Source: a virus. Taken from it: a stretch of 64,000 nucleotides of DNA. The DNA is taken from positions 1 to 64,000 of the IMG/VR virus record IMGVR_UViG_3300031999_000005; one strand, written 5' to 3'. A model generated the notes under the pieces. That model was not told the origin of the DNA, searched no databases, and saw only the letters and a list, made by a program, of their open reading frames with translations. Below, piece by piece: positions 1 through 64,000 of the stretch. How positions within the stretch are numbered: position 1 is the first letter of the stretch; every line of letters starts with the position of its first letter. A program made the translations under genes and the position numbers.

Positions 1-9
1 GTCGTTTTC

Positions 10-705
10 GTGTGCCCACAAGCCGACTTGTTCCATGAAGCTGTACCAATTGAGACGATAGCGCAAATCTTCGACGTGATGTCTTGCGTCACCACCGACT
101 GCGGCAAGCGGCATGAGCATGAAGCCGAGTGTTACCAGGGCGATCCTCACCAATTCCTCATTTTGACGAAGCGGGCCGATCGGATGAGGCGGGTAATGGA
201 GTCGGAACTGGCGGACTACGCTGGCAACTATCTGCCTGGAGATTGCGCCCTGAACATCGGTTTCGAGGGGAAGTGGCCGCCGGATAACTGGTGGTTCGGC
301 GTCTCTGTCTGCGGGCCGGAGGATGACGAGAAAATATCGGTGGTCCTCAATGTTCCCGCCGCACATCGCTGGCTGTCGCTTGAACCCTTGCTCGGTCCCA
401 TAGATTTTACGGAATACGGCCCGGAGATTTGCTTCAATCGGTTGCGCGGATATGATGGAAGCGATCCGCCGATTCCTGGAATCGACGCGGTAGTGGCCGG
501 TTGCGAATCCAGCCCCGGCGCTCGGCCGACCGGACCCAATTGGTTCCGAGACATCCGCGATGCCTGCGCAGAAGCGAACGTGCCGTTCTATTTAAAACAA
601 ATGATGGTGGACGGGAAACTGGTCCACCTGCCGTACCTGGACGGGCGGCAGTACACCGAACTGCCGTGGAGGAAAGAACACAGACAGAAACTTGAAAGGA
701 GGTGA
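10..705 (+). CDS. DUF5131 (phage Gp37/Gp68-like) protein, 5' end probably outside window
   Basis: Family motifs HQFLILTKR, WWFGVSV, SLEPLLGPID, GCESxPGARP, WFRDIRDAC, VPFYLKQ. Confidence 0.85.
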   Translation: MCPQADLFHEAVPIETIAQIFDVMSCVTTDCGKRHEHEAECYQGDPHQFLILTKRADRMRRVMESELADYAGNYLPGDCALNIGFEGKWPPDNWWFGVSVCGPEDDEKISVVLNVPAAHRWLSLEPLLGPIDFTEYGPEICFNRLRGYDGSDPPIPGIDAVVAGCESSPGARPTGPNWFRDIRDACAEANVPFYLKQMMVDGKLVHLPYLDGRQYTELPWRKEHRQKLERR

Positions 706-971
706 GTATGGGTGGAAGAACGATCCAATCTCAGATGGTTGAGTGGTTCAACGAAACAACGGTGCCGGAGTTGAAATTGCTCTACCCGATTCTCCGGGAC
801 ATCTACAAGCGGCGGACAGCGGAGGAAGACCGTGCCGGTGCTATCCCGGCCAAGAAAGCAGCCCCGAAGAAACGGCACCGGAGAACCAACGCCGAAATCG
901 AAGCGGCGAAGAAGGCAACGGGGACAGCGGGGACAGCGGGGACAGCGGGCTCCGCAGCCTTTGATGGATAA
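702..971 (+). CDS. Small basic hypothetical protein
   Basis: Strong SD (aaaggaggtg) at the upstream stop; 9-nt tandem repeat GGGACAGCG x3 near the end. Confidence 0.55.
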   Translation: MSMGGRTIQSQMVEWFNETTVPELKLLYPILRDIYKRRTAEEDRAGAIPAKKAAPKKRHRRTNAEIEAAKKATGTAGTAGTAGSAAFDG

Positions 972-993
972 TGCCCGCAAAGGAGAGAGGAGC

Positions 994-1560
994 ATGAAGA
1001 TTTTTACCGAACGAAAAACACAATTCCGGTACGAACTACCGGTTCTCAGGCCCTTCAACTCGCGGCGGGATCGCCGGCCGATAAACCTGAACTTCAGCGT
1101 GGCAGTTCCCGAGTTATCGGGGATTGCTGCCCTGGGCAAGCGGTTCCAAACCGCGTGGGCGGCGGTCGAGGCCGGCGTAAGCTCCTGCAACCTGAAGGGT
1201 GAGGCCATCATGGGGCAGAACGTGCGGTTCTTCTCGTTCATCGACCAGAAGAACCCAACACAGTTCCTGCACAATGTTGACCTCAAGGGGTTCTCATTGG
1301 TGCGGGACAAAACGGGTGCCCCGGTTCTGCACTTCTCCATCCGGGCCAAGGTGGACAAGGACAGCGCAACATGGTTCCTCACCCAATACGGCACGGATGT
1401 CTATATGGAGATCGAGGACGTTCAGCCGTCACTCCTGGCCGAGGAAGCGGCCATCGAGGAAGCGGCTGAAGTGAAGGCCAAGGAGAAGAAGGCCCCGGCC
1501 AAACCCAAGGCACCCCCGAAGGTCCCGAAAAAGAAAGCGGCCAAACCTGAAAAGAAGTAA
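994..1560 (+). CDS. Hypothetical protein with Lys/Ala/Pro-rich tail
   Basis: ATG 994 after gagaggag SD; globular-looking body followed by a KAPAKPK tail. Confidence 0.65.
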   Translation: MKIFTERKTQFRYELPVLRPFNSRRDRRPINLNFSVAVPELSGIAALGKRFQTAWAAVEAGVSSCNLKGEAIMGQNVRFFSFIDQKNPTQFLHNVDLKGFSLVRDKTGAPVLHFSIRAKVDKDSATWFLTQYGTDVYMEIEDVQPSLLAEEAAIEEAAEVKAKEKKAPAKPKAPPKVPKKKAAKPEKK

Positions 1561-1628
1561 CGTGGCGGCGGGTTGCAGGCGCCCGCCTTCCACATCCAAA
1601 TTTGGACCCTTAGCGAAAGGAGCCATCC

Positions 1629-2162
1629 GTGCCCATGTACCAACCACTGACTGGTAATTTTTCTGCGCTCCGTCCTTTTGGCGTTTCATGGGTAACTCTG
1701 CGCGGTGGGATAATCCCTGGTGTCAGAACGCCAGTGAAGGCCGTTACCGTTTGCGCCATCTATGGGGATGGTGAGCGTCCCCTAGCCATGGGCTTTGCCT
1801 ATTGCTCGGCAAGTGACAAATTCGACCAAGCAGAAGCTGAGGATCGTTCGTTTAAACAAGCAGTCTCCGGGCCGCACGGTGATCCCGCTGTTCTTCGGCG
1901 CATCGGCAGAGTGTTCACCAAGGCAGAACGACACGCCCTGCGGGAGGCGGTGTGGAAGTTGCGGAATCCACAGGGCTGGAAAAAGGATGCGGTCGATGTC
2001 AGCACTGCGGATAGGGACCATCCGGCTTCATCTCCCGGCCCGGTTGAAACCTTGGTTCTCCAACGGATGAAAGATGCGGGGGCTTATCCCAATCGTTATG
2101 ACCATCCCACACCCAAAGAAACGGAGAAGTTGAATGTCAGAGAAGAAGACCAAGGTTTCTGA
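1629..2162 (+). CDS. Hypothetical protein
   Basis: SD aaaggag upstream; operon-contiguous. Confidence 0.6.
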   Translation: MPMYQPLTGNFSALRPFGVSWVTLRGGIIPGVRTPVKAVTVCAIYGDGERPLAMGFAYCSASDKFDQAEAEDRSFKQAVSGPHGDPAVLRRIGRVFTKAERHALREAVWKLRNPQGWKKDAVDVSTADRDHPASSPGPVETLVLQRMKDAGAYPNRYDHPTPKETEKLNVREEDQGF

Positions 2163-3192
2163 ACCGGCGAACCTGGAATGCCTGCATTGCCACCGGACGG
2201 ACTTCAAAGATTCGGCCGGCCTGAAGCGCCACATCACCCGTGCACACACGCATCTCAATGTGGAATTGCCAACTCCGGTCGATGACCTACAGAAAAAGCC
2301 GATCATCTACACCTCGTATTCCGGCTTTGAGGTGCGGGATTTCAGCTATTCGATGGCGAACGACATTGCAGAATGCGGCTGGCGCGCACGGGCAAAGCGC
2401 ATCTACGGGTGGACATCTATAAAGGATAAGGCCGCACTGCACTTCGGGGATTGCATTGAAGAGGCTCTCATGTGGCACTTCGATGATGAGCGGCGCATGG
2501 AGATGCCCGCAGCGTTCGAGTTTCTCTGGAAAGAATACAAGGATGCCGACCTGATCTATACAGAGAAGGACGGCAACTGGCAGGAAATGATGGACATGGG
2601 TATGCGGCTCTCCGACCAGTTTGTGTCGGATTTCAAGAGCGGCGAATTCACCCGCGATACTGTGGGATTCGTGAATCCGCGATTCGGGATGGAATTTCCC
2701 AAGCCGAGCGAACCTCACGAGTGGTACAACGGAACGACGCTGCGTTACAAGGCCGACGCTGTGTGTTGCCCAAGCGAACTTGCCGGGTTCGTGCGAACCC
2801 TGGTTGACGTGAAGACCTCGGCATCATCCTACCCAGAGAAAGAAAAGAATGCAGGAATCATCGCGCTGGACCGGCAGCTTCGCGTGGGTGCTCTTGCGAG
2901 TGGTCTCCGCAATGTGGGGTTCCTGGTCTTCGTGAAGAGCAAGAAACCGAAGGTCCAATGGCTGACAGGATTCATAACGGATGAACTGTTGCGGGACATT
3001 GACCTGTGGCTGCGTGAACAGTACCACAAGTGGTTGAACCGCCGATTCCACCGTTCACCCGGCATCCGGTTTCCGCAGGAACAGTGCATGGCCTGTGAAT
3101 TTTTCCCGTTGTGCATCGGCCGACCAGACTTGGCGGGGGGTCTGCGGCAGAAGGAATCGAAGAAGACGGGTTCGCTGAACGTGCTGGATTGA
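2134..3192 (+). CDS. PD-(D/E)XK Cas4/RecB-like exonuclease with N-terminal C2H2 zinc finger
   Basis: CxxC...HxxxxH finger, HFGDCIEEAL, KADAV...DVKTS, QL motif, C-terminal CxxCEFxxxC cluster. Confidence 0.8.
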   Translation: MSEKKTKVSEPANLECLHCHRTDFKDSAGLKRHITRAHTHLNVELPTPVDDLQKKPIIYTSYSGFEVRDFSYSMANDIAECGWRARAKRIYGWTSIKDKAALHFGDCIEEALMWHFDDERRMEMPAAFEFLWKEYKDADLIYTEKDGNWQEMMDMGMRLSDQFVSDFKSGEFTRDTVGFVNPRFGMEFPKPSEPHEWYNGTTLRYKADAVCCPSELAGFVRTLVDVKTSASSYPEKEKNAGIIALDRQLRVGALASGLRNVGFLVFVKSKKPKVQWLTGFITDELLRDIDLWLREQYHKWLNRRFHRSPGIRFPQEQCMACEFFPLCIGRPDLAGGLRQKESKKTGSLNVLD

Positions 3193-3205
3193 AAGGAGTA
3201 GTGAA

Positions 3206-3559
3206 ATGAGCTTATTCAAAATCGGCCCCGTTGTTAACGAAGTCCCACCCTGTTTCGCTCAGGCTAGTTCTGGGTTTGGTCCCATTCTGAAGCGACTCCG
3301 TGCCCTATACAAAGGGCAATGGCTGACCATCGAGTTCAAGGATTCCAAAACGGCAGAAAAAGCATGCGATTTCCTAGTCGGGGAACTCGCTCTTGAACAG
3401 GCGAAGTTAATGAATGATTCCATGGCTGACTTTAATGCCTGCGCAGAGACAATCTCTGGAGATTTCAAGATGAACTATGGGCGGGATCAAGATGGCGAAT
3501 TGACTACTCTATATGCTCAGGGAATCAAGCGGGGGACACCACCCAAAGCGGACCTGTAG
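3206..3559 (+). CDS. Hypothetical protein
   Basis: SD aaaggag, ATG start. Confidence 0.6.
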   Translation: MSLFKIGPVVNEVPPCFAQASSGFGPILKRLRALYKGQWLTIEFKDSKTAEKACDFLVGELALEQAKLMNDSMADFNACAETISGDFKMNYGRDQDGELTTLYAQGIKRGTPPKADL

Positions 3560-3660
3560 GCGTCGGCCGGACACTCATTGGATGTTACGTGAAGGGCGCC
3601 TTGCAACTTTACCGCCTTCGCATCCAGGAACCAAAGATTGAGCACGATACGAGGTGAACG

Positions 3661-3903
3661 ATGTGGGACGCTAACCAGTGGCAGGAATTCTTCAACGGCC
3701 ACGGCAGCAATTTCGACAATCTGGCCGCGGCGCTGACCAAGGGTGAGATCGCCGATTCGGATGCCATCGTGGAATCCCTTGTCAGGCTTCAGGCCGGTAC
3801 CGTACTTCGGGTGGCCATGGAGAATACCTATACGATGGTCCGGCTGATGGGGAGAATGATCGGGGAGAAAACGGTGTTCCCGATTGGAGGGAAGCCGTCG
3901 TGA
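3661..3903 (+). CDS. Hypothetical protein
   Basis: SD gaggtg; ends in GGKPS like the next gene. Confidence 0.6.
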   Translation: MWDANQWQEFFNGHGSNFDNLAAALTKGEIADSDAIVESLVRLQAGTVLRVAMENTYTMVRLMGRMIGEKTVFPIGGKPS

Positions 3904-3912
3904 GAAAGGAGC

Positions 3913-4155
3913 GTGAGAACAATGAGAAAAACTAGAGCCTTTTTATCAATGGTCTGGTGGATGTGGGGTTACCATTTCCGTTCTAAGTACGGCAGTGCAG
4001 TACGCTCTGCGTGGTTTTCGGCCTTTGGGCAGAAGGCCATTGAAAATCCGAAGTTGTCCCCTCCACGATGGCTATACCGTTTGGTGACAGCGAAGCGCCA
4101 TCGCCCGTTTGCGACGTTTTCTTTGGATATCGGATTTGGAGGGAAACCGTCGTGA
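3913..4155 (+). CDS. Hypothetical protein
   Basis: SD aaaggag; ends in GGKPS. Confidence 0.5.
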   Translation: MRTMRKTRAFLSMVWWMWGYHFRSKYGSAVRSAWFSAFGQKAIENPKLSPPRWLYRLVTAKRHRPFATFSLDIGFGGKPS

Positions 4156-4165
4156 GGGATTTGTG

Positions 4166-4195
4166 TTGACATTTACACCGCTGGTGTAAAATACT
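4166..4195 (+). promoter_or_regulatory. Sigma70-like promoter with overlapping operator (TTTACACC-gct-GGTGTAAA)
   Basis: TTGACA 4166-4171; 8-bp inverted repeat 4172-4179/4183-4190; TAAAAT or AATACT as -10 candidates. Confidence 0.65.
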
Positions 4196-4220
4196 TGCGG
4201 TGCCATGAAACGAGGAAGCG

Positions 4221-4367
4221 ATGCGGGCAAGGAAAAAGACAATAACCCAACTGCACTGCCTGCGCTGCGGGGGCTGGTGGACACCCGAAACAGCCAACCC
4301 AAAACGCTGTGGCCGCTGTAAATCATGGTGTTGGAACAAGCCGAGGAAACCAAAGAAAGGGAAGTGA
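4221..4367 (+). CDS. 48-aa zinc-ribbon protein (not in ORF track)
   Basis: MRARKKTITQLHCLRCGGWWTPETANPKRCGRCKSWCWNKPRKPKKGK; two CxxC pairs; SD gagga; stop 1 nt before the initiator ATG. Confidence 0.7.
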   Translation: MRARKKTITQLHCLRCGGWWTPETANPKRCGRCKSWCWNKPRKPKKGK

Positions 4368-4368
4368 C

Positions 4369-5400
4369 ATGCCCCGGATGCGCACCATCAAACCAGAGTT
4401 TTACACGGATGAGAAAATCTGCCGGCTCTCCCATTCCGAGAGGCTACTATTCATCGGAATGTGGAATGCGGCCGACGATAACGGTGTTGGGCAAGCTGAC
4501 CCAACCCTTTTACGGGTAGCTATTTTCCCAAAAGACAAGCCAGTAAATGCGATCCTGCCAGAAGAAAACGTCGAAATTCTGCAAGAACCCGTTACAAAAG
4601 TGGAAAAAGGCGTTACAAAAGTGGAAAAAGGCGTTACTCGATCGGAAAAAGGCGTGAAAAAAGCGCCTGATCCACAGTGCAATCATGCCCCATGTGTCAC
4701 AGATGAAATAGTGGCAACTTGGGTGACATTCCTAGCAAAACTTCGGCTTATCCGCCTTTTTCAGTCCAAGGGAGAGATTTTGTACTACGTCACTAACTGG
4801 AAGAAACATCAGAGGATAGATCACCCTGGAAGGTCCCGATTCGTGGTTCCTGAGAAGTTTCTTCGGACGAGAGAATCTATCGAGGGCGAACGAGAGGGCG
4901 AACGAGAGGGCGAACGAGAGGGCGAACGAGAGCCATTCGCGCCTGATTTAAAGAGGATTAGAAGGGAAGGGATTAGAGGGGATTGTAAGGGGAGAACCGC
5001 CGGGGACACCAGCCCGGCAGAAGAAAATCTTTCTCAAGGCACCGCCACTACAGACCTCGACCTCGGCAGGGATGTGATCGCCTGGATGGAAGCAGTGGCG
5101 AACGGGCAGCGGTTTAGGAAGCACTGGCCGCATAAGGGCAAGGCCAGCCGGGGACCGACCGACAACATGAGGGATGCCCTCCGGGAGAAGGAGCGCACCA
5201 TCGGGGCCGAGAACTTCCGGCAGGCGTGGGTGGACTTCCTGCTCGGGGATGAATGCACCGCCCGGTGGCCGTACCGGAAGTTTATGGACACGGCGCTTGA
5301 TCGCCGGATGGAGGAATTGGTGGACGCCCAGGTGCAGGAAAGGCATGCTGCGGAGGTGGCTCAGGAGGCCGAGGAACGGAACTTGGGGTTGCCAGGGTGA
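4369..5400 (+). CDS. Phage replication initiator / replisome organiser
   Basis: N-terminal MPRMRTIKPEF...LLFIGMWNAADDNG and NWKKHQRI motifs, internal repeats, position upstream of primase-helicase. Confidence 0.8.
   Translation: MPRMRTIKPEFYTDEKICRLSHSERLLFIGMWNAADDNGVGQADPTLLRVAIFPKDKPVNAILPEENVEILQEPVTKVEKGVTKVEKGVTRSEKGVKKAPDPQCNHAPCVTDEIVATWVTFLAKLRLIRLFQSKGEILYYVTNWKKHQRIDHPGRSRFVVPEKFLRTRESIEGEREGEREGEREGEREPFAPDLKRIRREGIRGDCKGRTAGDTSPAEENLSQGTATTDLDLGRDVIAWMEAVANGQRFRKHWPHKGKASRGPTDNMRDALREKERTIGAENFRQAWVDFLLGDECTARWPYRKFMDTALDRRMEELVDAQVQERHAAEVAQEAEERNLGLPG
4590..4652 (+). repeat. 21-bp tandem repeat x3 (iteron candidate)
   Basis: CGTTACAAAAGTGGAAAAAGG twice exactly, third copy degenerate. 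Confidence 0.85.
4882..4929 (+). repeat. 12-bp tandem repeat x4
   Basis: GAGGGCGAACGA x4, encoding EGER repeats. Confidence 0.9.
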
Positions 5401-5566
5401 AAAAGCGGGGTGGGGTAGGTGCGTAGACCTATTAACGGCGAACCCTGACACTACCAAGGCTGGTCCAAAAGCCTTCTAGGCAAGGAAAGGGACGTTCAGG
5501 GATTGGCAGGGGCTTTAAAACGCCTCCTGCGGCAATGTCCAAATTTGGACGCAGAAAGGAAAAAAG

Positions 5567-5794
5567 ATGGAATTGAAAGAAATTCAAGCGCTCGTTTCAT
5601 CGTGCTTGGAGATTGACCCAACCAAGCGGCACGTACTGGTGGTTGACAGTAGCTATATAACCGAGGCAGCAACCTGCACCCTCATGAGAGTTTGGAAGGA
5701 TCTGACTGGGTACGGGCCGATAATTCTGGCCACAAAAGGCGGCGAGGGCCTTCGCATTTTCGAGATCAAAAAGGAGGACAACCATGAAGGCTGA
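5567..5794 (+). CDS. Hypothetical protein
   Basis: SD gaaagga; lies directly after a palindrome copy. Confidence 0.6.
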   Translation: MELKEIQALVSSCLEIDPTKRHVLVVDSSYITEAATCTLMRVWKDLTGYGPIILATKGGEGLRIFEIKKEDNHEG

Positions 5795-6005
5795 AGAGAT
5801 TCGCAAACTGTTCGAGACGAAATCAATGACAGACGCCGCAGAGCAAGAGCCGAAGATCGTCGCGGTTATGCAACTCGTGGCCCTTGGAGAGATCGCGGCA
5901 CAGCTTGCCGAGTTGAACGATTACCTGAAAAACAGCAGGTTGGGTAAGGAGTTTTGACACGTCAGGATTTCGGTCGCACTGTAAGTGAAAGGTGTGTCTC
6001 CAAGG

Positions 6006-8036
6006 ATGATCGAGAAATCCGAAGTCGAGCGAATCAAATCCCAAGTAGACTTGGCGCACATCATCGGCCCGTACATTGATGGCGGCCTGCGGAGAATGGG
6101 CGCTGACCTGAAGGGGCTGTGCCCGTTCCATGAGGAAAAGACGGCATCGTTCATCGTTCATCCCGAATACTGGAAGTGCCACGGCTGCGGTGAGGGAGGT
6201 GATGTTTTCAAGTTCTTCCAGAAACTTGAAACCTTGCCGTTTCCCCAAGCCGTAAAGCGCGTGGCAGAATTGGCGGGCCTCACGGTGAATGAATCCAGAT
6301 CATACCGACTAGCGCCAGCCAATCGAAGGACGGAACCTCCACCGCAGACGCCCGATGATCCAGAATTGGAAGCGCGGGTTGACCGCAGTTTCCAGAAATT
6401 CGGCGGGAAGCGTGAGATGACGCTGGAGCAGTGGCGACCCTACGCGGAGGCCCTGATGGATTCCGGCGCGGAAGTGATAGGCCAGTTCCCGGCACTCCGC
6501 GGCATAACCGGCACGACGGTGGAGAAATTCAAGCTCGGCTATGCAGCGACGGGGGAGAAGATCGTGGGTAGCAATCCTGAATACGCAGAGTACCGCGACA
6601 AGCCCTGGATCGGATTCCCGTACATCTACGGTGACCGGGTGCGGATGGTGAAATGGCGGACGCTGTTCTCAGTCGGGAAGAAGTTCGCTCGGCCAGCAAG
6701 CATGGCGGAGTGCCTCTACATCGACGGAGAACCGGACCCATTTGACGACGTGGTACTCCAAGAGGGTGAATTAGATGCCTTGACTTTATGGCAAGTCGGA
6801 ATCCGGGCGGCATCGCTACCTTCCGGAAGCAATTCACGAATCACAAAAGAGATGCGCGACTGGCTGTTGGGTTTCCGGCGAATCCTGATTGGGATGGACA
6901 ACGATGAAGCTGGCCAACTGGCGCTACGCAAGATTCTGATGGACCTCCCGGTTGACCGCACGGCGATCCTGACGCTGCCTGATGGCTGGAAAGACGCAAA
7001 CGAAATGCTGGTGAAGGGTTGCGGTCGGGACAAGGATAAATTCCGCGAGGAAGTCCAAAAGGCATTGGCAGCAGCGGCGCGGCCGACCTCGGTGGCATTC
7101 TCTTCGCTGGATCAAGCATTCGATGCCTACCTGCGGAAGTTGATGAAGGCGGACGGGAAGGAAGAGGTGTTCTTCCAGTTCCCCTGGAGATCGGTGGACC
7201 GAATGATTCGGGTGATTCCAGGGGAGGTGATTGCGCTCAGTTCAACAACTTCCGGCCAGGGGAAGACGACCTTCGCGGTTCAGTGTGCCTTACATAACGC
7301 TCGGCACCTGCGCAAGCATGTGGGCTACTATACCGCAGAGATGGATGCGGTTGAGGAACTTGTCCCGATGGTTACCGCACAACTTGTAAAGCAGAACCGT
7401 CTGGACCTGGACGTAGGCCACGTAGAAGAAGCCAAGATGAGATGTGAAGGTGCCGAGTTTTACTTCGGCTATGACCGGGAAGCGGAAAACTGGACAGAGA
7501 CGCAGCGAGTCTTGGACTTGGCGGTGCGCCGGTTGGGCCTCGACATCCTGATTATTGACCACTTGGATTACATCATCCGCGTTCAGGATTTTCGTGAAGA
7601 GATTCAGCAGAAGGCGATGGCAATGAAGTGGCTGACAGAGAATCTTGCAAAAAAATACGGGATCGTTGTGGTAGTGTTGCGGCAACCCACGAAAATTAAA
7701 TCAGACACACGGCGTAAGGATGAGCCAATGGCGGCCGAGAATATCCAAGGCGGTGTGGCCGGCATCACGGACGCACAGCATGTGATCCTAATTCACCGCA
7801 AGCGGGTGTCAACGAACGAAGAACAGGAAGACGGCGGCGACATTTACGAACGAGAGACGAGCGTAATCCGGGGGAAGACGCGGCACGCCGGACCAGGTGG
7901 TGCGGTGGTGAAGCTGATTCTTCTCGGGCAGTACGCCTGTTTTGAGCGGCTGGAGCGGGAGGACCAGAAGAAGGCCGAACCAAAGAAACCGAAGGCGAAA
8001 GCGGCCACAATGGGGAACCTGCCATATAAAGATTAA
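6006..8036 (+). CDS. Bifunctional DNA primase-helicase (CHC2 zinc finger, TOPRIM, DnaB-like)
   Basis: CPFHEEKTAS...WKCHGC, EGELDAL, MDNDEAG, KDANE, Walker A SGQGKT, Walker B IIDHL. Confidence 0.93.
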   Translation: MIEKSEVERIKSQVDLAHIIGPYIDGGLRRMGADLKGLCPFHEEKTASFIVHPEYWKCHGCGEGGDVFKFFQKLETLPFPQAVKRVAELAGLTVNESRSYRLAPANRRTEPPPQTPDDPELEARVDRSFQKFGGKREMTLEQWRPYAEALMDSGAEVIGQFPALRGITGTTVEKFKLGYAATGEKIVGSNPEYAEYRDKPWIGFPYIYGDRVRMVKWRTLFSVGKKFARPASMAECLYIDGEPDPFDDVVLQEGELDALTLWQVGIRAASLPSGSNSRITKEMRDWLLGFRRILIGMDNDEAGQLALRKILMDLPVDRTAILTLPDGWKDANEMLVKGCGRDKDKFREEVQKALAAAARPTSVAFSSLDQAFDAYLRKLMKADGKEEVFFQFPWRSVDRMIRVIPGEVIALSSTTSGQGKTTFAVQCALHNARHLRKHVGYYTAEMDAVEELVPMVTAQLVKQNRLDLDVGHVEEAKMRCEGAEFYFGYDREAENWTETQRVLDLAVRRLGLDILIIDHLDYIIRVQDFREEIQQKAMAMKWLTENLAKKYGIVVVVLRQPTKIKSDTRRKDEPMAAENIQGGVAGITDAQHVILIHRKRVSTNEEQEDGGDIYERETSVIRGKTRHAGPGGAVVKLILLGQYACFERLEREDQKKAEPKKPKAKAATMGNLPYKD

Positions 8037-8279
8037 AAACTTGGAGGCGTAGAATGCGCATCACCATCAGTGACGTTCCGAACGCAGAGTATTTTGCGCT
8101 GCTCAAGGAAATGAGTCATGCGCTGCATGAGGCTTTACAGAAACCCCGGCAACTGGATAATGAAAGGGGACTTCCGGGGATCAAAATGAGTCCCTTCCAA
8201 CTTGCCACCTCGATAGAGGAGGCAATCATCCCGATCTTGAAACGAAAGGGATGGCTTGTAACTAAAAAGGAGATCAACG

Positions 8280-9077
8280 ATGGCAACAGAAACGACGACC
8301 AAAAAGGAATCAGCAGCGAAGACCACCAAGGCGGTGGTCAAGAAACCAGTGACAGCAATAGCGAAGCCTCCGCTACCCAAGACGGCGGTGGTGAAGATCA
8401 GCAAGGACACAGCCCGCGAGATCATCAAGCGTGATCTGCGCTGGCTCCAACAGACGATTGGGGAAGGTGAACGTCGCTGGATGCGCCTTGCCAGCGCGGT
8501 GACCATGGTGAAGACCCAAGGATGGTGGCGCGGTTGGGAAGACGCGAAGGGCGAAGCGTTCAAAACGTTCGACGACTGGCTGGCCGTAGACTGTGCTGAT
8601 CTGGCTCGGTCAAAGGTTTACGCTTTGATTGGCGTGGTCGAGAACTTAGCTGGAGAAGTGTCCGAAAAGCGACTCGAAGAGATCGGGCGCTCTAGGGCCT
8701 ACGAACTTTCCCGGTTAGCGAAGGAGAAACCAAAGGCGCTGCCAGCGCTCCTGGAGCAACTGAAGAAAGACCCCGAGATGTCGGTCGCGCAGGTGAAGGG
8801 CGCCGTGGCCGCGGCGCTGGAAGGCCGGCACATGGACTCAGGCAAGTACCAGCAGTTCGAACTCTCGGTACCAATCGAAGACGTGCCCACCGTGAAGAAA
8901 TGCTTCGCGCTGATGCAGGCGCAACACGGCGGGAAGAACCCGGACGGGGCATCAGCGCTCGGCCGGCGCTTGGTGGACCTGTGCATGTACTACCTCAGCG
9001 CGCCAGCGCACAAGGACCTGCTAAAGCAAATGGAGGCTAAGGAAGAGGGCAAGGCGGCCTTCGCGGTGGAAGCGTGA
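8280..9077 (+). CDS. Hypothetical protein, possibly DNA-binding
   Basis: SD aaggag; FKTFDDW...RSKVYALI helical segment. Confidence 0.7.
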   Translation: MATETTTKKESAAKTTKAVVKKPVTAIAKPPLPKTAVVKISKDTAREIIKRDLRWLQQTIGEGERRWMRLASAVTMVKTQGWWRGWEDAKGEAFKTFDDWLAVDCADLARSKVYALIGVVENLAGEVSEKRLEEIGRSRAYELSRLAKEKPKALPALLEQLKKDPEMSVAQVKGAVAAALEGRHMDSGKYQQFELSVPIEDVPTVKKCFALMQAQHGGKNPDGASALGRRLVDLCMYYLSAPAHKDLLKQMEAKEEGKAAFAVEA

Positions 9078-9340
9078 CGGTGCTGGGGCAGGGTCTCTCC
9101 CGCTTCTGCTATCACTGTGGGGCATACTTGGGGGACAAATGCCAGAAGTGCGGAGAGACCCAGCACCGGTTCATCTTCGCCTACGATTACTGGACTGGCG
9201 TGGCGATGTACGTGCTGTGCCAGTGCGTGTGTGGGAACGTGTGGGAGCGGCTGAAGGGCGAGAAAACTAGCGGGGCTTGCCAACCGTGCTTTAAGCGATT
9301 TCTAGAAGAGAATCGGCCGAGAGAGGCGGTAGCGGTATGA
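9074..9340 (+). CDS. Cys-rich zinc-finger protein
   Basis: Multiple CxxC pairs; GTGA overlap with upstream stop. Confidence 0.55.
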   Translation: MTVLGQGLSRFCYHCGAYLGDKCQKCGETQHRFIFAYDYWTGVAMYVLCQCVCGNVWERLKGEKTSGACQPCFKRFLEENRPREAVAV

Positions 9341-9548
9341 GTAAACGAGAGTGTCCAGGTTTTTTTCTTCAGTGGTTGCGAGAACAAACTCTTGTTGCTC
9401 GGACCAAAATGCGATTATTGCAAGAGCAAGACCCTTGTTCCGTTCCGGCTGAGTTTGAAACCCTCATAAACCAGTTGGACGACTTTTGGGATCAAGTCAG
9501 GGATTGTGATGTGAGGATAACCGCCACGCCCAAGAAAGTGAAACGTTC

Positions 9549-9788
9549 GTGCCCTGCGTGATTCTCGGTCCAGCGGAGTACCGTAAGCTGCGCTGGCAGA
9601 AATACGTGGAGCAAGGCGGGCGCTGCGCCCACTGCGGGAATGGCATGAGTTTCACCGAGATGGGGCTGCACCACAAGATTGCGAGATCGGCTGGCGGAGG
9701 TTTTCGGATGGACACGAAAGAGAACACAGAGGGTTTGTGTAAGGAGTGTCATGGGAAGGCGAAAAACAGGTCCAAATTTGGACGTTGA
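9549..9788 (+). CDS. Small HNH endonuclease
   Basis: QGGRCAHCG...LHHKIARSAGG...N...LCKECH. Confidence 0.75.
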   Translation: MPCVILGPAEYRKLRWQKYVEQGGRCAHCGNGMSFTEMGLHHKIARSAGGGFRMDTKENTEGLCKECHGKAKNRSKFGR

Positions 9789-10839
9789 GAAAAAGCCGAA
9801 GGGCACCGGCCACGCCGGATTGGATGAAGTCATTGCGCGGGTGGAGAAGAAGCACGGTACCGGTGCCGTGATGCAACCTGGCCGGAAGCCACTACCGAAG
9901 GTGAACTTCATCCCTTCCGCATCGCTGACATTCGACCTGACGATAGGCGGGTTTGCCCGCGGGATGATTACCGAGTTGTGGGGGCCGGAAGGATGCGGCA
10001 AGTCGAGTTTCATGTTGCAGACGATTGCTGCGGCGCAAGCGGCTGGTTTGCGTGCGCTCTTTACCGATGCCGAACAAGCCTTGAATTTCCCATACGCCAA
10101 ACAACTCGGGGTGCAGATGGAAGACCTACTGATCTGCCAGCCAAATTCCGGGGAAGAGGCCCTGGACACCCTGGAAGAGATGATCGGCTCTGGAGCCATT
10201 GACCTTGCCGTGTTTGATTCTGTGGCGGCCATTGTGCCGCAGGCCGAGTTGGATGGAGAAATAGGAGACAGCATAGTGGGCGTGGTGCCGCGGTTGATGG
10301 GCCAGTTCGTGCGCAAAGTGGTTTCTTCGGGCATCCTCCGCAAGAGCAATACTGCCTTGGTTTTCATCAACCAGATTCGGGAAAAGATTGGCATTCTTTT
10401 CGGGAACCCCGAAACGCAGCCCGGCGGTCGGGCGTTGAAGTTCACTGCCTCATTGCGAGTTGACATGCGGCGCATCGCGGCGCTGAAAGCAGGAGAAAAG
10501 ATCATCGGTGCCAGGACGAGATTCAAGGTTCCCAAGAGCCGGGTGTGTGCTCCATACGTGGACGGTGAGTTTGACTTGATCTACGGGGAAGGCGTCAACC
10601 GTGCCGGCGAGATCGTGGATCTGGGCGTGGACCTAGGCGTGGTGGAAAAGTCCGGGTCCTGGTACAGCCACGGCGGGGAACGTTTAGGTGCTGGTCGGTT
10701 CAAGGCATGTGCTATCCTGCGGGAGAACACGGAATGGGCCGAACGAATCGAAGGGGAGATCAGGGAAGCATGGACCAAGCGGGCAGAGGGCAAGACGGAA
10801 GAGGCAGCAGAAGCGGTAGGAGCAGAGGCCGAAGAATGA
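9751..10839 (+). CDS. recA: Recombinase A
   Basis: GPEGCGKS, DAEQAL, DSVAAIVPQAE, FINQIREKIG, GNPETQPGGRALKF, KSGSWYS. Confidence 0.96.
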   Translation: MGRRKTGPNLDVEKKPKGTGHAGLDEVIARVEKKHGTGAVMQPGRKPLPKVNFIPSASLTFDLTIGGFARGMITELWGPEGCGKSSFMLQTIAAAQAAGLRALFTDAEQALNFPYAKQLGVQMEDLLICQPNSGEEALDTLEEMIGSGAIDLAVFDSVAAIVPQAELDGEIGDSIVGVVPRLMGQFVRKVVSSGILRKSNTALVFINQIREKIGILFGNPETQPGGRALKFTASLRVDMRRIAALKAGEKIIGARTRFKVPKSRVCAPYVDGEFDLIYGEGVNRAGEIVDLGVDLGVVEKSGSWYSHGGERLGAGRFKACAILRENTEWAERIEGEIREAWTKRAEGKTEEAAEAVGAEAEE

Positions 10840-11417
10840 TCGCTCAGGAAAATATGGCGTTGATCGACCGTGCTCGACAGAGGGACAGCGAAGCCTTTTC
10901 CTCCCTCTGTGTGCCCTGCATCACGCGCCTGAAGTTCTTCCTGATGAGCCGTGGTGCCGAAGAACAAGATTGCGAGGATTTGATCCAGGATACTTTCCTG
11001 CGGGCTTGGCGGGGCATCAAACACTTCCGCGGGGATGCGGCGGTTTCCAGTTGGCTGACGAAGATCGCCTACAACGTATTGGTGGAAGATGCCCGCAGAA
11101 AGAAATGCCGCATCCAGGCGGTTTCCTTAGATACGCCAGAGTTCGAAAATGGGCAGACACTTTCCGGTCTACCAGATCCCGAGGTGGACATTCACGCCGA
11201 TGCCGAGAATCGGGAGTTGGTGGTGTTGATTTCCCGGTGGGTGCATCCCAAGAGATTTCGCCTTCTCTGGATGCGCTTTGCCGAAGGGATGAGCGTGAAA
11301 GATGTTATGCGGAAAACCGGGGAGAACCGGACCACCGTAAAAAGCGCGACCGTATGTGCTCGGCTGAACGCCCAGCAGGTGCTGGAACAAAAAGCCAACA
11401 TCTGCATTTGGATGTGA
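10836..11417 (+). CDS. ECF-type RNA polymerase sigma factor
   Basis: EDLIQDTFLRAW...FRGDAAVSSWLTKIAYN (region 2) plus C-terminal region-4 HTH. Confidence 0.88.
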   Translation: MIAQENMALIDRARQRDSEAFSSLCVPCITRLKFFLMSRGAEEQDCEDLIQDTFLRAWRGIKHFRGDAAVSSWLTKIAYNVLVEDARRKKCRIQAVSLDTPEFENGQTLSGLPDPEVDIHADAENRELVVLISRWVHPKRFRLLWMRFAEGMSVKDVMRKTGENRTTVKSATVCARLNAQQVLEQKANICIWM

Positions 11418-11428
11418 TAAAGTAAAAC

Positions 11429-11998
11429 ATGGAAGGAACAACACACATGCTCAAGAAAGCCACTGCTGCTACTGAAGCGGCGCACCCTTTGCTACTGGCC
11501 ACGCTTTGCCCGCAGTGTCTCAAGGAGATTGAACTACTCCCCGGCATTGAGATACCCACTTTGCAACTGGCCGACGACGGCAGATTCGCTTGCAAGAACG
11601 GCCACGCCTACGACACTCTGCCGGAAGAGGCCGCAGTCGAGGAACCTGCGATTTCTGACGAGACACCCCCGTGGGAACTACCTGACCTGGAAACTCCACC
11701 TCCAAAGGCTCCGCCCCTGGCAACGATAGCGCCAGAAGCGATTCCACCCGTGGGAGTGCCGGTTGTGGAAGTTCCTCTGCCAGAGGCCGTTGCTTTCGAG
11801 AAACCACGGGGAACATCAGCCCCCGGCGATGACGGAGCGCCGCGTGAACTTCCTGGAGGAGACGTGATTTTCACCGTTCGTGTTTCCGAAACCCACGTCA
11901 CGAATCTGCGGGCAGAAGCAGAAGTGAAAGAGATGACGCTGAAGGGCTACTTCGATGCCTGGGTCGATTATTGTCTCAGTACCGGGCTGTATTTCTGA
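11429..11998 (+). CDS. Zn-ribbon plus Pro-rich linker protein (paralog of 55246-55887)
   Basis: CPQC...CKNGH N-terminus and a short C-terminal RHH-like segment. Confidence 0.65.
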   Translation: MEGTTHMLKKATAATEAAHPLLLATLCPQCLKEIELLPGIEIPTLQLADDGRFACKNGHAYDTLPEEAAVEEPAISDETPPWELPDLETPPPKAPPLATIAPEAIPPVGVPVVEVPLPEAVAFEKPRGTSAPGDDGAPRELPGGDVIFTVRVSETHVTNLRAEAEVKEMTLKGYFDAWVDYCLSTGLYF

Positions 11999-12008
11999 GG
12001 ACCACCGG

Positions 12009-12239
12009 ATGAAACGCAGATCATTCTTTGCATTGTTACTCGGGGCCTTGGGGTTGAAGTCTGTACCGAAAGCGGAAGAGATCTGTTGGCTTTGCAAAAA
12101 GCCGGGACATCACCCGAACGTCGGCACTCTGGTGCCTATTTATCAGAATTGGCCGGTTTCGATGGGAGACCTTACCGCTTGGTGCCCAAACTTCCCGGTC
12201 AATTGGTCGGTTTACCGGCACCTAAAGCCAACGGGTTAA
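12009..12239 (+). CDS. Small protein with twin-arginine-like leader
   Basis: MKRRSFFALLLGALG after gagga SD. Confidence 0.55.
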   Translation: MKRRSFFALLLGALGLKSVPKAEEICWLCKKPGHHPNVGTLVPIYQNWPVSMGDLTAWCPNFPVNWSVYRHLKPTG

Positions 12240-12253
12240 CGGAGGTTGTGAAG

Positions 12254-12547
12254 ATGACCTTTGACGATATAGACAAGGCCATGCTGGACCGGTTCTTGCG
12301 CGAACCTGAATGGCTCGAAGAGGCAATTAGGATTGCTGGCTTGGTCGAGCACCCGGCTGCCGCACTGAACAGACTGCGCGAACAGTGCGAGTCCAGGGGC
12401 ATCGACTTTGGCGCTGCGGTGGTGAGGTCATTCAACAACAGCGAAAAGAAAATGTCGGCCTTGCGCAGCAAGGAACTGCTGAGGTTTGACGGTGGGACAA
12501 CCATCGAGGTGTCCCATCACTTTTTCTTGAGGACGTCCCGAAAGTGA
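12254..12547 (+). CDS. Hypothetical protein (paralog of 12982-13275)
   Basis: SD ggagg; shares GIDFG...SALRSKE.L.FDGG. Confidence 0.65.
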   Translation: MTFDDIDKAMLDRFLREPEWLEEAIRIAGLVEHPAAALNRLREQCESRGIDFGAAVVRSFNNSEKKMSALRSKELLRFDGGTTIEVSHHFFLRTSRK

Positions 12548-12556
12548 GGTAAAAAA

Positions 12557-12988
12557 ATGACAACGACTGGAAAGCTGCCGAAGCCTGTGGGCTTGTGCTA
12601 CTTTACGCTTGGCCCCTTCTTGCAGAATGACCGCGAGATTGTGCTGGATGACGGAACTACGTATCCTCCAACGTACAACTGGATATCAAACCTAACCGCC
12701 GTGCGCGTTAAGGACCAGCAGAGTTTTTTCGTCAAGGTCACAATTCCTGATGGTCGAAAAAACGATTTGCAATTCTTCGCGCAGGTGATTGAGAACGGGC
12801 TTTCATCTCTGGAACACTACGCAATGAAGACCCCGCTGAGTAGAAAGAAGAAAACCCGCAGGGCCATCAGCGTGAAGAAGGCGCTTGAAAATTATGGCGC
12901 TGGCATGGGTAAACTTCTATTCAAGACGCTTCCGAGATCACCTGTGCACAAGTTGATGCAGAAGATCAAAAAGGAGAAGCAATGCTGA
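12557..12988 (+). CDS. Hypothetical protein
   Basis: SD gaggt; operon-contiguous. Confidence 0.6.
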   Translation: MTTTGKLPKPVGLCYFTLGPFLQNDREIVLDDGTTYPPTYNWISNLTAVRVKDQQSFFVKVTIPDGRKNDLQFFAQVIENGLSSLEHYAMKTPLSRKKKTRRAISVKKALENYGAGMGKLLFKTLPRSPVHKLMQKIKKEKQC

Positions 12989-13275
12989 CCATGGAAGACC
13001 TGGACAGGACTTTGCTGAATGATCTGGTCTCGCGACCTGAAGCCCTGCAACACGTACTTGAACTGCTCCAGATGTCGGACGATCCTGATGCTGCGATGGT
13101 GTGCTTTGAGGCTTTGCACAAAGCCTGCAAAGAGAAAGGCATTGATTTTGGGATCGCCGTTGCCAAGTCTGTCAAGAACGTGAATGAGAAACTGTCGGCT
13201 TTGCGTAGCAAGGAACCGCTGAAGTTTGACGGTGGTAAAACCTTGCGATCTGCGATTATTTTTAGTAGCGGGTGA
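12982..13275 (+). CDS. Hypothetical protein (paralog of 12254-12547)
   Basis: SD aaggag; shared motifs. Confidence 0.65.
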   Translation: MLTMEDLDRTLLNDLVSRPEALQHVLELLQMSDDPDAAMVCFEALHKACKEKGIDFGIAVAKSVKNVNEKLSALRSKEPLKFDGGKTLRSAIIFSSG

Positions 13276-13354
13276 GGGACTCGGACCCTCCGGGGCACCC
13301 CGATCTAGGGCGGCTTCAGGTTTATAGGACCCGCCTGCACACCCGTGCTACCCG

Positions 13355-14083
13355 CTATTTGGAAGGAAAGAGACCACGTAACCAGGACCAGACCTTGGCG
13401 CCCTCACTCAACACCAGCCCACCAATCCGCACCGCAAACGAACCCGGCCGCGTGGCACGGTGAACAGCGTCCTTCAAATCAGTGCTCACCTGCACACCGT
13501 TGTCGGCAATCGTGATTCCGTCCCGGCTGATGGTTTCCAGGTGCTTGCTGCTTTCAGCGATGGCCTGCAATGCCACAGGGATGTTGGGATCGGCCAGCAC
13601 CTTCCGCAGGTCCTGAAGGGCAAGAGTGGCATTTTCGGCCAGGGGCTTCACATCCGCAGCAGTCTGTTGGATAGCCTTGGCTGAGGCATCGGAGACTTTG
13701 CCGATGTCGTTGGAAGTATTCAGCACGGATCGCGTTATGGCAGGAATCAGTGCCCCGTTGACGGCTTGGTCGGTATTCTCCACCAGTTGGGTCAATTGAG
13801 ATTCAAGCACGATCAGCTTGTCGAGCGATTCCTTGGTCTTCTGGAGGGATTCCGTGGTGGCCTTGGCTTGTACGACCGATGCCTTCTTCCATTCTTCGGT
13901 AGCTTTGCGCAGGTCTGCTGAGACTCCCCCAATGGATAACACCACGCGCCGAGTGTCGGTTAGGAGAGGGCGAAGACCTTCGGTGAGCGTCCAAGCCAGC
14001 CGAGCGATTGAAAGGCAAGTGAGAATCCCCGCGACCAAGAGCAGGTCGCGGAGGATTTCACGAAGAGATGGACGGATGTTCAC
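13355..14083 (-). CDS. Membrane-anchored coiled-coil protein in lysis cassette (spanin-like candidate)
   Basis: N-terminal TM segment, long heptad region, downstream of hydrolase and holin-like genes. Confidence 0.55.
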   Translation of the reverse strand: MNIRPSLREILRDLLLVAGILTCLSIARLAWTLTEGLRPLLTDTRRVVLSIGGVSADLRKATEEWKKASVVQAKATTESLQKTKESLDKLIVLESQLTQLVENTDQAVNGALIPAITRSVLNTSNDIGKVSDASAKAIQQTAADVKPLAENATLALQDLRKVLADPNIPVALQAIAESSKHLETISRDGITIADNGVQVSTDLKDAVHRATRPGSFAVRIGGLVLSEGAKVWSWLRGLFPSK

Positions 14084-14346
14084 TTGGGCCAGCCGACCTT
14101 ATTGAACAGGCTGACAATTCTGCTGACGATGCTCACCACGGCAGAGATGAGCGCCGACAGGCTGAGGGTTTTCTGCTGTTCAGCGTCAAGAACGCCGTAG
14201 GCATCCTCAACGATGCCTTTGACCACCGCCAGTTTTTCGCTGCCGATGCCGTTCATCGGTATGGCGTCTTCCAGTGTGCGAACCACTTGAACGATTGCCG
14301 GCAACAGACTCACGATGATGCGAAGCACATTCAAGAACGCAGTCAT
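14080..14346 (-). CDS. Holin-like small membrane protein
   Basis: 88 aa with two hydrophobic or amphipathic helices, lysis context. Confidence 0.55.
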   Translation of the reverse strand: MTAFLNVLRIIVSLLPAIVQVVRTLEDAIPMNGIGSEKLAVVKGIVEDAYGVLDAEQQKTLSLSALISAVVSIVSRIVSLFNKVGWPK

Positions 14347-14537
14347 TTTGATGTTTCCTTTCTGAAGCGGGGCGCGTAGGTACCAGCCACGAAGTCCTCC
14401 AGCGCCCGGTGGAGAACGGTGGACAGAGTGATGTGAAGCCTGTGCGCCCGGAGATGGCCGGCCCGCCGGAGGGCGGCGGTCGCACGAAATGCGCAGATTT
14501 GCTTTCTGTCTTTAGTGGGTAACGGTTTGCGGCCCAT
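14343..14537 (-). CDS. Ribbon-helix-helix-like small DNA-binding protein
   Basis: MGRKPLP...CAFRAT...TLSTVLHRALEDFV. Confidence 0.55.
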   Translation of the reverse strand: MGRKPLPTKDRKQICAFRATAALRRAGHLRAHRLHITLSTVLHRALEDFVAGTYAPRFRKETSK

Positions 14538-14708
14538 GGTCTTGGTCCCTTCTCGCCTGGCACTTGGATTATCGGATTATTGTAAAACCAGAGTCAAGGA
14601 CAATTATGCGGGCGTGGACGTATCGGTGGTGATGAACGGCACTTGGCGGTATCTGCCAGCATTATGGAATTCGCCAAGCAGGGCCATCTGGCGGGGTACA
14701 CCAATTGC

Positions 14709-15140
14709 CTAACGGAAAAACTCATGCTGTCCGATGACAGCTACGCGAGGGTGTTCTGCTGGCTTTTGAAGCACTTCGCGGTCGAACCATCCGTCCTTGT
14801 CGATATGTTTGGGGTTGCAGTACAATACTGCTCCATCAGTGATGTCCGGGTCTGAACCATCATAGATTTGATCGGCCAGCGACATGGCTGTCTCAAACGA
14901 CGGGTCGGGCGAATCCGGCCATTTGACCAACATCGGATCGCCGGGAGCGGTCAAAGATGAAAATTGCCACTTGGCCGTGATGACATGATCCCAGTCGCCC
15001 CATTTGGCATTCACCCGATTGCGGATAACGTGGCCTACGGCTCGCATTCCGGTTCTGCCCTCGCCGGAAGCTTCGCGCCATATTGTCAGCGCAAGTGCGA
15101 TTTTGTACCAGTCCTGCCATGAAAGCGGTTGATGATCCAT
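14709..15140 (-). CDS. Cell wall hydrolase, SleB/Hydrolase_2 family (endolysin)
   Basis: LALTIWREASGE...AVGHVIRNRV...QFS...DITDGAVLY...IGQHEFF. Confidence 0.9.
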   Translation of the reverse strand: MDHQPLSWQDWYKIALALTIWREASGEGRTGMRAVGHVIRNRVNAKWGDWDHVITAKWQFSSLTAPGDPMLVKWPDSPDPSFETAMSLADQIYDGSDPDITDGAVLYCNPKHIDKDGWFDREVLQKPAEHPRVAVIGQHEFFR

Positions 15141-15155
15141 GGTCTTATTTGCCTC

Positions 15156-15239
15156 CTACGGATATTTGCTTTGCCCTCTCGTCTTGCCGACATAAATCTT
15201 GTCGTTGACGATGTTCCGAATGAGGTAGATGGCCGGCAT
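15156..15239 (-). pseudogene. GIY-YIG endonuclease remnant (27 aa)
   Basis: MPAIYLIRNIVNDKIYVGKT followed by an early stop. Confidence 0.7.
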
Positions 15240-15247
15240 GGTGCGCT

Positions 15248-15466
15248 TCAGTGTCGCCAGAAGTAATACGCCAATCCGAAAATGACTCCTCCGCCACCTG
15301 CTCCTCGCCAGAACCAAGATTCCAGTCTTGTCACCCGCGCCTTCAATGCTGAAATCTCACCGGGTTGACCGTTGCCAAATAGTCGCTGATTCATTTGGGT
15401 GAGCACCGCTTCGATAACGCCTAGCCGGGTGGCAATCTCTGATTGTGACAATTCGGGTGTTGCCAT
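15248..15466 (-). CDS. Small C-terminal-TM protein (holin or hemolysin-like)
   Basis: Coiled coil LFGNGQPG...RVTRLE plus a C-terminal TM; SD ggagga. Confidence 0.6.
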   Translation of the reverse strand: MATPELSQSEIATRLGVIEAVLTQMNQRLFGNGQPGEISALKARVTRLESWFWRGAGGGGVIFGLAYYFWRH

Positions 15467-15796
15467 TACGATCCTCCGCAGTTTTTCGGCCTGCCTTTGC
15501 AAGTCGTGGTAGTCCATGTCGTCTCATCCATGGTCGTTATCTTTCGTTCTTGACTCTAGAACACAGAGATGGTACGTTGCAAGCACCTTTCGCTAAAAGG
15601 TCGTCGTCGGATAGGGGCCGGTTCCATCCCAGGGGAATCGGCCCTGTCTTTTTTTCCCTTGCTTTCAGTGAGTATCGGGCTGAGAATGTGACTGCGGGCC
15701 GGCGAGGCGGGCCAGCGTGTTGAGCGTTTCCCCCCGGATTCGACCCAGCATCCGTGCTTTGCGCCTTGACGGCCCGTTTAAGCGAAAGGGCAAGCG

Positions 15797-16135
15797 ATGC
15801 CAGCCGTAGTCGGCGAAATCTATAAACCCGAATCAGGTTACCCGACAGCCACGCAACCGGCTGGCCCTGGAACCGCTACCACCTTCGGCGGCAATCCGAA
15901 CCGTTACATTGATCCCACCTACCGACCGGAATGGCAATTGCAGCCGGAGGAAAAGCAGGGGCTATTCGCGCCGGGTTGCGGGCACGCAATCAATTTCTGG
16001 AGGATCTTCAAGGACACGGTGGGGGGGATTGCTGTCGCAGTGGTTTGTTGCCCATATTGCTTATTCGTCCAGAAGATCATCACGCCATACGAGGATGTGC
16101 TGGACACTGAAAAATTTCCTATCATCACAGGGTAG
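15797..16135 (+). CDS. Hypothetical protein
   Basis: SD gaaagg; CGH...CCPYC motif. Confidence 0.65.
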   Translation: MPAVVGEIYKPESGYPTATQPAGPGTATTFGGNPNRYIDPTYRPEWQLQPEEKQGLFAPGCGHAINFWRIFKDTVGGIAVAVVCCPYCLFVQKIITPYEDVLDTEKFPIITG

Positions 16136-16157
16136 CCGCTTGGGAGGGCGGTAGGAG

Positions 16158-16346
16158 ATGGCGAAAAAATGGATAGCTGGCGCGATTCGGCACCCTGGCG
16201 CCTTCCGCGAGGAAGCTAAACGCGCTGGCAAGGGCACGATGGAATACGCCCGTGAGAAAGCGAGTGCCGGTGGGAGAACCGGAAAGCGAGCGCGGTTGGC
16301 GCTGGCGTTGCGGGGATTGTCTCACCGCAAGAGTTCGGGCAGATAA
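16158..16346 (+). CDS. Small basic phage protein
   Basis: MAKKWIAGAIRHPGAF...RARLALAL pattern recognisable from phage head-region small proteins. Confidence 0.65.
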   Translation: MAKKWIAGAIRHPGAFREEAKRAGKGTMEYAREKASAGGRTGKRARLALALRGLSHRKSSGR

Positions 16347-16855
16347 CATCCAAATGCGGATGCTGCAAACAGCGGAGATTGCCGAACCCCCGAAGCGGCC
16401 TCACAAGCCCCGCGTTGGATTCGCTCCCCGCATCAACAAGTCTTGCCAGGATGGCCGGCACAGCAGGTGCTTGTCGCTTCATTGTACTTGCGAATGCCAC
16501 ACCCAATGGGCCAGGGCCATCGGGGTCTCAGCCCCCCCATCTTCTCCTTGCTGAGGCCCCCAGGGGCGCGTGTCGCAACCCACGCGCCCCCTGCCTTTAA
16601 AGTTTTACAAGAAAAGACTTGACATCCATTCTCCCGGTGCGATAGAACAGGGAAGCAGAGCAACACAGCCAACCAAACAAAGAAGGCCGCCCAGCCCAAC
16701 GAGTTGAGCGGCCTTTGATTTTTGTGCGGGCGGTAGACGTGATTTTTATTTCCGTTTTACGTTTTTTCCTCTTGACAAGAACTTTTCCATGGTGTAAAAC
16801 AGCAAGACATGCTTTTCTTGGACGACGACCGACGATTAGTGAAAGGAGTGTGCTG

Positions 16856-17620
16856 ATGGCGGATCAAGACTTTTGCCCCTTCGATACTATTGCTCCCTCG
16901 GTTCTCCTTGCCGAAGTGCAGCAGGTTTTCATCCCTCAAGCAGTTCCCCCGCAGGTGGGTACGGAACTCGAAAAAATCGCTCCAACCTGGGCGCAAACGG
17001 CGCTGGCCATGCCAGCGCGGATCACCACCGAAACCGAATACCTGAAGGTCGTGGACCTCGTAAAGCAGGGTCGGCAGTTGGAGCGCGATATCGAAGAACA
17101 TCACGACCCGATCATCAAATCCGCCCACCACACCCACAAGGTGGCGTGTGAACAAAAACAAAAACTACTGGGGCCGGTTGCCAGGGCCGTGCTGTTTCTC
17201 AAAGGCTTGATCGGCACATGGGATGTCGAACAAGAACAGAAGCGCCGGAAAGAGCAGCAGCGATTGCAAGCGGAGGCCGACCGGCTGGCGCTGGAAGATC
17301 GTCAGCGGCAGATTGAGGAAGCGAAGGCTGCTGGCCAGAAGAAAGAGGCCCGCGAACTGGCGAAGGCGCCGGTGATGGTTGTGCCGGTTGCGGCGCCCCC
17401 GCCAGCGGCGAAGGCTGCGGGGGTGTCCGTCTCGCGGCCATGGAAGGCGCGGGTGGTGAACATCAAGGCGCTGTGCCAGGCAATCGGGGAAGGCAAGGTT
17501 CCTGAGCATTACGTCGAGGCGAACTTGTCGGCCCTAAACTCGGAGGCCAAGGCAAAACAGGCACGGCTGGCCATTCCGGGCGTTGAGGCGTACCAAGATG
17601 TCGGTGTGTCAGTGAGGTGA
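16856..17620 (+). CDS. Coiled-coil phage protein
   Basis: SD aaaggag; long helical body, C-terminal WKARVV...IPGVEAY; TTGACA promoter-like elements at 16619 and 16772. Confidence 0.7.
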   Translation: MADQDFCPFDTIAPSVLLAEVQQVFIPQAVPPQVGTELEKIAPTWAQTALAMPARITTETEYLKVVDLVKQGRQLERDIEEHHDPIIKSAHHTHKVACEQKQKLLGPVARAVLFLKGLIGTWDVEQEQKRRKEQQRLQAEADRLALEDRQRQIEEAKAAGQKKEARELAKAPVMVVPVAAPPPAAKAAGVSVSRPWKARVVNIKALCQAIGEGKVPEHYVEANLSALNSEAKAKQARLAIPGVEAYQDVGVSVR

Positions 17621-17652
17621 ATTGTGAAAGTGGGAACGGAGGAAAAGAAACC

Positions 17653-18249
17653 ATGAAGAGATTTATCGGCTATATCATGCTGGTCTTGGTGCCGGTAGTG
17701 GTCTTTTGGTCACTGGACTGCATTGTCAATCGTCACCTGTATGCCCAGACTGTGACGCAAGACCTTATCTCCGGTCGATTCGACGGTATCTGCCCGATCT
17801 GCAAAAAGGGAGCCAAGACATCGACGGTTCAGGTTGGATACAGCACCGGAACGTTGCTGGCCAACATGCCCTACTATGACGAGAAAGGGGTGTTGCGGGG
17901 CACCGAAGACCCCAATACGTACACCACTCACTATCGTTGCAGTCGTGGCCATGAGTTTCTGCAAACCTGCGGAGGCTCGAAGTGCTGGGTAACAATCACC
18001 AAAACGACTGAGGATGCGCCGATTGCTAGGTCTGAGGAAGTGAACATTTCTGGAACGGCCACCATCTCATCTGGAGTGAGCTTCGCATCTACAGGGACAT
18101 TGGGCCATCAGGTATTTTCGTACCGATGCCCTGAACCCGAAAAGTACCAGTTTGAGTGTCTGGTCAAGTTGATGGTCGAACTAGATAATCTAAAAGATTC
18201 CCACGTCAAGCGCGTATTCAAAAAGTACGACGTGCGGGTCGGGAAGTAG
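17653..18249 (+). CDS. Signal-anchored protein with Cys/His cluster
   Basis: N-terminal TM; CPIC...DPN...YRCSRGH. Confidence 0.6.
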   Translation: MKRFIGYIMLVLVPVVVFWSLDCIVNRHLYAQTVTQDLISGRFDGICPICKKGAKTSTVQVGYSTGTLLANMPYYDEKGVLRGTEDPNTYTTHYRCSRGHEFLQTCGGSKCWVTITKTTEDAPIARSEEVNISGTATISSGVSFASTGTLGHQVFSYRCPEPEKYQFECLVKLMVELDNLKDSHVKRVFKKYDVRVGK

Positions 18250-18267
18250 CGTAAGAAAGGAGACGCA

Positions 18268-18486
18268 ATGGTGAAATACCAAGTGAGATTTCAGGACAAC
18301 GAAAAGGCGGTAATAAAGGAAGTCGAAATCGAGGCCGCCGCCTACCTTGTGGAGAACGGTGACTTGACCTTTTTCTCCACGGTGGAAGGAACCACCTACA
18401 GCAACCGAGTGGCCAGCTTCAGAACGTGGGAATCGGTGTTCGCCAGCACTGTGGTTGTTCGTGGTGAGCCGCGAAAGAGAAAGTAG
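18268..18486 (+). CDS. Hypothetical protein
   Basis: SD aaaggag. Confidence 0.65.
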   Translation: MVKYQVRFQDNEKAVIKEVEIEAAAYLVENGDLTFFSTVEGTTYSNRVASFRTWESVFASTVVVRGEPRKRK

Positions 18487-18492
18487 GTCGGC

Positions 18493-18602
18493 ACCACCAA
18501 GACATCCGGGTGAGGAGCCGCCGTATAGTCACTCGGCTGAAATCGCCTGCGGTCGGCCGGTGGATTCTCCCAGGCGGCTTCTCACTGGAATGTCTTGGTG
18601 GT
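18493..18602 (+). other. Long imperfect hairpin (30-nt arms), intergenic
   Basis: Arms 18493-18522 and 18573-18602 pair with G-U wobbles on the + strand. Confidence 0.7.
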
Positions 18603-18632
18603 AGCGGCTAATGACACTGAACGGAGGAACCC

Positions 18633-18860
18633 ATGTGCGATTCTGCTCTTTGCGTCCGTGATCGAGAAAGGGATGCCCTCGTTGAACGCGGTCAGCCGGA
18701 AGAACTGAGGAAACTCATCACAGAATTGCGAAACGATGAGTGCTGCATGGGTGAGGAATTGTCGGTCTATAAGGCCATCATGGATGGTTCCTGGCCGTCG
18801 GCGATGAAGCAATTGACCGAAGCGCTGGAAAGAGCGAAAGCTAAAAATCCGGCGGCGTAG
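18633..18860 (+). CDS. Hypothetical protein between two hairpins
   Basis: SD ggagga. Confidence 0.6.
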   Translation: MCDSALCVRDRERDALVERGQPEELRKLITELRNDECCMGEELSVYKAIMDGSWPSAMKQLTEALERAKAKNPAA

Positions 18861-18874
18861 GATAAATGTTCAAA

Positions 18875-18979
18875 AGGCCACTCCGCACGTGGCCGGCTTT
18901 CAGGGCTTGTCTTCCCACCGCCTTCCAAGCAACGGGCAAGCCACGGTGCGCGAATAGCCGGCCACGTGCGGAGTGGCCT
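18875..18979. repeat. Perfect 24-bp inverted repeat, intergenic
   Basis: AGGCCACTCCGCACGTGGCCGGCT 18875-18898 and its reverse complement 18956-18979. Confidence 0.9.
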
Positions 18980-18998
18980 ACAAAAAGGGGGGTGAGGT

Positions 18999-19307
18999 AT
19001 GAAATCACTTTGCGTAAAGTGCAACGTTGAACTCCAAGTGAAAACGAACGATGTGACCGTGATCCGCATGCACACCAATCCGCCGACCCCGTGGCAGGTG
19101 TGGAACGCTGATTTACTGGCCTGCCCGAAGTGTGGCGTGGAGATCGTCACTGGGTTTGGTACAGGGCCGTTTGTCGAGTTGGGCGAGATGAACTTTCCCA
19201 ACGCTTTGGAGCAAGTCCAAAGCCGATTGCACATCCGCAGTTATGAATCTATCGAGGATGCCGACCGGCTGCGGGACAAGCCCCTGGATTTTAACGAGGT
19301 TACATGA
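18999..19307 (+). CDS. Zn-ribbon hypothetical protein
   Basis: CVKC...ADLLACPKCG; SD present. Confidence 0.6.
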   Translation: MKSLCVKCNVELQVKTNDVTVIRMHTNPPTPWQVWNADLLACPKCGVEIVTGFGTGPFVELGEMNFPNALEQVQSRLHIRSYESIEDADRLRDKPLDFNEVT

Positions 19308-20208
19308 GCGAATTCTTGTGGTACCTCATTGACTTCTTCCTCGGGTGCTCCCATCCGAGGACAAGCTGGCCGCAATCCCCTCGCGGCGGTGGGCGCATGT
19401 GGGTCTGCTGTTTGGAATGCGGCGCGGAGTTCGACTACGATTGGGACCGCATGAAAATTATTTGGAGACCACGCCGACAGCAATCTGTTGTTTCAACCCT
19501 GCTCGCTTCTGACCTGTGCGGCCCGCCCGAATAGCGGCCTTCATGTCCTGCTGGCATCCCCAGCAGTGCTCAATCCCACCTTCGTGAATCCCTGATTGAG
19601 AAACGGTGTGCGTCCTGATTCCCCTTTCAATGCGGATTTGACTGGCCTGTTCTTCGGCTGTGCGCTTGGGGAGATTGTGCGCCAGGATCTCAGTGAGGTC
19701 AGTGAGAGGATTGCGCCACAGGAGCATTCGGATCTTCGGAGGCTTCATGCGGGCATGGTAGCACGGAATGAAACATGGGGCGAAGCAGGGAGGTCTTATT
19801 TTACAGGACGGGCGTTTGGTGAAACAAGCGGCCTTATCGAGTTTCCTCGGTGCGGTAGAGCCTTTCCAGTTCGGACACCTGATCGGCAGGTGCATCGGGT
19901 ACGATCTGCTGGCCTTTTTTGCGGGACATTTTCTCAATGTCAACCTCAAAGTGGCGATAGTCTCGGTAGTCTATGATCTCTGCTGCAATGCGTGCCAGCA
20001 CGTAGAGGAAGAAGAAATACCCGCAGATATGCAGCAGACCGTGGAAGGCGTGATAGAACCAGTCGAGGTAGATCATGGCCGCACCATCAGGTAGATCAGG
20101 AAGATCGCTGCGGTTGCAACAGACAGCCAGCCGACAGCGTTCTTCAACTTGCGCGCTCGGCGGTCGGTGACCAATCGCCGAAGGAATGGATCAGCCTTCC
20201 AGCCGCCT

Positions 20209-20330
20209 TGTTGAAACTCCATCGGCACGTGACCACTCCGTCGCTTTTAGGCGACGGCTTCTCGGGTTACGCATGAGCTTACTGCCTCTACGTTAGCGCC
20301 CGAAAGCCTGATCCAGGCTCGTTGCAAAAT
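20209..20330 (-). ncRNA. TnpB omegaRNA (scaffold overlapping tnpB 3' end plus guide); 5' limit approximate
   Basis: Right-end hairpin CCGTCGC-CTAAAA-GCGACGG and GTCAC terminus (20229-20233); predicted guide GTGCCGATGGAGTTTCAACA. Confidence 0.75.
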
Positions 20331-21386
20331 GACCATGGCGGACGCATGATCGCGTCCCAAAGACAACCCGCAAGAGGGGCAGTGGTGCCAGCGGTCCTTC
20401 AACCGCTTTGGCACATTCGCACCGCACACGCACACTTGGCTCGTTCCCCGTGGGTCCACCTTCACAAAACACCTATCAGCATCCTCCGCTTTATAAGCGA
20501 TTTTGCTCAGGAATTCAGACCAGCCTGCGTCATTCACGGACTTCGCCAGTCGGCTCGCCGCAAGGCCCTTTACGTTCAAATCTTCAACGGCAATCGTGCC
20601 GTACCCGTTCACAATCCGCCGGGAAACTTTGTGGTGGAAATCCGCCCGCTGATTACGCACATGGGCGTGGGCACGCTGGAGCAGCAGCACCGCTTTGCGG
20701 CGACGGTGGCCACCTTTTTTCCGTCGTGCCACGCGGCGCTGCGCCCGCCGCAACTTGGCTTGCGCTTTGCGATAGCACCGGGGATTCTTGATCTCCGTTC
20801 CATCAGAAAGCGTAGCGAAGGCTGTCAACCCCACATCAATTCCAGCAACGTTGCTGTTCGGCTCAAGTGGTTTAGGGTCTCTCTCCACGGTGAAGCACAC
20901 GAACCACCGCCCCGCCTCTCGTTTAATCGTGGTGGTTTTGATTTTACCTTCTACTGGACGATGCAATTTGATTTTGATTTCGCCTGTCCCTTGGACATAT
21001 AGTTTATCAATCTTGAGGAGTTTACAACCATTGCCGTATATCGGGAATGTGATGCTGTCATAGCGACGGCTGGAGCGATAGCGTGGGAACCCTGGCGTCT
21101 GCCCTCTCTTAATACGATGAAAGAAATCCTTAAAAGCTCTGTCCAACCGCCGCAGTACGTTTTGAGCACAATGGTGATTGGCCAGCCGAAGCAATTCCTC
21201 ATCTCGCATGGGCTTCAATTGCCTTGCTTGATCGTAATAGCTGATCGACTTGCGGCAGGTCTTCCAGGCCCCGATGCGCTCTTGAAGCGCGCAGTTGTAA
21301 AGGTCACAGGCTTCGCGGAGTTGTTCCTCCAGGAAAACTCCTTGCGCTTTGGTCGGGTAGAGCCGGTATTTGAATGCCAGCCGCAT
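20247..21386 (-). mobile_element. tnpB: IS200/IS605-family TnpB RNA-guided nuclease (no TnpA)
   Basis: AFKYRLYP, LYNCAL, GIDVGL (RuvC I), VEDL (RuvC II), TSQVC..C / CPSC zinc finger, RDH (RuvC III). Confidence 0.93.
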
Positions 21387-21387
21387 C

Positions 21388-21528
21388 TCACTCGACCTTG
21401 CGCTTTTTTGCCAGATCACGAATCCCTATTTCCAGGGCGGCGGCTTGGCTTATCCCGAGTTTCGACGCCAGCAACTTCAACAGTCGAAGTGCCTCTGGCG
21501 TCAATCGAAAACCGGCTGCATGTTTCAT
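21388..21528 (-). CDS. CopG/RHH-like small regulator upstream of tnpB
   Basis: GFRLTPEA...LGISQAAALEIGIR; TTGACA-18-TACACT promoter at 21564-21535. Confidence 0.7.
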   Translation of the reverse strand: MKHAAGFRLTPEALRLLKLLASKLGISQAAALEIGIRDLAKKRKVE

Positions 21529-21628
21529 GTAAGCAGTGTACGGCTGAACGCAATACAATGTCAAGAGGAAAAATACAGGGCAACGCACTAATCTGCGCTT
21601 GCCCTTCGGCACATCCAAATTTGGATGT

Positions 21629-22264
21629 TTAAGCGAATTCCTCCAGTTGTTTGCTTCTCTGTGGATGGCGGAGGTTGCACATTGCTCTGGCTTCGATCTG
21701 TTTGATTCGTTCTTTTGACACCCCCATCTCAGCGCCGATTTCTTTGAGAGTTTTTTCTTCTCCTTCTAATCCAAATCGTTCCCGTATGACTCGTTGCTGT
21801 CGTGAGTCGAGACTCGACACCACACTATCGAGGGTCGCCTTCAGCCTTTCGTTCTCCCCTCCCTCCATTTCGTAAACTGGCAATAGTTTCATCGCCCGTG
21901 CTTCCTGGAAAGATAAAATGCGCTCGGACTCGACCTCTTTGATTGCTACCTTTGGGAGCCGAAGCTGATATAGGGACTGCGGGAAAATTGTTTCAGGCAA
22001 GGTATTGAAGAAGGTGGCCACCTTTTTCGCGCTCCTTCTGTATTGGTAGTAGCCCTCGCTCGTCTTTTTGGACCTGTCGAACGGGGAGATCCTTAAGCTC
22101 AACAGGCCCATGAGCACGCCGTAACAAACCCCGATGATGCCTGCCGCTGTCCCTACGCCGGTCCATCTTGCCCGGCAGGCGTCCTCTGGACAGGGGAAAT
22201 GCTCCTGGATCAGATTCCAAAGGAGCGCGTTCTTAAACCGCAATTCAAGACGCAAATCCTTCAT
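21629..22264 (-). CDS. Sigma70 region-4 domain protein
   Basis: LDSRQQRVIRERFGL...TLKEIG...VSKERIKQIEARAMCNLRHP. Confidence 0.85.
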   Translation of the reverse strand: MKDLRLELRFKNALLWNLIQEHFPCPEDACRARWTGVGTAAGIIGVCYGVLMGLLSLRISPFDRSKKTSEGYYQYRRSAKKVATFFNTLPETIFPQSLYQLRLPKVAIKEVESERILSFQEARAMKLLPVYEMEGGENERLKATLDSVVSSLDSRQQRVIRERFGLEGEEKTLKEIGAEMGVSKERIKQIEARAMCNLRHPQRSKQLEEFA

Positions 22265-22536
22265 GCTATCCTCCTACCAACCCTCTCCGATGTCCCTGGC
22301 CCGCTCGTCAAGAACGAGGTACGTGCGGATCACGCCTTTCTCATCATACCGCTCCTCCGCGATCATGGGTGCCGGCCGCCGTGGGAGATTGCCGCGAAGT
22401 TGCTGCATAAACCGGCGATGCCGCCAGAGGCGCAGCGCCCTCCGCAGTCGGCAATGCCAGGGGCAGTGCTCAAGGCAGCGCCGACAGATAACGCAGAAGG
22501 CGGCGAACCGGACAGCGCAGATAGGGCACTCCATGG

Positions 22537-25115
22537 TTAACCTCCGTTCATTGCCTTGATAACGTCCTCACCAAGCTGGCGGCCGTATTTCTTGAGCAGC
22601 TTTCGGCCGAGGGCCGCAGCTTTTGCCGAAAGAGTGGGCGCCGCCGCCAGGGAATGTCCGATCCTCGCGTCCATGCGGTTAAATCCGTGCCCGTCGAGTA
22701 GCCGGGCACCGTCGCACACGCCGGCCAGGGTCCGCAGCGCGGAATGGACGGCTTGGATCTGCGCGGCGGTGATCGTCTCGGCCTCTTTCTCCACCGTGGC
22801 ACGGGAGACATTCCTTGTAGCTGCCTGTTCCTTTGCAGGGGTGATTGGTACGGTGGATTCGATCTTGTCGTCCAGGGCGGCGTCGAAGACCTTTTGTTTT
22901 TCCACCAGCGTCCACGCCATCTTTGCGTCGAGCGAACCGTCCAGCACTAGGTATTGAACCAGCACCGGGTTGACAGTGCCAATCCGGTGACACCGAGCGA
23001 TAGCCTGCGAGATATTGGTCGGCACATAGTCAAGCTCGGCGAAGATTTCGTGGCTGCTGGCCGTTAAGGTGATTCCTATGCCTGATGCCTGGATGGAGCC
23101 GACGAATAGTTTAATCTCGGGATCATTCTGAAAGCGGTGGATCGCCTCGTCCTTCTGTGTCTCGCTGAGGCCGCCGCGATGCAGGACTGCCACGCCGGGG
23201 AACTCGGCTATCAGCGCATTTCCTACATCGTGATGGTGACACCAAAGCACCACCTTCCCCCCCTCCTCCAAGGCATTGCGCACATGCTCGGTAACCAGAG
23301 GCACCTTGCAGACAGCGGTATCATGGCGCAACTTGGCGATCTCGGTAAAGGCGGCGTTCACTCCCTTGGTGAGTTTCGCTATGGCCTTCCGGTAATCCTC
23401 AGGGTCCTCGGATGCTTTCGCCAGTTCGACGGCAACGCGCAGTTCTTCTATGGCCTCTTCATGGCGCTGGTAACCTTCTTCCTCAGCGGCTATGAACCGT
23501 GCCATCTCTGCTGTTGGTGGGATTTCAATTACCTGATGCAGGATGGGCGGTAGTTCACGGAGGACATCTTGCTTCAGTCGGCGGATCATGCAAACTTTTC
23601 TCAGCAGTTCTTGCAACTCAGGAAGATTGCTTGCGCCGGAAAAGTCCCAAACCATTTTGCCGCGTCGGTTCACGACCTTTTGGTGCGCGTTGCAGAATCG
23701 TCGCAGGAATTTCCAGGTGCCGCCGAACTGCTCAATCACTCCAAGAATCTCCAGCGGGAAGGCCAACTCTTGCGGTCTGTTTAGAAAAGGTGTGCCACTA
23801 AGAGCCATGATCCGCTTGCCATTCCCTTCGCAGAGTCCCTTGACGGCTTTCGACCTGGCCGCCTTCGAGGACTTAGCCATGTGGATTTCGTCAATGATGA
23901 TTGTCTGCGGAGCAACCTGTTTGATAGCTGGTAACCATGCGTGCAATATATCGTAGTTACAGATAATGAGGGCCTTCGGTGGCAGCGGCCAGAGTTCCGA
24001 TTGTTTCCGGGTGGAGAGGGGAACTGGAGTGCAATCAGGGATGAGCCTTCGGGCTTCCCGAGCCCAGTTCAACTTCAAACTGGCCGGCGTAATCACGATA
24101 GCAGGCCATTCCTGAGTCACAGCAAGCACGCCAAGCGCCTCCCAAGTTTTACCCAAGCCGGTCAGCCCATCTCATCGCCGAACAGGACTCCTGTTTTGGC
24201 GTGAGATGGGCTTGCACCTCCTTTCAGTGCTTGAAGCGAATGACTTTCCAACCCAAAGCTTCGAGCACTTCGGTTTTTTTCTGATCTTTCTCCGCTTGCC
24301 ACCGGCACCTGTGGGACGCCCCGTCTAACTCGATCACGATTCTGAGGGACGGATGGGCAAAGTCCGCCTTGTAACTGCGTGGCGGTTGGTGTTCCGTCCC
24401 GTGGCCCTTCGTTCTGATGATGTATTCCTGGATGCAACCAAGAGGTTGGAGCATTCTCGACATTGCTTGAGACATCGGTGTCGGAGGTTGCCCGTTGCCC
24501 CCGCTGAAGTAGCTTGGATTTTTGGCTAAAGCTCGAAGATGTTTCTCTCGCACCTCCGGCCGGTGCATCGCCTTGCGTGTAGCTTCGGAAACCCTCATTC
24601 GCCATTCCGGGTTTGCAGCTATGGTTCTGAGGGCCTGTCTGGCCTTGCGTCTGGCAGCAGGGCCGTGTCCCAAGGCTAGATTCTGGCGGGCTGCTTCCAG
24701 TTGCTCTTTCGTTCTCCGGTATACCCCTGTTGGCATTGACTTCCTCCCTAACCCCATTATGGGTCTTGAGAGAACTGAAATCAAAGCCAAATTTCTCCAA
24801 AGCGTATTTGATAGCGGCTTTCTGGAACCCGAAGTAATTGATGCCGTTCGGTGCCGGGATCTCAATATCGGCATCGGTGGCTCGGCTGGCGGCCATGGAT
24901 TGCTCTCGGGCGTCGGCCGCGCCCTGGAGCACTGCGCGGGTTTCATCGTCGGCGTACTGAATCAGCCGGGAAGCGGTTTCGATGGATTCGGTGTACCAGC
25001 CGCGGCGTTCTCCAAGAAGGCCAGCCGACCACCGAAATCCGGCGGACTTGGGCACCGTGCGTTCGTCATAGGAGCACACGCAGTAGAACCGCTTTCCATC
25101 GGTGATGAGTGTCAA
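22537..25115 (-). CDS. SNF2/HARP-like helicase interrupted by an 8-nt coding gap (24157-24164) and carrying an in-frame insertion
   Basis: Part 1 ends GVLFGDEMG*, part 2 begins LGKT, then DEIH, LSGTP, RRLK, GITLT, QAIARCHRIG; Q-motif FQKAAI in part 1. Confidence 0.9.
24224..24736 (-). CDS. Vsr-like / DUF559 (EDxHD-type) endonuclease nested out of frame in the helicase gene
   Basis: SD GGAGG then ATG; basic repeats; ADFAHP...IELDGASH...KDQKKTEVL...GWKVIRF. Confidence 0.85.
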   Translation of the reverse strand: MPTGVYRRTKEQLEAARQNLALGHGPAARRKARQALRTIAANPEWRMRVSEATRKAMHRPEVREKHLRALAKNPSYFSGGNGQPPTPMSQAMSRMLQPLGCIQEYIIRTKGHGTEHQPPRSYKADFAHPSLRIVIELDGASHRCRWQAEKDQKKTEVLEALGWKVIRFKH

Positions 25116-25281
25116 GCCGCAACCACCTTTCGTAGCTGTCGAGATCCCCGCGAGTAGAGCCGTGCGCAGTCAGGGCAGATCACCCAGTTGCTTACCGCCA
25201 TGCACCGCGGCAGATCATGGGTCCATGGTTTTCTGCACCGAGGGCAGACATGCGGGTGCGGCACGCTGGTGGATGGTGCCT

Positions 25282-25785
25282 TCAATCCTTCACCTTCCAT
25301 CTCACGTCATCCCACTTCCGCAGGACCTCTCTCCGCATCTGTCGGCTGAGATGGACAAAGAACATACGCCCATCGAGATGGTCTAGCTCATGGGCCGCTG
25401 TCCGGGCGTCCAGGTCGAGCAGGACGGATTCGTGGGCGACTCCGTAAACGTCCAGGTAGAACATGCGCACCCACCGGGGGCGCTGAACCTGTGCGCGGAT
25501 ACCCGGCAGGGACAGGCAACCCTCTTCCATCAGGGCAGTATCGTGCTCCTTCACTTCCAAGCGTGGATTGCAGACTGCCAAGGGCGCCCCGACCCGCCGC
25601 TCCATGACGAAGACGCACCGAGCAACACCCACTTGCGGGCCGGCCAAGCCGACACCGTGGCGTTCTTGCATCGTGGCGATCATGTCTTCGGCCAACCGAA
25701 TCAGCCAGGGTTTACCAAACGCCGCTTCTGCGACTGGCAGGCAGCGAGCGGTAAGGATTGGATTGGGCCAGAGGATGATTTTCAA
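25282..25785 (-). CDS. def: Peptide deformylase
   Basis: GVGLAGPQVG, EGCLS, HELDHLDG. Confidence 0.95.
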   Translation of the reverse strand: MKIILWPNPILTARCLPVAEAAFGKPWLIRLAEDMIATMQERHGVGLAGPQVGVARCVFVMERRVGAPLAVCNPRLEVKEHDTALMEEGCLSLPGIRAQVQRPRWVRMFYLDVYGVAHESVLLDLDARTAAHELDHLDGRMFFVHLSRQMRREVLRKWDDVRWKVKD

Positions 25786-26157
25786 AGTTCACCTTTCTGC
25801 TTTCGGGCTTTGCGGGGAAGCAAACTGCGAATCTCTCTCTGTAACTGCCGACGCTTGGCGAAATAGTTGAACCGCTCAATCGCCGGCGATAATTTTTCCA
25901 AAGAACGGATTGTGCGGTCTAGTCCCTTGATCTTTCGCATTAGACTTCTCCTTTCTCTTCCAGGCAGCGGGCCAGGAAGGACGACGACTTCTCGATGCTG
26001 CGGACACCAGAGCCGTCCAGCATAGTGATGTGTGCCCACGCGCGGCATCGCTTGCAGCAGACGGTGTACCGCATGGCGGAGCGCTTGAACCGGCCAGGGG
26101 TGTGTCCCTGCGCGAGAGCCATCGCTGTGATATCGGTCTTGGCTGTGAGCAGTTCGT

Positions 26158-26757
26158 TCATATCTGCCCCGTCTCTTTTGCGGCTTTGATGGTATTGACC
26201 GCCCGAATATCGGCGTGCGTGATGGCGTAGCGGTGCAGAAGTTTCGTCTCGCCGTTCCACAGACAACGATGGCAAGTCTTGCAATCGTCAGATGGCGTGT
26301 GCATGGAGGAACAGGCGACGACAACCTGTTTTTCATCATTGAAACTCGTAACCGAGACTTGTTCTCCCTTCCACTTGAACTCTGCGCCGATGACTAAACG
26401 CGGCAGGTCGCCGTCCATCCGACCACCGCCGAACTCGCAGGTGCGTGGCAGTTTCGCGCCCTTAATGATGAACGCCTTCCGGCCCCATGCGTTTTCGCAA
26501 GCCTTCCAGGCAGACGCATTGCGGTAGGCGACGGCGCGGCGATAGAACATCTCGCCGTGGAACCAGTAGCCGGGCCGGAACTGGCCGAGGTTGGTGTCCT
26601 TCAGATCATCGGGACCGAACCTCATGCCCGCTTCAACTGCGAGGTTGAGCGCTGACTGCATCGCTTGGTTCAGGCGCAGCCAAGAATGACCGGTGGCCTC
26701 TTGCTTGTGTTGCCAGACTAGAGTTAATAGCTGTAAGGCAGGTGACTTTTCACTCAT
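26158..26757 (-). CDS. Hypothetical protein
   Basis: SD ggagga; operon-contiguous. Confidence 0.65.
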   Translation of the reverse strand: MSEKSPALQLLTLVWQHKQEATGHSWLRLNQAMQSALNLAVEAGMRFGPDDLKDTNLGQFRPGYWFHGEMFYRRAVAYRNASAWKACENAWGRKAFIIKGAKLPRTCEFGGGRMDGDLPRLVIGAEFKWKGEQVSVTSFNDEKQVVVACSSMHTPSDDCKTCHRCLWNGETKLLHRYAITHADIRAVNTIKAAKETGQI

Positions 26758-26943
26758 CTAATTCCTCCAATTCTAGCGGCGATGGCTGTGCAACATCCAA
26801 ATTTGGACGTAGCGCCTCGACCGTCTCGCCGCAGTTGGTACACGTGGCCGTACCGTCCTCGGTGGATGCTGTGAACCAATCATCCGAGACACCGCAGGAC
26901 GGGCACCGCTCGGGCATGTTGTAGAACTCGGGCATGGCGCTCC

Positions 26944-27357
26944 TTACGGCATCAGGGCCAGAACCAGAGCCATCTGCCGCATGATCTCGCGGTGGAAAGA
27001 CAGGCGCTCAGAGCATTGGCCCTGAAATTCGACTATCTCTTCTGCGATGATTTCAAGTCTCGCTGCTCTGTGGGCAGTTTCCCGGTTCAGGCTTTCTTGA
27101 TACGCCTGGACCATCGCTGCGAGTTTTTGCTTCTCATCTTTCAGCAGCATGGTAATTTCCAGGGTGCGTGACTGCCGCTCGGCCGATTCGAAACTGATGA
27201 CCTGCTTCCGGGCCTCCAGAAGATCCCTGACCAGCGCCTCTACGATGTGGCCTGCATGCAGAAAATGTCGGCCCTTGGGCATACCTCCGCGACCGATCAG
27301 GCGGATCTCCGCCAAGGTCAACCGGCGCATAGAGGCTTTCTTGTTTTTCGATGTCAT
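26944..27357 (-). CDS. Hypothetical coiled-coil protein
   Basis: SD aaggaggt. Confidence 0.6.
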   Translation of the reverse strand: MTSKNKKASMRRLTLAEIRLIGRGGMPKGRHFLHAGHIVEALVRDLLEARKQVISFESAERQSRTLEITMLLKDEKQKLAAMVQAYQESLNRETAHRAARLEIIAEEIVEFQGQCSERLSFHREIMRQMALVLALMP

Positions 27358-27369
27358 GACAACCTCCTT

Positions 27370-28260
27370 TCACTTTTCTAACATTGCGTAGCCCAATTCC
27401 TGCGGCCCAGTTGGGAGCGCAATAACCAAGCCAGCGGCGTAAGCATCGCGGATTCCGACCGTCAGTAGATCAGGAGGATGCTGTATCCATTGCATCAGAC
27501 TGGCGTAGTAGACCGTTAGCGCGGCCCAAGCGTCCCGAGCGTCCCAAGCGTCCCGAGCGTCCCGAGCGGCCCAAGCGGCCCGAGCGGCCTGAGCGGCCCA
27601 AGCGTCCTGAGCGTCCCAAGCGGCCCGAGCGGCCTGAGCGGCCCGAGCGGCCTGAGCGGCCCAAGCGGCCTGAGCGTCCCAAGCGGCCCGAGCGTTCCGA
27701 GCGGCCCAAGCGGCCCGAGCGTTCCGAGCGGCCTGAGCGTCCTGAGCGTCCCAAGCGGCCCGAGCGTTCCAAGCGGCCCCAAATTTCTTCACCGTCCAGT
27801 CAAGGCTGCGAACATTGAGCGCCGTTTTCAGCCCAGCTAGAACCAATACTGGATCACGTTGCGGGCGTGCCAACGCACCCCGCCATGCCATCTGTTCGCG
27901 GCACATGGTTTCGGCGTGTGTGCCGAACGCGGCAGACAGTTCGAGGACTGCGATAGAGACTTCCTCCGCTGTTGCCGCCCGCACCAGTCTTAGAGATGAA
28001 GCCCGGTGCTTATCATCCCGCTGGATCATGTCAGCAGACGGCTCAACCTCGAATGCGGTTGACGGCCATCCATCCGGCCACAACCCGCCGATGCGGAGCG
28101 CCGTTGCGAGATTGTCGGTGAAATTCCACCCGGCGGCGCACTCGGCAGGTCCCACATCGAGCCTGACCACAGGCAATCGATATGGCAGCGTGCCGTTGAA
28201 CAATGGTTCTCCGCCCTGGATAGGCGGACGGTAATCGTGGGTCAAAACCTTCCAGTACAT
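27370..28260 (-). CDS. Protein with Ala/Trp-rich tripeptide repeat tract
   Basis: SD aaggagg; globular N-terminus, then (A/D/N)A(W/R/Q) repeats. Confidence 0.7.
   Translation of the reverse strand: MYWKVLTHDYRPPIQGGEPLFNGTLPYRLPVVRLDVGPAECAAGWNFTDNLATALRIGGLWPDGWPSTAFEVEPSADMIQRDDKHRASSLRLVRAATAEEVSIAVLELSAAFGTHAETMCREQMAWRGALARPQRDPVLVLAGLKTALNVRSLDWTVKKFGAAWNARAAWDAQDAQAARNARAAWAARNARAAWDAQAAWAAQAARAAQAARAAWDAQDAWAAQAARAAWAARDARDAWDARDAWAALTVYYASLMQWIQHPPDLLTVGIRDAYAAGLVIALPTGPQELGYAMLEK
27522..27779. repeat. 9-bp-period tandem repeat tract
   Basis: Units GCGGCCCAA / GCGTCCCGA / GCGGCCTGA / GCGTTCCGA on the + strand. Confidence 0.9.
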
Positions 28261-29004
28261 CACACCCTCCTTTTATTTCCGCCATCCGTAGTGGATGGCG
28301 AACCACAGAAACAGAAACCAGCAGACGTACAGCATGATCTCTTCAATGATGGCCCAACCCCGCCAGCGTCGACCGACGGGGTTCGAGTACAAGTGGATAA
28401 TGACGCGCATCGTCAGACCCGCACCGCGAAAAAATGCCGGCCACACGCAATGATGACCTGCCGGCCAGTCTCGGCCTCCCGCAATTCGGACAACTCTTGC
28501 TGGATTTGCTGGCGCCCTTCCTCCCGCTCCCGGTTGGCAACCTGTCGAAAGTTGCCGGGGCGTTCGCGGTTCTTCTTGCGATTGCGCTGTTCAAGCTCAT
28601 ATGCGGATTCCTCCGCGTTGTGTTCCTCGACGGTCCTCAGAATAGCCATTTGCGCGTCCTCCAAGGGCATCAGGACAGCCCGACGCCTCACCTGCCGAAT
28701 ATCTTCTTCCTTGCCGCAGCCAAGAGAGTCCGTAGCGGCGACCTGGGGGCCTTTTGCTGGGGCACCACCCGCAGCGCGATCTTGCGGGCCAGGAACTCCG
28801 CCTCATGCCGGTGCCGGTCCTTTGCGATCTTGGCGGTTTCCTTGGCGTGTTCCCGCCCAAGGCGGCGGTTTCGGGCGTTGGGAAGCCCGCGGTACCGTTC
28901 AATGGTGCGGCGAATCTGGCGTAGACTGGTGCCGAATCCTCGGATGCTGCCGGGGCTTGGAATCTTCATAACCTTTCCTTTCACGTCCAAATGCGGATGT
29001 TGGG

Positions 29005-29349
29005 TTACTTCATGGCCTCTTCCAGGTCTTTGTAGTCGAACGGCTTGCTCAGAATCCGCACATCCGAAATACCCCGCGCTTCCAAATCCCTTTGCGCCTC
29101 AGCGGGATTCCCGGTCATCAGGATGATCCACTGGGCAGGCTTGCGCTGGCGGATCTCGGCGGCCATTTTCACGCCGTCCATATTCGGCATCTGGTAGTCA
29201 GAAAGAATCAGATCAATCCAGTGGCGGGACCAGACAGCAACTCCCTCCATGCCATCACAGGCGGTTAAAACTCCGTAGCCCTTCGAGTTGAGCCGCTTCG
29301 TCAAAAGCCCACGGATTGCGGCATCATCGTCAACAAGCAAAATCGTCAT
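29005..29349 (-). CDS. Stand-alone response regulator receiver (CheY-like)
   Basis: ILLVDDD, ILSDYQMPNMDG, ILMTG, SKPF. Confidence 0.92.
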   Translation of the reverse strand: MTILLVDDDAAIRGLLTKRLNSKGYGVLTACDGMEGVAVWSRHWIDLILSDYQMPNMDGVKMAAEIRQRKPAQWIILMTGNPAEAQRDLEARGISDVRILSKPFDYKDLEEAMK

Positions 29350-32300
29350 AATCCCTCCGTCTTGTATTTGCCGGCTTGGTAGAGCCGTCCGCCGAGTTCG
29401 CACGCCGCTCGGCCCACATCTGCCGCTTCAGCAAAAATCTTCCGTCGCTTTGTGTCGTCCTTCTCGCGCCAAGCTCGGTTACTAAGCCGACGTTGCTTGG
29501 CAAGCAAAGCGTAAAAGCGTGGAGTCATTTCCATGTTGCTCAAAATCCCTCAAGGTGATTCATCAACCAGCGCCGCAACTTTGGATCTCGGATCGCTTCC
29601 TGATTCCGCGCCCCAATTTCCGGCGTCACCGGGTAAGTCCAGTCGAGCGGCAGGGATTGAAGCACTCTCAAGACAATCTCGGCACCCCGCTTGCTAACGG
29701 GATTGGGGCCAGCCCTTTTCCCAGTGCTGAGGTTTTCCACCGCGTAGCGTAGACGGCCCCGTGAATTGTAATCCTTGCCAACAACAAGCATGTCTTACCC
29801 CCTCGCCAGTCGGCGTTGCCTCAAGGTTGCCACGGCCAACCGCAGCGTGTGTTCCGCTTGGTAGGCCAGGAGCACAGTCAATTCCCCGCCACCGATAGCC
29901 TGCCCGCTGGCCATAGCGCGGGCAGCCCGCCAAGCCAAGGCCCAAAGTGTTCGCTTCATGTCAGGCCCCTTTCTTCTCGCCGGCCAACTTTACCGCGAGC
30001 GCTTCGACTTCGGCAGTGGTCAAGCTGGTCATACTGAGTTCCCAGGTTCCTTTCACACCCTCATGCACCCAAGCATCCTCAGGAAAGAGTCTGGAGAGCC
30101 GTTCACATTCCTGTTGCCGGTGGGCCTGGTCAGCTTGCCGTGCCTGTTCGGCCTGGTGCTCGGTGGCTTGCTTGGCGTCCCATTCGGCGCGCTCGGCTGG
30201 AGTGGCGATCCCCACGATGGACGGTGAGTTTCCGAAGCGTCCTATCTTGTAACCGTTCTGCCGGTAGTAGCGGTCGGACTGCCCTCCGCTACCCAAAACA
30301 ATTTGAGTGGCGGTGATCCGACGAACAGTTTCAATGTGCCGACGGTTGCGCCATTGTTCCATCCACACCCGGTTGCCAGCCTTGATGTCTTCGAGAAAGT
30401 TGTCGCTCATGGTTCCTCTGCAGACTTCCGGCGGGGATCGTTAACCCGCAGGTGGATGGAGTCGCGCAGGTCCAGGCCACACTGAGCGCAAGTGTCCGCG
30501 TCGTCGCTGCCCTGTATGCGGACGTGAACATGGGGCATCCCTGTCTCCGTTGCGGACTTGATTGCGGCCATCGCAGTTGCCTCGATTAAGGCCCCGGTTT
30601 GCTGGGCTGCTTCAATTGCGGCAGCAGGTAGCTGGATACGGTTCAATTCTCTGAATGCGGTTGCTTGCCCTAGAATTACCAGCAAAGCATCCCGCAGCCT
30701 TCGATTGATGCGCCCCAGCTCGTTCACTTTGCTCAACTGCCGTTCGCGGGCGGTGGGATGGTTAGTAACGTTGGTCATTTCAACCTCTCTTCCGGCTTGG
30801 CTGTCCAAGCTCCGCAAACAGAGCAATACCAGCCGGGGCCGTCGTTATCGTACAGAAGCCGAACATTACGCTCACAGAGATGGCAGTAGCCGACAATTGG
30901 CGACCGAACCGGCGGTTGCTTCCTCGTCTTGCTCATGGCAATTCTCCTTTCGCCTTCAGCAGCACAGCGTCTACGCGGTTGGCCCAGGGACGGCCCGCAC
31001 CGTACTGCTGGTATTCGGCCTCTTTTGTCGCTCTTTGCGGCCAGTGGGTGTGACATACCTGGCAAACCATCACGCCCTCGTATAGCCGGTGTAGTGTTGT
31101 AGCAGTGCATCTTTTGCAATACTCGAAGACAGTCACGGCAATTCCCCTTTCGCCTTGGCTACAGCGGATTGAACTTGCTGCCGCCATTTGTCCGGCTCAA
31201 ACGGCACATCCGCTACCCGCTGGCACGCCTCCAGCAGTTCCGGCGCGGCGGCGATTAGGCTGGCGTTGGCCTCGTTCTCTGCCGATTTGCCTTGGCCCCT
31301 ATCTACTATCCGTGCGGTGGCTGTTTCACCCGCCATAATCTGCGGAGTGCTAAGTTTGCCACGGTCCAGAATAGTCCACGGTCCAGGTGTGTGTTTCATC
31401 GCTTCATCCTTTTAGCGGTTGACCCGCTCCCAAATGAGCCGCAGCTTGTCGGCCTCGATTCCCTGCCGGATCACGTTCGGCTGGCGGCACATCTTCCAGG
31501 TAGCTGAGGAATAATTCCCGTTGAGCAGGACCTCGCCGGTATCCCGCAGGCTGTAGAGGGTGCCACTGTTGCGGTTCTTCCAGCGTGCGGTTTCCGTGCC
31601 GTGCTTGTAAAGTGCTGCCACTGTTCACGCTCCTTTACTCGTCGCTCTGCGGGTCTTTTTCTTGGCCTTCGTTTCTTCCTGCCGCTCCTGTTCTTCGGAG
31701 CGTCGGCAGAACGGGCAAACGCTCGGTATCGGGTGCAATTGGTGATTCGCCACAGTGCCGCCCTCCTGGTAATAGTGAGAAACAGCATTGTGAACGTCCC
31801 GCAGATCCGCAACATACACCGAATAGCTACGCCAGCCCATACCCGGCGCACTGACCTTTATCTTGAACCCGTTTCCATGCCGTGAGATTGTCAGCATTGA
31901 TTTAGCTCCCATCCGAAGGCGCGCCGCTCAGGCACGCCCTCGGTCGAAGCTAAAGCGCGTCCGCCTCCTTCTTGGTAATCTCCCCGGCTGCCGCTCGGTG
32001 TGCCAGAGCAATAGCGGCACCTCGGCTCAACTTATTGAACGGGCCGAAGGTGTCGATGCTGGCGTTTTTGGGATCGAACTGGCGAACAGTGAAACGCCGC
32101 CCAGCCGCGTCGAATCCGCTATCTTCGGAACTGACAAAGAACACGCCGCCCGGCCCGTTGTAGACCTTCGGCAGAATGCGCGAACGGAAAGATTTCATGT
32201 TGGAGCGGTCGAACCAATGGCCGCCGGCTTCCCAGTTCACTTGTTTGATCGCGGCCATGCAGGTAAACCGTGCTTCTGGCTCCGGGGCCTTCTTCGGGCG

Positions 32301-32946
32301 TACCAAATCAACGTACCGCTCCAGGACGACCGCAGCGGCAAGAGCAAACTCGGTCGGGTAATACTGGCCGGTGGTGTACTTCAGGCTCTTGCCGTTCCAT
32401 TGCAGGCGCCCGGAAAACGCCTCGAAAGCCTCGGTGAGAGCCTGTGCGTTGTGAAGGTATGCGTTAGCTTGGCTCCAGGCTGCCCGCGCCCGCTCCCGCT
32501 GTTTCAGAATTGAGCGGTACTCACTCCGGTATGCTGTGCCATCGCTGTCGTAGTTGGCAGGGTCAAGGCTAATCCGCTGGTTGATCCACTTGGCAAGCGC
32601 CGCTAATACCGGCGCTACGTCTGCGGCTACTTTGATTGTCGTTTCGTTCATCTCTTCATTCTCCGTTTTTCTCGGCGTGGTTCCCGCCGGTTGTGGGACG
32701 GTTTAAGCCGTCCGGCTTGCCGGGTTGCTTGTGCCAAGGTCATCTTTTGCCCCCGCGCCGTGATGCCCACCGTTCCAATTCCACCAGCCGGTGCCGCTGC
32801 CAGAACGTGAGCAATCCGGCCTTTTCCATCCCAAGTAGGTCCTTATATTCACCCGCCAGGTTGCGTTGTACGAGCCACGCAACCGCAGCCGGGAAAGCCT
32901 TGGCGAATTCTTCCCAATCGCTACCGTGGATGAATTGAGTTTCCAT
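29346..32946 (-). other. Array of small co-oriented hypothetical genes (e.g. 29961-30410, 31133-31399, 31412-31621, 31950-32651, 32740-32946)
   Basis: Tightly packed or overlapping ORFs with SDs; MKHTPGPW...NASLIAAAPELLEAC is a familiar phage early-gene pattern. Confidence 0.7.
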
Positions 32947-33099
32947 GCGTCCACCTTACGCCTGTCCTTTTTATTCGCCTAACACTTTCCATCGAACGGT
33001 CAAAAATAGCAGGTGAACGGCGAGAATCCGGGGTCGAATGGCAAATCTGTGCATTAAAGCCCATTTGACACCTGCCAAAAGTCGCCTTATAGTTTCGAC

Positions 33100-33300
33100 A
33101 TGCGCCGGAAAGGCTGGACGAGACCGAAGCGGCGGCCGGCAGCACTCGGGCCGCCTTGCCCCGCATGTGGTAAGCGCATGGAATTGCGCTGCTGGTCCTG
33201 CGAAGGCAAGGCCGGCGGTCGCGGGCATAGAAAATATGCCGCTGCCCCTCCAGAGCAGGAACTTTACCGGCAGAAGCCCGGTTTTATTGTGGAGGATTGA
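33100..33300 (+). CDS. Small Cys-containing protein upstream of recombinase
   Basis: CPAC...CWSC; TTGACA (33065) and TATAGT promoter-like elements just upstream. Confidence 0.4.
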   Translation: MRRKGWTRPKRRPAALGPPCPACGKRMELRCWSCEGKAGGRGHRKYAAAPPEQELYRQKPGFIVED

Positions 33301-33305
33301 ATTTT

Positions 33306-34034
33306 ATGGATGCCCTATACTTTCGCGTGTCCAGCGTTCGCCAGACAGCAGAAAACCAGTTTGAGGATCTGCTTGAAGTGGCTGAAAAGGACGGCTCCGC
33401 CCGTGACTGGTCAGCTATCCGCGCCGGGCTCGCTGCCGCCGTCTACACTGAGGACAAAGGCGCTGGCCGTATCGTGTACCATGTCCGCCCTGAGGTGGTC
33501 GCCACGCTCGCTGGCCAGTGCGTTTACGTGGAGCAAGGCAAATCGGGAAAGGTGGGTGCCGCCGCCCGACCGCTATTCGAGCGCATGAAGCGGGATGCCG
33601 CTGCCCGGCGTTTTGACAGGCTCCTGGTGTGGAAGGTGAGCCGGTTGGGGCGCGACATGCGGGAGGTGATTTCGACTGTTTACGAGCTCGCGGATCTCGG
33701 TGTTACGGTCGTACCTGTCAAAAGCGCAACCGGCCCGATCTCATCCACCATGGGTAAACTGCTGTGGGCAATTCAAGCTTGGTTTGCCGAATATGAGAAC
33801 AGTGAACGCTCTGAGACGATCAAAGCTGGCCAGTCACGCGCCCGCGCCAGTGGGAAGCACATGGGCCGACCACGTACAGCGGTCAACGCTGAGGCTGTAG
33901 CGGCCCGCCGTGCCCTCGGTGAGTCCTTTGTGGCCATCTCTGCCGCCCTGGATATCTCGCAGGCTACAGCACGGCGGCTACACCGTGCCGCCAAGCTCCC
34001 CCCGGACCTGCCCACCACCGCGCCGGTCGTCTGA
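33306..34034 (+). CDS. Small serine recombinase (resolvase/invertase) with C-terminal HTH
   Basis: YFRVSS..Q, RPLFERM, VWKVSRLGR, SETIKAGQSRARASGKHMGRP. Confidence 0.92.
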   Translation: MDALYFRVSSVRQTAENQFEDLLEVAEKDGSARDWSAIRAGLAAAVYTEDKGAGRIVYHVRPEVVATLAGQCVYVEQGKSGKVGAAARPLFERMKRDAAARRFDRLLVWKVSRLGRDMREVISTVYELADLGVTVVPVKSATGPISSTMGKLLWAIQAWFAEYENSERSETIKAGQSRARASGKHMGRPRTAVNAEAVAARRALGESFVAISAALDISQATARRLHRAAKLPPDLPTTAPVV

Positions 34035-34452
34035 ACCCGCTCAACATCTGTATTTGGATGTAGTAGGGTATCGAAAGCCCTCAGGCGTTGCGTCCTGGTG
34101 CCTTCTATGCCCTTGTTTTTGTGTGGATTGCAGGAATTGGGGTTTTCTTCAGTAGCCCTCGGTGGTTCCCAGCGGTACACAAGCCTTCCAGCCCCGTGCA
34201 AAGTCCACTCCCCGCTCCTGCATACGGATCGAGCGCGCCATTGACGCCCGGTTCGGCCATACCTGGAATAAAACATCAAAGTCCATAATCCCACAACCGG
34301 CGCGTTTACGTGCGGTACGTTCCGGGTGTTCTGGGACGTGCCCGCTGGTCTCGGCCCCCGACAGGATATAACGCTGCATGTCTTGATTCCAACCCCCGCC
34401 TGCTGCCCTCTGTGCAGAGCCGCAGGCCGGGGCTGGTCTCCCCGGCCGCGAT

Positions 34453-37400
34453 TCATTCCATAGGCACCCCCCTTTCTACGGCCATGCTGCCGTCTGTTGC
34501 GATGGCCTCGGGAAACTGCGCGGTCCACGGACACCGGCCCTTTACCACCTCCAGCGACACCAAGCTAAGAGATGTGGTGTCCTCCATGTCGTGATTAAAG
34601 CCGCGATTCTCCCCGTGCTGGATCGCCTCTCTGACCGCCTCACCAGCAGATTCTTTCATCCGCAGTTCCAGGGGATCGTCGGCCTCGGGTTCACGAATGC
34701 CGAAAAACTCGTCTACCAGTTCAATGGACATCACGAGCTTCAATTCAACCTGCATCGGTGGTACCTCCCGCCCAAGCCAAACAAGGGCCTGGGGGCGGGG
34801 CGCTACGCTGCCCGCGGTAGGCCGATCTTGTTCCATGCCTCGTCGGGGACAAAGGCCACGCGGCTCTTGAGGATGTCCGCCAGTAATTCCGTCGGCTGCA
34901 CGATCCGCCGCACAGCCTCTTCTTTCACCACCACCCACCCCCCGGTACGGTAGGGGTTGGCGCCCTGCTCCCCCTCCCGGACGCTGATAAAGATAACCCC
35001 TTGCTGCATCAGTTCCTTGCACTTGTCGCATGGGCGCTTGTCCCATACCGCTGCGTGGGGAGCTTCTTGATCGCCTTGCAGTTGGCCGGCCAAGATGATC
35101 TCGTTCTTGGCCTCATTGCAAAAGAAGCACACTGGGATAGCTGGGTTAACACCGTGTTTCGGGCTAAGTTTTATGCTCACTTGATAGTACCTCCTGCCCG
35201 GCTCGACCTGGAGCCCGGCGCGAGCCACTACCCGCCTACCTGCCGCCCAAGTAGCCTGTCCTGGTCCCTTTGCCCTTGGTGAAGATTTGCTCCCCGTAAG
35301 TCCAGTAGAATTAACGCGTGACTGCCGTAAACCCCCTTTACCTGCCATAAACCCCCTTTATCCCTCCATAGCGCCACCTGGAATCCTCTGAGTTGGACAG
35401 CGTGATGTGCGGCGCTAGAAATCCTCCCGGCCCGTAAACCTCCCTGGAATCCGCTTCATCAACAAGCCGCGCCAGTTACCAAGCTCGTTTTCCCTGACTA
35501 TGACACGGCTATTGACTCTCTCAGCGAGCTGGCACAGGTGACGGTAGCCATAATCACCAGCAGATTTACGCGGGTACTTGCCGTTCACGGGCATACAAGA
35601 GCCGCGTGAGCATGTAGGATCATCCGGCCAGCCTGCCCGCCGATTGACAGCCATATTAACAAGCCATGCGGGATCGTCGGTATAGCCGACAGATTTACCG
35701 CTGGCACGCAATCCCTGACAGTGCTTCAGTAAAGCGATTGTCCCAAGTACCTGCGCATGGGTGTGCTTCACTTTGTAGTACCTCCCGCTCACTACTCCAT
35801 CCGGGAGCAGTCAGCGGGAGGGGCGACCCTATCGCGTTCGCCCCTTGGTGATTCGCGGGTCGCCCGCTCCCCTCTGGCCCGCTGCTGCGACAGTGGGCCG
35901 GAGGCAATGGCTGCGATTACCTGCGCAGATCGAATCCCTGTGTATGGCAGTAGCTGTCGTCAATGGCCGCAGGGAACGCGGCCCGCAACGCTGCGAGTAC
36001 CGCCCGGCCCTCATCGCTGTGGTCGATGACGCCGACTAGGTACTGCCCGCTACGACGATGCATATATCCCCAGGTACGCCTAGCATCGGTCTGCCCGAGC
36101 AAATATATATCGCGTCCGTCGATGGTCAGCCCGCCCTCGTTGTCGTGGCGCTCCTCCTCGTCACTCGATAGCTCGATCAGAGTGTAGCGCGAGTACCCGG
36201 CTGCGATAGCGCGGCTGATTAGTTTCGCTCGTTTCGTTCGCCCTATTTTTTGAGTGTCCATTAGCGTTTCCTCGTTTCGTGTCTGGCCCGCCAGCCTGCC
36301 GGGCTGGCGCGGGGCGCTACGTGTACTTGGCCACCTCGCTGGGCGTGCAACCATGTACCTCGATCAGGTGGTACGCGGAGCCGCGCCACGGTTGGCGGTG
36401 GTCGCAGAGAGGACATTGCCACTCGGTTTCCCCGAGTATGCGGCCCTCTGTCGCCAGGATCTGGATGTGTTCATTGGGATTGTCACACGTCAAAAACGAA
36501 GGGCACTGGTGTGTCATAATGTTTCTCCTCCCCGCGTTGAATCGCGGTGCCAGCGGTCGCAACCGCCCGCGTCGGGACTCAGGCCGCTATCCTTAGAAGA
36601 TGAGCAGGAGCCGGAAGGCACACTCCCCGGCCTGGTCCTCAGTGGCGCCCAGATATACCGCGATGTGAGAGCCGCCGCAGTAGACCCACCGGCCGGGAAA
36701 CGCATCATGGGCACGACTGGCAAGATTGCCGGGGTTGTCTTCGGGGCGTGCCGTGGTGCGGAGCCGGTCGTATTCGGCCTCTTCTGCCCGAGTGAGGCTG
36801 TCAAAGCCCTTGTCGGGTTCGCCTATCCATTGTTTATAGAGCATGTGATCCTTTCTGGTGCGTTAATTAACGCAGTTGCGGGCCTAAAAGCAAGCTGGTG
36901 GCCGCCAATTTGTGCGCTGGAATAAACCAGCGCAGGCCCAGGTTGCGCTCTTCCAGCATAGTCGCTCTTAGCGGTACCGCACGGGCATCGTTGGGTCGCC
37001 GAGTCCATGCCGGCACGAGTCTGTCAGTATCCCATATCGCGTACTTGCTGCGTACCCGCATTGCCAGTACCTCCCGCTCACGGTCAGAACCTCCAGGTCT
37101 GGCCGTGGTGCGCGGGGCGCTACGCGTTGCGCTTGCGCGGGGCTGGGATGATCCTGCCTCGCCGGATATCCTGTCGCCGCTCTATAGCGGCCTTCTCTGC
37201 ACGAGCTGCTATAGCATCCGCTCGGTCGGCTGCCTTGGCTTGTCCTCTCGTCATTGTCTCATCCTCCTCCTCCTGCCAGCGGGTTGCGCCGGCACGGGCG
37301 GCTGAACGCCTCCCATGCGCCGCCCGAATCCCCCGAGTCGGACGGCGGAGCGGGGCGCTACAAGGCCACAGAGACAACCGTGTCGGGCTGGCCTACGGGG

Positions 37401-37600
37401 TTCATGGCGTACTGAACCGTTCGCCTGTGGTGTCGGCGTAAGGGATAATCGCCGGGGTTGTCCTTGAGGTATTGCCGACGCCACTTCCTCCATTCGTGCT
37501 CGATCCGGCGTGCCTCCTCGACCGTGGCACCGGTCGCCTCCGCTGATCCTGCGTGGTTCAAGGTGCCTTCGCAGTCGAAGGCGTAAATCTGGTATTTCAT
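34453..37600 (-). other. Second array of small early-type genes with shared intergenic motifs (e.g. 34803-35180, 35415-35792, 35917-36261, 36317-36518, 36593-36844, 37358-37600)
   Basis: Co-oriented ORFs; recurring GTAG-CGCCCCGC after stops and GGGAGGTAC SDs. Confidence 0.65.
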
Positions 37601-38280
37601 TGGTTGCGCTCCTTTCAAAACTACCGTTCGCCCGTGGCCCTTAAGCCCTTTGCTTTCTTCTGCTGTGCTGGTGTTTTCGGCTCTTCCAGAAGTGGTTACT
37701 TTTGGTTGCCGTGCCTGGTGAGCCGCGTTCATGCTCTCAGCCTACACCCGCCCTTTCCAGCCTCCAAGCCTTTTCCATTGAACGGCTGCAAATCGGGGTC
37801 GAATGGCGAGAATCACGGGTCGAACTGCTAATGTACGGAAAGCGTCCACGTCCAAATTTGGATGTTGGGCGCCGCTGGTCGTCGGCCTGGTGGTGTCGCC
37901 CCTGGTGCGTGTCGGCGTTGAAGACCAGGCGCCTCCAGTCGCCGGCAGAGCCGCCCCCGCCTGCCTTCGGTGGTGAGCATGGGCGCCGCCTCTGCCCTTC
38001 CAGGTGCAGCGGTGGAGGCGGGTACAAGGGCCTCGATCCGCCCCCGGCAGAGCCTCGCGCCCTTTCTGCGTCCCCGCTTCCGCCTGCCTTCGACCCCTGC
38101 CGCCGCCCCGTGCCAGCCCCGCCAGCCTGCCGCCTTGCCTGCCTTTGCCCCCTGCCTGCACTCGCCACCGGCCCGGTAAGGGGTAAAGGGGTAGCGGTGG
38201 TAATCGCCGCGCGCGGGAGGGACTCATTGGAGGGCCAGCGCACAAAAAATTCAAAAAGTTTTTTAGTTGTAAAACGAAAA

Positions 38281-38290
38281 GTGATAGGAT
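38281..38290 (+). promoter_or_regulatory. Extended -10 promoter candidate (TGaTAGGAT), repeated near 39076; related site near 42955
   Basis: GTGATAGGATAGG before two consecutive genes, each preceded by TGTAAAAC and A-tracts. Confidence 0.5.
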
Positions 38291-38299
38291 AGGCAGGAG

Positions 38300-39004
38300 A
38301 TGGAGCATATAGTGGCATTATCAGGGGGGAAGGATTCGACGGCGATGGCGCTGAGGTTAGCAGAGGTAGAGGGACGGGGATACGAATACATCTGCACGCC
38401 GACAGGGGATGAATTACCAGAGATGGAGGGACACTGGAAGAGACTTGAGGGGATACTGGGGAAGGAGTTAATCCGACTGAAGAACCACGATCTTGATTTT
38501 TGGATAGAGGAATTCAAGGCTTTACCAAACTGGCGGCAGAGGTGGTGCACGAGGTTGCTAAAGATAACACCTTGCCTTGCGTTTTTACGGGTGCATCAAC
38601 CGGCAACGCTTTACGTAGGACTCCGGGCGGATGAGGAGGAGAGGAAGGGGCTGTATTCGACGGAAGTTTTAACTGACTTCCCGTTACGGCGGTGGGGGTG
38701 GGGGATAAAGGAGGTGCGGGAATATCTAAAGGTGCGGGGCGTTTGCATCCCACGGCGGACGGACTGTGCTCGGTGCTACGACCAGCGGCTGATCGAGTGG
38801 AAGCGCTTGTGGCAATTGCATCCTGAGATTTACGCGAAAGCAGAGGCACAGGAGCAAAGATTGGGCTGCACTTTCCGCGGCCCTGGAAGGGATAATTGGC
38901 CGGCGCCGCTTGTAGAACTGCGCGTGGCATTTGCAAGCGGTCGAAAGGTGCGTGGAGAAGCACAGTATGAGGAATACGAGCGTTGCCGAGTGTGCAGGAT
39001 GTAA
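38300..39004 (+). CDS. PAPS-reductase-family (adenine nucleotide alpha-hydrolase) protein
   Basis: SGGKDS PP-loop, RWCTRLLKI, GLRADEEER, RTDCARC. Confidence 0.85.
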   Translation: MEHIVALSGGKDSTAMALRLAEVEGRGYEYICTPTGDELPEMEGHWKRLEGILGKELIRLKNHDLDFWIEEFKALPNWRQRWCTRLLKITPCLAFLRVHQPATLYVGLRADEEERKGLYSTEVLTDFPLRRWGWGIKEVREYLKVRGVCIPRRTDCARCYDQRLIEWKRLWQLHPEIYAKAEAQEQRLGCTFRGPGRDNWPAPLVELRVAFASGRKVRGEAQYEEYERCRVCRM

Positions 39005-39093
39005 AGTGTCCATTCGAGGGCCGACTGGCAAAAAATAAATTCAAATTTTATAGATGTAAAACAGGAAGAGGGTGGTGATAGGATAGGGGGCGG

Positions 39094-40896
39094 ATGGAAA
39101 AGGCATACTACAACGAAAATGACGGTTTCGCGGCTGCATGGCTGCGGGAACTGATAAAGGAGGGAGTAATTGCCCATGGTGAAGTCGATGAACGAGACAT
39201 TTGGGATGTTCGGCCAGAGGAGCTTGCTGGATTTACCCAATGTCATTTCTTCGCCGGAATCGGAACTTGGTCCTACGCCCTGCGTTGTGCCGGTTGGGCC
39301 GATGATAGACCCTGCTGGACTGGCTCCTGCCCTTGCCAGCCTTTCAGCGCGAGCGGCAAAAGAAAAGGGTTTGCTGACGAGCGGCACTTATGGCCGGCGT
39401 GGTTCCATCTCATCCGCGTCTGCCGACCTCCAGTGGTCTATGGCGAGCAGGTTGCGGGAGGTGACGGCGAAACTTGGCTCGACCTTGTTCAGGCTGATTT
39501 GGAAGGAGAAGGTTACGCAGTCCCACCGTTTGATCTACCGGCTGCGGGCTTCGGCGCGCCGCACATCAGGCAGCGATTGTACTTCGTGGCCGACGCCGAA
39601 GACCCCAACCGGAGGGCCGGAAAGCGCGGAGAGAAAACAGGAATTGGGACGAACAGAAAGCGGGGGCGGGGATTTGCAGGCAGTAGCGCAAATGGCGGCA
39701 TGGCCGACGCCGCAGAGTCACGACGAACGGGAGCGCGGGAACACGGAAGCGGACCATCACTATTTCCCCCACGACCTGAGCAATGCGGCGAAGATGGCCG
39801 CATGGTGCAGCCCCTCAGTTGCGGACGGAACCGGAGGGCATTTGAGTCGCGGCGGGAATCGGAGGAACGAACCGTTGCTTCCGGGACAGGCGAAACTGGC
39901 GAGTTGGGCCACGCCGCGAAGCACGGACGGCCAGAAGGGCGGGCCGAATCAGCACGGCAGCAAGGGCGATCTGATGCTGCCGAGCCAGGCGGCGAGGGCT
40001 TCCTGGGCCACGCCAGCAGGGCGAGATTTTCGGGACGGGCGAGCCAGCCAGAAAACAATGGAGAAGAACGCACGGCCCCTGAACGAACAGGCGGTCCAAC
40101 TAACGGCTTCTGGGCCAACGCCGAATGGCTCCACTGCCGAGACCAGAAATACCGGGCAGTTGAACCCAAGTTTATCTCGCTATTTGCAGGGTCTTCCGGT
40201 AGAATGGGACTTGGCGGCTACAAGGGTAGAAAAGAAGCCGTCAAGGAGGAAGTGAATGCCAATCCCAGCGAAGCCGGACCCTGTAAGATTCTGCGCACTG
40301 TGCGGAAAGCAAATGCAGCGCCAGCGATACAACGGAGTCTTGGAGTCAAACCTGAACTTCCGGCGGCGGAAATACTGCAATCGAAACTGTATGGCCGTGG
40401 GGCAAATCCGCGAAGTAGTAATGAGCGTGAGCCACAGTCGGATCAAATCGCACCGCAAGGCCAAGGCGGAGTGCGAGATATGCCGGAAGTCCGACAAGAT
40501 CCATGTTCACCATCGCGACGGAAACCCCCTGAACAACGCGACCGACAATTTGCAGACTTTGTGCGCCTCGTGCCATCGTCTTACGCACTCGCCCAACTAC
40601 ATGGGGACACCGTTACTGCCGAAGCCATGTTCACACTGCTCAAAGCCAGTGGCGCGGAAAGGCTTGTGCAATACCCACCTTACCAGGTTGAAGCGGTATG
40701 GCGATCCCTTGGTCAAGAAGTTCAAGATCGGCTCCGAATGGGTTTTGATGCGGGTAACTTCGTGAGAATAACGGAACCGCCCCTCATCAAGGGAACCGTG
40801 AACAGAGTGGGACGCCTGCGCGGTTACGGCAACGCGCTCACGGCACCGGTTGCCGAGGCTTTCATCAGATGTTATCTTGAAATCCATGGGAGATAA
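39094..40896 (+). CDS. DNA (cytosine-5) methyltransferase, large (alpha) polypeptide
   Basis: FFAGIG (I), GSCPCQPFS (IV), EQV (VI), PHIRQRL (VIII), RLRGYGNA (X). Confidence 0.9.
   Translation: MEKAYYNENDGFAAAWLRELIKEGVIAHGEVDERDIWDVRPEELAGFTQCHFFAGIGTWSYALRCAGWADDRPCWTGSCPCQPFSASGKRKGFADERHLWPAWFHLIRVCRPPVVYGEQVAGGDGETWLDLVQADLEGEGYAVPPFDLPAAGFGAPHIRQRLYFVADAEDPNRRAGKRGEKTGIGTNRKRGRGFAGSSANGGMADAAESRRTGAREHGSGPSLFPPRPEQCGEDGRMVQPLSCGRNRRAFESRRESEERTVASGTGETGELGHAAKHGRPEGRAESARQQGRSDAAEPGGEGFLGHASRARFSGRASQPENNGEERTAPERTGGPTNGFWANAEWLHCRDQKYRAVEPKFISLFAGSSGRMGLGGYKGRKEAVKEEVNANPSEAGPCKILRTVRKANAAPAIQRSLGVKPELPAAEILQSKLYGRGANPRSSNEREPQSDQIAPQGQGGVRDMPEVRQDPCSPSRRKPPEQRDRQFADFVRLVPSSYALAQLHGDTVTAEAMFTLLKASGAERLVQYPPYQVEAVWRSLGQEVQDRLRMGFDAGNFVRITEPPLIKGTVNRVGRLRGYGNALTAPVAEAFIRCYLEIHGR
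39170..40255 (+). CDS. Overlapping alternative-frame polypeptide (putative beta subunit carrying motif IX)
   Basis: 361-codon open frame inside the MTase gene; WPTP/WATP repeats; ends GQLNPSLSRYLQGLPVEW; true start uncertain. Confidence 0.7.
   Translation: MPMVKSMNETFGMFGQRSLLDLPNVISSPESELGPTPCVVPVGPMIDPAGLAPALASLSARAAKEKGLLTSGTYGRRGSISSASADLQWSMASRLREVTAKLGSTLFRLIWKEKVTQSHRLIYRLRASARRTSGSDCTSWPTPKTPTGGPESAERKQELGRTESGGGDLQAVAQMAAWPTPQSHDERERGNTEADHHYFPHDLSNAAKMAAWCSPSVADGTGGHLSRGGNRRNEPLLPGQAKLASWATPRSTDGQKGGPNQHGSKGDLMLPSQAARASWATPAGRDFRDGRASQKTMEKNARPLNEQAVQLTASGPTPNGSTAETRNTGQLNPSLSRYLQGLPVEWDLAATRVEKKPSRRK
40256..40765 (+). CDS. HNH endonuclease nested in the MTase gene
   Basis: SD GGAGG; CEIC...HVHHRDGNPLNN...NLQTLCASCH. 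Confidence 0.88.
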   Translation: MPIPAKPDPVRFCALCGKQMQRQRYNGVLESNLNFRRRKYCNRNCMAVGQIREVVMSVSHSRIKSHRKAKAECEICRKSDKIHVHHRDGNPLNNATDNLQTLCASCHRLTHSPNYMGTPLLPKPCSHCSKPVARKGLCNTHLTRLKRYGDPLVKKFKIGSEWVLMRVTS

Positions 40897-40904
40897 ATAA
40901 ATAG

Positions 40905-41363
40905 ATGAGAAGTCCATCAAGGCAGGCACTCTCAAATCAGCAGAAAAAAGCCGCACTTGTGGCGTACAAGGGCGGCAGGTGTACAGATTGCGGAGGAACG
41001 TTTCCGCAGTGCTGTTATGACTTCGACCATAAGGACCGGACTCAAAAGCGATTCCACGTTGGTAGTCATATAGGAGGGGCGCTTCCAGCACTGATGCTGG
41101 AAGCCGACAAGTGCGATCTCATCTGTGCAAACTGTCATCGCATCCGAACGGCTGCGGATGCTGGAATAGCAGAACATCTTTCTCGGATAAGGAAGGGCAA
41201 ACCCGGCAGGCCGATGTCCGAAGAAAACAAGAAGCGGTTAAGCATCGCCACCAAGGGCAGGCGGCTGTCACAAGAACACAAGGAAAAACTCAGTGAGGCC
41301 AACAGGGGCAAGGTTCCCTGGAACAAGGGATTCTCTGCGCGCCGGTCGCGCAAGCCTTCATAG
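40905..41363 (+). CDS. HNH endonuclease with NUMOD3 repeats
   Basis: KGGRCTDCG...DFDH...KCDLICANCHRIRT; SEENKKRLS / SQEHKEKLS...PWNKG. Confidence 0.85.
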   Translation: MRSPSRQALSNQQKKAALVAYKGGRCTDCGGTFPQCCYDFDHKDRTQKRFHVGSHIGGALPALMLEADKCDLICANCHRIRTAADAGIAEHLSRIRKGKPGRPMSEENKKRLSIATKGRRLSQEHKEKLSEANRGKVPWNKGFSARRSRKPS

Positions 41364-41382
41364 AGGCGTACATGGGGTGCAG

Positions 41383-42108
41383 ATGAACGGATTGCCGAAG
41401 GCGTACTACGATGACGGGAGGGGGATCAGGATATACCTGGGAGACTGCCGTAAAATTCTTTTCTTGCTTGAGCAGCATGATGCCTGCCTAACGAGCCCGC
41501 CGTACAATCTCAGGAAGGGATATCCATGCGATGATTGGCCGACATGGAATAATTATTACGGGTTCCTGCGAGGTGTGTACGGAGCGGTTCCGGCGCCGAT
41601 CCAGGCGTGGTTATTTCCATTTTCGCTGAATGACGAGGACTCAGGATTGATCCGCGCAACATGGAATGAATGTGCCCTCCCATGGAAGCGGCTAAGACTT
41701 GTCCTGCGGCATCCTTCCGTGGACGACAGCAAAAGCCTAATCGCAATGCCGCCACGAGCGGAAATCCTCTGCATCAATACTTGGGCTGAAGAGAACGGGC
41801 CGAAGATCTGGTGGGTGCCACACGCGAAGTTCGCGGCAAGTAGATTATCTATGCGGGTTGGTCATCCGGCCAGTTTCCATGAACGGTTGCCAGCAGAGTT
41901 CTTCGCAGCCTTCCCAACCGTTAAGTCGGTGATTGATCCATTCATGGGTACGGGGACGACGCTTGTGGTCGCAAAGCAGCGTGGGATACAAGCGACCGGG
42001 ATCGAGATTGTTGAGGAATTTGCCGAACTTGCAGTGAAGCGTTTGGCGCAGGAGATGTTGCCGCTTCGAGCACCTGCTTTGGAGCCAGAGCAGGGGAGTC
42101 TGATCTGA
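41383..42108 (+). CDS. DNA N4-cytosine/N6-adenine methyltransferase (beta class)
   Basis: TSPPYN, HPASF, DPFMGTGTT, GIEI. Confidence 0.88.
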   Translation: MNGLPKAYYDDGRGIRIYLGDCRKILFLLEQHDACLTSPPYNLRKGYPCDDWPTWNNYYGFLRGVYGAVPAPIQAWLFPFSLNDEDSGLIRATWNECALPWKRLRLVLRHPSVDDSKSLIAMPPRAEILCINTWAEENGPKIWWVPHAKFAASRLSMRVGHPASFHERLPAEFFAAFPTVKSVIDPFMGTGTTLVVAKQRGIQATGIEIVEEFAELAVKRLAQEMLPLRAPALEPEQGSLI

Positions 42109-42123
42109 TTGCCAGGAGGGAAG

Positions 42124-42411
42124 ATGGTGCCATGGGGCGAATGCAGCCAGTGCGGGTTGTGCTGTTTGAGCAAGGGCGGACGGTATATCTGCGAACACCT
42201 GGAGGTGATTACCGCGGTGGGGGAGGCTGGGGGGACGCGGTGCAAGGTTTACGGGGAGCGGTGGCACTTAATGACGATTCGGATGCTAGACCGAGAGCGG
42301 GGGCGGGCGTCGTATGTGACAGAGTGCTTGATTTCCGAGCAGATGCCGTTTGAGGAGCGGAGGAGGAATTTGCCGGCGGGGTGTACGCTGGTGAATCCGG
42401 TGCTGGGGTGA
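42124..42411 (+). CDS. Cys-cluster (CxxCxxCC) protein
   Basis: CSQCGLCC...CEHL...CKVYGER. Confidence 0.6.
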   Translation: MVPWGECSQCGLCCLSKGGRYICEHLEVITAVGEAGGTRCKVYGERWHLMTIRMLDRERGRASYVTECLISEQMPFEERRRNLPAGCTLVNPVLG

Positions 42412-42439
42412 ATGTCCAAATTTGGATGTTGGAGGGGGC

Positions 42440-42913
42440 ATGGAGGAAAGGATCACGGTCAGGTGCCCACGGTGCAAGCTGGTGCAGTACGTGGCTGCGG
42501 CCAAGCGTTGTCGGCGGTGCTGGTTTGCCGGTGTGATTGTTCCGTTGGGTGCTGATCCTCTGGCCGCAGTGAGTAAAGTGCAACCTGCAAGCCCCGACGA
42601 GGCAGTGGATTTTCTTGAAGCGTTGCGATACTGGCGAAATATCGCTGGAATGAACAGAGCACAATTGGGCACCCGCATGGGCAGATACCGCCGGACGTAT
42701 ATCTATAGATGGGGAAGAGCGCGCCGTTCTCCGAATGTTGAGAACATCATGTCTGTGGCAAAGGCGCTTGGCATCCCGGCGAGGTGGCTGCTGGTTCCCT
42801 GGCCCACCGACGGAACATCCCGGATGATCTTGTGGGAGGCGAGCAAGTTGCCAGCCAAGCGCCGCTGGGAGTTGATGGGGAAGGTGCGGGGCATGGCTGA
42901 GGGGCGGGCATAA
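42440..42913 (+). CDS. Zn-ribbon plus XRE HTH transcription regulator
   Basis: CPRC...CRRC; LRYWRNIAGMNRAQLG...RTYIYRW...P..ENI..VAKALGI. Confidence 0.75.
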   Translation: MEERITVRCPRCKLVQYVAAAKRCRRCWFAGVIVPLGADPLAAVSKVQPASPDEAVDFLEALRYWRNIAGMNRAQLGTRMGRYRRTYIYRWGRARRSPNVENIMSVAKALGIPARWLLVPWPTDGTSRMILWEASKLPAKRRWELMGKVRGMAEGRA

Positions 42914-42991
42914 AAAAATCCGCAGAATTTACTTGTAAAACGTAAAACAGGCAGGTACGATAGGCAGCGGCTATAAAGGAGGCCGACAAGG

Positions 42992-43390
42992 ATGAAACTG
43001 AGATGGCGAGGAATTCTGGTTTTGGTGATGGCGTGCGCGGTGGGCTTGGCGGGGCAGGTGAAGCCGGGTGCTGAGAAAGCGAAGGCCAGCGCCGACTCGA
43101 TGGTTCTGAGCGAGGTGGAGACCCTCAAAGGCAAAAACCTGGACTTGAAAATCCTCACAGCGCGGCAGGAGCAGGAACTTCTTCAAGTGCGCTTCCAGCA
43201 GATGCAGCAACGCTTCCAGTTGCTTGAGAAAGAGATCGAACTGCTAGATGCCGATATTAAGCAGCATGAAAAGGACGTGCTGGCCGCGCACAAGGCACCG
43301 AAAGGTAGCAGGGTGGACACAAGCACCGGTCGGATTGTGCCGCCGCCCCCGGAGGCCAAACCGACAGAGAAACCACCTGAGTCGAAGTAG
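42992..43390 (+). CDS. Secreted or periplasmic coiled-coil protein
   Basis: Signal peptide MKLRWRGILVLVMACAVGLA; SD aaggagg. Confidence 0.65.
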   Translation: MKLRWRGILVLVMACAVGLAGQVKPGAEKAKASADSMVLSEVETLKGKNLDLKILTARQEQELLQVRFQQMQQRFQLLEKEIELLDADIKQHEKDVLAAHKAPKGSRVDTSTGRIVPPPPEAKPTEKPPESK

Positions 43391-43585
43391 AGAGATCATG
43401 CCGGCAAGACGCAACGACAAACTGATGACCCCTGAGCGGCGTCGGGAACGCTGGAAGGAATGCGCGGAATATCTGCGCCGACATGGGAACCTGTCGGCTG
43501 CCAGGGCGGCAGCCAAGAAAGACGGGAAGAACCAGAACGTTAGCGTGTGGATCTCGGCCCTGGGGAAGATGCTGGAAGGGAAACT

Positions 43586-44077
43586 ATGAAACTTCAGGAA
43601 TGGTGGACGAAGGCGACACCGGCAGAGCGGAATGCGCTGGTGGCCGAGAAGATCATAGGCATCACCGATTTCCGTAAGGACTGGCCGTGCTACATCTCGC
43701 CGGAAGACGGAAAGTTGGTGCCTTGGCTTGAAGAATGGGGTGACTTCACGGAAGGAGAACGTGATCGTGACCTCTTTACAGAACGTGGCCTTTTCTTCCG
43801 CAATGAATACGGTATCCTTGAGGCTGTTCCTGATTATCAAGGGGACATCGCAGCCGTATGGCAGGTGGTGGAGAAATTGCGGGATATGTGGACCATTGCT
43901 ACGGCTAAAAGCGATGGAATCCATGGCGACTTTGAACACCCCTTTGACGACCTTCGATTCTTTGAGCATCTACACCGTGCGGCAGACCGACGTTGGCCCT
44001 GGGCATTTTTGTATGTAACGCCTGAAATAATCTGCCTTGCGGCGCTGGAAGCCCTCGGCGTCGAGGAAGTCGGATAA
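43586..44077 (+). CDS. Phage ABA-sandwich-like protein (paralog of 44978-45343)
   Basis: NALVAEKIIG...DIAAVWQVVEKL...PEIICLAAL. Confidence 0.65.
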   Translation: MKLQEWWTKATPAERNALVAEKIIGITDFRKDWPCYISPEDGKLVPWLEEWGDFTEGERDRDLFTERGLFFRNEYGILEAVPDYQGDIAAVWQVVEKLRDMWTIATAKSDGIHGDFEHPFDDLRFFEHLHRAADRRWPWAFLYVTPEIICLAALEALGVEEVG

Positions 44078-44977
44078 TGGGCAAAGAGCCAACAGGGGCG
44101 GAATCCCGCTGGATTGAACTCAAGGAGCGGGATTTCATTTCAGAAGATCGGCAAGGGCGGATTGCGCGCTCCCTGGAAGCATTGTGCGGGGGAACGGGGA
44201 TACGGTTATCGGCCGAGGAATGGAAGCGGGTTGCGGAAGATTCAGACCTGGAGGATGAAGAAAGATGAAACTTAAGATCATCGTTCCTGAAGGCACGGCG
44301 TTTTTAAAGTGGTACGGCATGGCGTGGTTATGCTGGGACAAAATGGCCTGGGTGGCCTATCCGATTCCGCTGAATCTGGTGATGCGGTTCCTGCACTGCG
44401 TTTGGATCATGTTGCGGAACGGCTTCCGCCCCAGTTGGCTTGACTACTTTATCCGTGAAGTGCGCAAGCGGGAATACGACCGTGGTTATGCGGCTGGCTG
44501 GGCAGATGCGGTCAAGGAGAACTACCAGAAAGGATTTCTCCGTTTGGGGAATCAGATTGGTAACGAGTTTGAAACCCTGCGTCGTGCTCTGGTGGGGAAA
44601 ACAGGAGCACGCGAAGCAGACGAGTCTCTGCCGCCGGAACATCCTGGTTGAAGTGGAAGGAGTTGGCCATGAAAAATAATGTTGTCTCAATGCCGAAGGG
44701 ATACCCTACGATGGCGGAGATTGATCTCCAGTATCGGAAGGCGGCAGTAGAATGGCGTTGCTCAGGATTGAATCCTGACCTTTTTGCGTGCAATCGCCCG
44801 TCGCGCAGTTGGCGGAGAACCGTGCTGTGGTTTATCACCGGCTGGCGATTTGTGGTGCTGCTGGGACTGCTGGCCTTTGGGATTACGTGGTTCCTGACGC
44901 GGCGATAATGTTTTACTTTTTCCCTTGCATTTCACGTAAAACGCGGCTACGCTTGTTTTCCTACGGAGGTGAACCCC

Positions 44978-45343
44978 ATGCCAACCGATGAAGTTCTCAA
45001 CCGTCTAATAACCGAAAAAGTTATGGGGCGCGTTCTTCCACGCCTTTCCATTGATGTGTTCGATTTCCAGGGTTTTGTCGAAGGTGCTTGGCTGGTGATC
45101 GAGAAGATGCTGGAACGTGGATTCAGCCCCACGGTGAACCACAACGGCCCTCCAGGGCATTTCACCCACAGTCCCGATTGGGCTGGCCCTTGGCATTGCT
45201 GCTTCCATAACACCAAGGGATGCCTCCACTGTGGGGATGAATCATGCAAGTGCTATTCCCATGCTGAGGCGGACACGCCAGCGCGGGCGATCTGTTTGGC
45301 TGCACTCAAAGCCCGTGGAGTGGAGGTTTCCGATGCTGACTGA
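44978..45343 (+). CDS. Phage ABA-sandwich-like protein
   Basis: NRLITEKVMG...AWLVIEKM...ADTPARAICLAALKA. Confidence 0.65.
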   Translation: MPTDEVLNRLITEKVMGRVLPRLSIDVFDFQGFVEGAWLVIEKMLERGFSPTVNHNGPPGHFTHSPDWAGPWHCCFHNTKGCLHCGDESCKCYSHAEADTPARAICLAALKARGVEVSDAD

Positions 45344-45812
45344 GGTACATCCAAATCTGTACGTTGCGGGCATTGAACATTGCCCCCTGACCTACCGGCG
45401 GAACGAAGATTGGGCCGGCATCGTTCACGCCTGCAAAGACCCCTGCCACGCCCGCGTCGTCGGGCACCGAGTCGCCAAAGACGATCCTCAATACCTGTGG
45501 GCAGAACGACCGGTTGATCTATGGCTCAACATGATTGACCCGCCGGTGCCGCTGTTCAAGGCGGAGTTGTTCAACAAGGCCCTGGACTTCATCTCGGAGC
45601 GCATCCAGAAGGGGCGTGTGCTGGTTCACTGCAACGAGGGGTTGTCGCGGGCGCCGACAATCGCGCTGGTGTGGCTGGCGAAGCGGGCCAGGATGCTTCC
45701 GGTGGAGAATTACCAGGATGCGCGGGTAGCATTCGAATCAAAGATGCCGGACTATGCGCCGGGCCTTGGGATTCAGATTTTCCTGCGGGGGCATTGGGAG
45801 GAGGTCGGATGA
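45333..45812 (+). CDS. Dual-specificity / Cys-based protein phosphatase
   Basis: VLVHCNEGLSRA (HCxxGxSR); EVHPNLYV N-terminus. Confidence 0.88.
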   Translation: MLTEVHPNLYVAGIEHCPLTYRRNEDWAGIVHACKDPCHARVVGHRVAKDDPQYLWAERPVDLWLNMIDPPVPLFKAELFNKALDFISERIQKGRVLVHCNEGLSRAPTIALVWLAKRARMLPVENYQDARVAFESKMPDYAPGLGIQIFLRGHWEEVG

Positions 45813-46642
45813 TTGTCCTTATCGTTCTCCATGCAGTTATGTTTATGGTTCTCGGCTGGTTTACGGTGGGGTATCTGCGGAATCACCGGAAGTTGGCCGA
45901 AACCGCGCAGTTACTCCACCTACAGAAAGAGCACGAAAACTACCTGAAAGAGCAGATACGTGTACTGACGGGTAGATTGTGCAAGATGGCACCTTTCGGG
46001 AAGCCGGTTCTTGAGCGCTTGCTGAAAGAGGAACCGAGACCCATTACCCTGCATCACCTGAGCACTGGCCGATACGCACGCGGGGAGACATTAGAAATTG
46101 ATCCAGCAGAGATTATTGCGGCTGGCTGGATAGTCCCCCCGCACGAATATGAAGCGCTACGCCAGCATCTGAAGTGTGGCCTCCGGCAGCAACAATCTTT
46201 AGAACCGCGGGCACTGGACATCGGCTATGACGAATTGATGTTGAACAGAAAAATCACGGTGAACGGCCATCCGGTACTTGAAGGGTTGGAAGAACCAGCG
46301 AAGAAGGAGGAATATGACCAAAAAGGCGAAGAAGGATGACAGGCATCTGATCGGGCAGAAAACCCGAGAGGGGTACATCGTCAAAGACGGGAAGTTCTAC
46401 ATCTCCCTAAGCATGGCCTCCAGGATGAAGAACGTCATGGCGCAGGCGCTTGCACTTAAAAGATTGGCTAAGGAAACCAACACCTTTGTGGCGGCCCGCT
46501 ACACTGAACTGGAAAAGGAAGGCCAGCGTTTTTGGACGGACATCTGCGATGACCTTGGGATTGAGATAGAAGGGCATCGCTGGATGTTTGATCCCTACAA
46601 GGATTGCGTTTTCGAGGCCCTGCCCCCAGAGAAGAAACAGGA

Positions 46643-48406
46643 ATGAGTGTTGCTCTGCACATCGCGGAAGGACTGAACCTGCCGATTGATCTGGCAACGC
46701 AGACCATTCTCATTGTCGGCAAGCGCGGCAGTGGGAAGAGCACCACCTGCGTCCGTCTGGCCGAACAATTTTTCAAGGCGAAGATACCATTCGTCTCGAT
46801 AGACCCGACCGATACATGGTACGGCCTGAAGGCTTCCAAGGATGGAAAGGGACCTGGACTGGGCGTCTACATCTTTGGTGGCCGGCACGCTGATCTCCCA
46901 CTGGAGTCCACCGCAGGGGCGCTTGTAGCTGATGTGGTGGTGGATCATCGCATCTCCGCAGTTCTCTCCATTAAGCACTTCTCTGGCCGGGAGCGCGGTC
47001 GGTTTGTGTCGGACTTCGCTGACCGCCTCTACCACCGGAATACCGAACCTCTGCACCTCTTCTTGGAGGAAGCCCATGAAGTGGCACCTCAGCAACCGTT
47101 CAAGGGCGAAGAAGAAATGCTTGGGCGAGTCACGCGGATCTGGAAACTCGGTCGATCATCTGGCCTTGGTGGTTCAGCCATCACGCAGCGGCCAGCCTCG
47201 TTGTCGAAAAACATCACGACGCAGGCAGAGGTTCTAATAGTCCACCGGATTCTTGGGCCGCAGGATGTTGCGGCCATTCGGGAATGGATCAAATACCACG
47301 GGGAGAGCGACCAAGTTCTTTCACAACTGTCTGGATTGAAAACCGGTGAGGCATGGCTTTGGGCACCGGACTTCCCTGAAGGGTCTCCAATCGGACTTCG
47401 GCGGGTGAAAATCCTCGACCGCGAGACTTTCAATTCTTCGGCAACACCGAAGGCCGGGGAGCGCCAAACCGAACCGAAGGTGCTAGCCCCGGTTGATCTC
47501 GATGCCCTCCGTTCGAAGATGGCGGCTACCATTGAGCGTTCCAAGGCCGACGATCCGAAGGAACTGCGGAAGAAACTTGCGGCCAAGGATGCGGAGATTC
47601 GGAAGTTAACCGCTGGCATCAAGCCGGTCGATCCCGAAGCGCTGGAGCGTGCCCGCCAGGAAGGCGCGGACAATGCGGCCCGGCAGTTTCGCGGAGAGAC
47701 CAAGAAACTCCAGGACAAGATAAAGGATACGGCGCAATTGCTGGCTGGCATCCGGGGGAGTTTCGATAAAGCCTGTGAGATTTTGAATGAGGCGTGCCTG
47801 GGAGAAATCAAGGCTGTGCCGTTCACTGAGGTAATGAGTCGGCCGAACCAGAGATTCAAGGCACCCGCTTTCAGACCCACGCCCCCCATCCTGCCGCGCA
47901 GGAACAAAGTGGTCGTTGAGGATGACGGGAATCTGACCGGCCCGGAGCAACGCATTCTGGACGCTATTGCTTGGATGGAAAGTATTGGAGTGAATCAGCC
48001 AGAGCAACCTGCCGTGGCATTCTTGGCGGGATACAGGATTGGCGGGGGTGCCTGGAATAATCCTCGCGGTCGATTGCGAACCAGGGGACTGGTTGAATAC
48101 GCCGGGAATTGCGTGCTACTGACTGAGGCTGGCCGTGCCCTTGCCAACAAGCCTGATACACCGGCTACCACTGAGGGTCTGCACGCTGCCATCATGGCCC
48201 GGCTTCGCGGCCCTGAGCAGAAAATCCTGCGCGTGATCTTGGAGCGGTATCCTCACAGTATCTCGAACGAGGAATGCGCGGCAGAGGCGGGGTACTCCCT
48301 GGGTGGTGCTTACAATAATCCCCGCGGTCGACTGCGGACACTGGGATTGATTGAATACCCTAGCGGCGGGATGCTGCGGGCGCGGGGCATCCTTTTCTTG
48401 GAGTGA
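46643..48406 (+). CDS. HerA/DUF87-like ATPase with coiled coil and two C-terminal winged-helix-like repeats
   Basis: GKRGSGKS, IDP, EEAH, GRSSGLG, TQRPA; duplicated GPEQ.IL...NNPRGRLRT.GL.EY. Confidence 0.85.
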   Translation: MSVALHIAEGLNLPIDLATQTILIVGKRGSGKSTTCVRLAEQFFKAKIPFVSIDPTDTWYGLKASKDGKGPGLGVYIFGGRHADLPLESTAGALVADVVVDHRISAVLSIKHFSGRERGRFVSDFADRLYHRNTEPLHLFLEEAHEVAPQQPFKGEEEMLGRVTRIWKLGRSSGLGGSAITQRPASLSKNITTQAEVLIVHRILGPQDVAAIREWIKYHGESDQVLSQLSGLKTGEAWLWAPDFPEGSPIGLRRVKILDRETFNSSATPKAGERQTEPKVLAPVDLDALRSKMAATIERSKADDPKELRKKLAAKDAEIRKLTAGIKPVDPEALERARQEGADNAARQFRGETKKLQDKIKDTAQLLAGIRGSFDKACEILNEACLGEIKAVPFTEVMSRPNQRFKAPAFRPTPPILPRRNKVVVEDDGNLTGPEQRILDAIAWMESIGVNQPEQPAVAFLAGYRIGGGAWNNPRGRLRTRGLVEYAGNCVLLTEAGRALANKPDTPATTEGLHAAIMARLRGPEQKILRVILERYPHSISNEECAAEAGYSLGGAYNNPRGRLRTLGLIEYPSGGMLRARGILFLE

Positions 48407-48409
48407 ACC

Positions 48410-48646
48410 ATGATCGAATGCACCCTTCACGATTTTCACCAATGGCTGGATGAACAGGGTTGGCCGAGTGAAATCATTCTGCATCCAGACGACTTCACGC
48501 TGCTACAAGCCCGCTTTGGACCCGGAGACCGCAAACTGCTGTTCGATGACTGGAGAAACTATTTTATCTGTGGGCCTACGCGCATTCGACCGGGTGCCTC
48601 CAACAAGAAGTTTCTGGACGTGAGCAAGGAGAGACTGTTCAAGTGA
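48410..48646 (+). CDS. Hypothetical protein
   Basis: Operon-contiguous; PSEIILHPDDF motif. Confidence 0.55.
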   Translation: MIECTLHDFHQWLDEQGWPSEIILHPDDFTLLQARFGPGDRKLLFDDWRNYFICGPTRIRPGASNKKFLDVSKERLFK

Positions 48647-49497
48647 AGCGCCAACATCCAAATTTGGACATGCCGAAGGGCAAGCGCAAGTTCCACTGGA
48701 AGAGAGTCAACTACGCCTTGTTCGTCACGATTCGCAAGACGCCGAAGTTGGAAGCCTCTGCCGTCTACGGTCGTGCCATCGGGTTGAGGAAGGACGGCCA
48801 GACGTTTTCTGCGCTGGCCGCGTTGCCCTGGATCATCCCAAGGAAATTCGACTGGCGCCCGATAGCCAAGGCCCGCCTGGATTCTTTTCTTCTCGCAGAT
48901 TGCCGCTGCAAATCGGAGGGTTCCGAAGTCACCACCTGCAAGATGCACCACGGGATACGAGGAAAGTGGTTGGCCGAAGACGCCAAGAGAACCAAAGAAC
49001 TGCCAGCACAGCCAAATCTCTCGCTTGATTCTGGGCCGGTGTCTGGCTTCAGGGTGATGAACAGAAACTATCCCTGGTGCGTGATGATCCTGGAGAAGAA
49101 CGAGTGGTTCTGCGACATCTGCAAGGCCGCACACCCAGCGCATGAGGACAACCCGAGCTACCGGAATCAATTCATCCTGAGACATTCCCATTGCGGATTT
49201 CCGGCGGCGGGATATGCAGAATCGCTGCGGAAGTGCAATCTCAGCACATGGGCAGACGCAGCGGCTGAGGCCAGGAAGCGCATAGATGAAGCTAGAAGGC
49301 GGGCAGACAAGGTTGAGGGAGAAGTGCAAGGTTATCGTCTCTTGGAGGTAGCCTTCAAAGAAATCTCTGCCGGTCGGTGCAATCCATACCTTCCTGAGCG
49401 AATGTCCTTTGAGGAAGTGGTCCAGCATGCTGTAGGGGAAGGGGTGGCGATTCCCGAATCGCTACGCCCGCAACTGTTGGAGGGAAAGAGCCGATGA
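48643..49497 (+). CDS. Hypothetical protein
   Basis: Long ORF overlapping neighbours at both ends. Confidence 0.55.
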   Translation: MKRQHPNLDMPKGKRKFHWKRVNYALFVTIRKTPKLEASAVYGRAIGLRKDGQTFSALAALPWIIPRKFDWRPIAKARLDSFLLADCRCKSEGSEVTTCKMHHGIRGKWLAEDAKRTKELPAQPNLSLDSGPVSGFRVMNRNYPWCVMILEKNEWFCDICKAAHPAHEDNPSYRNQFILRHSHCGFPAAGYAESLRKCNLSTWADAAAEARKRIDEARRRADKVEGEVQGYRLLEVAFKEISAGRCNPYLPERMSFEEVVQHAVGEGVAIPESLRPQLLEGKSR

Positions 49498-49919
49498 ACA
49501 GGCGCGAATTCTTCAAGAGCCTTGCCCTTGGTGCTGCGGTGATTGCCATTCCGGGCGCGGCACTGAAGGTGCTTGCTCAGAATCCAGGCAACCCGGCTGC
49601 TACCGCTGCCATCAAGACACAGGCGCCGCTTACGCTTCGTGCCCTCCAGAAAGCATTCTTTGAGTGCTCGGTAGGCAAGGAATGCCCTTCGCAGATTTTT
49701 CTCAGTTCCTCTTGCTGGATCAAATTCGAGGAAATGATGCGCAACCACGATGAACGGCAATTATTCGTCAATCCTAAACGCCCGATCCAGAATCTCACTT
49801 TCCATGGTGCCGATGTCTGCCCCGATCCTGACACCCCGGACGACATGATGGTCTTCATCAACGAAGAACATCCTGATAATCCCAGTCTGAACAAGCGTTT
49901 CCGTCTGGACGAAATCTGA
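49494..49919 (+). CDS. Twin-arginine-like leader fused to a major-capsid-like fragment
   Basis: MNRREFFKSLALGAA; body aligns by eye with the capsid region LSLKEVQTAF...WFLN. Confidence 0.7.
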   Translation: MNRREFFKSLALGAAVIAIPGAALKVLAQNPGNPAATAAIKTQAPLTLRALQKAFFECSVGKECPSQIFLSSSCWIKFEEMMRNHDERQLFVNPKRPIQNLTFHGADVCPDPDTPDDMMVFINEEHPDNPSLNKRFRLDEI

Positions 49920-50490
49920 GATTGACAGGTTCGATGTTTTACAAGTATGCTGACAATCGCCGCAGCAGAAAGGAACTGACAAATGCCATACCCGAACGAA
50001 AGTCCATTGGTTCTTCTCGACTCCCTGGTTTGCAGCATGTGCTTGCATATCATGCGCCGCGTGTTGGAGATCGATGCGAATGGGAAGTTCAAGAAAGCCA
50101 CCCACTACTGCGACACCTGCAAGTACGGATACGAAATAACCAGGGATAAGGCCCTGCATCCAGCCAATGGCCGTGATGTGCCGTGGGTTGCCGAAGTGAA
50201 GGATGGTGCCAAGTGATTCGTGACCCGCTCGGAAGAATTTTCAAGCCCGGCCAGAAGGTCATTCTCGCCAAGGGCATCCTGCCGGAGATGATCTTGGCGC
50301 AGGTGATGGAGGTCAACGACAACATCCTCACCACGGGGCCAAACCAGCAGCAGCCGCGGACGGTGGTGTTTGGTCTCGGCAGTTTCACTGTGGCCTTGGG
50401 TGGTCCCGGAGATGTAGTCAACGTTTCGATCATCGTCCAGGAAGCTGACGAGAAGATCCCGCAGATCGAAGGGGAAAGCAAGGTGAACTG

Positions 50491-50973
50491 ATGAAGGACG
50501 CATTATACGCCCTTGTTTTGGTGTTGATTGGCCTGCTGGCTGGCGGCATGGTTCTGGCCCTGGCCTTTCTCTTCTACCTTGTCCGCCAAGCAGTGATGAA
50601 CCTCACGGCGGCCTGCGCTGCGCTCCAGAAGGACATCAGCGACTTCCGTGGGGCGATGGAGAGATTGGCGGTAAGCCCTGATTACCAAGGAGCGATTACG
50701 GCCGTCCGCACGATTGCGGTTCTTGGGCCGGCAGTGACGGCGCGGGTGGAGGCCCTTACTGTGGTGATTGGGAACTGGGTCAAGATCATGAACATCAGGG
50801 GAGAAGGGCCAGCGAAGGAAGTGGACTCAGCGGCCTACGGGTACAGCGAACAAATGGCGGCGCAGAACGAAGCAGCAAGGGAACTGGGGAAGCAAGGGAT
50901 CGTTCTTGCGGAGGCGCCGGCGGAGATCCCGGTGGACAAGATGCGGACGCTTTCGCAGGAGCCGCCAGGGTAA
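50491..50973 (+). CDS. Membrane-anchored hypothetical protein
   Basis: Long N-terminal TM segment. Confidence 0.6.
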   Translation: MKDALYALVLVLIGLLAGGMVLALAFLFYLVRQAVMNLTAACAALQKDISDFRGAMERLAVSPDYQGAITAVRTIAVLGPAVTARVEALTVVIGNWVKIMNIRGEGPAKEVDSAAYGYSEQMAAQNEAARELGKQGIVLAEAPAEIPVDKMRTLSQEPPG

Positions 50974-51210
50974 AGAATCGGGGCCGGTTGTGGGGAGTTC
51001 GTCGAATAGGAGTAGAATAAGGCGGGCCGCAGCGGTGCATGGTATTCGAGGAAACCTCGAACCAGAAACACACCGCTGCGTTTTTAAGGCTCCTCCGCTC
51101 AGAAATGAACAGCCGGCCTCCGAACGGCCCTTGCGCTCCAGGCTAAGATTCGTGGCACGCCGGTTGCAGCCCGGCGGGATTCTAGGTGACGTGACTCTTA
51201 GCTTGGAGCG

Positions 51211-51359
51211 GAGCGGCCCGATGCGGCGTGGAAGGACACGCGGGCGCAAGCCAGCACGGGGATTCGGCGGACGGCCCCTGGTGAAACGGCCTAATAGCCA
51301 GGGGTGGCGATTACCGATGAAAGTGCAGCCGGGTTAGAACCGGCCATCGGGTCGCTCCA
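51211..51359 (+). ncRNA. tRNA-like structured RNA with expanded central domain
   Basis: 13-bp terminal stem, D-like arm 51226-51241, T-like arm 51328-51344. Confidence 0.6.
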
Positions 51360-51365
51360 CTACTT

Positions 51366-51442
51366 CGGGGCGTAGCGCAGCCTGGTAGCGCGCTTGCCTT
51401 GGGCGCCGGTAATCCCCGGTTCAAATCCGGGCGCCCCGACCA
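51366..51442 (+). tRNA. tRNA-Pro(TGG)
   Basis: Cloverleaf CGGGGCG/CGCCCCG, D arm GCGC, anticodon loop CTTGGGC, GGTTCAAATCC, encoded CCA. Confidence 0.93.
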
Positions 51443-51521
51443 ACCTAACGAACGTCCACATTCGGATGTAAAACCTACCTCTTGACTCCCTGCCGGTTCT
51501 CGAACCACAATATCAGCGAAT

Positions 51522-52082
51522 ATGCCGCCCAACGTCCTTGCCTCGCCTGTCCACCGATTTCGCTATGCTCGGGCACGAAGCGGGATGACCATTGAGGACA
51601 TCGCCGCACAGGATCATGTGTCCGTCGATACGGTCAGAACCTCCATCAAGGCGGTCGAAATTCGCAAGCAACTGTGCAGCATTCATGAGGTAGAGACGGC
51701 GGAGGCGCAATTGCTGCTCGACACGATTCCCTTGCAACAGAAGGCTCTTACAGAGGCCCTGGTTGCCACGCAGATCGTCATGGGAACGAAGGGAAGGGTC
51801 AAAGAGGTTCCTGACCACACCACCCGGATGCGCGCTGTTGACGTGCTGACACAGAAATCCGCATCGCTCCGACCGCAGGTAAAGATCGCCCCGACCACTC
51901 AGGTGAACGTCAACACCGGGAACCAAACACTGGTAAACGGCATGACGTTTGAAGACCGGGTGCGGCAGATCGTGGAAAAACGCCGAGAAGCTGAGACCGT
52001 GCCTGCGCTGGCCGCCCCAGTTGATTTGGGCGGCTACATCGAGGCTGAACCCGAAGGGGATGTCGATGGCGATAAGCCGTAA
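51522..52082 (+). CDS. Putative terminase small subunit
   Basis: N-terminal HTH, directly upstream of and overlapping TerL; TTGACT-18-CACAAT promoter at 51482-51511. Confidence 0.6.
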   Translation: MPPNVLASPVHRFRYARARSGMTIEDIAAQDHVSVDTVRTSIKAVEIRKQLCSIHEVETAEAQLLLDTIPLQQKALTEALVATQIVMGTKGRVKEVPDHTTRMRAVDVLTQKSASLRPQVKIAPTTQVNVNTGNQTLVNGMTFEDRVRQIVEKRREAETVPALAAPVDLGGYIEAEPEGDVDGDKP

Positions 52083-55000
52083 AGACCCCTACCTGAACGA
52101 AATCCTCGAAATCCTGGACATGATCTACGATCAGGCAGGGAATGACATCGCTCGGGCCTATTCGAGCCTCGGCACGCACGAACTGAAATTCATCGAGGAA
52201 GAAACCACCCGTTGCGCTGACTGGCGGTACTACGTCGAAAATTATCACATCATCCGCACCGTGGACGGGAATCTTCAGACGCTCTATCCACTGTGGGACA
52301 GCCAGGAAATCTTTTATGAACCGGTGCTTCTAGCGCAGAGAGCACACCTGCCGGTTCGGATAATTACGCTCAAGGCAAGGCGACTCGGCCTCTCGACAGA
52401 ATGTCAATCGCTGATCTTCCATAAAACCATCTTCACCCATAATTGGGATTCGCTGATCGTTGCGCAGGACCCTGACCAGACAGCGTACCTTTTTGAGATG
52501 AGCCGGCTCGCCTACGAGAAATTGCCCTGGTGGATGCGGCCTGAATCGCGGTATGACGTGAAGGGCACCCAATTGGTGTTTGACCGCAAGGACCCGAAGG
52601 AACGTTTGCTGCATCCGGGTTTGCGCTCACAGATCATGGTTGCCTCAGCTAATAAAATGTCAGGAATTTCTGTGGGTAAGGCGCTCATGTCAACGCACCT
52701 GTGCCTGACTAAAGAAAACTATGTGTTGCGACAGGATGGGAAGATAACCCCGATCTCAGAAATAAAGGTTGGTGACAGGGTTGAATCCCGTTGCGGACCT
52801 GTCCCGGTGTCTTTCGTGTCTTTCAGGGAATCAGATGCTAATGTCAGTGTCACGCCTTGGTGCAATTCTGCATTTCCGATCATCGGCACACCGAACCACC
52901 GCATTCTCTGTGGGGAACTCGTCAAGAAGCAAATTGCCGGAAAGCGGGGACCTGCAATAAGGAATATCCGGTGGGTAGAACTGGGCAAGGTGTCGCTGAA
53001 AGATTGTCTAGTGATTCCAGTAAAGAAAATTTCTGACACACGAGAGTTGCCTGTGGCACGTTTGCCCGAGTCATTCCGTCGAAAACATGGAGGAGGCTCG
53101 ATCCCGCTCCCGATCAGTCCACAGAAAACCAGAGAATGGGGATTTGCCATTGGCCTTTATCTGGCCGAGGGAAGCATCGAAAAGGCAAAAGTCATAATCA
53201 GTCTCGACAAAAAAGAGAATGGGTTGGCTAGTCGCTTTTCAAGGGCAATCGGAGTCGCTGAAGGGAAAGTGGGAAAGTCCCGAAAAACAAGGACCAGGGT
53301 GCATCGTTTCTATAATGCTGCGTTGGCTACGTGGCTTGCTGACAATTTCGGGCATCATGGAGAAAAGATCATCCCCGATTGGGCATGGGAGACGGGCCGC
53401 GACTTTTTGCTGGGGATTATCGAAGGTCTGATGCTCGGAGACGGCCACTTCCCGCTCAAAAATAGAGAGTGCATATTTTGCTCCATCTGTCCACAGTTGT
53501 CGATCCGCCTGCGAGACGCCGTAGCGTCATTGGGGATCGGTTACGGTTCGCTGTATCTCAGGAAAGCTGGAATTCGATACGGGAGAAACTGCAAGAATGC
53601 TTGGTTGACCCATTTTGCGATGAAAACAAATGATTCGCTTCGCCTACTCTTTGGGATCAAGCCATCTAGAAAGGTCCAGAGACATCATGGTAAGCACTGG
53701 TATTATTCCTTGAACAGATCAGAGATTTACGTGCGTCTGCGAAAAATAGAAGAGGTCCTCGGTGATACGGTCTATGACATTGAGGTCGATTCCCCAAACC
53801 ACGAATTTTTGCTTCCTGGAGCCGTTACACACAATTCAGAATTGAGCCTCTGGCCTGATCCCAAGAAGCTGGCCGAGTATCTTTTCCCGACGATGGAGAG
53901 CAACCAGGGTTTGTACTTCATGGAATCCACGTCGCGTGGTCGGCATGGATTCTGGCCGCGATTCTGGAAAAAATCGGTGCGGCGGGAAACTAACTGGACC
54001 CCTGTTTTTATTGAGTCATTCCGGGTGAGGAAGTATTCGATCCCAATTGACGCAGGTGAGAATTTCGTGCTGACGGCTGAAGAAAAGGCCATCCGCGACA
54101 AGGTTTTGAGGCAGCGGAAAGTCGAAATCCCCCTGGAGCATTTCAAGTGGCGCCGGAAGACAATCCAGGACTTTGTTGCGGCAAATGGCGATGATTCGAT
54201 GTACTACCAGGAATTCCCGGCCACGAGTCCTTCAGAATCATTCGTGGGCACTGGCTTGTGTGCGTTTGACAAGAAAAAACTTCAGCGGATCAGGGAAGAA
54301 ACGTGTTGCGATCCAATCTGGTTTGGTGAGATTCGCCTGGAAAAGAAAAAGCCGCGAGCCATCCTGTACGAATCTGCCAAGGCTGCACATATTCCTCCGC
54401 AGACAGTGGAAGGTGGTCGGTTATACGTTTGGGAGATGCCCGAGCCGAAGGAAATCTACTATGTGTCAGGTGACGTGGCCGAAGGAATCATCGGAGGTAA
54501 TTTCTCGGATGCGCAGGTGCTTCGCAAGGGGAAGGGACCGGCTCCAGATGTGCAGGTAGCCGAATGGCACGGGTGGATCAGCCCAGAGGAATTCGCTGAA
54601 GTTTTGGCCGCCCTGGGGATGCTCTACAACAATGCTGAAATAGCGCCGGAAACCAACGCGAAGTGTGGTGGACTGATGATCGGGCACCTCTCGCGGGTGG
54701 TTGAATACGAGAACATTTTCCGGTGGAAGCATTACGACAAAGTGAAAAACCAGCGGACGAACTACCTTGGTTGGGCCACGAACACCAAGAGCCGAGCGGA
54801 CATCATTGCTAAGGGAACCCGTGCGGTCAGAGAGGGCCTAGTGATAATCCGCAGCGAGGAGTTGGTCGAGGAAATGTTCGATTTCGCCAGCACTGATGAC
54901 TCGGTGAAGATCGAGGGCCAGGACAACTGGGATGATCGTGTGATGAGTTTCCTAATTGGCTATTTCTGTGCGCACGATTCAGACGAATACACGGACTACG

Positions 55001-55191
55001 GAAAAAGCAGCGAACCAGAAAAGGACAGAGGGCGAGATTTCTACAACACCGAATCCTGTGCGCCTTGTACCAATCGACCACCGAGCCAGACGGTCTTCCA
55101 CGATCAAAAAATGCCATCGGACATGAGCCTGTACTTGGCGAATGCACCGATGCCTGAAGGAGATGACAACGAACTGTGGAAGAGGTTATAA
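52066..55191 (+). CDS. terL: Terminase large subunit with intein
   Basis: LKARRLGLST (Walker A), HL|SE (Walker B split by intein), ESTS, QEFP, DVAEG, APETN, DDRVMS. Confidence 0.92.
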   Translation: MAISRKDPYLNEILEILDMIYDQAGNDIARAYSSLGTHELKFIEEETTRCADWRYYVENYHIIRTVDGNLQTLYPLWDSQEIFYEPVLLAQRAHLPVRIITLKARRLGLSTECQSLIFHKTIFTHNWDSLIVAQDPDQTAYLFEMSRLAYEKLPWWMRPESRYDVKGTQLVFDRKDPKERLLHPGLRSQIMVASANKMSGISVGKALMSTHLCLTKENYVLRQDGKITPISEIKVGDRVESRCGPVPVSFVSFRESDANVSVTPWCNSAFPIIGTPNHRILCGELVKKQIAGKRGPAIRNIRWVELGKVSLKDCLVIPVKKISDTRELPVARLPESFRRKHGGGSIPLPISPQKTREWGFAIGLYLAEGSIEKAKVIISLDKKENGLASRFSRAIGVAEGKVGKSRKTRTRVHRFYNAALATWLADNFGHHGEKIIPDWAWETGRDFLLGIIEGLMLGDGHFPLKNRECIFCSICPQLSIRLRDAVASLGIGYGSLYLRKAGIRYGRNCKNAWLTHFAMKTNDSLRLLFGIKPSRKVQRHHGKHWYYSLNRSEIYVRLRKIEEVLGDTVYDIEVDSPNHEFLLPGAVTHNSELSLWPDPKKLAEYLFPTMESNQGLYFMESTSRGRHGFWPRFWKKSVRRETNWTPVFIESFRVRKYSIPIDAGENFVLTAEEKAIRDKVLRQRKVEIPLEHFKWRRKTIQDFVAANGDDSMYYQEFPATSPSESFVGTGLCAFDKKKLQRIREETCCDPIWFGEIRLEKKKPRAILYESAKAAHIPPQTVEGGRLYVWEMPEPKEIYYVSGDVAEGIIGGNFSDAQVLRKGKGPAPDVQVAEWHGWISPEEFAEVLAALGMLYNNAEIAPETNAKCGGLMIGHLSRVVEYENIFRWKHYDKVKNQRTNYLGWATNTKSRADIIAKGTRAVREGLVIIRSEELVEEMFDFASTDDSVKIEGQDNWDDRVMSFLIGYFCAHDSDEYTDYGKSSEPEKDRGRDFYNTESCAPCTNRPPSQTVFHDQKMPSDMSLYLANAPMPEGDDNELWKRL
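52702..53835 (+). mobile_element. Intein with LAGLIDADG homing endonuclease (378 aa)
   Basis: Starts CLTKEN, block B TPNH, GLYLAEG and GLMLGDG, VYDIEV...THN followed by Ser+1. Confidence 0.95.
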
Positions 55192-55245
55192 TCTAACCGC
55201 TGGCGCCCCGGCAGGCAGCGTCCAGCGAAGGAGGAAGTTTCAATA

Positions 55246-55887
55246 ATGCTAAAACACAATATCGCCTGCCCTGATTGTTTGCTCACCGGCGTGGAAACCC
55301 CTCTTTGCTCAGACCCTGGGAGAGTCATTGGTTATTTCTGCGGTTCTGGGCACGAGTTTAAGGACACCGAAGCCCTGATGAGAAGGAACGCGCCGAAACT
55401 CTCTCGACCGCCCGTTCCGCTTGCCCCGATTCCTCAAGCTGGCTTGGTGGAGATCCGCATTGCGCTTCCTGGCGTTGTGGACAGCGCCCTGACCCAGCGG
55501 TTTGGCCCGAAGAAAAATCCGACCATCGTGGCTGTATTGCAGGCGCTCTGCGACCCGCAGACTCTACTGATCTCGGCTGAAGACCGGGCACAGATCGTGG
55601 AGAAACTGGGCGAGGAATTCAAGACGGCTGGCGAACTGGCGGGGATGATCTTCTCCTTCAGGGATACGGCCCGCAATCTTGAAAAAGACAAGGAGGACCT
55701 GGAAAAACAGGTGGAGAACCTGCGGCAAGGGAAAATGGCGGAGAGCGGCGGCGGTGGGGGTGTGTTCGTGGTGCTGGAAACCAGTGTCCTGGAACGGTTG
55801 CAGCAGATTGCTGAATTCCGCGAGATGGACCTGGGCAGGATGCTGGCTGAGACGGTTACTGGGGGTCTTGAATCGGGCTGGTTTTAG
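55246..55887 (+). CDS. Zn-ribbon protein between terminase and portal (paralog of 11429-11998)
   Basis: CPDC...CGSGH; SD aaggagg. Confidence 0.7.
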   Translation: MLKHNIACPDCLLTGVETPLCSDPGRVIGYFCGSGHEFKDTEALMRRNAPKLSRPPVPLAPIPQAGLVEIRIALPGVVDSALTQRFGPKKNPTIVAVLQALCDPQTLLISAEDRAQIVEKLGEEFKTAGELAGMIFSFRDTARNLEKDKEDLEKQVENLRQGKMAESGGGGGVFVVLETSVLERLQQIAEFREMDLGRMLAETVTGGLESGWF

Positions 55888-55953
55888 TCGCGGGGGCGAA
55901 CACGCTTGACAAGCGCTGAGTTTACGTCCAAATTTGGACGTGAGGTTTAGTCC

Positions 55954-57801
55954 ATGGCTGCTGCCGCTTCCGCTTATCCTGAACTGAAGCCGAAATACGA
56001 ATTGCATCCGAGTACCGGCCAACCCTACTGGCCCTCTGGCGAAGAGGGAACCGAATACCTCCGCAGCATCCGCGCCTATACAGAAGCGGCTTTTGAGGAA
56101 GCCAGCTACGACAACCGGCAATCCGAGGAAGTCCGCGAGGTCCAGAAGTACATCAACTACATCGTCGGGGACCAATGGCCGGTGGGCCGGCCAACGTACA
56201 AATCCAAGCCAGTGAACAACCGTATCTGGCCGATCTTTTGGGAACTGGTGTCGCTGCTGACGGACATCCGACCGATGTTCGAGGTGCTGACGTACAACAA
56301 GGAATTCCAGCGACATGCGGACATTCTGAACGCGGCCACAAAAAGCTGGTGGTTGGAGAACGACGCCGACCTGAAGTTGGCCTTCATCATTATCTATGCG
56401 TTACTGGGCACCGGCTACGGGAAGTTGACGTGGGACAGGTTTGCCAGGAATGGTCAGGGGGATTTCGATTTGATCCCCTGCGGCCCAAGCGACGTGTTGC
56501 CGCTCAAAGCCCGGTTTCACATTCAGGATGCGCAGGCGGTGATCTACCGGTCGGTGGTGGCGGTTAATTGGGTGAAGAACAAATTCCCGCTTACCAGCGC
56601 AGGGATTGAGGCGGATGCCAAATACTCACGATTCCAGGTCACGGGAGATAAGGGGAACTTCCCTGGATCGAAGATGATGTTTGACATGCTGTCGCCGCAG
56701 ATGCAGTACCGGTATACCGGTGGCACGGCCAACATGAAGCCATCCTCTTTCCCGATGTGTCTGTACCGGGAGTATTGGCTCCGTGATTTTACAGAAAACG
56801 CCTCCAACGCTATCGTGAAAATGGGCCGCGGCGGGTGGTCATATTTTGTGAAACCTGGAGAACGGCTTTATCCGCGGGGCCGACTGATTATCATGGCTGG
56901 AGAGGGTGCGAAGGCAATGCCCATGGATGATTGCCCAAATCCCTACGCTCACGGGATGTACCCATTCGGTTGCCTGCGGATGAACCCGGTGCCCTGGACG
57001 TTTTCGGGCTTGAGTGACCTTCGACCTTTGATGTCCCTGCAAGACATTGTGAACAACATCTTGGCCGGCATTCTGGACATGGTAAAGAAGGCGCTGAATC
57101 CGGTTATGCTGGCGCCACGGAACGCAATCGCGGAAGGATTGTGGAATTCGCTGGACAATTCAATGCCAGGGCTACGGATTGCCTACAATCCAAACGCAGC
57201 GGCTGCTCCGTTTTACCAGCCGACACCCAACATCCCCGGCTACGTGATGATGACCTATGATCGTGCGGCGGCCGAGATGGACCGCACATCAAGCGGAGCA
57301 ACGGCGGCTTCAGCGGCGCGAAAAAAACAGGTGCCCGGTGCTGAGACTCTTGCGGAACTTCAGAACGCACAGCAGACCCCGGTGCGGCTCAAGGGCCGGT
57401 GGACAGAAGTTTTCCTGCGGGATCTTGGGAAAATGGACATCTACAACATTTTCCAGTTTTACGACAAAAAGCGCCGGTTCTTCATGCTGGGGGATAAGGG
57501 AATCACGGTGGAGGATTCAGACCAATCGCCGAACAGCATGGTACCGCACGGGTCAACAGTTGAAGACCATGCCAAGAACTTCGCGTTCTTCATTCGGCCA
57601 GGCACGCTACTGAATCTGGACAAGGCGCAACGAGCAATGACGGTGCTTGCGCTGCGGCGCCAGGGCGACATCGACCGGAGCACGATGTACGACGAACTGG
57701 AAATGGGCGTGGACGTGGGGATGATCGAAAAGAATCTGGAAGCGGAAATGGCCAAGAAATTGGCGCTGGTCGCAAAAGCCCAGCGACCGGGGGGCGGATG
57801 A
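55954..57801 (+). CDS. Portal protein
   Basis: 615 aa after TerL; GDQW, VNNRI, NPYAHGMYPF, LQDIVN patterns of P22-like portals. Confidence 0.85.
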   Translation: MAAAASAYPELKPKYELHPSTGQPYWPSGEEGTEYLRSIRAYTEAAFEEASYDNRQSEEVREVQKYINYIVGDQWPVGRPTYKSKPVNNRIWPIFWELVSLLTDIRPMFEVLTYNKEFQRHADILNAATKSWWLENDADLKLAFIIIYALLGTGYGKLTWDRFARNGQGDFDLIPCGPSDVLPLKARFHIQDAQAVIYRSVVAVNWVKNKFPLTSAGIEADAKYSRFQVTGDKGNFPGSKMMFDMLSPQMQYRYTGGTANMKPSSFPMCLYREYWLRDFTENASNAIVKMGRGGWSYFVKPGERLYPRGRLIIMAGEGAKAMPMDDCPNPYAHGMYPFGCLRMNPVPWTFSGLSDLRPLMSLQDIVNNILAGILDMVKKALNPVMLAPRNAIAEGLWNSLDNSMPGLRIAYNPNAAAAPFYQPTPNIPGYVMMTYDRAAAEMDRTSSGATAASAARKKQVPGAETLAELQNAQQTPVRLKGRWTEVFLRDLGKMDIYNIFQFYDKKRRFFMLGDKGITVEDSDQSPNSMVPHGSTVEDHAKNFAFFIRPGTLLNLDKAQRAMTVLALRRQGDIDRSTMYDELEMGVDVGMIEKNLEAEMAKKLALVAKAQRPGGG

Positions 57802-58344
57802 GCGCAGCACAACCAATTTTTCAGTCCGCACCGTATAGAATCGTTAGCCCGGATGGCCGTTGGATTCCAGTAACGAAAGAAGTGTTCCATGCCTACGCCC
57901 GATTTATTGAGGGAAAGTCATGCGGGGTGGTTGAGGTTGCCTTCAAGGCAGGCGGAATAGCGGGTGTGATCGCCACCGAGAAGACCACATACAAATGATC
58001 CAGGCTGGCGACAGATGCGACCGGAACCGATGCCGGGGCAAGGTTTGTGCGGTGAAGGACCTGAACCGCAAGCAGATAATCCTCAGATGCAACCAGTGCG
58101 GCGCGGTGCATGGTGTGGAGAAATTGGAAGATCCCAAAGACCTGATCGTCCAGAGCCGACCCGCAATAACCCCTGAAGCGTGGGGGGAGTAAAAAGAATC
58201 GCTTGACAACGCATACCGCCCTGTTGTTTCCTTAGAGCGGATCAAAGGCCACGGGTTCCCATTCCAGGTGGGACGAACAAATGGGCAACTTGGCTCCGAG
58301 GGGGTAAAACCCTTCGGGGCCAATTTGCATTTTAGGGGCCGACA

Positions 58345-58530
58345 ATGCCGCTACTGAAGGGCAAGTCAGACGCGACGGTCAGCAAGAACATCAGGGAGAT
58401 GATGCACGCTGGGCATCCGCAACCCCAAGCTATCGCTGCTTCGATGCGCATGGCTGGAAGACCGAAACCGAAGTGGGGAACCACTGGTCGCAGTTCGAAA
58501 CGACAATCAAACCGGCCAAGCAGCCGGTAA
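58345..58530 (+). CDS. Small basic head-region protein
   Basis: MPLLKGKS...SKNIREM...QAIAAS pattern; hairpin at about 58290-58323 upstream. Confidence 0.7.
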   Translation: MPLLKGKSDATVSKNIREMMHAGHPQPQAIAASMRMAGRPKPKWGTTGRSSKRQSNRPSSR

Positions 58531-58702
58531 AGGAGATACGACGATGGCAGGCTATGAGAATCACGAAACCCCAACGAACGCCCCGAAAGTAAGCAAGGGC
58601 GAATTCGTCGGCATCGGCACGTTTATTCCGCTGTCGGAGAAGCCGTTCAGCCCGAACCAAAAGACCGGCGAACCGAAACCGCAGAAGTAGAGGAATCTGA
58701 CC

Positions 58703-59086
58703 ATGCCGCCGCAACCACTTGATGCTCCTCCAATGCTCCCGTCCGAAGTCTCGTCACAGTTGGGGGCCGCCCCTTTTGCCGGGGTGACCGCGAATCTTTC
58801 CGACAGGTTAGGTGCGCCCCCACCTGCCGGCGGGGTCAACCCCACGGGATCAATTGACGCGATGGCGGATGCGGTCAAGACGATCGTGCAACGGATGGCG
58901 TCCATGGCCCCGGTATTTGCCCCGTTCGGGACCCGGATATCTACGGTTCTCGATTTGGGGATGTCTGAAGTCAAATCGCAAGGAGCGCCAGGAATGGGTC
59001 CTCAGCCTGCTGCTGGTCCACCGCCGGGAGTCGGTGGGGCAGCGATGCGGGAAGGACCGCCCCCAGGGGCAAACGTTCCAGCGTAG
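58703..59086 (+). CDS. Pro/Gly-rich head-region protein
   Basis: SD gagga; located between portal and scaffold. Confidence 0.65.
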   Translation: MPPQPLDAPPMLPSEVSSQLGAAPFAGVTANLSDRLGAPPPAGGVNPTGSIDAMADAVKTIVQRMASMAPVFAPFGTRISTVLDLGMSEVKSQGAPGMGPQPAAGPPPGVGGAAMREGPPPGANVPA

Positions 59087-59107
59087 CCGCAGGCGAAGGA
59101 GACTTGT

Positions 59108-60055
59108 GTGGCATTACCGGAAGCAATTGAAGAGATGCTGAAGACCCTTCCCGCAGAGGATCAGGAGGCTCTGCGCCCACGCTTCGAGAAGCACCAACCA
59201 CTCCGCGATGGCTACCTGCGCCAGAACGAATTTGACCGCAAGTTCAACGAGTGGAAAGAGCAGAAGGAGAAAGAGCAGGCCGCGATTGAAGCCCGCAAGG
59301 CGGAGATCGAAAAGGCAATCGCAGAACCCAGGGATTGGCTGAAACGCAATAAGAGCAAACACGACCAACTCCTTACTGAACACAAGGCCCTGGAAACAGC
59401 GAACCAGGAACTGACGGCGCAACTCGAAGCGGCAGAAGCAGCACGAAATAACGGGAGGGAAACGGACATGGACGAAGCAGCAGTGAAAGCAGCGGCGCAA
59501 GCCGTAGTGGACGAGCGCGTGAAGGCGCTCAAGGCAGAGCAGGCTGGCTACATCACGCAGAAGCAGATGGACGATATCGTGAAAAGCACCACGGACCAGT
59601 TCTTCGCGGTGACTCTTCCGAACTCAATGAATTTCGCCTCAGCCGTGTTGGATTGCCAGTTGGAGCATCGGCAGGAATTTGGTGAACGCTTGGACCGCAG
59701 CAAATTTGCGGAGTGGATGCAGAAAAAGTTGGAGGAGACGAAGAACCCCATGTATGGGGACCCCTACGTAGCCTACAACGAATACATGGCACCACGGCGC
59801 GCTGAAGCCACCGAGAAAAAGCGCCAGAAGGACCTGGACGACGCCCGCACTGAGGGTGCCGAAAAGGCCCGCAAAGAATTCGCCGCAACCGCAGGCGTAC
59901 CGGGGAGTGGCGTTCCGCCAGCCCCATCAGAACTTGGTCCAATGCAGAGGCACGTTCTCGGCAAAGACGTACAATTGCCGGCGGGCGTGGAGATCGGCGA
60001 TGGCCGCGCAGCGATGGCGGCTGCCGAATCGCTCCGTGCTGAGGGCAAGTTCTGA
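59108..60055 (+). CDS. Capsid scaffolding protein (putative)
   Basis: Acidic coiled coil, GYLRQNEFDRK, directly upstream of capsid. Confidence 0.75.
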   Translation: MALPEAIEEMLKTLPAEDQEALRPRFEKHQPLRDGYLRQNEFDRKFNEWKEQKEKEQAAIEARKAEIEKAIAEPRDWLKRNKSKHDQLLTEHKALETANQELTAQLEAAEAARNNGRETDMDEAAVKAAAQAVVDERVKALKAEQAGYITQKQMDDIVKSTTDQFFAVTLPNSMNFASAVLDCQLEHRQEFGERLDRSKFAEWMQKKLEETKNPMYGDPYVAYNEYMAPRRAEATEKKRQKDLDDARTEGAEKARKEFAATAGVPGSGVPPAPSELGPMQRHVLGKDVQLPAGVEIGDGRAAMAAAESLRAEGKF

Positions 60056-60089
60056 AGTCGTGCCCCGCATGGGGTGCGTGGAAGAAACC

Positions 60090-60190
60090 GGGTGGGGAAC
60101 CCGCCTTCAGGAGTTAACGTAGAGGTTGTAAACTCATGCGTTTCCTGAGAAGCCCTTTTGGACAGTTCACCACTGCCCATCGGAAGGCCA
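60090..60190 (+). ncRNA. Orphan TnpB omegaRNA-like scaffold plus putative guide
   Basis: Aligns with the tnpB 3' end at 20229-20310; ends TTCAC at 60170. Confidence 0.65.
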
Positions 60191-60317
60191 TTCAGCCCCA
60201 GCCGATTGGGGAGCAGCGATTAAGAGGCCCGCAGAGCCGGAAGTCGGAGTGAACGCAGCCGGCGGCGGATGATTCTAACCCTCAAAATCCCTGCCCCTTT
60301 GTCGGGGCAAAAGGAGG

Positions 60318-62482
60318 ATGGCCTTCCCGGTGGGAGGGCCAACATACCAAATGGCACTCACTTGGGGTGATTTAACTTCAAAAACCAATAGCCATATCGT
60401 GCCACGCTTGATTGACACGATCTACCGCACGTCCGCTCTGCTGACGCGCATCAGGACGCGCAACACCGAGCGGTTCGAAGGCGGGGATTCTCTCAAGGTT
60501 CCCATCATGCACGCCGAACTGAAGGGCGGTCCCTTCACTCGCGGCGGCACCTTCGATTGCTCGTATGTCGAGTCCGATACGGCCCTCAATTTCTTGATGA
60601 AGCCGTATTACGTCAACGTTTCCATCTACGGCCTGGACTGTGCGCTGAACCGCGGTCCCGAAGCCGCAATGACGATCATTGACTCGAAGATGGCGAACGC
60701 CGGCGGGAAGATGGCGAAGTTGCTGGCAACCGATATGTACCTGGACGGCCAGGGCACCGCTTCTTCGGCCATCGCATTGGATGGATTTTCCGGAGCCCTA
60801 GACGATGGAAGTAATTTTCCAGTTTACGGCCAAATCACCCGGACGGATCTTTCCGCCACGGCGAACACCGGCATCAACGCCTACTACAAGGTGGTGGCCA
60901 CGCTGTCCCTGAAGGAAGTGCAGACGGCCTTCGGAAGCACGTGGTTCGGCGGAGAACACGCGGATCTGCTCACCACCACCCAGGCCGTGTGGGACATCTG
61001 GTGGAACAAACTGCAACCGCAACAGCGGTTCAACGAAGAGTCCAGCGATGTGGGCAAAATCGGCTTTCAATCGTTCAGGTACAATTCCGCTCAGGTAGTG
61101 GTTGACCAGCATTGCCCAGCGGGCAAACTCTGGTTCCTGAACATGAAGTACGTGAACCTGTACCTGAGCACGATGCCGCAATTCCAGTTCGGGTTCACAG
61201 GATCAACTTTCGGTCCCCTTTCAAGCACCGTCAGCGAAGGAATGACGGTAAACTAGGAAGGAAAATTCTGCTATATGCTGGGACAACAGGTCATGCCGAG
61301 CTACTTACAAGGTAAAAAGGCGACGGATAATCCTGTCAATCAGCAAGGAAGAATCGTTCAAATTGCTCGTCTCGCAGGAATCTTTGATTGCGAGGGATGC
61401 TTCTACCTGAACCGCTATGGTCGGTCTCATGATTGCTATTCCGTGGTTGCGAGAGTCAGCAACTCGAATATGCGGATCATCGAGGAAGTTTGCTCTACAC
61501 TGTCGGTTCTGGGTTTCAAGTACAACAGAACTGATGGTCTGCCGACAGGAATGGGCGGTCGGGTGTCGGAAATTAGGCTGCATGGGACAAAGAGGGCGAA
61601 GCCGCTTATCGAACTCATCGCCCCGTATCTGTCAGCCAAATCCCGCGTTACTGACCTTCTGAAGATGTTTTGGGAACGCAGAGATTCAGTAGCGTATGGG
61701 GCATCCTACACAGAAGAAGATTTCAGAATTCACCGGGCTGTCCGGGCAGTCAATTCCAACGGCACAGCAAAGGACATACCCGTTGGAGATCATCTGGAAT
61801 TGGTTGGACCGTCGAGAGTAGCACGGCTTGGAGAGGTGGAAGCGAAAGCCAAACTTGCAGCCATCGTGGAATGCGATGGTTCTCTCGGCCTGACTAATCT
61901 GAGGAATGGGGAGAACTACATGCCAGCGATTTACATGGTGAACACGAACGAATCTTTGCTTGCAGAGATTCGTCAATCACTGGCTATGCTTGGAATTCCC
62001 TACTACTTCCAGATGAGACCGCCACGAGGCATTTCGATCAAGGCCATCGGTGAATTCCACATTCAGGGAATGAAGCGTGCCAAGCGGTTCCTGGATGCCA
62101 TAGGTGATTATTTCGTAGCCTACGCGGAACGGGCAAAATTGATTCGGCAATTCATCAATCGTCGGCTTTCTCTCCCGGCCAACTATCCGTATTCGGAAGT
62201 TGAGCGGGAGATCAAGAGGGCCTTGGACGAAGAGAAACCGAAGAGCGATTCCCTTCAACGACTGCACGCAGAACCGGGCAAGTCCCGGATGATACAGTCT
62301 GTTCTGCATGGAGACATGCAGACGGCGGCAGAAATGACCGCCGCGCTCGCGTAAGCGAGAGGTAACAGCAAGGGAAGGAAAATCAATTCTCGATTGATGT
62401 GGCCGGGCAGTACCTGTTCCTTGGCAACATCGTCGTAACCGCGCCTCGGCTGATGGCGCAGATAAGTGGAATAACTGGTTGA
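60318..62482 (+). CDS. Major capsid protein, spliced: join(60318..61203,62373..62482); alternative start 60351
   Basis: Splicing gives FGFTG-W-KENQFSIDVAGQYLFLGNIVVTAPRLMAQISGITG; located after scaffold. Confidence 0.88.
61204..62372 (+). mobile_element. Group I intron
   Basis: P1 GGAU/GUCC with U.G; P ATGCTGGGA, Q AATCAGCAAGG, R TCAACGACT, S GATACAGTC; terminal G. Confidence 0.9.
61275..62354 (+). CDS. Intron-encoded double-motif LAGLIDADG homing endonuclease (start uncertain)
   Basis: LAGIFDCEG and LAAIVECDG. Confidence 0.9.
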   Translation: MLGQQVMPSYLQGKKATDNPVNQQGRIVQIARLAGIFDCEGCFYLNRYGRSHDCYSVVARVSNSNMRIIEEVCSTLSVLGFKYNRTDGLPTGMGGRVSEIRLHGTKRAKPLIELIAPYLSAKSRVTDLLKMFWERRDSVAYGASYTEEDFRIHRAVRAVNSNGTAKDIPVGDHLELVGPSRVARLGEVEAKAKLAAIVECDGSLGLTNLRNGENYMPAIYMVNTNESLLAEIRQSLAMLGIPYYFQMRPPRGISIKAIGEFHIQGMKRAKRFLDAIGDYFVAYAERAKLIRQFINRRLSLPANYPYSEVEREIKRALDEEKPKSDSLQRLHAEPGKSRMIQSVLHGDMQTAAEMTAALA

Positions 62483-62512
62483 CATGTATCTGATTCTAAG
62501 GGAGTTAGCCAA

Positions 62513-63193
62513 ATGGCAGCTTGCTTAACACTGGGTCAAGCCGGGGTATATAGAGTGATGGCGGAACTCTTGCTCCGCGGTCACAGGCCGTACATTCCGG
62601 CAGTGGACGATCATGGTGTTGATTTGGCTCTTTCCACTGGAGTCAGAATACAGGTCAAGACGGCTCGTCTCCACACCAGGAAGAATTGGCCGAGAAAGCC
62701 AATCTACCATCTGACATTTGGATGGGCACAGATAGGCCGGACGCACATTCCTATCCGCAGAAAGAAGAATTACAGTTCAGAATGCGATTTTCTCATCATC
62801 TACGGTGTTGATGAAAACCGCTTTTGGATTGTTCCTAGCTTCCTGTTGGACGGGAGAACATGCCTGATGCTTGGACCCCGATGCCGAGTTGTTCGTGGGC
62901 AGATAGAGGAACTTCTCGATGTCGGGGTGACGAGAATCGAGGCAGCGAGGAAACTCGGCGTTGATCGGCATACCATCACAAGGCGGTTGAAGGGCGAGGG
63001 AACGAAAAATGGCGGCTTTGTGAGATCAGTCAGAATGTGCGAAGACCAATGGGGACTTTTGGGTTCTCCAGTTTTCGCTCCATTCGTGGGGAACCCGCCC
63101 AGTCTTCCAGGCGGTGAGACGGCCCAACAGAAAACAAGAGAGGAAACACAATGTCAGTCGCTGTCACTAACAACAATCTGCCATACCTCCTGA
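62513..63193 (+). CDS. Free-standing PD-(D/E)XK endonuclease with HTH
   Basis: GQAG...AELLLRG...P.VDDHGVDL...RIQVKT...CDF. Confidence 0.85.
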   Translation: MAACLTLGQAGVYRVMAELLLRGHRPYIPAVDDHGVDLALSTGVRIQVKTARLHTRKNWPRKPIYHLTFGWAQIGRTHIPIRRKKNYSSECDFLIIYGVDENRFWIVPSFLLDGRTCLMLGPRCRVVRGQIEELLDVGVTRIEAARKLGVDRHTITRRLKGEGTKNGGFVRSVRMCEDQWGLLGSPVFAPFVGNPPSLPGGETAQQKTREETQCQSLSLTTICHTS

Positions 63194-63735
63194 TTCCCGA
63201 GATTTCAACCGGCAACGTTGCGACCGTCAACGATGCCTACAGCACCACAATCAGCGCCGCAAACCCCTACGGGAACGGCGCAAAGAATGCACCTGGCGCA
63301 GCGTTTTACGCAGCCGATTCGGCTGGCCGGGTTGCCAAGTACCGCTACGTGCGGCTTTACCCAGGCACGCCACCGGGGGCCTACATCGTGGGGCCGGTTT
63401 ACTGGAAGGACAACACGTTCACCATCGTGACCACCACGCTGTCCAACGCTGTGACGGCCGAGGCAAGCGCCTTTGCCGGCATCCTGCTGCGGGCAGAGGC
63501 CACACCGGCACTGATGACCGGCAACTGGGTGGTGATCCTGGTTCGCGGGTTCCTTGCTGCTCTCGTTGTCGCGGCCAGCCCTACCGCAGGCGATGAAGTA
63601 TACGGGACGGCTGGTGATCAGATACTTAACGGCAAGGTGACCAGCGGCACGGCGCCGAAATTCCCTGGTCATGACATCCGGGCGCTGACCACCAGTGCCA
63701 CGCCCGATGTCTGGGTTGAAGCCGAGGGTGCGTAA
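63151..63735 (+). CDS. Capsid decoration/cement-like structural protein
   Basis: Follows capsid; KYRYVR, W..VRG pattern; SD gagga. Confidence 0.65.
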   Translation: MSVAVTNNNLPYLLIPEISTGNVATVNDAYSTTISAANPYGNGAKNAPGAAFYAADSAGRVAKYRYVRLYPGTPPGAYIVGPVYWKDNTFTIVTTTLSNAVTAEASAFAGILLRAEATPALMTGNWVVILVRGFLAALVVAASPTAGDEVYGTAGDQILNGKVTSGTAPKFPGHDIRALTTSATPDVWVEAEGA

Positions 63736-63818
63736 ACGGGGTGACCTGATTCCAAGGGGTGGGCCTAACTAGCCTTTCCCCTTGGGGCCGGGACACAACC
63801 AAAAGAGAGGACAACACA

Positions 63819-64000
63819 ATGGCAGTAGCAGTGACGAACAACAACATCCCGTACCTCCTCGAACCCGAGATCAGCACCGGCAACATCGCCACCGTCAATG
63901 ACGCTTACAGCACGACCAAGAGCGCGGCCAACCCTTACGGGAATGGCGCGAAGAACCAGCCGGGAGCGGCATTCTACGCTGCTGACTCGGCTGGCCGAAT
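63819..64000 (+). CDS. Tandem paralog of 63151-63735, truncated by the window end
   Basis: MAVAVTNNNIPYLLEPEISTGN..., highly similar N-terminus and leader. Confidence 0.75.
   Translation, partial: MAVAVTNNNIPYLLEPEISTGNIATVNDAYSTTKSAANPYGNGAKNQPGAAFYAADSAGR

Follow-up and report, generated by a model that had tools for sequence, protein, structure and literature searches.

A regularly spaced palindrome across a soil phage genome and its candidate ParB/KorB-like reader

The palindromic operator of KorB, the regulator of the IncP plasmid RK2, occurs in about 12 copies on a replicon of 60 kb, which makes roughly one every 5 kb. These operators lie both near to and far from promoters, and KorB itself, which carries a ParB_N domain, acts as a CTP-dependent sliding clamp and works with KorA (PMC11790492). 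Among phages, the nearest published case to the array described here is the 17-bp dyad repeat of the Cluster O mycobacteriophages, Corndog and its relatives (PMC4351075). This repeat, 5'-TGTTCGG-N3-CCGAACA, is present in 34 copies, many of them between genes and about a third inside genes, without orientation relative to transcription and with copies denser towards one end of the genome. The Cluster O phages are not obviously temperate and encode proteins with ParB-like domains; the authors predicted that a dimeric protein binds the repeat and gave its function as unknown (PMC4351075). The stoperators of Cluster A phages, read by gp71 in L5, are asymmetric 13-mers oriented with transcription that serve a temperate immunity repressor (PMC4351075). 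Finally, the nick sites of T5, the phiKMV-like phages and tf are asymmetric words found on one strand only, and in those phages the nicks have been physically shown (PMC3517423).

The genome considered here belongs to an uncultured 104-kb soil phage. It comprises 103,756 bp with a CheckV completeness estimate of 88%, and the window, meaning the whole 64,000-nucleotide stretch of DNA that was analysed, covers its bases 1-64000. With up to three mismatches allowed, the 18-mer palindrome ACRTCCAAATTTGGAYGT has 15 copies in the window, where 0.08 are expected, and 21 copies in the whole 103.7-kb genome, the six past the window end being at 67245, 73662, 77998, 84554, 92318 and 97158. Nine copies in the window have a perfect core, TCCAAATTTGGA, against 0.01 expected from shuffles, and all nine lie exactly where the initial annotation had placed them. 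Its five variant copies were all recovered by the same 18-mer search, so that its listed copies are real and its count of about 14 is short by the one copy it missed, at 11398. That annotation had also held that a lack of enrichment over background, a lack of conservation in related phages or identity with a known host site would speak against a genome-wide system. The motif is strongly enriched, it is kept or re-spelled in relatives and the exact word is not multi-copy in any host genome; the proposal therefore came through its own tests.

Thirteen of the 21 copies are intergenic by our gene calls, in a genome with 12% non-coding sequence, and many of these directly follow a stop codon and precede the following start by 10-25 nt. 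The copies carry no strand assignment. From the left end of the window, 1592-1609 (two mismatches) is intergenic and 25 nt ahead of the next called start, and 5535-5552 (two mismatches) is intergenic with a start codon 14 nt on. The copy at 9768-9785 (one mismatch) lies over the last codons of an HNH gene (RSKFGR-stop) and the recA start, that at 11398-11415 (three mismatches, centre TGCATT) is at the 3' end of a sigma-r2 gene, and that at 16346-16363 (three mismatches) adjoins a stop codon. Perfect copies follow at 21611-21628, where the palindrome adjoins the stop of a sigma-r4/KorA-like gene and contains the TTG start of an RHH-like ORF, and at 26793-26810, which is intergenic within a block of minus-strand genes. 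Next come 28983-29000 (two mismatches), in a 35-nt intergenic gap 13 nt ahead of a minus-strand start, 34044-34061 (three mismatches), 9 nt past the stop of a serine recombinase gene, and 37848-37865 (perfect), in the divergent intergenic region between minus- and plus-strand gene blocks. The copy at 42412-42429 (one mismatch) stands directly after a stop codon, and the start of an XRE gene 10 nt on is as the initial annotation described it. Those at 45347-45364 (two mismatches) and 48654-48671 (one mismatch) occupy the 5' ends of a phosphatase-like gene and of ORF 48643-49497, respectively. The copy at 51452-51469 (two mismatches) begins 9 nt past tRNA-Pro (51366-51442), upstream of the terS-like and terL genes, and the last in the window, 55924-55941, is perfect and has the portal start codon 12 nt on. 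Past the window, the intragenic copy at 84554 is imperfect here and perfect in a 95%-identical relative.

Copies recur at a density of about one per 5 kb, and over the whole genome their spacing is more regular than chance (circular CV 0.44, P about 5e-5). This regularity holds when the random sites are confined to real gene junctions, with P below 5e-5 in this genome (G000), 0.001 in G006 and 0.0008 in G007. Across all 11 palindrome-bearing genomes the spacing CVs are 0.43-0.71, those of low-density genomes being individually non-significant. Within giant genes the period is kept by intragenic copies, at 92318 here and at 8934 and 12464 in G006. As the spacing is statistically even, inside giant genes as well, the array appears to serve the whole chromosome and not single promoters.

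The nature of the site is suggested by its variation. At the symmetry-related positions R3 and Y16, which vary independently, the 21 copies have 5 A/T, 4 G/C, 6 G/T and 6 A/C combinations. This pair is Watson-Crick in 9 of 21 copies only, A.C is as frequent as G.T, and there is no bias towards G.U on the sense strand. All even-length lineage variants have a self-complementary centre, and asymmetric variants have no preferred direction with respect to transcription, with a 5:4 split in G007. Predicted fold stabilities range from -13.9 to -2.8 kcal/mol; perfect copies reach -8 to -14 kcal/mol, and for the A.C copies the values of -2.8 to -4 kcal/mol are no lower than those of shuffles. With arms that vary independently and an RNA hairpin stability that is not conserved, the copies resemble sites at which a symmetric dimer would bind duplex DNA, in agreement with the earlier suggestion of dispersed, predicted sites for a dimeric protein.

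In related phages the word is re-spelled as GTCC-ATATAT-GGAC, CTCC-AAATTT-GGAG, TCCAAC(N)GTTGGA, GTAAACC-S-GGTTTAC or GTGCAC-N2/3-GTGCAC, and the cultured phage Tunturi_1 carries its own version, GAGTCCAATATTGGACTC. In G008 and G020 the half-sites stand at both even and odd spacings, a mixture that a rigid dimer would not tolerate. One protein family follows these words. The family of the protein encoded at 8280-9077 and a coherent dispersed palindrome of 14-18 bp occur together in 10 of 10 genomes covering the region; members identified by HMM or profile are those of G007, G008, G009, G014, G015, G017, G019, G020 and Tunturi_1, each with a dispersed palindrome. The complete genomes G011, G012 and G013 have neither a family member by HMM or profile nor a palindrome array, and since the three form one clade, the co-distribution has only one loss event behind it. 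A gene for an HNH endonuclease of 79 aa (9549-9788, plus strand) is adjacent to the family gene across the group and shows the same pattern of presence and absence.

The candidate reader itself (8280-9077, plus strand) has 265 aa, with a predicted ParB/KorB-type DNA-binding domain at residues about 63-185 and no CTPase domain. Two AlphaFold models of it (pLDDT 69 and 87.7) were used in an all-against-all structural search. The best match was KorB 8qa8 (Z 7.1-7.2 over 98-99 residues at about 3 A, KorB 151-252), followed by ParB-parS 6s6h (6.9), Spo0J (6.5), KorB-operator 1r71 (6.4-6.5) and SopB-DNA (6.0-6.1), and DNA-binding domains of the ParB superfamily make up 6 of the 10 chains at Z of 5 or more. 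Z scores of 6-7.2 are middling for an all-helical domain. Foldseek returned no match to the models at E of 0.001 or below, Pfam and PDB sequence searches with the protein returned none, and PHROG 4715, 'ParB-like partition protein', matched it weakly. The models point to a ParB-type helix-turn-helix DNA-binding domain whose homology is by fold only, and the C-terminal helical region may serve dimerisation. In the model, residues 1-40 are of low confidence (pLDDT about 50-80) and have no secondary structure, and residues 42-80 form one long helix. A ParAB-type partition system, one of the initial readings, finds no support: a six-frame search of the whole genome for ParB_N (PF02195) gave no match at E of 0.1 or below, with matches in the control genomes, and no ParA is found among roughly 80 annotated proteins.

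The start of the predicted recognition helix can be set beside the motif class, with RSK/RSS for GTCCA-W4-TGGAC, RAN/RAQ for TCCAAC, RQY for GTAAACC and RSL for GTGCAC. G015 has the RAQ helix start of G009, yet a different motif. There is no palindrome copy directly upstream of the reader gene and hence no sign of autoregulation. Public data contain about 2,000 sequence clusters of the family, which lies outside Pfam coverage.

On balance, we think it probable that the palindromes are docking sites for a homodimer of a phage protein, most likely the 8280-9077 product. Each half-site (ACRTCCAAA) would be the target of one subunit, and its recognition would be fairly independent of the other half-site. 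Selection would hold a site roughly every 3-5 kb, placed in short intergenic gaps where these are present and otherwise written into long genes, and the whole length of the phage chromosome would thereby be marked. Because no DNA-targeting domain is visible in the 79-aa HNH itself, a candidate output of the marking is its recruitment to the sites, where it would nick for the adjacent replication and recombination genes; RecA, a PD-(D/E)XK nuclease, RuvC and a primase-helicase are encoded in the same region. In the full form of this idea, which we put forward as a tentative and rather unlikely possibility, a clamp-less ParB/KorB-type protein recruits the HNH to every palindrome, and the nicks or breaks produced each 3-5 kb become entry points for recombination-dependent replication or packaging. 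If true, this would be programmed, evenly spaced nicking with a separate targeting subunit and could also explain the dyad-repeat arrays of other phages. A site-bound roadblock or insulator, or an organising of the chromosome, are equal candidates for the output.

The alternative that survives best, although we consider it unlikely, holds that the palindromes are operators or 'stoperator'-like roadblocks of another phage regulator controlling each operon. The regulators in question are the XRE (HTH_3) protein (42440-42913, plus strand) that the initial annotation had named as a candidate binder, a sigma-70 region 4 or weakly KorA-like HTH protein (21629-22264, minus strand; weak KORA match, E 0.0034) and an HTH_17 protein (97482-97931). 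The many copies in short gaps between a stop and a start would suit such a role, as would the copy 10 nt ahead of the XRE gene, expected of an autoregulated repressor, the copy adjoining the sigma-r4/KorA-like gene and, in G007, a retained copy upstream of two paired genes, one of which is the XRE homologue. However, anything located in the short gaps of a compact genome would be near to starts, and the even spacing survives the junction null, with copies written into giant genes. The distributions do not fit either. Among the genomes first searched, an XRE homologue is detected in G007 only and not in the complete palindrome-bearing genomes G008, G014 and Tunturi_1, whereas the 8280-9077 family is in all palindrome-bearing genomes covering the region. 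HTH_17 and sigma-r4 homologues are likewise not detected in these three, with XRE, HTH_17 and sigma-r4 homologues in at most one relative each and none found in relatives for sigma-r4. The RHH-like ORF and the recombinase, also named for binding assays, do not follow the palindromes. Neither sigma-70-like promoters nor terminators show enrichment or follow the copies; of the portal promoter proposed at 55924, the TTGACA at 55906 is present, but a sigma-70 consensus scan calls no promoter there. In the partly annotated proteome, the lysogeny-type genes are a small serine recombinase (242 aa) and the XRE protein, and the annotated genes include no large integrase or ParAB-type lysogeny module.

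It is more doubtful that a nuclease or recombinase acting alone has the palindromes as its targets or has left them as footprints (HNH nicking or homing, serine-recombinase sites or joints of module exchange) with the ParB-like protein as a linked bystander. The distribution of the HNH gene equals that of the palindromes and its 3' end carries a copy, and site-specific nicks have precedents among phages, in T5, the phiKMV-like group and tf (PMC3517423). However, a 79-aa HNH is too small for a domain with 18-bp specificity, and the known phage nick sites lack the symmetry and the second strand (PMC3517423). The serine recombinase gene does end 9 nt ahead of a copy, but its family is found only here and in the palindrome-less G011 (E 7e-20) and G013 (E 1e-3). 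In favour of this reading, two palindrome copies have a further 17 identical bases in common; the sole rearrangement in a near relative (L044), though, does not break at a copy, and selfish spread would not produce even spacing.

Less credible still are sites of a captured host protein, either a nucleoid-associated factor or a regulator, of a probably acidobacterial host. This reading draws on the GTCCAA..TTGGAC arms common to this phage and Tunturi_1, with a portal identity of only about 23% between the two, whereas the closer relatives G014 and G020 use other words; the arms could then follow the host and not the ancestry of the phage. Against this, the reader-family and portal trees agree, and the outgroup position of Tunturi is compatible with a GTCCA-type word that is ancestral. 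The gradual, lineage-specific re-spelling, flanks and centre included, fits a co-evolving phage-encoded reader. Moreover, the exact 18-mer in its four variants has 20 singletons in 185,579 species genomes (596 Gb), about the chance number, none of them listed in Acidobacteriota.

Least probable of all is an RNA or ssDNA hairpin (a processing site like the RNase III sites of T7, a stabiliser, a terminator, an SD-sequestering element or an N4-type promoter): the intercistronic location, the nearness to tRNA genes, the stable folds of perfect copies, arms kept complementary as the inter-arm distance varies by lineage (2 or 3 nt) and, in G006, a 3' arm GGAG that doubles as the SD of start codons 4-8 nt further on and would be masked by a hairpin, are outweighed by arms without covariation, A.C copies that fold like shuffles, a 'loop' that is invariant and self-complementary in all even variants, the lack of strand bias, copies in mid-gene and a 3,502-aa giant protein that matches only portal and helicase-type PHROGs and no RNA polymerase family. 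A six-frame search for T7-type RNA polymerase (PF00940) gave no match, with control genomes also without signal.

The proposed reading of the palindrome by the 8280-9077 family can be directly tested, as the group includes the cultured phages Tunturi 1 and 2, which grow on Tunturiibacter psychrotolerans and encode both the candidate reader, gp51, and the HNH, gp47, besides having the word. Confirmation of the reader would show a ParB-type DNA-binding domain acting across a whole viral genome with no CTP clamp. KorB and its operator OB provide the best structural matches to the domain (8qa8 and 1r71; Z 6.4-7.2). Unlike KorB, the phage protein has no ParB_N domain and no ParA-type partner was noted, and the homology is by fold only. 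The likeness to stoperators lies in tens of genome-wide copies, mostly in short intergenic gaps, and in the one phage protein that binds stoperators; in contrast, the sites here are palindromic, unoriented, evenly spaced and also intragenic, with no evidence of lysogeny among the annotated genes. Nick sites are a relevant comparison in view of the HNH nuclease gene that accompanies the candidate reader. They too are short conserved words that recur along a phage genome, 14 times in tf, with positions kept in part between relatives and with no known function (PMC3517423). Unlike these, the palindrome is on both strands at each place and is known from sequence alone. Cluster O remains the closest, sharing a short dyad-symmetric word in tens of copies genome-wide, in and between genes and without orientation, although sequence, host and phage group are unrelated and its paper reports no even spacing, reader gene or HNH partner (PMC4351075). 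Dispersed dyad repeats have thus been known from Cluster O since 2015; new here are the statistically even spacing, also inside giant genes, a word whose variants can be traced through re-spelling in a large family of about 100-kb soil phages alongside one protein family, and a named candidate for its reader.

A palindromic word is dispersed over the whole of this phage genome. The window contains nine instances of its core, TCCAAATTTGGA, against 0.01 expected, and each stands where the initial annotation placed it. A search with the full 18-mer ACRTCCAAATTTGGAYGT allowing up to three mismatches gave 15 copies against 0.08 expected, and these took in all of the variants listed earlier; a further copy at 11398 had been absent from that list. 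The window makes up the initial 64 kb of one virus contig of 103,756 bp, over whose full length 21 copies are found. Six positions of the word never vary among them (4, 5, 9, 10, 13 and 15); position 3 is always a purine and position 16 always a pyrimidine. By our own gene calls, 13 of the 21 are intergenic, compared with 12% non-coding DNA, and in many cases the copy fills the gap from a stop codon to the next ribosome-binding site. On the 3' side of tRNA-Pro, the copy at 51452 begins 9 nt after the gene; with two copies of the related metagenomic genome G007 (L168, 34543 and 39242), it belongs to those placed 9-10 nt past tRNA 3' ends, and one copy in a tRNA cluster lies just 3 nt upstream of the next tRNA gene. 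The copy at 92318 sits mid-way inside a 10.5-kb gene, and the intragenic copy at 84554, imperfect here, has full dyad symmetry in a relative of 95% identity. The word is put into genes where an intergenic gap is not at hand. A TTG within the palindrome is a possible start for recA (9768-9800), for an RHH-like ORF on the minus strand (21388-21618) and for the ORF 48643-49497 (48654-48690), and proteins from these three starts begin (P)NLD[VM]...PKG. 3' of the palindrome, a further 17 bases, GCCGAAGGGCAAGCGCA, are identical between the copies at 21611 (minus strand; 21590-21628) and 48654. Upstream of the copy at 5535, at a distance of 134 nt, is the gene for a 343-aa protein (4369-5400); over its first 58 residues this protein matches PHROG families annotated 'replication initiation protein'.

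The contig itself is a phage. It encodes a primase-helicase, RecA, a PD-(D/E)XK nuclease, an SNF2 helicase, TnpB, a C5 methyltransferase, RuvC, a serine recombinase, an N6/N4 methyltransferase and two tRNAs, together with a terminase, a portal and a 3,502-aa giant protein. Sigma-70 regions 2 and 4 are split between two proteins, one of 193 aa (10836-11417) and one of 211 aa (21629-22264, minus strand) with a weak match to KorA (PF16509); homologues of neither were found in the relatives examined. Within the gene 27370-28260 (minus strand), about 15 units of the 9-bp tandem repeat CCCRAGCGK (27525-27765) encode a three-residue peptide repeat. Among deposited phages, only Tunturi 1 and Tunturi 2 of Tunturiibacter are related to it, with a portal identity of about 23%, and public metagenomes contain a large family of relatives with genomes of about 100 kb and 38-52% portal identity. 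The portal, capsid and terminase of Tunturi_1 are 22-30% identical to those of this phage; its C5 methyltransferase gp50 (L083:41693-42664), which adjoins the ParB-like gp51, is 51% identical to the one encoded here at 39094-40896.

Relatives carry the array as well, each lineage with its own spelling of the palindrome. Tunturi_1 has about 14 copies of GAGTCCAATATTGGACTC against 0.7 expected, a word which goes unmentioned in the Tunturi paper. Among the metagenomic genomes, G006 carries 18 copies of ACTCCAAATTTGGAGT in 54 kb and G007 15 copies of CGTCCATATATGGACG in 57 kb, while TCCAAC(N)GTTGGA is found in G008 and G009 (13 and 7 copies), GTAAACC-S-GGTTTAC in G014, G017 and G019 (10-12 copies), GTCTACACGTAGAC in G015 (11 copies) and GTGCAC-N2/3-GTGCAC in G020 (about 10 by arm matches). 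Over 42 dereplicated portal-centred loci, TCCAA/TTGGA arms with spacers of 2 and 3 occur 22 times, with about 2 expected. Since both TCCAAC-GTTGGA and TCCAAC-N-GTTGGA are present in G008 (L170-L175), and both GTGCAC-N2-GTGCAC and GTGCAC-N3-GTGCAC in G020 (L206-L211), the protein reading such words must tolerate a 1-bp change in the distance between half-sites. The arms in G006 are CTCC and GGAG, and the 3' arm doubles as a ribosome-binding site, the start codon following after 4-8 nt (for example at 6596, 26828, 31088, 48580 and 49404); in the orientation of transcription, conservation is higher in this arm than in the 5' one.

No coherent dispersed palindrome was found in the complete genomes G011, G012 and G013. 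The GGGA(A/G)TGTTAG of G011 is directional and clustered and hence another kind of element: of the 29 found (L176-L181; 1.6-12, 22-28 and 91-94 kb), 28 run in the same direction as the genes around them, tandem arrangement at intervals of about 25 nt is frequent, and a role as early promoters or iterons is possible. The TTTAA-N4-TTAAA of G012 is a set of heterogeneous AT-rich words rather than one coherent repeat.

The copies are also spaced evenly. The spacing of the 21 copies has a circular coefficient of variation (CV) of 0.44 (P about 5e-5), and no two copies are closer than 1,630 bp (P = 4e-4). Closeness to start codons is as expected for anything confined to the narrow intergenic gaps that a compact genome offers. 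Even spacing is a constraint separate from this closeness; under a null of 131 real gene junctions, the observed evenness was reached in none of 20,000 trials. In G006 and G007 the spacing is significantly even both when null sites are drawn uniformly (P = 0.002 and 0.0008, respectively) and under the junction null, and across all eleven palindrome-bearing genomes the CV is 0.43-0.71. In G006, two copies lie within an 8.9-kb gene at the usual period. The array is selected for even coverage of the chromosome.

What kind of site the palindrome represents was weighed against several alternatives. As for a hairpin in RNA or single-stranded DNA, the best copy is predicted to fold at -14 kcal/mol. 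Copies with an A.C combination at positions 3 and 16, however, reach -2.8 to -4 kcal/mol, no better than shuffles. With 5 A/T, 4 G/C, 6 G/T and 6 A/C among the 21 copies, all four pairings are balanced, so that these symmetry-related positions vary independently. The central bases, which would form the hairpin loop, are invariant here and self-complementary in all even-length variants of the relatives, and asymmetric variants face either way with respect to transcription, without preference. The lack of covariation, the self-complementary centre and the absence of orientation make a folded strand a poor fit; together they mark a site recognised as duplex DNA by a symmetric dimer. The copies very probably serve a dimeric phage protein as docking sites on duplex DNA.

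The overlap with a portal promoter put forward in the initial annotation was not supported by a promoter scan: sigma-70-like promoters and terminators between 40 and 60 kb were as frequent as in shuffles and did not track the copies. Promoters for a polymerase of the phage's own were set aside too: the giant protein matches portal and helicase-type PHROGs only and no RNA polymerase family, and a six-frame search with PF00940 (T7-type RNA polymerase) gave no match, the control genomes giving no signal either. Nor is the palindrome a repeated host word, since the exact 18-mer in 596 Gb of species genomes gave only 20 singletons, about the number due to chance. Scans for the exact word found seven loci in the viral collection, the sole related one being a fragment of a 95%-identical strain, and 47 in the metagenome collection, seven of them near relatives from one project. 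Two of the metagenome loci, L081 and L037, are unrelated and low in GC; on L081 (JAEEGL013352767.1), a 4.9-kb contig of 41% GC with no protein similarity to this phage, the 18-mer is present four times, counting near matches. A link to TnpB/IS605 was dismissed with a single copy adjoining TnpB. Compared with window 35262-41508, the near-identical strain L044 is without about 38300-41382 (a PAPS reductase, the C5 methyltransferase with a nested HNH, and a NUMOD3 endonuclease), with break points away from palindromes.

Which protein might read the sites? The XRE regulator (42440), named at first as a possible binder, lost its standing with a homologue in G007 only among the relatives searched. 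The HTH_17 protein has one in G006 only, the sigma region-4 protein in no relative, and the family of the serine recombinase is found elsewhere only in the palindrome-less G011 and G013. The best candidate is the 265-aa product of 8280-9077 (plus strand), which has a weak match to a PHROG annotated 'ParB-like partition protein'. An HMM built on three orthologues, followed by a profile, detected its family in G007, G008, G009, G014, G015, G017, G019, G020 and Tunturi_1 (gp51), and not in G011, G012 or G013. Palindromes predicted from its presence in G009, G015, G017, G019 and G020, and their absence predicted for G012, were all borne out. As the three negatives form one clade and the tree of the family is congruent with the portal tree, the pattern reduces to a single loss of both features, which are otherwise inherited vertically together. 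The start of the putative recognition helix varies with motif class (RSK/RSS, RAN/RAQ, RQY, RSL), G015 being the exception. The family comprises 1,990 clusters at E <= 0.001 and is not covered by Pfam; PDB and Pfam gave no sequence-level link to ParB. DUF3102, on which the literature offers nothing useful, matched faintly in 3 of 67 members. No match came from a search with a single distant member or from tblastn of two members against 50,697 deposited phages.

For the fold, a model built from the 67 sequences (mean pLDDT 87.7) was compared with 48,161 representative chains, and only ten reached Z >= 5, six of which are ParB-superfamily DNA-binding domains: KorB (8qa8; Z 7.2 over 98 residues, 3.0 A), ParB-parS (6s6h; Z 6.9), Spo0J (1vz0; Z 6.5), KorB-operator (1r71; Z 6.5) and SopB-DNA (Z 6.1 and 6.0). 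The match spans the entire KorB DNA-binding domain, and an earlier, poorer model gave the same list. Foldseek returned no significant match, its weak list including complexes of Noc, ParB, SopB, KorA and Vir​B with DNA. Given this ParB-type fold and a genome with no ParB_N domain anywhere, the protein would be expected to work like the DNA-binding part of KorB or ParB, and we would not file it in the CTP-clamp family. For the statement as a whole, that the palindromes are duplex docking sites and the 8280-9077 family their best candidate binder, we lean towards acceptance.

When all ORFs of 14 genomes were clustered, only one further family of this phage was present in the palindrome-bearing genomes and absent from G011-G013, a small HNH endonuclease (9549-9788, plus strand) matching PF01844 above the cut-off. 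In G008, G009, G014, G015, G017, G019 and G020 its gene follows the ParB-like gene immediately on the downstream side, often with an overlap; in this phage it follows 470 nt downstream, its last codons written over the copy at 9768, and in Tunturi_1 the homologue gp47 (E 1e-11) is 1.5 kb downstream of gp51. The catalytic and zinc-binding motifs are intact in the sequences. With 79 aa there is no room for a specificity domain, which suggests that the ParB-like protein may supply the targeting of the nuclease to the sites. The output of binding may be a roadblock or insulator, chromosome organisation, or nicking mediated by the HNH protein, a question made directly testable by the cultured Tunturi phages.

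The nearest published case is found in Cluster O mycobacteriophages, where a 17-bp dyad repeat of unknown function occurs in 34 copies, between and inside genes and with no orientation (PMC4351075). Stoperators are asymmetric and oriented, in contrast to the palindromic array described here, which has no orientation. The nick sites of T5, phiKMV and tf differ as well, being asymmetric and on one strand only (PMC3517423). Mechanistically, the closest model is RK2 KorB with its OB operators; KorB, however, is a CTP clamp (PMC11790492).

Follow-up and report, generated by a model that had tools for sequence, protein, structure and literature searches.

Introduction

How does a virus obtain a working helicase from a reading frame that stops inside its own ATP-binding loop? 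The window analyzed here, a 64,000-nt stretch at positions 1 to 64,000 of the IMG/VR virus record IMGVR_UViG_3300031999_000005, raises this question on its minus strand, where the only SNF2 gene of the 103.7-kb record is interrupted in the middle of the Walker A motif. For decades, translational bypassing has rested almost wholly on the 50-nt gap of T4 gene 60. The main review (PMC5009743) remarks that shorter natural examples between matched codons had long been presumed without any being known, and that natural occurrences of in-frame stop-hops are likewise unknown. From comparison of sequences, we consider it probable that eight bases of the helicase gene, forming the 3' terminus of a homing-endonuclease cassette, are a programmed coding gap hopped by ribosomes. 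A literature search retrieved no published description of such a hop.

Results

An 8-nt interruption of the Walker A motif

Read on the minus strand, the junction is GAT GAG ATG GGC / TGA CC GGC / TTG GGT AAA ACT, in which GAT (24176-24174) is followed by GAG and ATG, and TTG (24156-24154) by GGT, AAA and ACT (Table 1). A prior sequence-only reading of this DNA had reported matched GGC codons with a stop directly after the first, and had proposed that removing 8 nt restores the motif DEMGLGKT. The junction is exactly as reported, and deletion of 24164-24157 yields D-E-M-G-L-G-K-T, a canonical Walker A loop. The site shows three of the features expected of bypassing. Take-off and landing codons can hold the same peptidyl-tRNA (GGC/GGC in the window, GGC/GGT in relative L027, GGC/GGA in relative L183), the A-site codon at take-off is a stop (UAA in L183, UGA in L027 and the window), and the untranslatable gap is flanked on either side by conserved coding sequence in the right frame. 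The landing codons GGT and GGA match the take-off codon at only two of three positions, which counts against a hop.

Table 1. Features of the interrupted helicase gene, with positions in the window
Feature	Position	Strand	Basis or remark
Helicase N-terminal region, TTG start at 25115 through Q motif (FGFQKAAIKYALE)	24795..25115	-	
Cassette-encoded in-frame linker, 197 codons in helicase frame, overlapping the endonuclease gene in its -1 frame	24204..24794	-	
Promoter-like TTGATT, 17-nt spacer, CATAAT, immediately upstream of the ribosome-binding site for the endonuclease	24756..24784	-	consensus match only
Free-standing DUF559/Vsr-like homing endonuclease gene, 170 aa plus TGA, own GGAGG-N6-ATG	24224..24736	-	
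Shine-Dalgarno-like GGAGGTG at hairpin 5' foot	24215..24221	-	GGAGGT invariant in window, L027 and L183
Long hairpin	24164..24212	-	fold, cross-lineage pairing
Cassette-borne replacement of host segment (HAKTGVLFGDEMG where the intact relative has HRATFLGDSMG)	24165..24203	-	
Take-off codon GGC (Gly)	24165..24167	-	GGC likewise in L027 and L183
8-nt coding gap: UGA 24164-24162, CC 24161-24160, landing GGC 24159-24157	24157..24164	-	
Helicase C part, Leu of LGKT to stop, 539 codons, SNF2-related domain and Helicase_C	22537..24156	-	

AAGGTGG lies 7 nt upstream of the TTG start, and the N-terminal region can be aligned with an intact 664-aa relative, P0005, as far as KYALE. The remaining helicase motifs had been presumed intact, and the part after the gap does match Pfam SNF2-rel_dom and Helicase_C along an unbroken frame that is 87% identical to P0005. 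Because the sequence is a metagenome assembly without read data, an assembly or sequencing artefact has to be considered. However, an independent assembly (Logan/ENA, 34.5-kb contig) encodes an identical endonuclease and has a helicase gene call truncated alike, at 530 aa, and other samples and lineages display the same structure; we regard this explanation as virtually discounted. Reading TGA as a residue under an alternative genetic code leaves the frame broken, since 8 nt is not a multiple of three.

The eight bases might instead be lost at the nucleic-acid level, through a precise 8-bp deletion between GGCT repeats in part of the population or through excision by some unknown RNA processing. 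GGCT repeats flank the gap in the window (GGCT GACC GGCT) and would permit slippage deletion, but the corresponding repeats at 8-nt distance in L027 and L183 are only 2 nt long, and the two assemblies agree. Moreover, we know of no self-splicing intron anywhere near as small as 8 nt, and Rfam gave no match. Loss of this kind is very unlikely.

An endonuclease cassette that leaves the helicase frame open

The gap forms the 3' terminus of a cassette about 640 nt long. The sequence-only reading had noted an endonuclease ending 60 nt upstream and drawn the parallel with MobA of T4. An endonuclease gene is present, with its stop (TGA 24226-24224) 57 nt before the take-off codon, but it lies within the helicase gene rather than merely upstream of it. 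The likeness to MobA fails on enzyme type: Pfam assigns the protein to DUF559 (E 3.8e-11, 43 bits versus a cut-off of 20.6), meeting the criterion for a Vsr-like PD-(D/E)XK core, not HNH. A MobA-type cassette would require an HNH MobA enzyme and a topoisomerase large-subunit gene; with a DUF559 enzyme in an SNF2 helicase host, this cassette is an analogue of that type, not a member. Residues D125, E136, D138 and H142 are invariant among the endonuclease's relatives. These relatives (32-55% identical) reside inside SNF2 helicase genes of L016, L024, L027-L034 and L183. The linkage to the nuclease can be taken as shown. Within SNF2 genes, cassettes occur sporadically, at four or more sites. The promoter-like region contains an element common to L016 (ATAATGGGGTT) and another common to L016 and L024 (CCCATTATATAATG).

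Over the endonuclease gene, the helicase frame contains no stops, versus six in the +1 frame. Shuffles of synonymous codons rarely produced such an open frame (P = 0.0014 for the window, P = 0.0008 for L027), and eight independent relatives are stop-free as well. Reading of the helicase frame up to the gap is thus under selection. Conventional means of removing an insert were sought without success. For a group I intron, Rfam gave no match with E relaxed to 10, the insert is nearly all ORF, and the roughly 60 nt of non-ORF sequence leave too little room for a ribozyme core. Pfam detected no Hint or Intein domain, or any other match, in the 317-aa host-frame product.

A hairpin and a Shine-Dalgarno-like element precede the gap

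The hairpin noted in the sequence-only reading is as described in arms, inner stems and position, and its fold is strong. The outer arms are AGCCCATCTCA (24212-24202) and TGAGATGGGCT (24174-24164), the inner stems are CGCC/GGCG and AACAGG/CCTGTT, and the structure terminates on the take-off GGC and the U of UGA. Its 5' arm encodes SPSHAKT of the linker and its 3' arm encodes LFGDEMG. The RNA fold of -44.3 kcal/mol (z -5.2) was equalled by 0 of 200 shuffles. The 9-bp outer stem is 96% paired over three sequences, L027 and L183 retaining it through two compensatory double changes together with the upstream GGAGGT; no hairpin of significance was found in ungapped L028. No T-run or other sign of an intrinsic terminator accompanies the hairpin, and no in-frame start codon follows GGAGGTG in the window.

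At the peptide level, the segment before take-off is conserved as KGG..PS[RH]..GVL[IF][AG]DEMG, which may only reflect the RNA elements. The KGG trace of GGAGGT appears in 20 of 22 gapped fragments, the traces of hairpin and GGAGGT each being seen in 18-20 of them, versus none of six uninterrupted forms once one spurious regex match is excluded. What the hairpin does is uncertain, because sliding 8 nt from take-off to landing alters the computed folding energy of the emerging mRNA by only 1-3 kcal/mol (12-nt exit footprint), the larger gain coming later; we therefore do not claim a forward 'pull' as demonstrated. Furthermore, most gapped small helicases lack such a hairpin, which counts against the proposed hop.

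The same break in diverged helicases

Whether gap, hairpin and endonuclease travel together could be checked in related helicases, and they do so across diverged lineages. The junctions are GGC/TGA AT GGT/TTA in L027 and GGC/TAA AT GGA/CTC in L183; both repeat the 8-nt form of a stop after GGC, two free bases, GGN and then Leu. Changes flanking the gap in the window, L027 and L183 are synonymous in each side's own frame. Searching 1.84 billion representatives brought up 22 diverged N-terminal fragments (the window included), 18 of which stop at D-x-M-G and four at DEMGL. Only six cassette-bearing forms are uninterrupted. These lack the upstream signals and carry the altered Walker A residues DEPG, DDPG, DSMG and DQMG. 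In DNA searches, annotated phages yielded no match to the locus, no other record among viral contigs contains the exact junction, and no further copy was found among 401 genomes of the class to which the L183 genome belongs. As a separate observation, the relative P0080 carries a true mini-intein exactly at DEMG/CGKT.

These comparisons bear on the possibility that no recoding occurs, with the cassette purely selfish, the helicase inactivated or represented by its 317-aa N-terminal fragment alone, and the downstream ORF still intact merely for want of time since each invasion. Homing cassettes can spread even where the host pays for it, expression data are absent, and lineages resemble one another more in the cassette DNA near the gap than in the helicase beyond, as horizontal spread predicts (window versus L027: 89% identity in the cassette-borne replacement segment, 49% just past LGKT). 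Recent decay would nevertheless have to leave untouched the C parts of three helicases only ~39% identical (539 codons in the window, 559 in L027, 550 in L183), and the loss of both halves that would have refuted recoding is not seen. In addition, the broken form persists in 22 diverged clusters, the helicase frame remains stop-free over the endonuclease in gapped lineages, the gap form (stop, 2 nt, GGN), hairpin and GGAGGT are all conserved, and the record has no other SNF2 gene to take over. We consider it improbable that recoding is absent; the anatomy is conserved, and the helicase needs recoding to be made whole.

A split gene, in which translation stops at UGA and restarts at TTG 24156 to give two polypeptides that assemble into a helicase, would remove that need. 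PMC2677866 cites precedents in Aeh1 nrdA and T4 genes 39/60, split by homing endonucleases, and in the window TTG (Leu of LGKT) does lie 5 nt past the stop. The sequence-only reading had named this start as a test of its proposal, and the relatives decide against it: the codon is TTA in L027 and CTC in L183. In neither does ATG, GTG or TTG occur in the downstream frame ahead of GKT, so reinitiation could not supply the P-loop. The next canonical start is at least 20 codons further on, or absent, and GKT would be lost. A split here would also cut the P-loop midway. We find a split gene highly improbable.

Gap lengths in other helicases favour a hop over a frameshift

A programmed -1 frameshift would also join the two halves. 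Peptidyl-tRNA-Gly would slip from GGC to GGG (A UGG GCU GA) with UGA waiting in the A site, and CUG ACC GGC would then be read to give DEMG-LTG-LGKT, with the predicted peptide TGVLFGDEMGLTGLGK. In frame terms 8 nt equals -1, and all three DNA examples of the clade have 8 nt, a G always precedes GGC, and Leu-x-Gly would be read in all three, leaving GLxGLGKT compatible with GxxGxGKT. Shine-Dalgarno-like sequences stimulate known bacterial frameshifts, those of dnaX and prfB, and one is present here. Against this, the P-loop would be three residues longer than the uninterrupted, canonical-length loop of 87%-identical P0005 and of 12/12 endonuclease-free relatives. An X XXY YYZ heptamer and a downstream structure are both absent, the structure being 5' rather than 3', and four clade fragments end one codon later, at DEMGL.

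Gap length is a further obstacle. Unrelated phage helicases carry gaps of 6, 7, 8, 9 and 10 nt at the same site, each beginning with a stop and ending with GGN, and close relatives among them differ (7, 8 or 9 nt). In all other gapped helicases found, TGA or TAA follows the take-off codon. Those of 6, 7, 9 and 10 nt at this site, including TGA TAG GGC, could not be bridged by a -1 shift. A range of 6-10 nt at one site therefore fits a hop and no single frameshift, and we judge the frameshift to be unlikely, although still possible for the 8-nt gap of this gene. The proposal of an independent and much shorter hop cassette is supported by these comparisons, through conserved features and the gaps elsewhere; the hop itself remains an inference, because protein, RNA and read data are all lacking.

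Discussion

A model for the hop can be drawn from these features. Ribosomes starting at TTG 25115 would make the helicase N-terminal domain and Q motif, pass in frame through the 197 cassette codons, which share their DNA with the endonuclease gene in the latter's -1 frame, and arrive at GGC (24167-24165) with UGA in the A site. Peptidyl-tRNA-Gly would then leave GGC, the mRNA would slide 8 nt, and re-pairing would take place at GGC (24159-24157). Decoding would restart at UUG, giving the canonical DEMG-LGKT loop within one full-length helicase that carries the junction peptide TGVLFGDEMGLGK. By inference, stimulation is likely to come from the hairpin and from the GGAGGU at its foot, perhaps through re-folding in the ribosome's wake and base pairing to 16S rRNA.

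The likely purpose of the gap is to break the highly conserved Walker A DNA, probably within the target of the nuclease, an interruption that would make carriers immune with the protein unchanged. That the gap disrupts the cut site is plausible; there are no cleavage data, and the sole support is indirect, namely the altered Walker A of uninterrupted cassette-bearing alleles. Together with the sporadic distribution of cassettes, those alleles also point to site-specific cleavage and homing, for which we have only these hints.

The closest known system is the T4 gene 39/mobA/gene 60 cassette with its 50-nt translational bypass (bioRxiv 10.1101/2022.08.31.505936, citing Huang et al. 1988 and Bonocora et al. 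2011). Both systems have matched Gly codons for take-off and landing and a stop directly after take-off. In each, a homing-endonuclease cassette carries the gap at its 3' end and brings a replacement for the displaced host segment, in a highly conserved part of a gene for DNA metabolism. T4 bypassing also involves a 5' stem-loop and a Shine-Dalgarno-like element, and both are conserved here. There are differences as well. The gap here is 8 nt instead of 50, with no space for a take-off stem-loop inside it; a covarying 5' hairpin is present, but with only a small computed energy gain over the slide; the host is the Walker A region of an SNF2 helicase rather than a topoisomerase, the nuclease DUF559/Vsr-like rather than HNH; and the host gene is unsplit, its frame carrying on, at -1, across the endonuclease gene. 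We identified no nascent-peptide signal here, and experimental proof is absent.

Other precedents share single aspects. Synthetic 'stop-hops' in E. coli (Weiss, Dunn, Atkins and Gesteland 1987, summarised in PMC5009743) were likewise short peptidyl-tRNA hops between matched codons around a stop. They were of low efficiency and in artificial constructs, whereas the arrangement here is natural, conserved and, at 8 nt, frame-changing. The terminase gene of Streptomyces phage phiHau3, a candidate for regulatory bypassing verified by mass spectrometry in E. coli (PMC10732093), resembles this locus as a short-range bypass in a phage gene with matched codons and RNA structure close by. There, take-off depends on a rare UUA codon rather than a stop and there is no endonuclease cassette; here, mass spectrometry is lacking. 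The 'fractured genes' with Vsr-like (DUF559-type) enzymes (PMC2677866) also place a PD-(D/E)XK nuclease gene with its own control elements within a phage DNA-metabolism gene. In those cases a split intein rejoins the split host, or an intron excises the insert; neither is present here, where the host frame traverses the nuclease gene and the coding gap follows. The 'byps' of Magnusiomyces capitatus mitochondria, mobile hairpin elements of 27-55 nt (Lang et al. 2014, cited in PMC5009743 and PMC10732093), are also numerous short untranslated inserts that ribosomes skip between matching codons. They are mitochondrial and without a link to an endonuclease.

The locus offers a compact, testable natural example of bypassing, with about 90 nt of signal. 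Its candidate stimulators are unusual: the 5' hairpin terminates on the take-off GGC, and a Shine-Dalgarno-like element sits at the foot of that hairpin. Where the known association of bypassing with homing endonucleases involved one nuclease family and one host gene, this locus adds a second of each, which supports the view that selfish nucleases gain self-immunity from coding gaps. Helicase genes of this kind should not be annotated as pseudogenes or as split. A broader proposal, which in our judgement could go either way, is that an overprinted nuclease gene on a translatable in-frame linker is a third route, besides introns and inteins, to harmless residence in essential genes, with a short hop concealing, among the most conserved codons, the insert that breaks the target. 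If so, phage helicases would commonly contain natural stop-hops of 6-10 nt, and bypassing would no longer be a curiosity of T4.

Results

A single SNF2 helicase gene and a single DUF559 gene are present in the entire source record, a 103,756-bp IMG/VR phage (CheckV completeness 88%; GC ~56%) whose first 64 kb form the window. On the - strand at 24176-24145 the helicase gene reads GAT GAG ATG GGC TGA CC GGC TTG GGT AAA ACT, with 8 nt keeping the DEMG and LGKT codons of the Walker A motif apart. The sequence-only reading had proposed a miniature ribosomal-bypass element here, and the codons, stop and hairpin it named were all found in place. The hairpin comprises an outer stem and two inner stems (RNA fold -44.3 kcal/mol, z -5.2). 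The helicase beyond the gap is intact, as that reading also held, with a 539-codon ORF carrying SNF2-rel_dom and Helicase_C domains. The nearest intact relative, the 664-aa protein P0005 (87% identical), reads KYALE-HRATFLGDSMG-LGKT, whereas the window helicase continues after KYALE for 197 additional in-frame codons to HAKTGVLFGDEMG and the gap. Thus, ~640 nt stand in for 33 nt of the ancestral gene.

Locations of features in the window and in related loci
Feature	Location	Strand	Remarks
Gap	24164-24157	-	8 nt
Insert	24794-24157		
Hairpin, outer arms	24212-24202 / 24174-24164		
DUF559/Vsr-like nuclease gene, 170 aa	24736-24224	-	Different frame from helicase, inside insert; own GGAGG-N6-ATG and promoter-like site
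Nuclease gene overprinted on helicase gene	24204-24794	-	Also L016:2241-4901, L024:2714-5422, L028, L029, L030, L031
tRNA-Ile (ARAGORN)	13265-13356	-	Anticodon TAT; 92 nt, unusually long for a tRNA
tRNA-Pro(TGG)	51366-51442		
Small phage SNF2-type helicases with 6-10-nt gaps	L036-L076, L085, L092, L118, L125, L127, L131, L146, L178		Gap between (L)DMG and LGKT

The gap recurs in two loci with related nucleases: L027 (TARA; nuclease 55% identical) reads GGC GAT GAC ATG GGC, TGA AT GGT, TTA GGT AAA ACG, and L183 (Gammaproteobacteria MAG contig; nuclease 53% identical) reads GCT GAC GAG ATG GGC, TAA AT GGA, CTC GGA AAA ACC. Both have a stop immediately 3' of GGC, two variable bases, a Gly codon and then Leu. 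Gap, hairpin and endonuclease, whose co-occurrence the sequence-only reading had named as a check, stand together in both. A profile built from four N-terminal fragments and searched against 1.84 billion representatives matched fragments of ~285-360 aa that aligned through their final residue. The 22 gapped sequences, window included, end in D-x-M-G (18) or DEMGL (4); only six uninterrupted cassette-bearing proteins were recovered by the same search. In a second assembly of the window phage, the nuclease is identical and the helicase call is truncated alike. Recurrence in L027, L183 and the 22 fragments, together with this second assembly, excludes a private mutation or assembly error. Four N-terminal fragments (P0132, P0137, P0141 and P0148) end one codon further, at DEMGL followed by a stop, and take-off in some lineages may be on a Leu rather than a Gly codon.

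A dead gene, or one yielding only the N-terminal fragment, ranks third among the explanations and is improbable. The helicase C-terminal parts of the window, L027 and L183 share only ~39% mutual identity and are intact over 539, 559 and 550 codons, respectively. No canonical start before GKT was found in the downstream frame of L027 or L183.

The hairpin is also found in L027 (z -4.5) and L183 (z -2.4), and its 9-bp outer stem is 96% paired in the three-way alignment with the window. In the 3' arm, two third-codon positions vary (GAG/GAC, GAT/GAC), each compensated by a 5' arm change; this covariation is suggestive, but with three sequences not statistically strong, as 58 of 500 shuffles equal it. 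GGAGGT at the hairpin foot, 45-50 nt 5' of take-off, is invariant in all three. At the protein level, GGAGGT was traced as KGG and the hairpin 5' arm, in helicase frame, as P[SF][RHLV]. These traces occur in 20/22 and 18/22 gapped fragments, respectively, whereas P[SF][RHLV] is found in none of the six uninterrupted forms and the lone KGG-like match there is spurious. In L028, where the nuclease occupies the window's site without a gap, no significant hairpin was detected (z -1.1).

Eight independent nuclease relatives, 32-55% identical (L016, L024, L027-L031 and L034), all lie within SNF2 helicase genes. In 8/8, the helicase frame lies one base upstream of that of the nuclease and is stop-free over the entire nuclease gene, whereas the +1 frame contains 2-22 stops. 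Synonymous-codon shuffles gave P = 0.0014 for the open frame in the window, 0.0008 in L027 and <=0.0004 in six others; L028 (70% GC) was the sole case without significance. On this sequence evidence, ribosomes are inferred to enter at the helicase start and translate across the nuclease gene as far as the gap, and selection to act on this reading. The host protein would accordingly have a ~190-residue linker where an intron or intein would be; a group I intron and an intein were both ruled out as the identity of the insert. Nuclease insertion sites vary, lying 5' of the Q motif, 3' of motif I, or in the interval separating the two.

Related arrangements were also seen. The 32%-identical nuclease of L034 (1198-3378) lies within an intein of an SNF2 helicase (Hint/Intein_splicing, residues 139-412, terminus LVHN|C) in a frame differing from the intein's, and is thus overprinted, not fused. 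P0165 (310 aa) starts as an N-terminal fragment of the helicase but crosses midway into the nuclease frame and finishes with the C-terminal residues of the nuclease (...GWKVKRIKH), making it a cassette variant that is fused or frameshifted. Two helicase relatives, P0025 (851 aa) and P0122 (862 aa), carry ~200-residue hydrophilic, low-complexity inserts after motif Ia that, viewed only as protein, may reflect additional cases of a nuclease gene overprinting the host frame.

Discussion

The comparisons mark the gap as a conserved site of recoding on the border of a homing-endonuclease cassette. Translation is predicted to start at TTG 25115 (AAGGTGG 7 nt upstream) and to bring the ribosome to GGC while UGA occupies the A site. 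There, peptidyl-tRNA-Gly would unpair, the mRNA would shift 8 nt, the tRNA would re-pair on GGC and decoding would restart at UUG. With its 3' arm ending on the take-off codon, the hairpin could fold again once the ribosome has passed and impede a backward slide, and the anti-Shine-Dalgarno sequence could bind GGAGGU at the hairpin foot. Both roles are only inferences because folding profiles gave a small energy gain across the first 8 nt.

Unrelated, mostly low-GC phage helicases have gaps at the same site of 6 nt (TGAGGC), 7 nt (TGAGGGC), 8 nt (many), 9 nt (TGATAGGGC, TGACTTGGT) and 10 nt (e.g. TGATATGGGT). Every one begins with a stop and ends with GGN, a pattern missing from non-helicase chance matches, and gaps of 7, 8 and 9 nt occur among close relatives of one sub-family. 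All these lengths, with a canonical P-loop each time, are explained only if peptidyl-tRNA-Gly re-pairs on a downstream GGN. In these small helicases the ORF before the gap is only ~31 codons, and a strong 5' hairpin resembling the window's was found only in L146 (z -5.4). For the window, this support is by analogy, and a -1 shift is therefore retained as the main rival. Slippage from G GGC to GGG is compatible with an 8-nt gap and would give DEMG-LTG-LGKT. This second-ranked explanation is unlikely given the several gap lengths (6-10 nt) in unrelated helicases and the canonical loop length of intact P0005 and 12/12 nuclease-free relatives. The hop of the sequence-only reading is thus the best-supported mechanism by comparison and probably correct, yet remains inferred pending reporter and mass-spectrometry data.

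The closest known system is the T4 mobA/gene 60 cassette. There too, the Gly codons match, a stop adjoins, the cassette brings its own version of the host segment it displaced, and the gap sits at the cassette 3' end and protects against the nuclease; for the window, such protection is inferred from sequence alone. In contrast to T4, the window gap is 8 rather than 50 nt and lacks internal structure, the host gene is a helicase, the nuclease belongs to a different family, and the host gene is unsplit because the helicase frame stays open across the nuclease gene. Demonstrated short stop-hops are confined to synthetic constructs, with natural cases called unknown (PMC5009743); bypassing in the phiHau3 terminase gene is natural and short, but of another kind. 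Literature searches turned up no account of SNF2 helicases with coding gaps at Walker A, nor of host frames overprinted by a nuclease gene.

The window and L027 share 89% DNA identity over the 27 nt 5' of the gap and 49% just past LGKT, a pattern that, as far as sequence alone can tell, fits a gap forming the 3' edge of a mobile cassette like the MobA element (bioRxiv 10.1101/2022.08.31.505936). In 5/10 gapped small helicases tested, the gene immediately upstream encodes an HNH endonuclease, indicating that nuclease association recurs with a different nuclease family. Gapped carriers have the loop DEMG, DDMG or DAMG and nuclease-free relatives mostly ADEMG; uninterrupted carriers have DEPG (three of six proteins, and L028), DDPG, DSMG (twice) or DQMG. 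In uninterrupted P0147, P0159, P0189 and L028:2100-2130, where the nuclease occupies the window's site, the loop Met is replaced by Pro (DEPG/DDPG), a substitution found in none of 12 nuclease-free relatives. Pro for Met may represent target-site escape by substitution rather than gap. As inferred from sequence alone, the loops fit a requirement that carriers eliminate a target extending across the Walker A codons, by substitution or by gap. P0080 (838 aa), a relative of the window helicase, has a ~155-residue mini-intein at DEMG|C...HN|CGKT, exactly the point of the gap. Selfish elements of several kinds share the Walker A codons as a hot spot.

Follow-up and report, generated by a model that had tools for sequence, protein, structure and literature searches.

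How can a homing endonuclease gene sit inside the coding region of a helicase, with no evident intron or intein, and leave the helicase readable? Homing endonuclease genes are thought to persist in essential genes by means of introns, inteins or splitting of the gene. The locus analyzed here lies in a window of 64,000 nucleotides (positions 1 to 64,000 of IMG/VR virus record IMGVR_UViG_3300031999_000005), from a metagenome-assembled genome of 103.8 kb that is 88% complete. A preliminary description of this DNA proposed that the host frame simply stays open through the nuclease gene and that the extra residues are tolerated as a disordered loop. Our analysis suggests that this is half of the answer: probably, a selfish cassette of ~590 bp is read through in the helicase frame and a second interruption, an 8-nt gap inside Walker A, is crossed by a ribosomal hop.

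The SNF2 helicase gene, the cassette, the gap and an associated hairpin are all on the minus strand. The helicase and cassette features are:

24162-25115, minus strand: ORF-A, 317 codons, ending ...DEMG and then TGA (24164-24162)
24792-25115, minus strand: helicase N-terminal domain with the Q motif, aligning with the insert-free homologue P0002 and with P0076
about 24201-24791, minus strand: the insert, ~590 nt, between the Q motif and motif I, with boundaries good to a few codons
24756-24784, minus strand: sigma-70-like promoter TTGATT-17-CATAAT, inside the helicase frame
24743-24748, minus strand: Shine-Dalgarno sequence GGGAGG of the endonuclease, 6 nt upstream of its ATG
24224-24736, minus strand: Vsr/DUF559 (EDxHD-type) homing endonuclease ORF, 170 aa, in frame +1 relative to the helicase, ATG at 24736, stop TGA at 24226-24224
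24165-24200, minus strand: the helicase's own codons AKTGVLFGDEMG, covering strand beta-1 and the first half of Walker A
22537-24156, minus strand: ORF-B, the remaining helicase (LGKTWEAL... to the stop), 539 codons, with SNF2 and Helicase_C domains intact

ORF-A starts at a TTG that overlaps the stop of a small upstream ORF (TTGA) and contains the Q motif, FQKAAIKYALEK, at 24827-24792. ORF-B retains all helicase motifs, matches PF00176 (E=6.8e-16) and PF00271 (E=8.3e-9), and is 87% identical to P0002 over the core. A protein search with ORF-A returned a single weak match and no further N-terminal fragments with DEMG at their end, and a viral-contig search with the P0002 helicase as query found no close relative. 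Alignment with an insert-free homologue, recommended earlier as a check on the boundaries, did place them. P0002 reads ALEH-RATFLGDSMGLGKT at the site, and P0076, a natural and uninterrupted protein of 859 aa, carries a homologous insert at the identical position; together they define the insert. Alleles with and without an insert at this same site (the latter being P0002) are found among helicases that are only 47% identical.

The overprinted nuclease gene of the preliminary description is borne out. The 170-aa ORF in the +1 frame, with its own GGGAGG, matches Pfam DUF559 (E=3.8e-11), and its catalytic residues E136, D138, H142 and D151 do not vary among six relatives. Profile searches matched PDB 3HRL (E=1e-4) and, marginally, I-Bth0305I (E=0.17). 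Vsr and I-Bth0305I were the top relevant fold matches when an AlphaFold2 model of the nuclease (pLDDT 77) was searched with Foldseek (3R3P, the I-Bth0305I catalytic domain: probability 1.00, TM 0.57, rmsd 3.4; Vsr 1CW0: probability 0.98), with E-values all >0.001, so that fold support is moderate. Four consecutive helices are predicted at the N-terminus (residues 10-72), where no Pfam NUMOD match was found at E<=0.1. Among relatives, identity in the nuclease frame is 43-67%, and nucleotide identity is higher at codon positions 1 and 2 than at position 3. Judged by these results together, the nuclease is a real gene under selection at the protein level. Its promoter is the only promoter-like site in 24000-25400; three relatives (L069, L086 and L089) keep TTGATT-17-TATAAT at the cassette's 5' end, and a conserved near-palindrome also lies at this end.

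That no intron or intein signature is visible was likewise confirmed. No Rfam intron family matched at E<=10 in 23800-25300, and permissive thresholds gave only chance-level matches. The promoter, Shine-Dalgarno sequence and ORF take up the whole insert except for ~80 nt, leaving ~55 nt upstream and ~25 nt downstream of the nuclease ORF. The insert junctions, ALEK|FGFD and SHAKT|GVLF (K|F and T|G), do not have the form of intein junctions; those of intein-borne relatives read DEC|FPAGT...VVHN|CHH, and the relatives L074-L077, L051 and L061 have clear inteins. By its sequence, then, the cassette belongs with neither introns nor inteins.

Read in the helicase frame, the insert is 197 non-helicase codons (F109-H305) without a single stop, followed directly by the native AKTGVLFGDEMG. 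Across the nuclease ORF the host frame has 0 stops against 4.7 expected (synonymous-codon permutation, P=0.0024), while the third frame has 6 against 6.4 expected by the same procedure. The earlier claim that the helicase frame is stop-free thus stands for the insert itself; it fails a short distance beyond, since the frame ends inside Walker A at the 8-nt gap, which had been missed. Stops in the helicase frame of homologous inserts, which would have spoken against an open frame, were absent from all ten loci with related endonucleases, the present one included (2-11 expected; P<=0.0024 in 9/10), and in these ten the number of third-frame stops agreed with expectation. Four lineages among the related-endonuclease loci are intein-less like the present locus, and six have the nuclease within inteins. 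At L070 the nuclease has decayed, with a stop in it, and the host frame is still open. The host-frame peptide is conserved no more than that of the unused third frame, which argues that absence of stops alone is under selection. These counts indicate that the host frame is held stop-free by selection, here and in all related Vsr-type inserts examined.

The host-frame peptide of the insert is hydrophilic (GRAVY -1.07). Synonymous sites do not raise this hydrophilicity beyond expectation; it therefore follows from the amino-acid sequence of the nuclease. Structure prediction, also suggested as a check in the preliminary description, points to a loop: in the AlphaFold2 model of P0076, residues 131-309 have a pLDDT of ~29, a low value due in part to the few homologues in those alignment columns, and almost no secondary structure, whereas the flanking Q-motif helix and strand beta-1 are modelled with confidence (pLDDT >87). 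The insert would probably be translated and tolerated as an unstructured surface loop. The idea of an invasion without splicing, accommodated as a disordered loop, is partly supported: it is plausible as far as the insert is concerned, but the helicase ORF is not intact, because the gap remains. A separate consideration is that 197 residues between the Q motif and the P-loop could hamper ATP binding; tolerance is judged solely from conservation.

The gap and the elements around it are:

24157-24164, minus strand: 8-nt coding gap, consisting of UGA (24164-24162), CC (24161-24160) and the landing codon GGC (24159-24157)
24164-24212, minus strand: RNA hairpin of ~21 bp, an inverted repeat found by self-match, with outer stem AGCCCAUCUCA / UGAGAUGGGCU
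24215-24223, minus strand: Shine-Dalgarno-like AAGGAGGTG, immediately following the endonuclease stop, with 2-3 nt between it and the hairpin

The gap lies 27 nt downstream of the insert. It separates DEMG, in ORF-A, from LGKT, in ORF-B, which lie in different frames; omission of the 8 nt restores DEMGLGKT. The UGA directly follows the take-off codon GGC (24167-24165) and is itself followed by C, and the take-off codon is matched by the landing codon. The JGI, Logan and ENA assemblies give an identical call of the downstream ORF (530 aa), and a break present in three assemblies is not the artefact of a single assembler. The 103.8-kb genome does not contain the 8-mer as a repeated element. With a stop-containing gap in Walker A, invasion without splicing needs a second, translational fix, which is most likely a hop.

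Searches with Walker A gap patterns, in which most of the genome-contig matches were unrelated proteins, identified 14 further loci with a stop-initiated gap at the same codon, from +2 to +9 in size. UGA, UAG or UAA follows the take-off codon in every one of these relatives, and in 13/14 the take-off and landing codons are cognate, with co-varying third positions. The +8 form, Gly-stop-NN-Gly, also occurs in L125 (GGC UGA AU GGC) and L119 (GGC UAA AU GGA); the +2, +6, +7 and +9 forms occur in L099 and L105-L115. Matched codons include CUG UAG CUG, CUC UGA CUC, CUU UGA CUU/CUA, CUU UGA C CUC and GGC UAA AUA GGU, and the one exception to the rule is L109 (CUU UGA CC GGC). A strict pattern that combined the Shine-Dalgarno-like element with the hairpin arm matched the L004/L099 contig only. 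The 8-nt gap therefore looks like one member of a recurrent class of putative short ribosomal hops. The insert and the gap are separable features, as P0076 carries the insert and lacks the gap.

Two simpler ways of passing the stop were considered. A -1 frameshift at AUG GGC UGA would yield DEMG-LTG-LGKT, and as a general mechanism it fails for the in-frame +6 and +9 relatives. Readthrough of the stop codon could not mend the +2, +7 and +8 forms.

The hairpin (dG -40.8 kcal/mol, z -8.2) has a 3' arm that encodes VLFGDEMG and includes the take-off codon. Hairpins were found in 13/13 gap-bearing loci (mean z -4.65), as against a mean z of -0.30 in 32 gap-free helicases (Mann-Whitney p=1.3e-7); on this comparison it is a specific feature of gap-bearing genes. 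The frame in which its 5' arm is read varies between loci (SPS at some, THL at others), which indicates conservation at the nucleotide level with no conserved peptide. Comparison of the upstream nucleotides across gap-bearing loci gave no conserved nascent-peptide signal. In 7 of ~10 distinct gap-bearing relatives, an AAGGAGG comparable to the Shine-Dalgarno-like element precedes the hairpin by 3-8 nt. At take-off the 3' arm of the hairpin would be within the ribosome, so that the driving role proposed for it below is speculative.

Taken with the matched codons, these features make a programmed ribosomal hop, a short counterpart of that in T4 gene 60/mobA, the most likely way in which the gap is crossed. 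We propose that the ~590-bp homing-endonuclease cassette entered the SNF2 helicase gene after the Q-motif helix and before strand beta-1/motif I. The nuclease would be made in frame +1 from its own promoter, Shine-Dalgarno sequence and start. Since the cassette consists of whole codons and its host frame is stop-free, ribosomes translating the helicase would read straight through it, adding ~197 residues. When peptidyl-tRNA-Gly occupies GGC and the A site holds the weak stop UGA-C, the tRNA would release, perhaps aided by refolding of the upstream hairpin, whose stem holds the take-off codon. The comparative evidence suggests that the tRNA would then re-pair at the next GGC and that decoding would restart at UUG, giving DEMGLGKT. 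The predicted product is a protein of ~856 aa with the junction peptide GVLFGDEMGLGK. The analogy with T4 mobA/gene 60 suggests that in co-infection the nuclease would cut alleles lacking the insert and so copy the cassette, and the gap may shield the carrier allele from cutting. For the broader proposition, that the cassette family neutralises its own insertion into an essential helicase gene by translation alone, using neither intron, intein nor a split gene, through an open-frame spacer and a hairpin-assisted stop-hop of 2-9 nt, we judge the chances to be about even.

The UGA might instead be a true terminator, with the helicase made as two polypeptides. ORF-A (317 aa, ending in DEMG) and ORF-B (from the UUG at 24156) would then assemble non-covalently, ORF-B being started either from a Shine-Dalgarno sequence split by the hairpin or by termination at the UGA and re-initiation 5 nt downstream. 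UUG is a valid start codon at that distance, and the Shine-Dalgarno-like element at the 5' base of the hairpin would have an effective spacing of ~10 nt if the hairpin were folded. There are precedents in Aeh1 nrdA/mobE and T4 genes 39/60, and relatives with an HNH-type nuclease at the same site are split upstream, where the N-terminal ORF ends after ...AFG.. and a separate AUG starts ORF2. Taken by itself, the present locus is compatible with separate initiation of the C-terminal part. The comparison of gap-bearing genes makes this arrangement unlikely, however. In most of them the codon after the gap is CUA, CUC, CUU or CUG, which is unusable as a start yet always matches the codon before the stop, and a duplicated take-off codon serves no purpose under re-initiation. 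The break would also sit within the P-loop, and in relatives that lack the endonuclease gene the N-terminal part stays in frame as far as the gap.

The recurrence of the gap also bears on whether the gene is recently dead, killed by an 8-nt insertion, its open frame a relic of an earlier state or of intein ancestry. The frame is formally broken, the source is a metagenome-assembled genome of incomplete length, and the nuclease family occurs also in inteins, where an open frame is obligatory. But ORF-B is intact over 539 codons with all its motifs, and four further intein-less lineages, with nucleases 43-67% identical, all have an open host frame. A gap with matched codons, stop and hairpin recurs in 14 other loci of very different phages, which is not what random damage would produce. 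We regard a dead gene as quite improbable. Hidden removal of the insert, by cryptic RNA splicing or processing or by unrecognised protein splicing or proteolysis, is very improbable: although related Vsr-type nucleases do occur in group I introns (I-Bth0305I) and inteins, and the near-palindrome and the strong hairpin lie at opposite ends of the cassette, the Rfam result and the few nucleotides left for a ribozyme weigh against an intron, RNA splicing would make needless a stop-free frame that is under selection, and the junctions lack intein nucleophiles and an HN motif, with no space for a Hint fold. The hop thus remains our preferred reading.

Among known systems, the EDxHD prototype I-Bth0305I (Taylor et al. 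2011, PMC3239194) has its gene in a self-splicing group I intron of recA. Like the present nuclease, it combines a Vsr-like catalytic domain at the C-terminus, bearing the E/D/H/D residues, with an N-terminal region that is helical, and it resides in a phage DNA-metabolism gene; it differs in being intron-encoded, and the likeness is marginal in sequence and moderate in fold (TM 0.57 over the domain). In fractured genes (Dassa et al. 2009, PMC2677866) the intein is split, and a free-standing endonuclease gene, Vsr-like or GIY-YIG, separates its halves. They have the same nuclease family, phage replication enzymes as hosts and a cassette with its own control elements, but their host ORF is stopped and restarted and the product is trans-spliced. 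Here there are no intein halves and the host ORF is read through; the insert does not end an upstream ORF and supply a downstream start, since its 197 host-frame codons are free of stops. Aeromonas phage Aeh1 nrdA, according to papers citing Friedrich et al. 2007, is split by mobE into two polypeptides. It too has an endonuclease gene with neither intron nor intein, embedded in an essential gene that still works, whereas at the present locus the host frame is open through the nuclease gene.

Some non-canonical inteins have their endonuclease on the other strand or in a different frame (Gosselin, Arsenault and Gogarten, bioRxiv 10.1101/2025.01.02.630785, which also cites Gorbalenya 1998). There, as at the present locus, a free-standing type of endonuclease gene lies over a host segment without a recognisable fold, and the feature of an overlapping gene with the host frame kept open is present here. 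Helicase inteins of Pseudomonas phage MR14, Vibrio phages and Corynebacterium phage phi673 carry relatives of our nuclease in this layout. An endonuclease gene overprinted within an intein is an already published layout; the cases in that preprint are antisense VSR-like and frame-3 endonuclease VII-like, and none is same-strand +1 Vsr-like or intein-less. With no intein at the present locus, the extra residues cannot be removed by protein splicing. The present locus and four related lineages seem to point to a fourth route to persistence, an overprinted nuclease carried as an unstructured loop. Such loci are annotated as ordinary long helicases, which makes the nuclease invisible to gene callers; it was missed in 4/4 cultured-phage records examined.

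For the gap, a close counterpart is the 50-nt translational bypass of T4 mobA/gene 39-gene 60 (Bonocora et al. 2011; bioRxiv 10.1101/2022.08.31.505936). There as here, a homing-endonuclease cassette lies in an essential DNA-metabolism gene beside a catalytic motif, the untranslated gap opens with a stop right after a Gly take-off codon and has a matching landing codon, mRNA structure is involved, and some relatives have another nuclease family or have lost the nuclease and kept the gap. The two differ in that our gap is 8 nt, the hairpin is on the 5' side of the take-off codon, which it includes, where T4 has a take-off stem-loop in the gap, a nascent-peptide signal is not conserved, the host is an SNF2 helicase, and the nuclease gene leaves the host ORF unsplit, read through in another frame; the hop here is a prediction from sequence. 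Atkins and colleagues, in their 2016 review, knew of no natural occurrences of stop-hopping. If the broader proposition is correct, the cassette family would be the first case of stop-hopping in nature and, after T4 gene 60, only the second bypass system of a phage, and with it a new way of life for selfish DNA inside coding sequence.

The helicase gene of the window is in two parts, ORF-A and ORF-B, lying 5' and 3' of an 8-nt gap in the Walker A codons, and a nuclease gene is nested in the first part. The features of the region are:

24162..25115, minus: helicase ORF-A, with an N-terminus like that of phage SNF2 helicase
24827-24792, minus: Q motif FQKAAIKYALEK, in ORF-A
24784-24756, minus: sigma-70-like site TTGATT-17-CATAAT, just upstream of the nuclease ORF and the sole such site in the region
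24736..24224, minus: nuclease ORF of 170 aa, +1 relative to ORF-A, with a significant DUF559 match
22537..24156, minus: helicase ORF-B, in another frame than ORF-A, opening LGKTWEAL... and carrying SNF2 and Helicase_C domains

After the Q motif, ORF-A continues for 197 hydrophilic, non-helicase codons, then reads AKTGVLFGDEMG and ends at TGA. The closest related protein, P0002 (664 aa, 87% identical over the core), lacks this insert and reads ...YALEH-RATFLGDSMGLGKT. P0076 (859 aa, 47% identical) carries an insert at exactly the same site, with a similar start (ALKR-FGFDPSK... vs. ALEK-FGFDFSS... in the window), and its ORF is uninterrupted through GGVLIADQMGLGKT. Alignment of the two thus places the insert at ~24201-24791 (~590 nt, 197 codons). 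The overprinted nuclease gene claimed in the preliminary description is borne out by the +1 ORF with its DUF559 match and by a ribosome-binding sequence, GGGAGG, 6 nt 5' of the ATG. The nuclease was modeled at pLDDT 77: four helices make up the N-terminal part and an alpha/beta domain the C-terminal part, and the best relevant fold matches of the latter are the catalytic domain of I-Bth0305I and Vsr. The catalytic E, D, H and D are invariant in an alignment with relatives, and the enzyme presumably has homing activity.

DNA conservation at the 5' end of the Vsr-type cassette (window 24752-24784) extends to four other loci (L069:2960-3000, L086, L087 and L089). This end holds TTGATT-17-TATAAT and a perfect 16-nt palindrome, CCCATTATATAATGGG, around the -10 element; the window counterpart is CCCATAATGGGG. 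A promoter plus operator would be one reading, perhaps with autoregulation by the nuclease. Upstream of the helicase, a 62-aa ORF without Pfam match (25112-25300, minus) has CxxC...CxxC spacing and ends in a TTGA that overlaps the helicase TTG start. P0002 opens with the same MEGEG and goes straight on into helicase, so that one of the two genomes has a 185-nt indel flanked by TTGA.

The helicase frame is free of stops across the nuclease ORF, as had been described. When synonymous codons were permuted within the nuclease ORF, holding protein and codon usage constant, 4.7 stops were expected in this frame and none is present (P=0.0024); the third frame has 6 vs. 6.4 expected. Relatives of the nuclease were gathered by tblastn and pattern-based locus searches. 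Those in cultured phages (Pseudomonas phage MR14, more than 30 Vibrio phages and Corynebacterium phage phi673) always lie under a CDS annotated as helicase; others are on viral and metagenome contigs. In every locus examined the nuclease is +1 relative to a long host ORF. Host-frame stops across the nuclease gene number 0 at every locus, where 2-11 were expected (P<=0.0024 for 9 of the 10), and the third frame has 6-22 per locus. In L070 the nuclease gene (L070:2992-3540), 99% identical to that of L069, has a premature stop and the 895-codon host helicase frame is still open. Across the five lineages that lack an intein, nuclease-frame identity is 43-67%, nucleotide identity tracks nuclease codon positions (1 and 2 above 3), and the host-frame peptide is conserved no better than the unused third frame. 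Both the nuclease protein and the stop-free host frame are thus under selection, which in the host frame keeps only the absence of stops.

Two contexts occur. In L074-L077, L051 and L061 there is a clear intein at helicase motif II (DEC|FPAGT...VVHN|CHH), and the host-frame segment forms its linker; inteins with an out-of-frame endonuclease have been reported for other nucleases (2025 preprint, bioRxiv 10.1101/2025.01.02.630785). L074-L077 are cultured phages (MR14, Vibrio phages K391 and 159E43-1b, and phi673), and thus possible laboratory systems; within their annotated helicase CDS, the motif II intein encloses a complete +1 Vsr-type nuclease ORF absent from the record annotation. In the window, P0076, L069-L071 and L086-L090, the insert goes straight into a loop or inter-domain linker of the helicase, and there is no intein, the junction residues being wrong and the space too small for a Hint domain. 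No intron model matches this region (23800-25300 searched), so that the earlier reading of neither intein nor intron holds. No published description of such an intein-less read-through arrangement was found in the literature searched.

In an AlphaFold2 model of P0076, built from a 60-sequence alignment, the helicase is predicted with confidence, and so are its Q-motif helix (106-118) and its strand beta-1 (313-317); residues 131-309 have pLDDT ~29 and almost no secondary structure. The modeled insert fits an extruded disordered loop, bearing in mind that a lack of homologous columns there also lowers pLDDT. Two further related helicases, P0022 (851 aa) and P0119 (862 aa), have hydrophilic low-complexity inserts (~200 aa each) elsewhere, beyond motif Ia, as if another nested gene were being read through in the host frame. 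Elsewhere in the window, a 600-aa C5 DNA methyltransferase ORF (39094-40896, plus; PF00145, E=1e-12) is hydrophilic over a long middle stretch, in which an HNH endonuclease ORF (40256-40765, plus) is nested at +1, with 0 stops in the methyltransferase frame vs. 4.1 expected (P=0.006). This makes two nuclease inserts of the read-through type in the one phage.

The preliminary description had the gene invaded without splicing and the insert tolerated as a disordered loop. The open frame and the P0076 model support this, and the account is largely right but incomplete: the helicase frame does not run intact into Walker A. ORF-A ends DEMG-TGA, and LGKT resumes beyond 8 nt (24164-24157, minus), the mRNA reading GAU GAG AUG GGC UGA CC GGC UUG GGU AAA ACU. 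The UGA is flanked by identical GGC codons, and a skip from the first to the second would yield DEMGLGKT. The call of the downstream 530-aa ORF is identical in the JGI, Logan and ENA assemblies. Directly upstream of the gap is a hairpin of ~21 bp (24212-24164, minus; dG -40.8 kcal/mol, z -8.2), whose 3' arm is the VLFGDEMG coding sequence and whose 5' arm lies in the cassette tail, just 3' of an SD-like AAGGAGG.

In a search for Walker A codons with extra bases between them, 12 viral loci and 2 from bacterial MAGs came up. All have an SNF2 helicase broken precisely here, by a stop codon plus 0-6 more bases.

Gap forms at these loci
+2: CUU UA, landing on UUA
+6: CUG UAG CUG; CUC UGA CUC; CUU UGA CUU; CUU UGA CUA
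+7: CUU UGA C CUC
+8 (same as in the window): GGC UGA AU GGC; GGC UAA AU GGA
+9: GGC UAA AUA GGU

Take-off and landing codons co-vary across these loci. L109 (CUU UGA CC GGC, oriented 9119-9155) has no cognate landing codon and breaks the matched-codon rule; a +2 shift to UUG would yield DEMGLTGKT, and the variant may reflect recoding of another kind, a sequencing error or a copy that is defective. The called protein P0013 (525 aa, 48% identical to ORF-B) begins exactly at MGKT, which suggests another helicase broken at this position. The hairpin is present in 13 of 13 folded gap loci (the window and 12 viral), with mean z -4.65 vs. -0.30 in 32 gap-free helicases (p=1.3e-7). Its 5' arm is read in different frames by locus and is therefore conserved at the nucleotide level. 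Gap and hairpin are thus recurrent and regular. Re-initiation past the gap is disfavored because non-start codons follow it in most relatives, and stop-codon readthrough is excluded by gap forms not divisible by three.

We regard a ribosomal hop as the most likely mechanism. The +1-frame nuclease would be expressed from a homing cassette that brings both promoter and ribosome-binding site; helicase ribosomes would translate the cassette in frame 0, adding a disordered loop that is presumably tolerated, and would then hop 8 nt at GGC-UGA-C. Two features would probably aid the hop, the slowness of UGA-C as a stop and a refolding of the 5' hairpin, of which the take-off codon is part; the SD-like element may also take part, and the gap itself may be protective.

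The locus varies on known kinds, namely out-of-frame intein nucleases, nuclease-split genes and the gene 60 cassette. In the T4 mobA/gene 60 family the nuclease can be swapped or lost and the bypass persists (bioRxiv 10.1101/2022.08.31.505936). The helicase gap family is similar, its nuclease being swapped or lost while the gap stays: L004/L099, L105 and L107 have an HNH nuclease gene at the same insertion site and a truly split host gene; L115 has only a decayed HNH remnant there; L109 and L110 have lost the nuclease gene, the host gene still being split; and L106, L108, L111 and L112 have no nuclease gene and a short linker, with hairpin and gap kept.

Follow-up and report, generated by a model that had tools for sequence, protein, structure and literature searches.

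In HK97-type capsids, neighboring subunits touch one another round the capsomer axes through their A-domains. Capsid paralogues with roles in assembly are known as well, such as the vertex protein gp24 of phage T4 and the size-redirecting protein Ccm of SaPIbov5. The Tat pathway, for its part, exports compact, folded domains. A-domains also occur on their own in the Family 4 'A-domain encapsulins' (PF08967/DUF1884), which are cellular and leaderless, are encoded beside enzyme genes and have a speculative function (Andreas & Giessen 2021, PMC8346489). Hosts of the Family 4 encapsulins are hyperthermophilic archaea and Rhodothermus (PMC8346489). Capsid proteins can moreover set off bacterial immunity: CapRel is triggered by capsid protein (PMC9712102), and capsid-triggered immunity is described for Avs7/Dsr1 (bioRxiv 10.64898/2026.01.04.697583). 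At the envelope, T4 Imm and Sp and the host HXS system block phage DNA entry in the periplasm (PMC13128918 for HXS). A literature search gave no paper on Tat leaders fused to capsid-derived proteins. Here, we describe a phage gene whose product, P0001, carries a predicted Tat-type leader in front of a stand-alone A-domain related to the capsid protein of its own phage group.

The gene, its setting and its leader

The window, i.e., the whole stretch of DNA that was analysed, comprises the first 64 kb of a 103,756-bp IMG/VR virus record that is rated 88% complete. The target gene lies between unannotated small ORFs, with the terminase genes downstream. The features of the gene and its immediate neighbors are as follows:

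48643-49497, plus strand: upstream ORF of 284 aa, whose TGA overlaps the target ATG (ATGA)
49479-49484, plus strand: Shine-Dalgarno-like GGAGGG, 9-10 nt 5' of the ATG, read from the sequence
49494-49919, plus strand: target ORF (P0001), 141 codons plus stop, encoding the precursor protein
49494-49577, plus strand: residues 1-28, predicted Tat-type signal peptide (rule-based scan)
49578-49625, plus strand: residues 29-44, Pro/Ala-rich variable linker (alignment variability, low pLDDT)
49626-49916, plus strand: residues 45-141, predicted autonomous A-domain module (hhalign, AlphaFold model, VIA-align, Atlas)
49983-50216: leaderless Zn-ribbon-like ORF directly 3' of the target gene

P0001 begins with MNRREFFK, which confirms the start given in the original prediction, MNRREFFKSLALGAA, and the ATGA overlap makes translational coupling of the 284-aa ORF and the target gene possible. 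Since the only other Met residues of P0001 are at positions 80-81, the leader cannot be bypassed by an internal start. Support for minus-strand ORFs across 49494-49919 is absent, and promoters and terminators were predicted no more often than in shuffled sequences. A location of the gene in a lysis cassette was considered and rejected, as the lysozyme-like ORF noticed by eye in the related genome G005 had no Pfam support; the phage's deformylase is located elsewhere. The Zn-ribbon-like ORF is syntenic and kept in many relatives, the version in G005 being longer and having a C-terminal hydrophobic segment.

Several further genes of the region deserve mention in their own right. Upstream of the target's gene cluster, 46604-48406 encodes a 600-aa HerA/FtsK-like ATPase that matches Pfam HerA_C and the ATPase region of PHROG 'terminase large subunit'. 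Its tail has two C-terminal repeats that are similar by eye (GGAWNNPRGRLRT and GGAYNNPRGRLRT), and residues 482-535 give a weak Pfam HTH_67 match below the cut-off. The gene for tRNA-Pro(TGG) (51366-51442) is situated past the target's cluster and ahead of the packaging genes; tRNA-Ile(TAT) is found at 13265-13356 on the minus strand. The 1080-aa ORF at 51949-55191 is the large terminase, with PHROG terminase matches over residues 82-206 and 753-1005. The two matched parts are separated by an insert of several hundred residues that begins with Cys and ends in ...HN/S (by eye). The insert looks like an intein; searched against Pfam, it gave no match at E <= 0.001.

The leader of P0001 consists of NRREFFK at residues 2-8, an h-region of 16 uncharged residues ending in P-G (mean Kyte-Doolittle 2.0) and a c-region with Lys25 followed by VLA|Q, where a cut is predicted after residue 28 (Ala28). 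These features were assessed with our own rule-based scan, not with TatP or SignalP. The predicted mature protein has 113 aa, a mass of 12.9 kDa and a pI of 5.3. The motif xRRxF(x)K is present at residues 3-5 in all 17 full-length family members, together with a moderately hydrophobic h-region of 12-20 uncharged residues, a basic residue in the c-region and AxA-like sites. Scored by itself, P0001 lies below the curated cut-offs of the Tat HMMs (14.3 vs 22.7 bits; E 0.042 with Pfam TAT_signal, PF10518). TIGR01409 matches 6 of 12 family members, with E values down to 2e-4. The PDB sequence matches of the family profile are solely the Tat signals of CueO, OpgD, and NapA. Scans of named genomes likewise returned leader matches only: in MAGs of the PVC group, a sulfatase and a flavodoxin-like protein carry near-identical leaders. 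The profile search with A1, an alignment of the small family built from the relatives found by exhaustive phmmer, was swamped by signal-peptide words. The claim of a twin-arginine-like leader is supported across the family, and the P0001 leader is predicted to be of the canonical Tat type, as supported by its motif, h-region, and putative cleavage site. From the combination of leader, linker and compact, autonomously foldable domain, a passenger type suited to Tat rather than to Sec, we infer export and cleavage of P0001.

Relationship of the module to the capsid protein

The original prediction drew a parallel between the body of P0001 and the phage's own capsid protein and proposed a repurposed capsid A-domain. 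The capsid string quoted there sits in ORF 60318-61256, which matches PHROG 9953 'major head protein' (E 3e-33), has hundreds of metagenomic relatives of ~320 aa and is 22-27% identical to annotated capsids of Stenotrophomonas, Bradyrhizobium, Myxococcus (Mx8), and Tunturiibacter phages. The parts of the capsid gene are the following:

60318-61202, plus strand: exon 1 of the major capsid protein gene, ending in ...FGFTG (PHROG 9953, tblastn)
60891-61151, plus strand: capsid residues 192-278, the part homologous to P0001 (hhalign)
62375-62479, plus strand: C-terminal exon of 35 residues (tblastn with the C-termini of intact relatives, E 1.7e-13)

The gene is split directly after ...FGFTG by an intervening sequence of ~1.17 kb (61203-62374), inside which ORF 61275-62354 encodes a LAGLIDADG/HNH-type endonuclease. 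The layout resembles that of a homing endonuclease carried in a group I intron; in a search with Rfam, no group I intron model matched the intervening sequence. Nuclease and homing-type genes are unusually dense near the head genes, and another is the PD-(D/E)XK endonuclease-like ORF at 62513-63193, directly 3' of the last capsid exon (Pfam E 3e-5, just under the cut-off).

When P0001 was compared directly with its own capsid protein, BLASTP gave a marginal result (E 0.004, 23% identity), and the match to PHROG 9953 was of the same order (E 0.0038). The pairwise alignment thus fell short as a proof of the parallel, and it was the profile-profile alignment that carried it. Aligned by hhalign with A2, an alignment of 29 capsids, A1 reached Prob 99.0, E 8.6e-18 and a score of 115.8 over 82 columns, whereas 30 column shuffles and a reversal scored <=20.1. 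In this alignment, A1 columns 46-127 (P0001 residues ~45-127) lie on capsid residues 192-278, which is the register originally drawn; a genome-level search puts the match at 60864-61151. Searched against 80 related IMG/VR loci, the HMM of the small family matches all of their capsid genes (E 1e-6 to 8e-18). Of 12 family members, 4 are in turn matched by the NCBIfam podovirus capsid model capsid_maj_Podo (NF033394), the lowest E value being 1.4e-6. As judged from these profiles, it is confirmed that the likeness of the module to the capsid is far beyond chance. The body of P0001 is about 23-29% identical to present-day capsids, the best match being the capsid of the related locus L059 (29%). 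The phage's own capsid is no closer than the others, which points to an old paralogue and not to a recent duplication.

The AlphaFold2 model calculated from A1 has a floppy N-terminus, and residues 45-137 are mostly at pLDDT >90. Aligned by VIA-align, model residues 44-140 superimpose on HK97 gp5 253-383 with a Z score of 9.2 (rmsd 2.9, 85 residues). The scores were 10.3 for family 2 encapsulins (93 residues), 7.7 for the SU10 capsid and also 7.7 for the stand-alone 94-residue PF0899 (PDB 2PK8, 85 residues aligned). In total, 124 chains were matched at Z >= 5, and SaPIbov5 Ccm (PDB 7RWZ) is among the matches. The top Foldseek matches in the PDB are nearly all HK97-fold capsids and encapsulins, and a structure search of the ESM Atlas returned capsid clusters that matched over residues 42-139. 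The fold claim is based on the VIA-align Z scores and on the match lists dominated by capsids, as Foldseek gave no match at E <= 0.001 in the PDB or BFVD. Homology and fold together make the proposal of a repurposed A-domain a sound one.

The 97-aa module corresponds to about residues 192-278 of the capsid plus a closing strand, and the N-arm, E-loop, and P-domain are absent. It thereby lacks the complete HK97 fold of ~320 aa (N-arm, E-loop, P-domain with spine helix, and A-domain), and the body of P0001 cannot make the usual type of shell subunit. A family-specific loop, FINExHPxDPRLN, replaces the P-domain excursion of the capsid, and the last strand closes the sheet. The model therefore supports a whole, autonomous A-domain and no random piece, so that the word 'fragment' in the original prediction has to be given up. 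The proposal that the family tail 'DPRLN' equals the C-terminal 'APRLM' strand of the capsid was rejected, no significant alternative alignment being found, and the capsid strand ancestral to the module's last strand is not identifiable from sequence alone. For the capsid protein, AlphaFold gave a poor model (pLDDT 49), from which the order of secondary-structure elements alone was taken. A complex prediction with four copies of residues 43-141 had an ipSAE of 0.00, which is uninformative either way on self-association.

In BFVD, small uncharacterised phage proteins of 95-160 aa appear among the capsid matches at weak E values, for example, A0A6J7VQR9, A0A6J5RQH3, H9YS96, and one Flavobacterium phage protein. 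Stand-alone A-domain-like proteins may be commoner in phages.

Distribution of the family and a second capsid-like family

An exhaustive phmmer search yielded 11 relatives of 85-183 aa. The family includes 17 full-length members at 25-67% identity, which all keep the leader, so that the ORF is conserved and intact beyond this one phage. In A1, the RR leader is conserved, the linker varies, and the module of about 90 residues is again conserved. The target gene is found in none of five complete relatives (97-110 kb), in which the capsid gene alone matches, and in none of the 80 capsid loci. On its two sides, the 284-aa ORF and the Zn-ribbon ORF are conserved and syntenic, the former also in relatives without the target gene, and the slot between them varies in content, being occupied by a peptide deformylase in G005. 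These comparisons support the view that the target gene is probably an accessory gene that occurs sporadically in a variable slot.

Other family members lie on contigs of 63-77 kb, and two short contigs from Hainich groundwater (L089 and L090) share one and the same member. The genes on the latter two (880-1330 in L089, 1852-2300 in L090) differ by one base in a C-run, by which the L090 frame is shifted over the last ~35 codons; at about 1-3x coverage, this is probably an assembly error. Clusters in the Atlas have 70-112 members of 139-148 aa and are mostly labelled Acidobacteriota. They are a lead to a family larger than the one found, and their labels are a weak hint of an Acidobacteriota host. 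IMG/VR was scanned with P0001, P0131, and P0133 without a match, and cultured phages yielded no relative.

By scanning the relatives for RR leaders, a second family was identified, here called family B, whose body resembles the P-hairpin and then the E-loop region of the capsid. Five copies have RR leaders (in L020, L041, L043, G001, and G002) and three do not (the tandem copy in L041 and copies in G004 and G001). The positions are:

L041, ~470-1462: family B
L043, ~3810-4338: family B
L020, ~4225-4677: family B
G001, 20225-19620 and 2298-2017, minus strand: family B
G002, 5612-5091, minus strand: family B
G004, 36925-37275: family B

Family B residues 42-69 match capsid residues 284-311 (the FGFTGWK...QNTDD hairpin; E 1.2e-5, Prob 81%), and residues 82-113 match capsid residues 57-86 (E 2.8e-4, Prob 41%). 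The two capsid-like pieces are short and their order is permuted relative to the capsid; a derivation of family B from the capsid is thus suggestive and not proven. The genes mostly adjoin the portal gene within the head module (five relatives).

Further small ORFs with RR leaders were noticed in L090 (462-737), L056 (4513-4830), and G000 (102726-103034, beyond 64 kb), as well as in G001 (11393, 10076, and 32869, all on the minus strand). Zn-ribbon-like Cys pairs occur in the bodies of two, the others being orphans; compared with larger proteins, these further RR-leader ORFs showed no similarity.

Possible roles and comparison with known systems

The reading that we favor, with a probability for the whole chain that we place slightly short of even, is that P0001 would be a Tat-exported accessory binding module acting in the cell envelope. 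The small domain would fold in the cytoplasm, the host Tat translocase would carry the folded domain across the inner membrane, the leader would be cut after Ala28, and the acidic domain of about 12.9 kDa would then act in the envelope as a binding module. Most plausibly, it would be an accessory factor with a protective role at the envelope, to the benefit of the infected cell or of the progeny: it would keep related phages out or cover up a component of the envelope. This role is the least certain part of the proposal. The envelope reading agrees with the accessory nature of the gene, the conserved leader and the compact, foldable body. Against it stand the score of P0001 alone, which is below the curated Tat HMM cut-offs, and the need to assume that the host has a Tat system. 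What weighs most against it is that the natural partners of a capsid domain (capsid subunits, scaffold, host sensors) are cytoplasmic, which leaves its recruitment unexplained, and that family B, by its place in the head module, hints at assembly instead.

In a different explanation, the module would be an immune bait. It would mimic the capsid surface recognised by sensors, and the leader would tether the bait, with anything bound to it, at the Tat receptor in the membrane or co-export the bound factor by 'hitchhiking', blunting the alarm ahead of real capsid synthesis. Capsid proteins often trigger bacterial immunity (CapRel, Avs7/Dsr1), the gene is located upstream of the packaging and head genes, and a bait would explain why pieces of the own capsid were recruited repeatedly, in two families of the phage group. 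We nevertheless consider this unlikely. A cleavable export signal takes the bait out of the compartment of the known sensors, so that a decoy fits awkwardly, and many sensors are far too big for Tat. Moreover, the literature searched held no precedent for a Tat-coupled decoy.

A role in head assembly seems quite unlikely. Here, an uncleaved leader would anchor the A-domain on the membrane, where it would bind capsid or portal subunits and nucleate or modulate assembly, or poison that of competing related phages. That A-domains form subunit contacts round the capsomer axes and that some capsid paralogues take part in assembly (T4 gp24, SaPIbov5 Ccm) is in line with such a function, and family B, with its leaderless copies and its place beside the portal gene in five relatives, hints at a role linked to head assembly. 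Yet the five complete relatives without the target gene assemble heads, and because they do without it, the gene is not a core assembly factor. The leader furthermore has AxA-type cleavage sites, a Tat-translocated passenger would be on the wrong side of the membrane, and the module shares only about 23-29% of its residues with present-day capsids.

It is very improbable that the precursor merely jams the host Tat receptor, for example, stopping the export of cell-wall amidases, with its capsid origin incidental. The strong conservation of the leader and the RR-leader mini-ORFs of relatives with unrelated bodies would suit a plug, but a mere plug has no need of a well-conserved, well-folded body, and the literature searched held no precedent. 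Hardly credible, finally, is a functionless, decaying remnant of a partial capsid-gene duplication with a leader-like N-terminus by chance, as the sporadic distribution and the 1-nt frameshift of L090 relative to L089 (in a C-run at about 3x coverage and probably an assembly error) are set against ORFs intact in 17 full-length members down to 25% identity with leader and structural core kept, a confident compact model, precise domain boundaries and a conserved family-specific loop.

A broader idea, 'bait and export', would see mini-proteins made of a Tat leader and a capsid piece as a general phage strategy for displaying pieces of the own head, here a whole A-domain and in relatives a P-hairpin plus E-loop. 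The leader would carry, tether or co-export the factor bound, for example, capsid-sensing immune proteins. We hold this generalization to be doubtful and give it a low probability. As the design of an RR leader with a head-protein piece recurs in a second family of the phage group, a shared selective reason is likely, and its discovery could uncover a new level of conflict between phages and their hosts or among phages.

P0001 presents a natural case of a capsid domain that was excised along the domain borders and fitted with a cellular address for export. As far as can be told from its sequence, it joins two known kinds, the stand-alone A-domain and the Tat substrate, in a phage, and no published description of this design was found. 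Like T4 Imm/Sp and HXS, it may be a small protein exported to the envelope; this likeness is functional speculation only, since these have no sequence or fold relation to P0001, HxsA being a host repeat protein matured by an rSAM enzyme. T4 gp24 and SaPIbov5 Ccm are similar in that a second, diverged capsid copy is kept for a separate job. They are, however, full HK97 folds that are built into the shell and have no export signal, whereas P0001 is an A-domain only, with a leader.

With the Tat signal peptides of CueO, OpgD, and NapA, P0001 shares RRxFxK, an h-region of mild hydrophobicity and a c-region with a basic residue and AxA. The usual Tat passengers are cofactor enzymes, while the passenger of P0001, whose export is predicted, is a virus capsid domain. 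The closest counterparts of its body are the Family 4 encapsulins, which also have ~100 residues and consist of the A-domain alone (2PK8, Z 7.7 over 85/94 residues), although a Pfam search with P0001 at E up to 1 gave TAT_signal and a chance match only and no PF08967. The Family 4 proteins are cellular, are encoded in a two-gene operon downstream of an enzyme and have no signal peptide; P0001 is phage-encoded, has a predicted Tat-type leader and, unlike them, comes demonstrably from the phage group's own capsid family. Stand-alone A-domains had previously been represented by these cellular encapsulins of unknown function only, and a version that is encoded by a phage and tagged with a leader shows the A-domain to be an evolutionary module in its own right.
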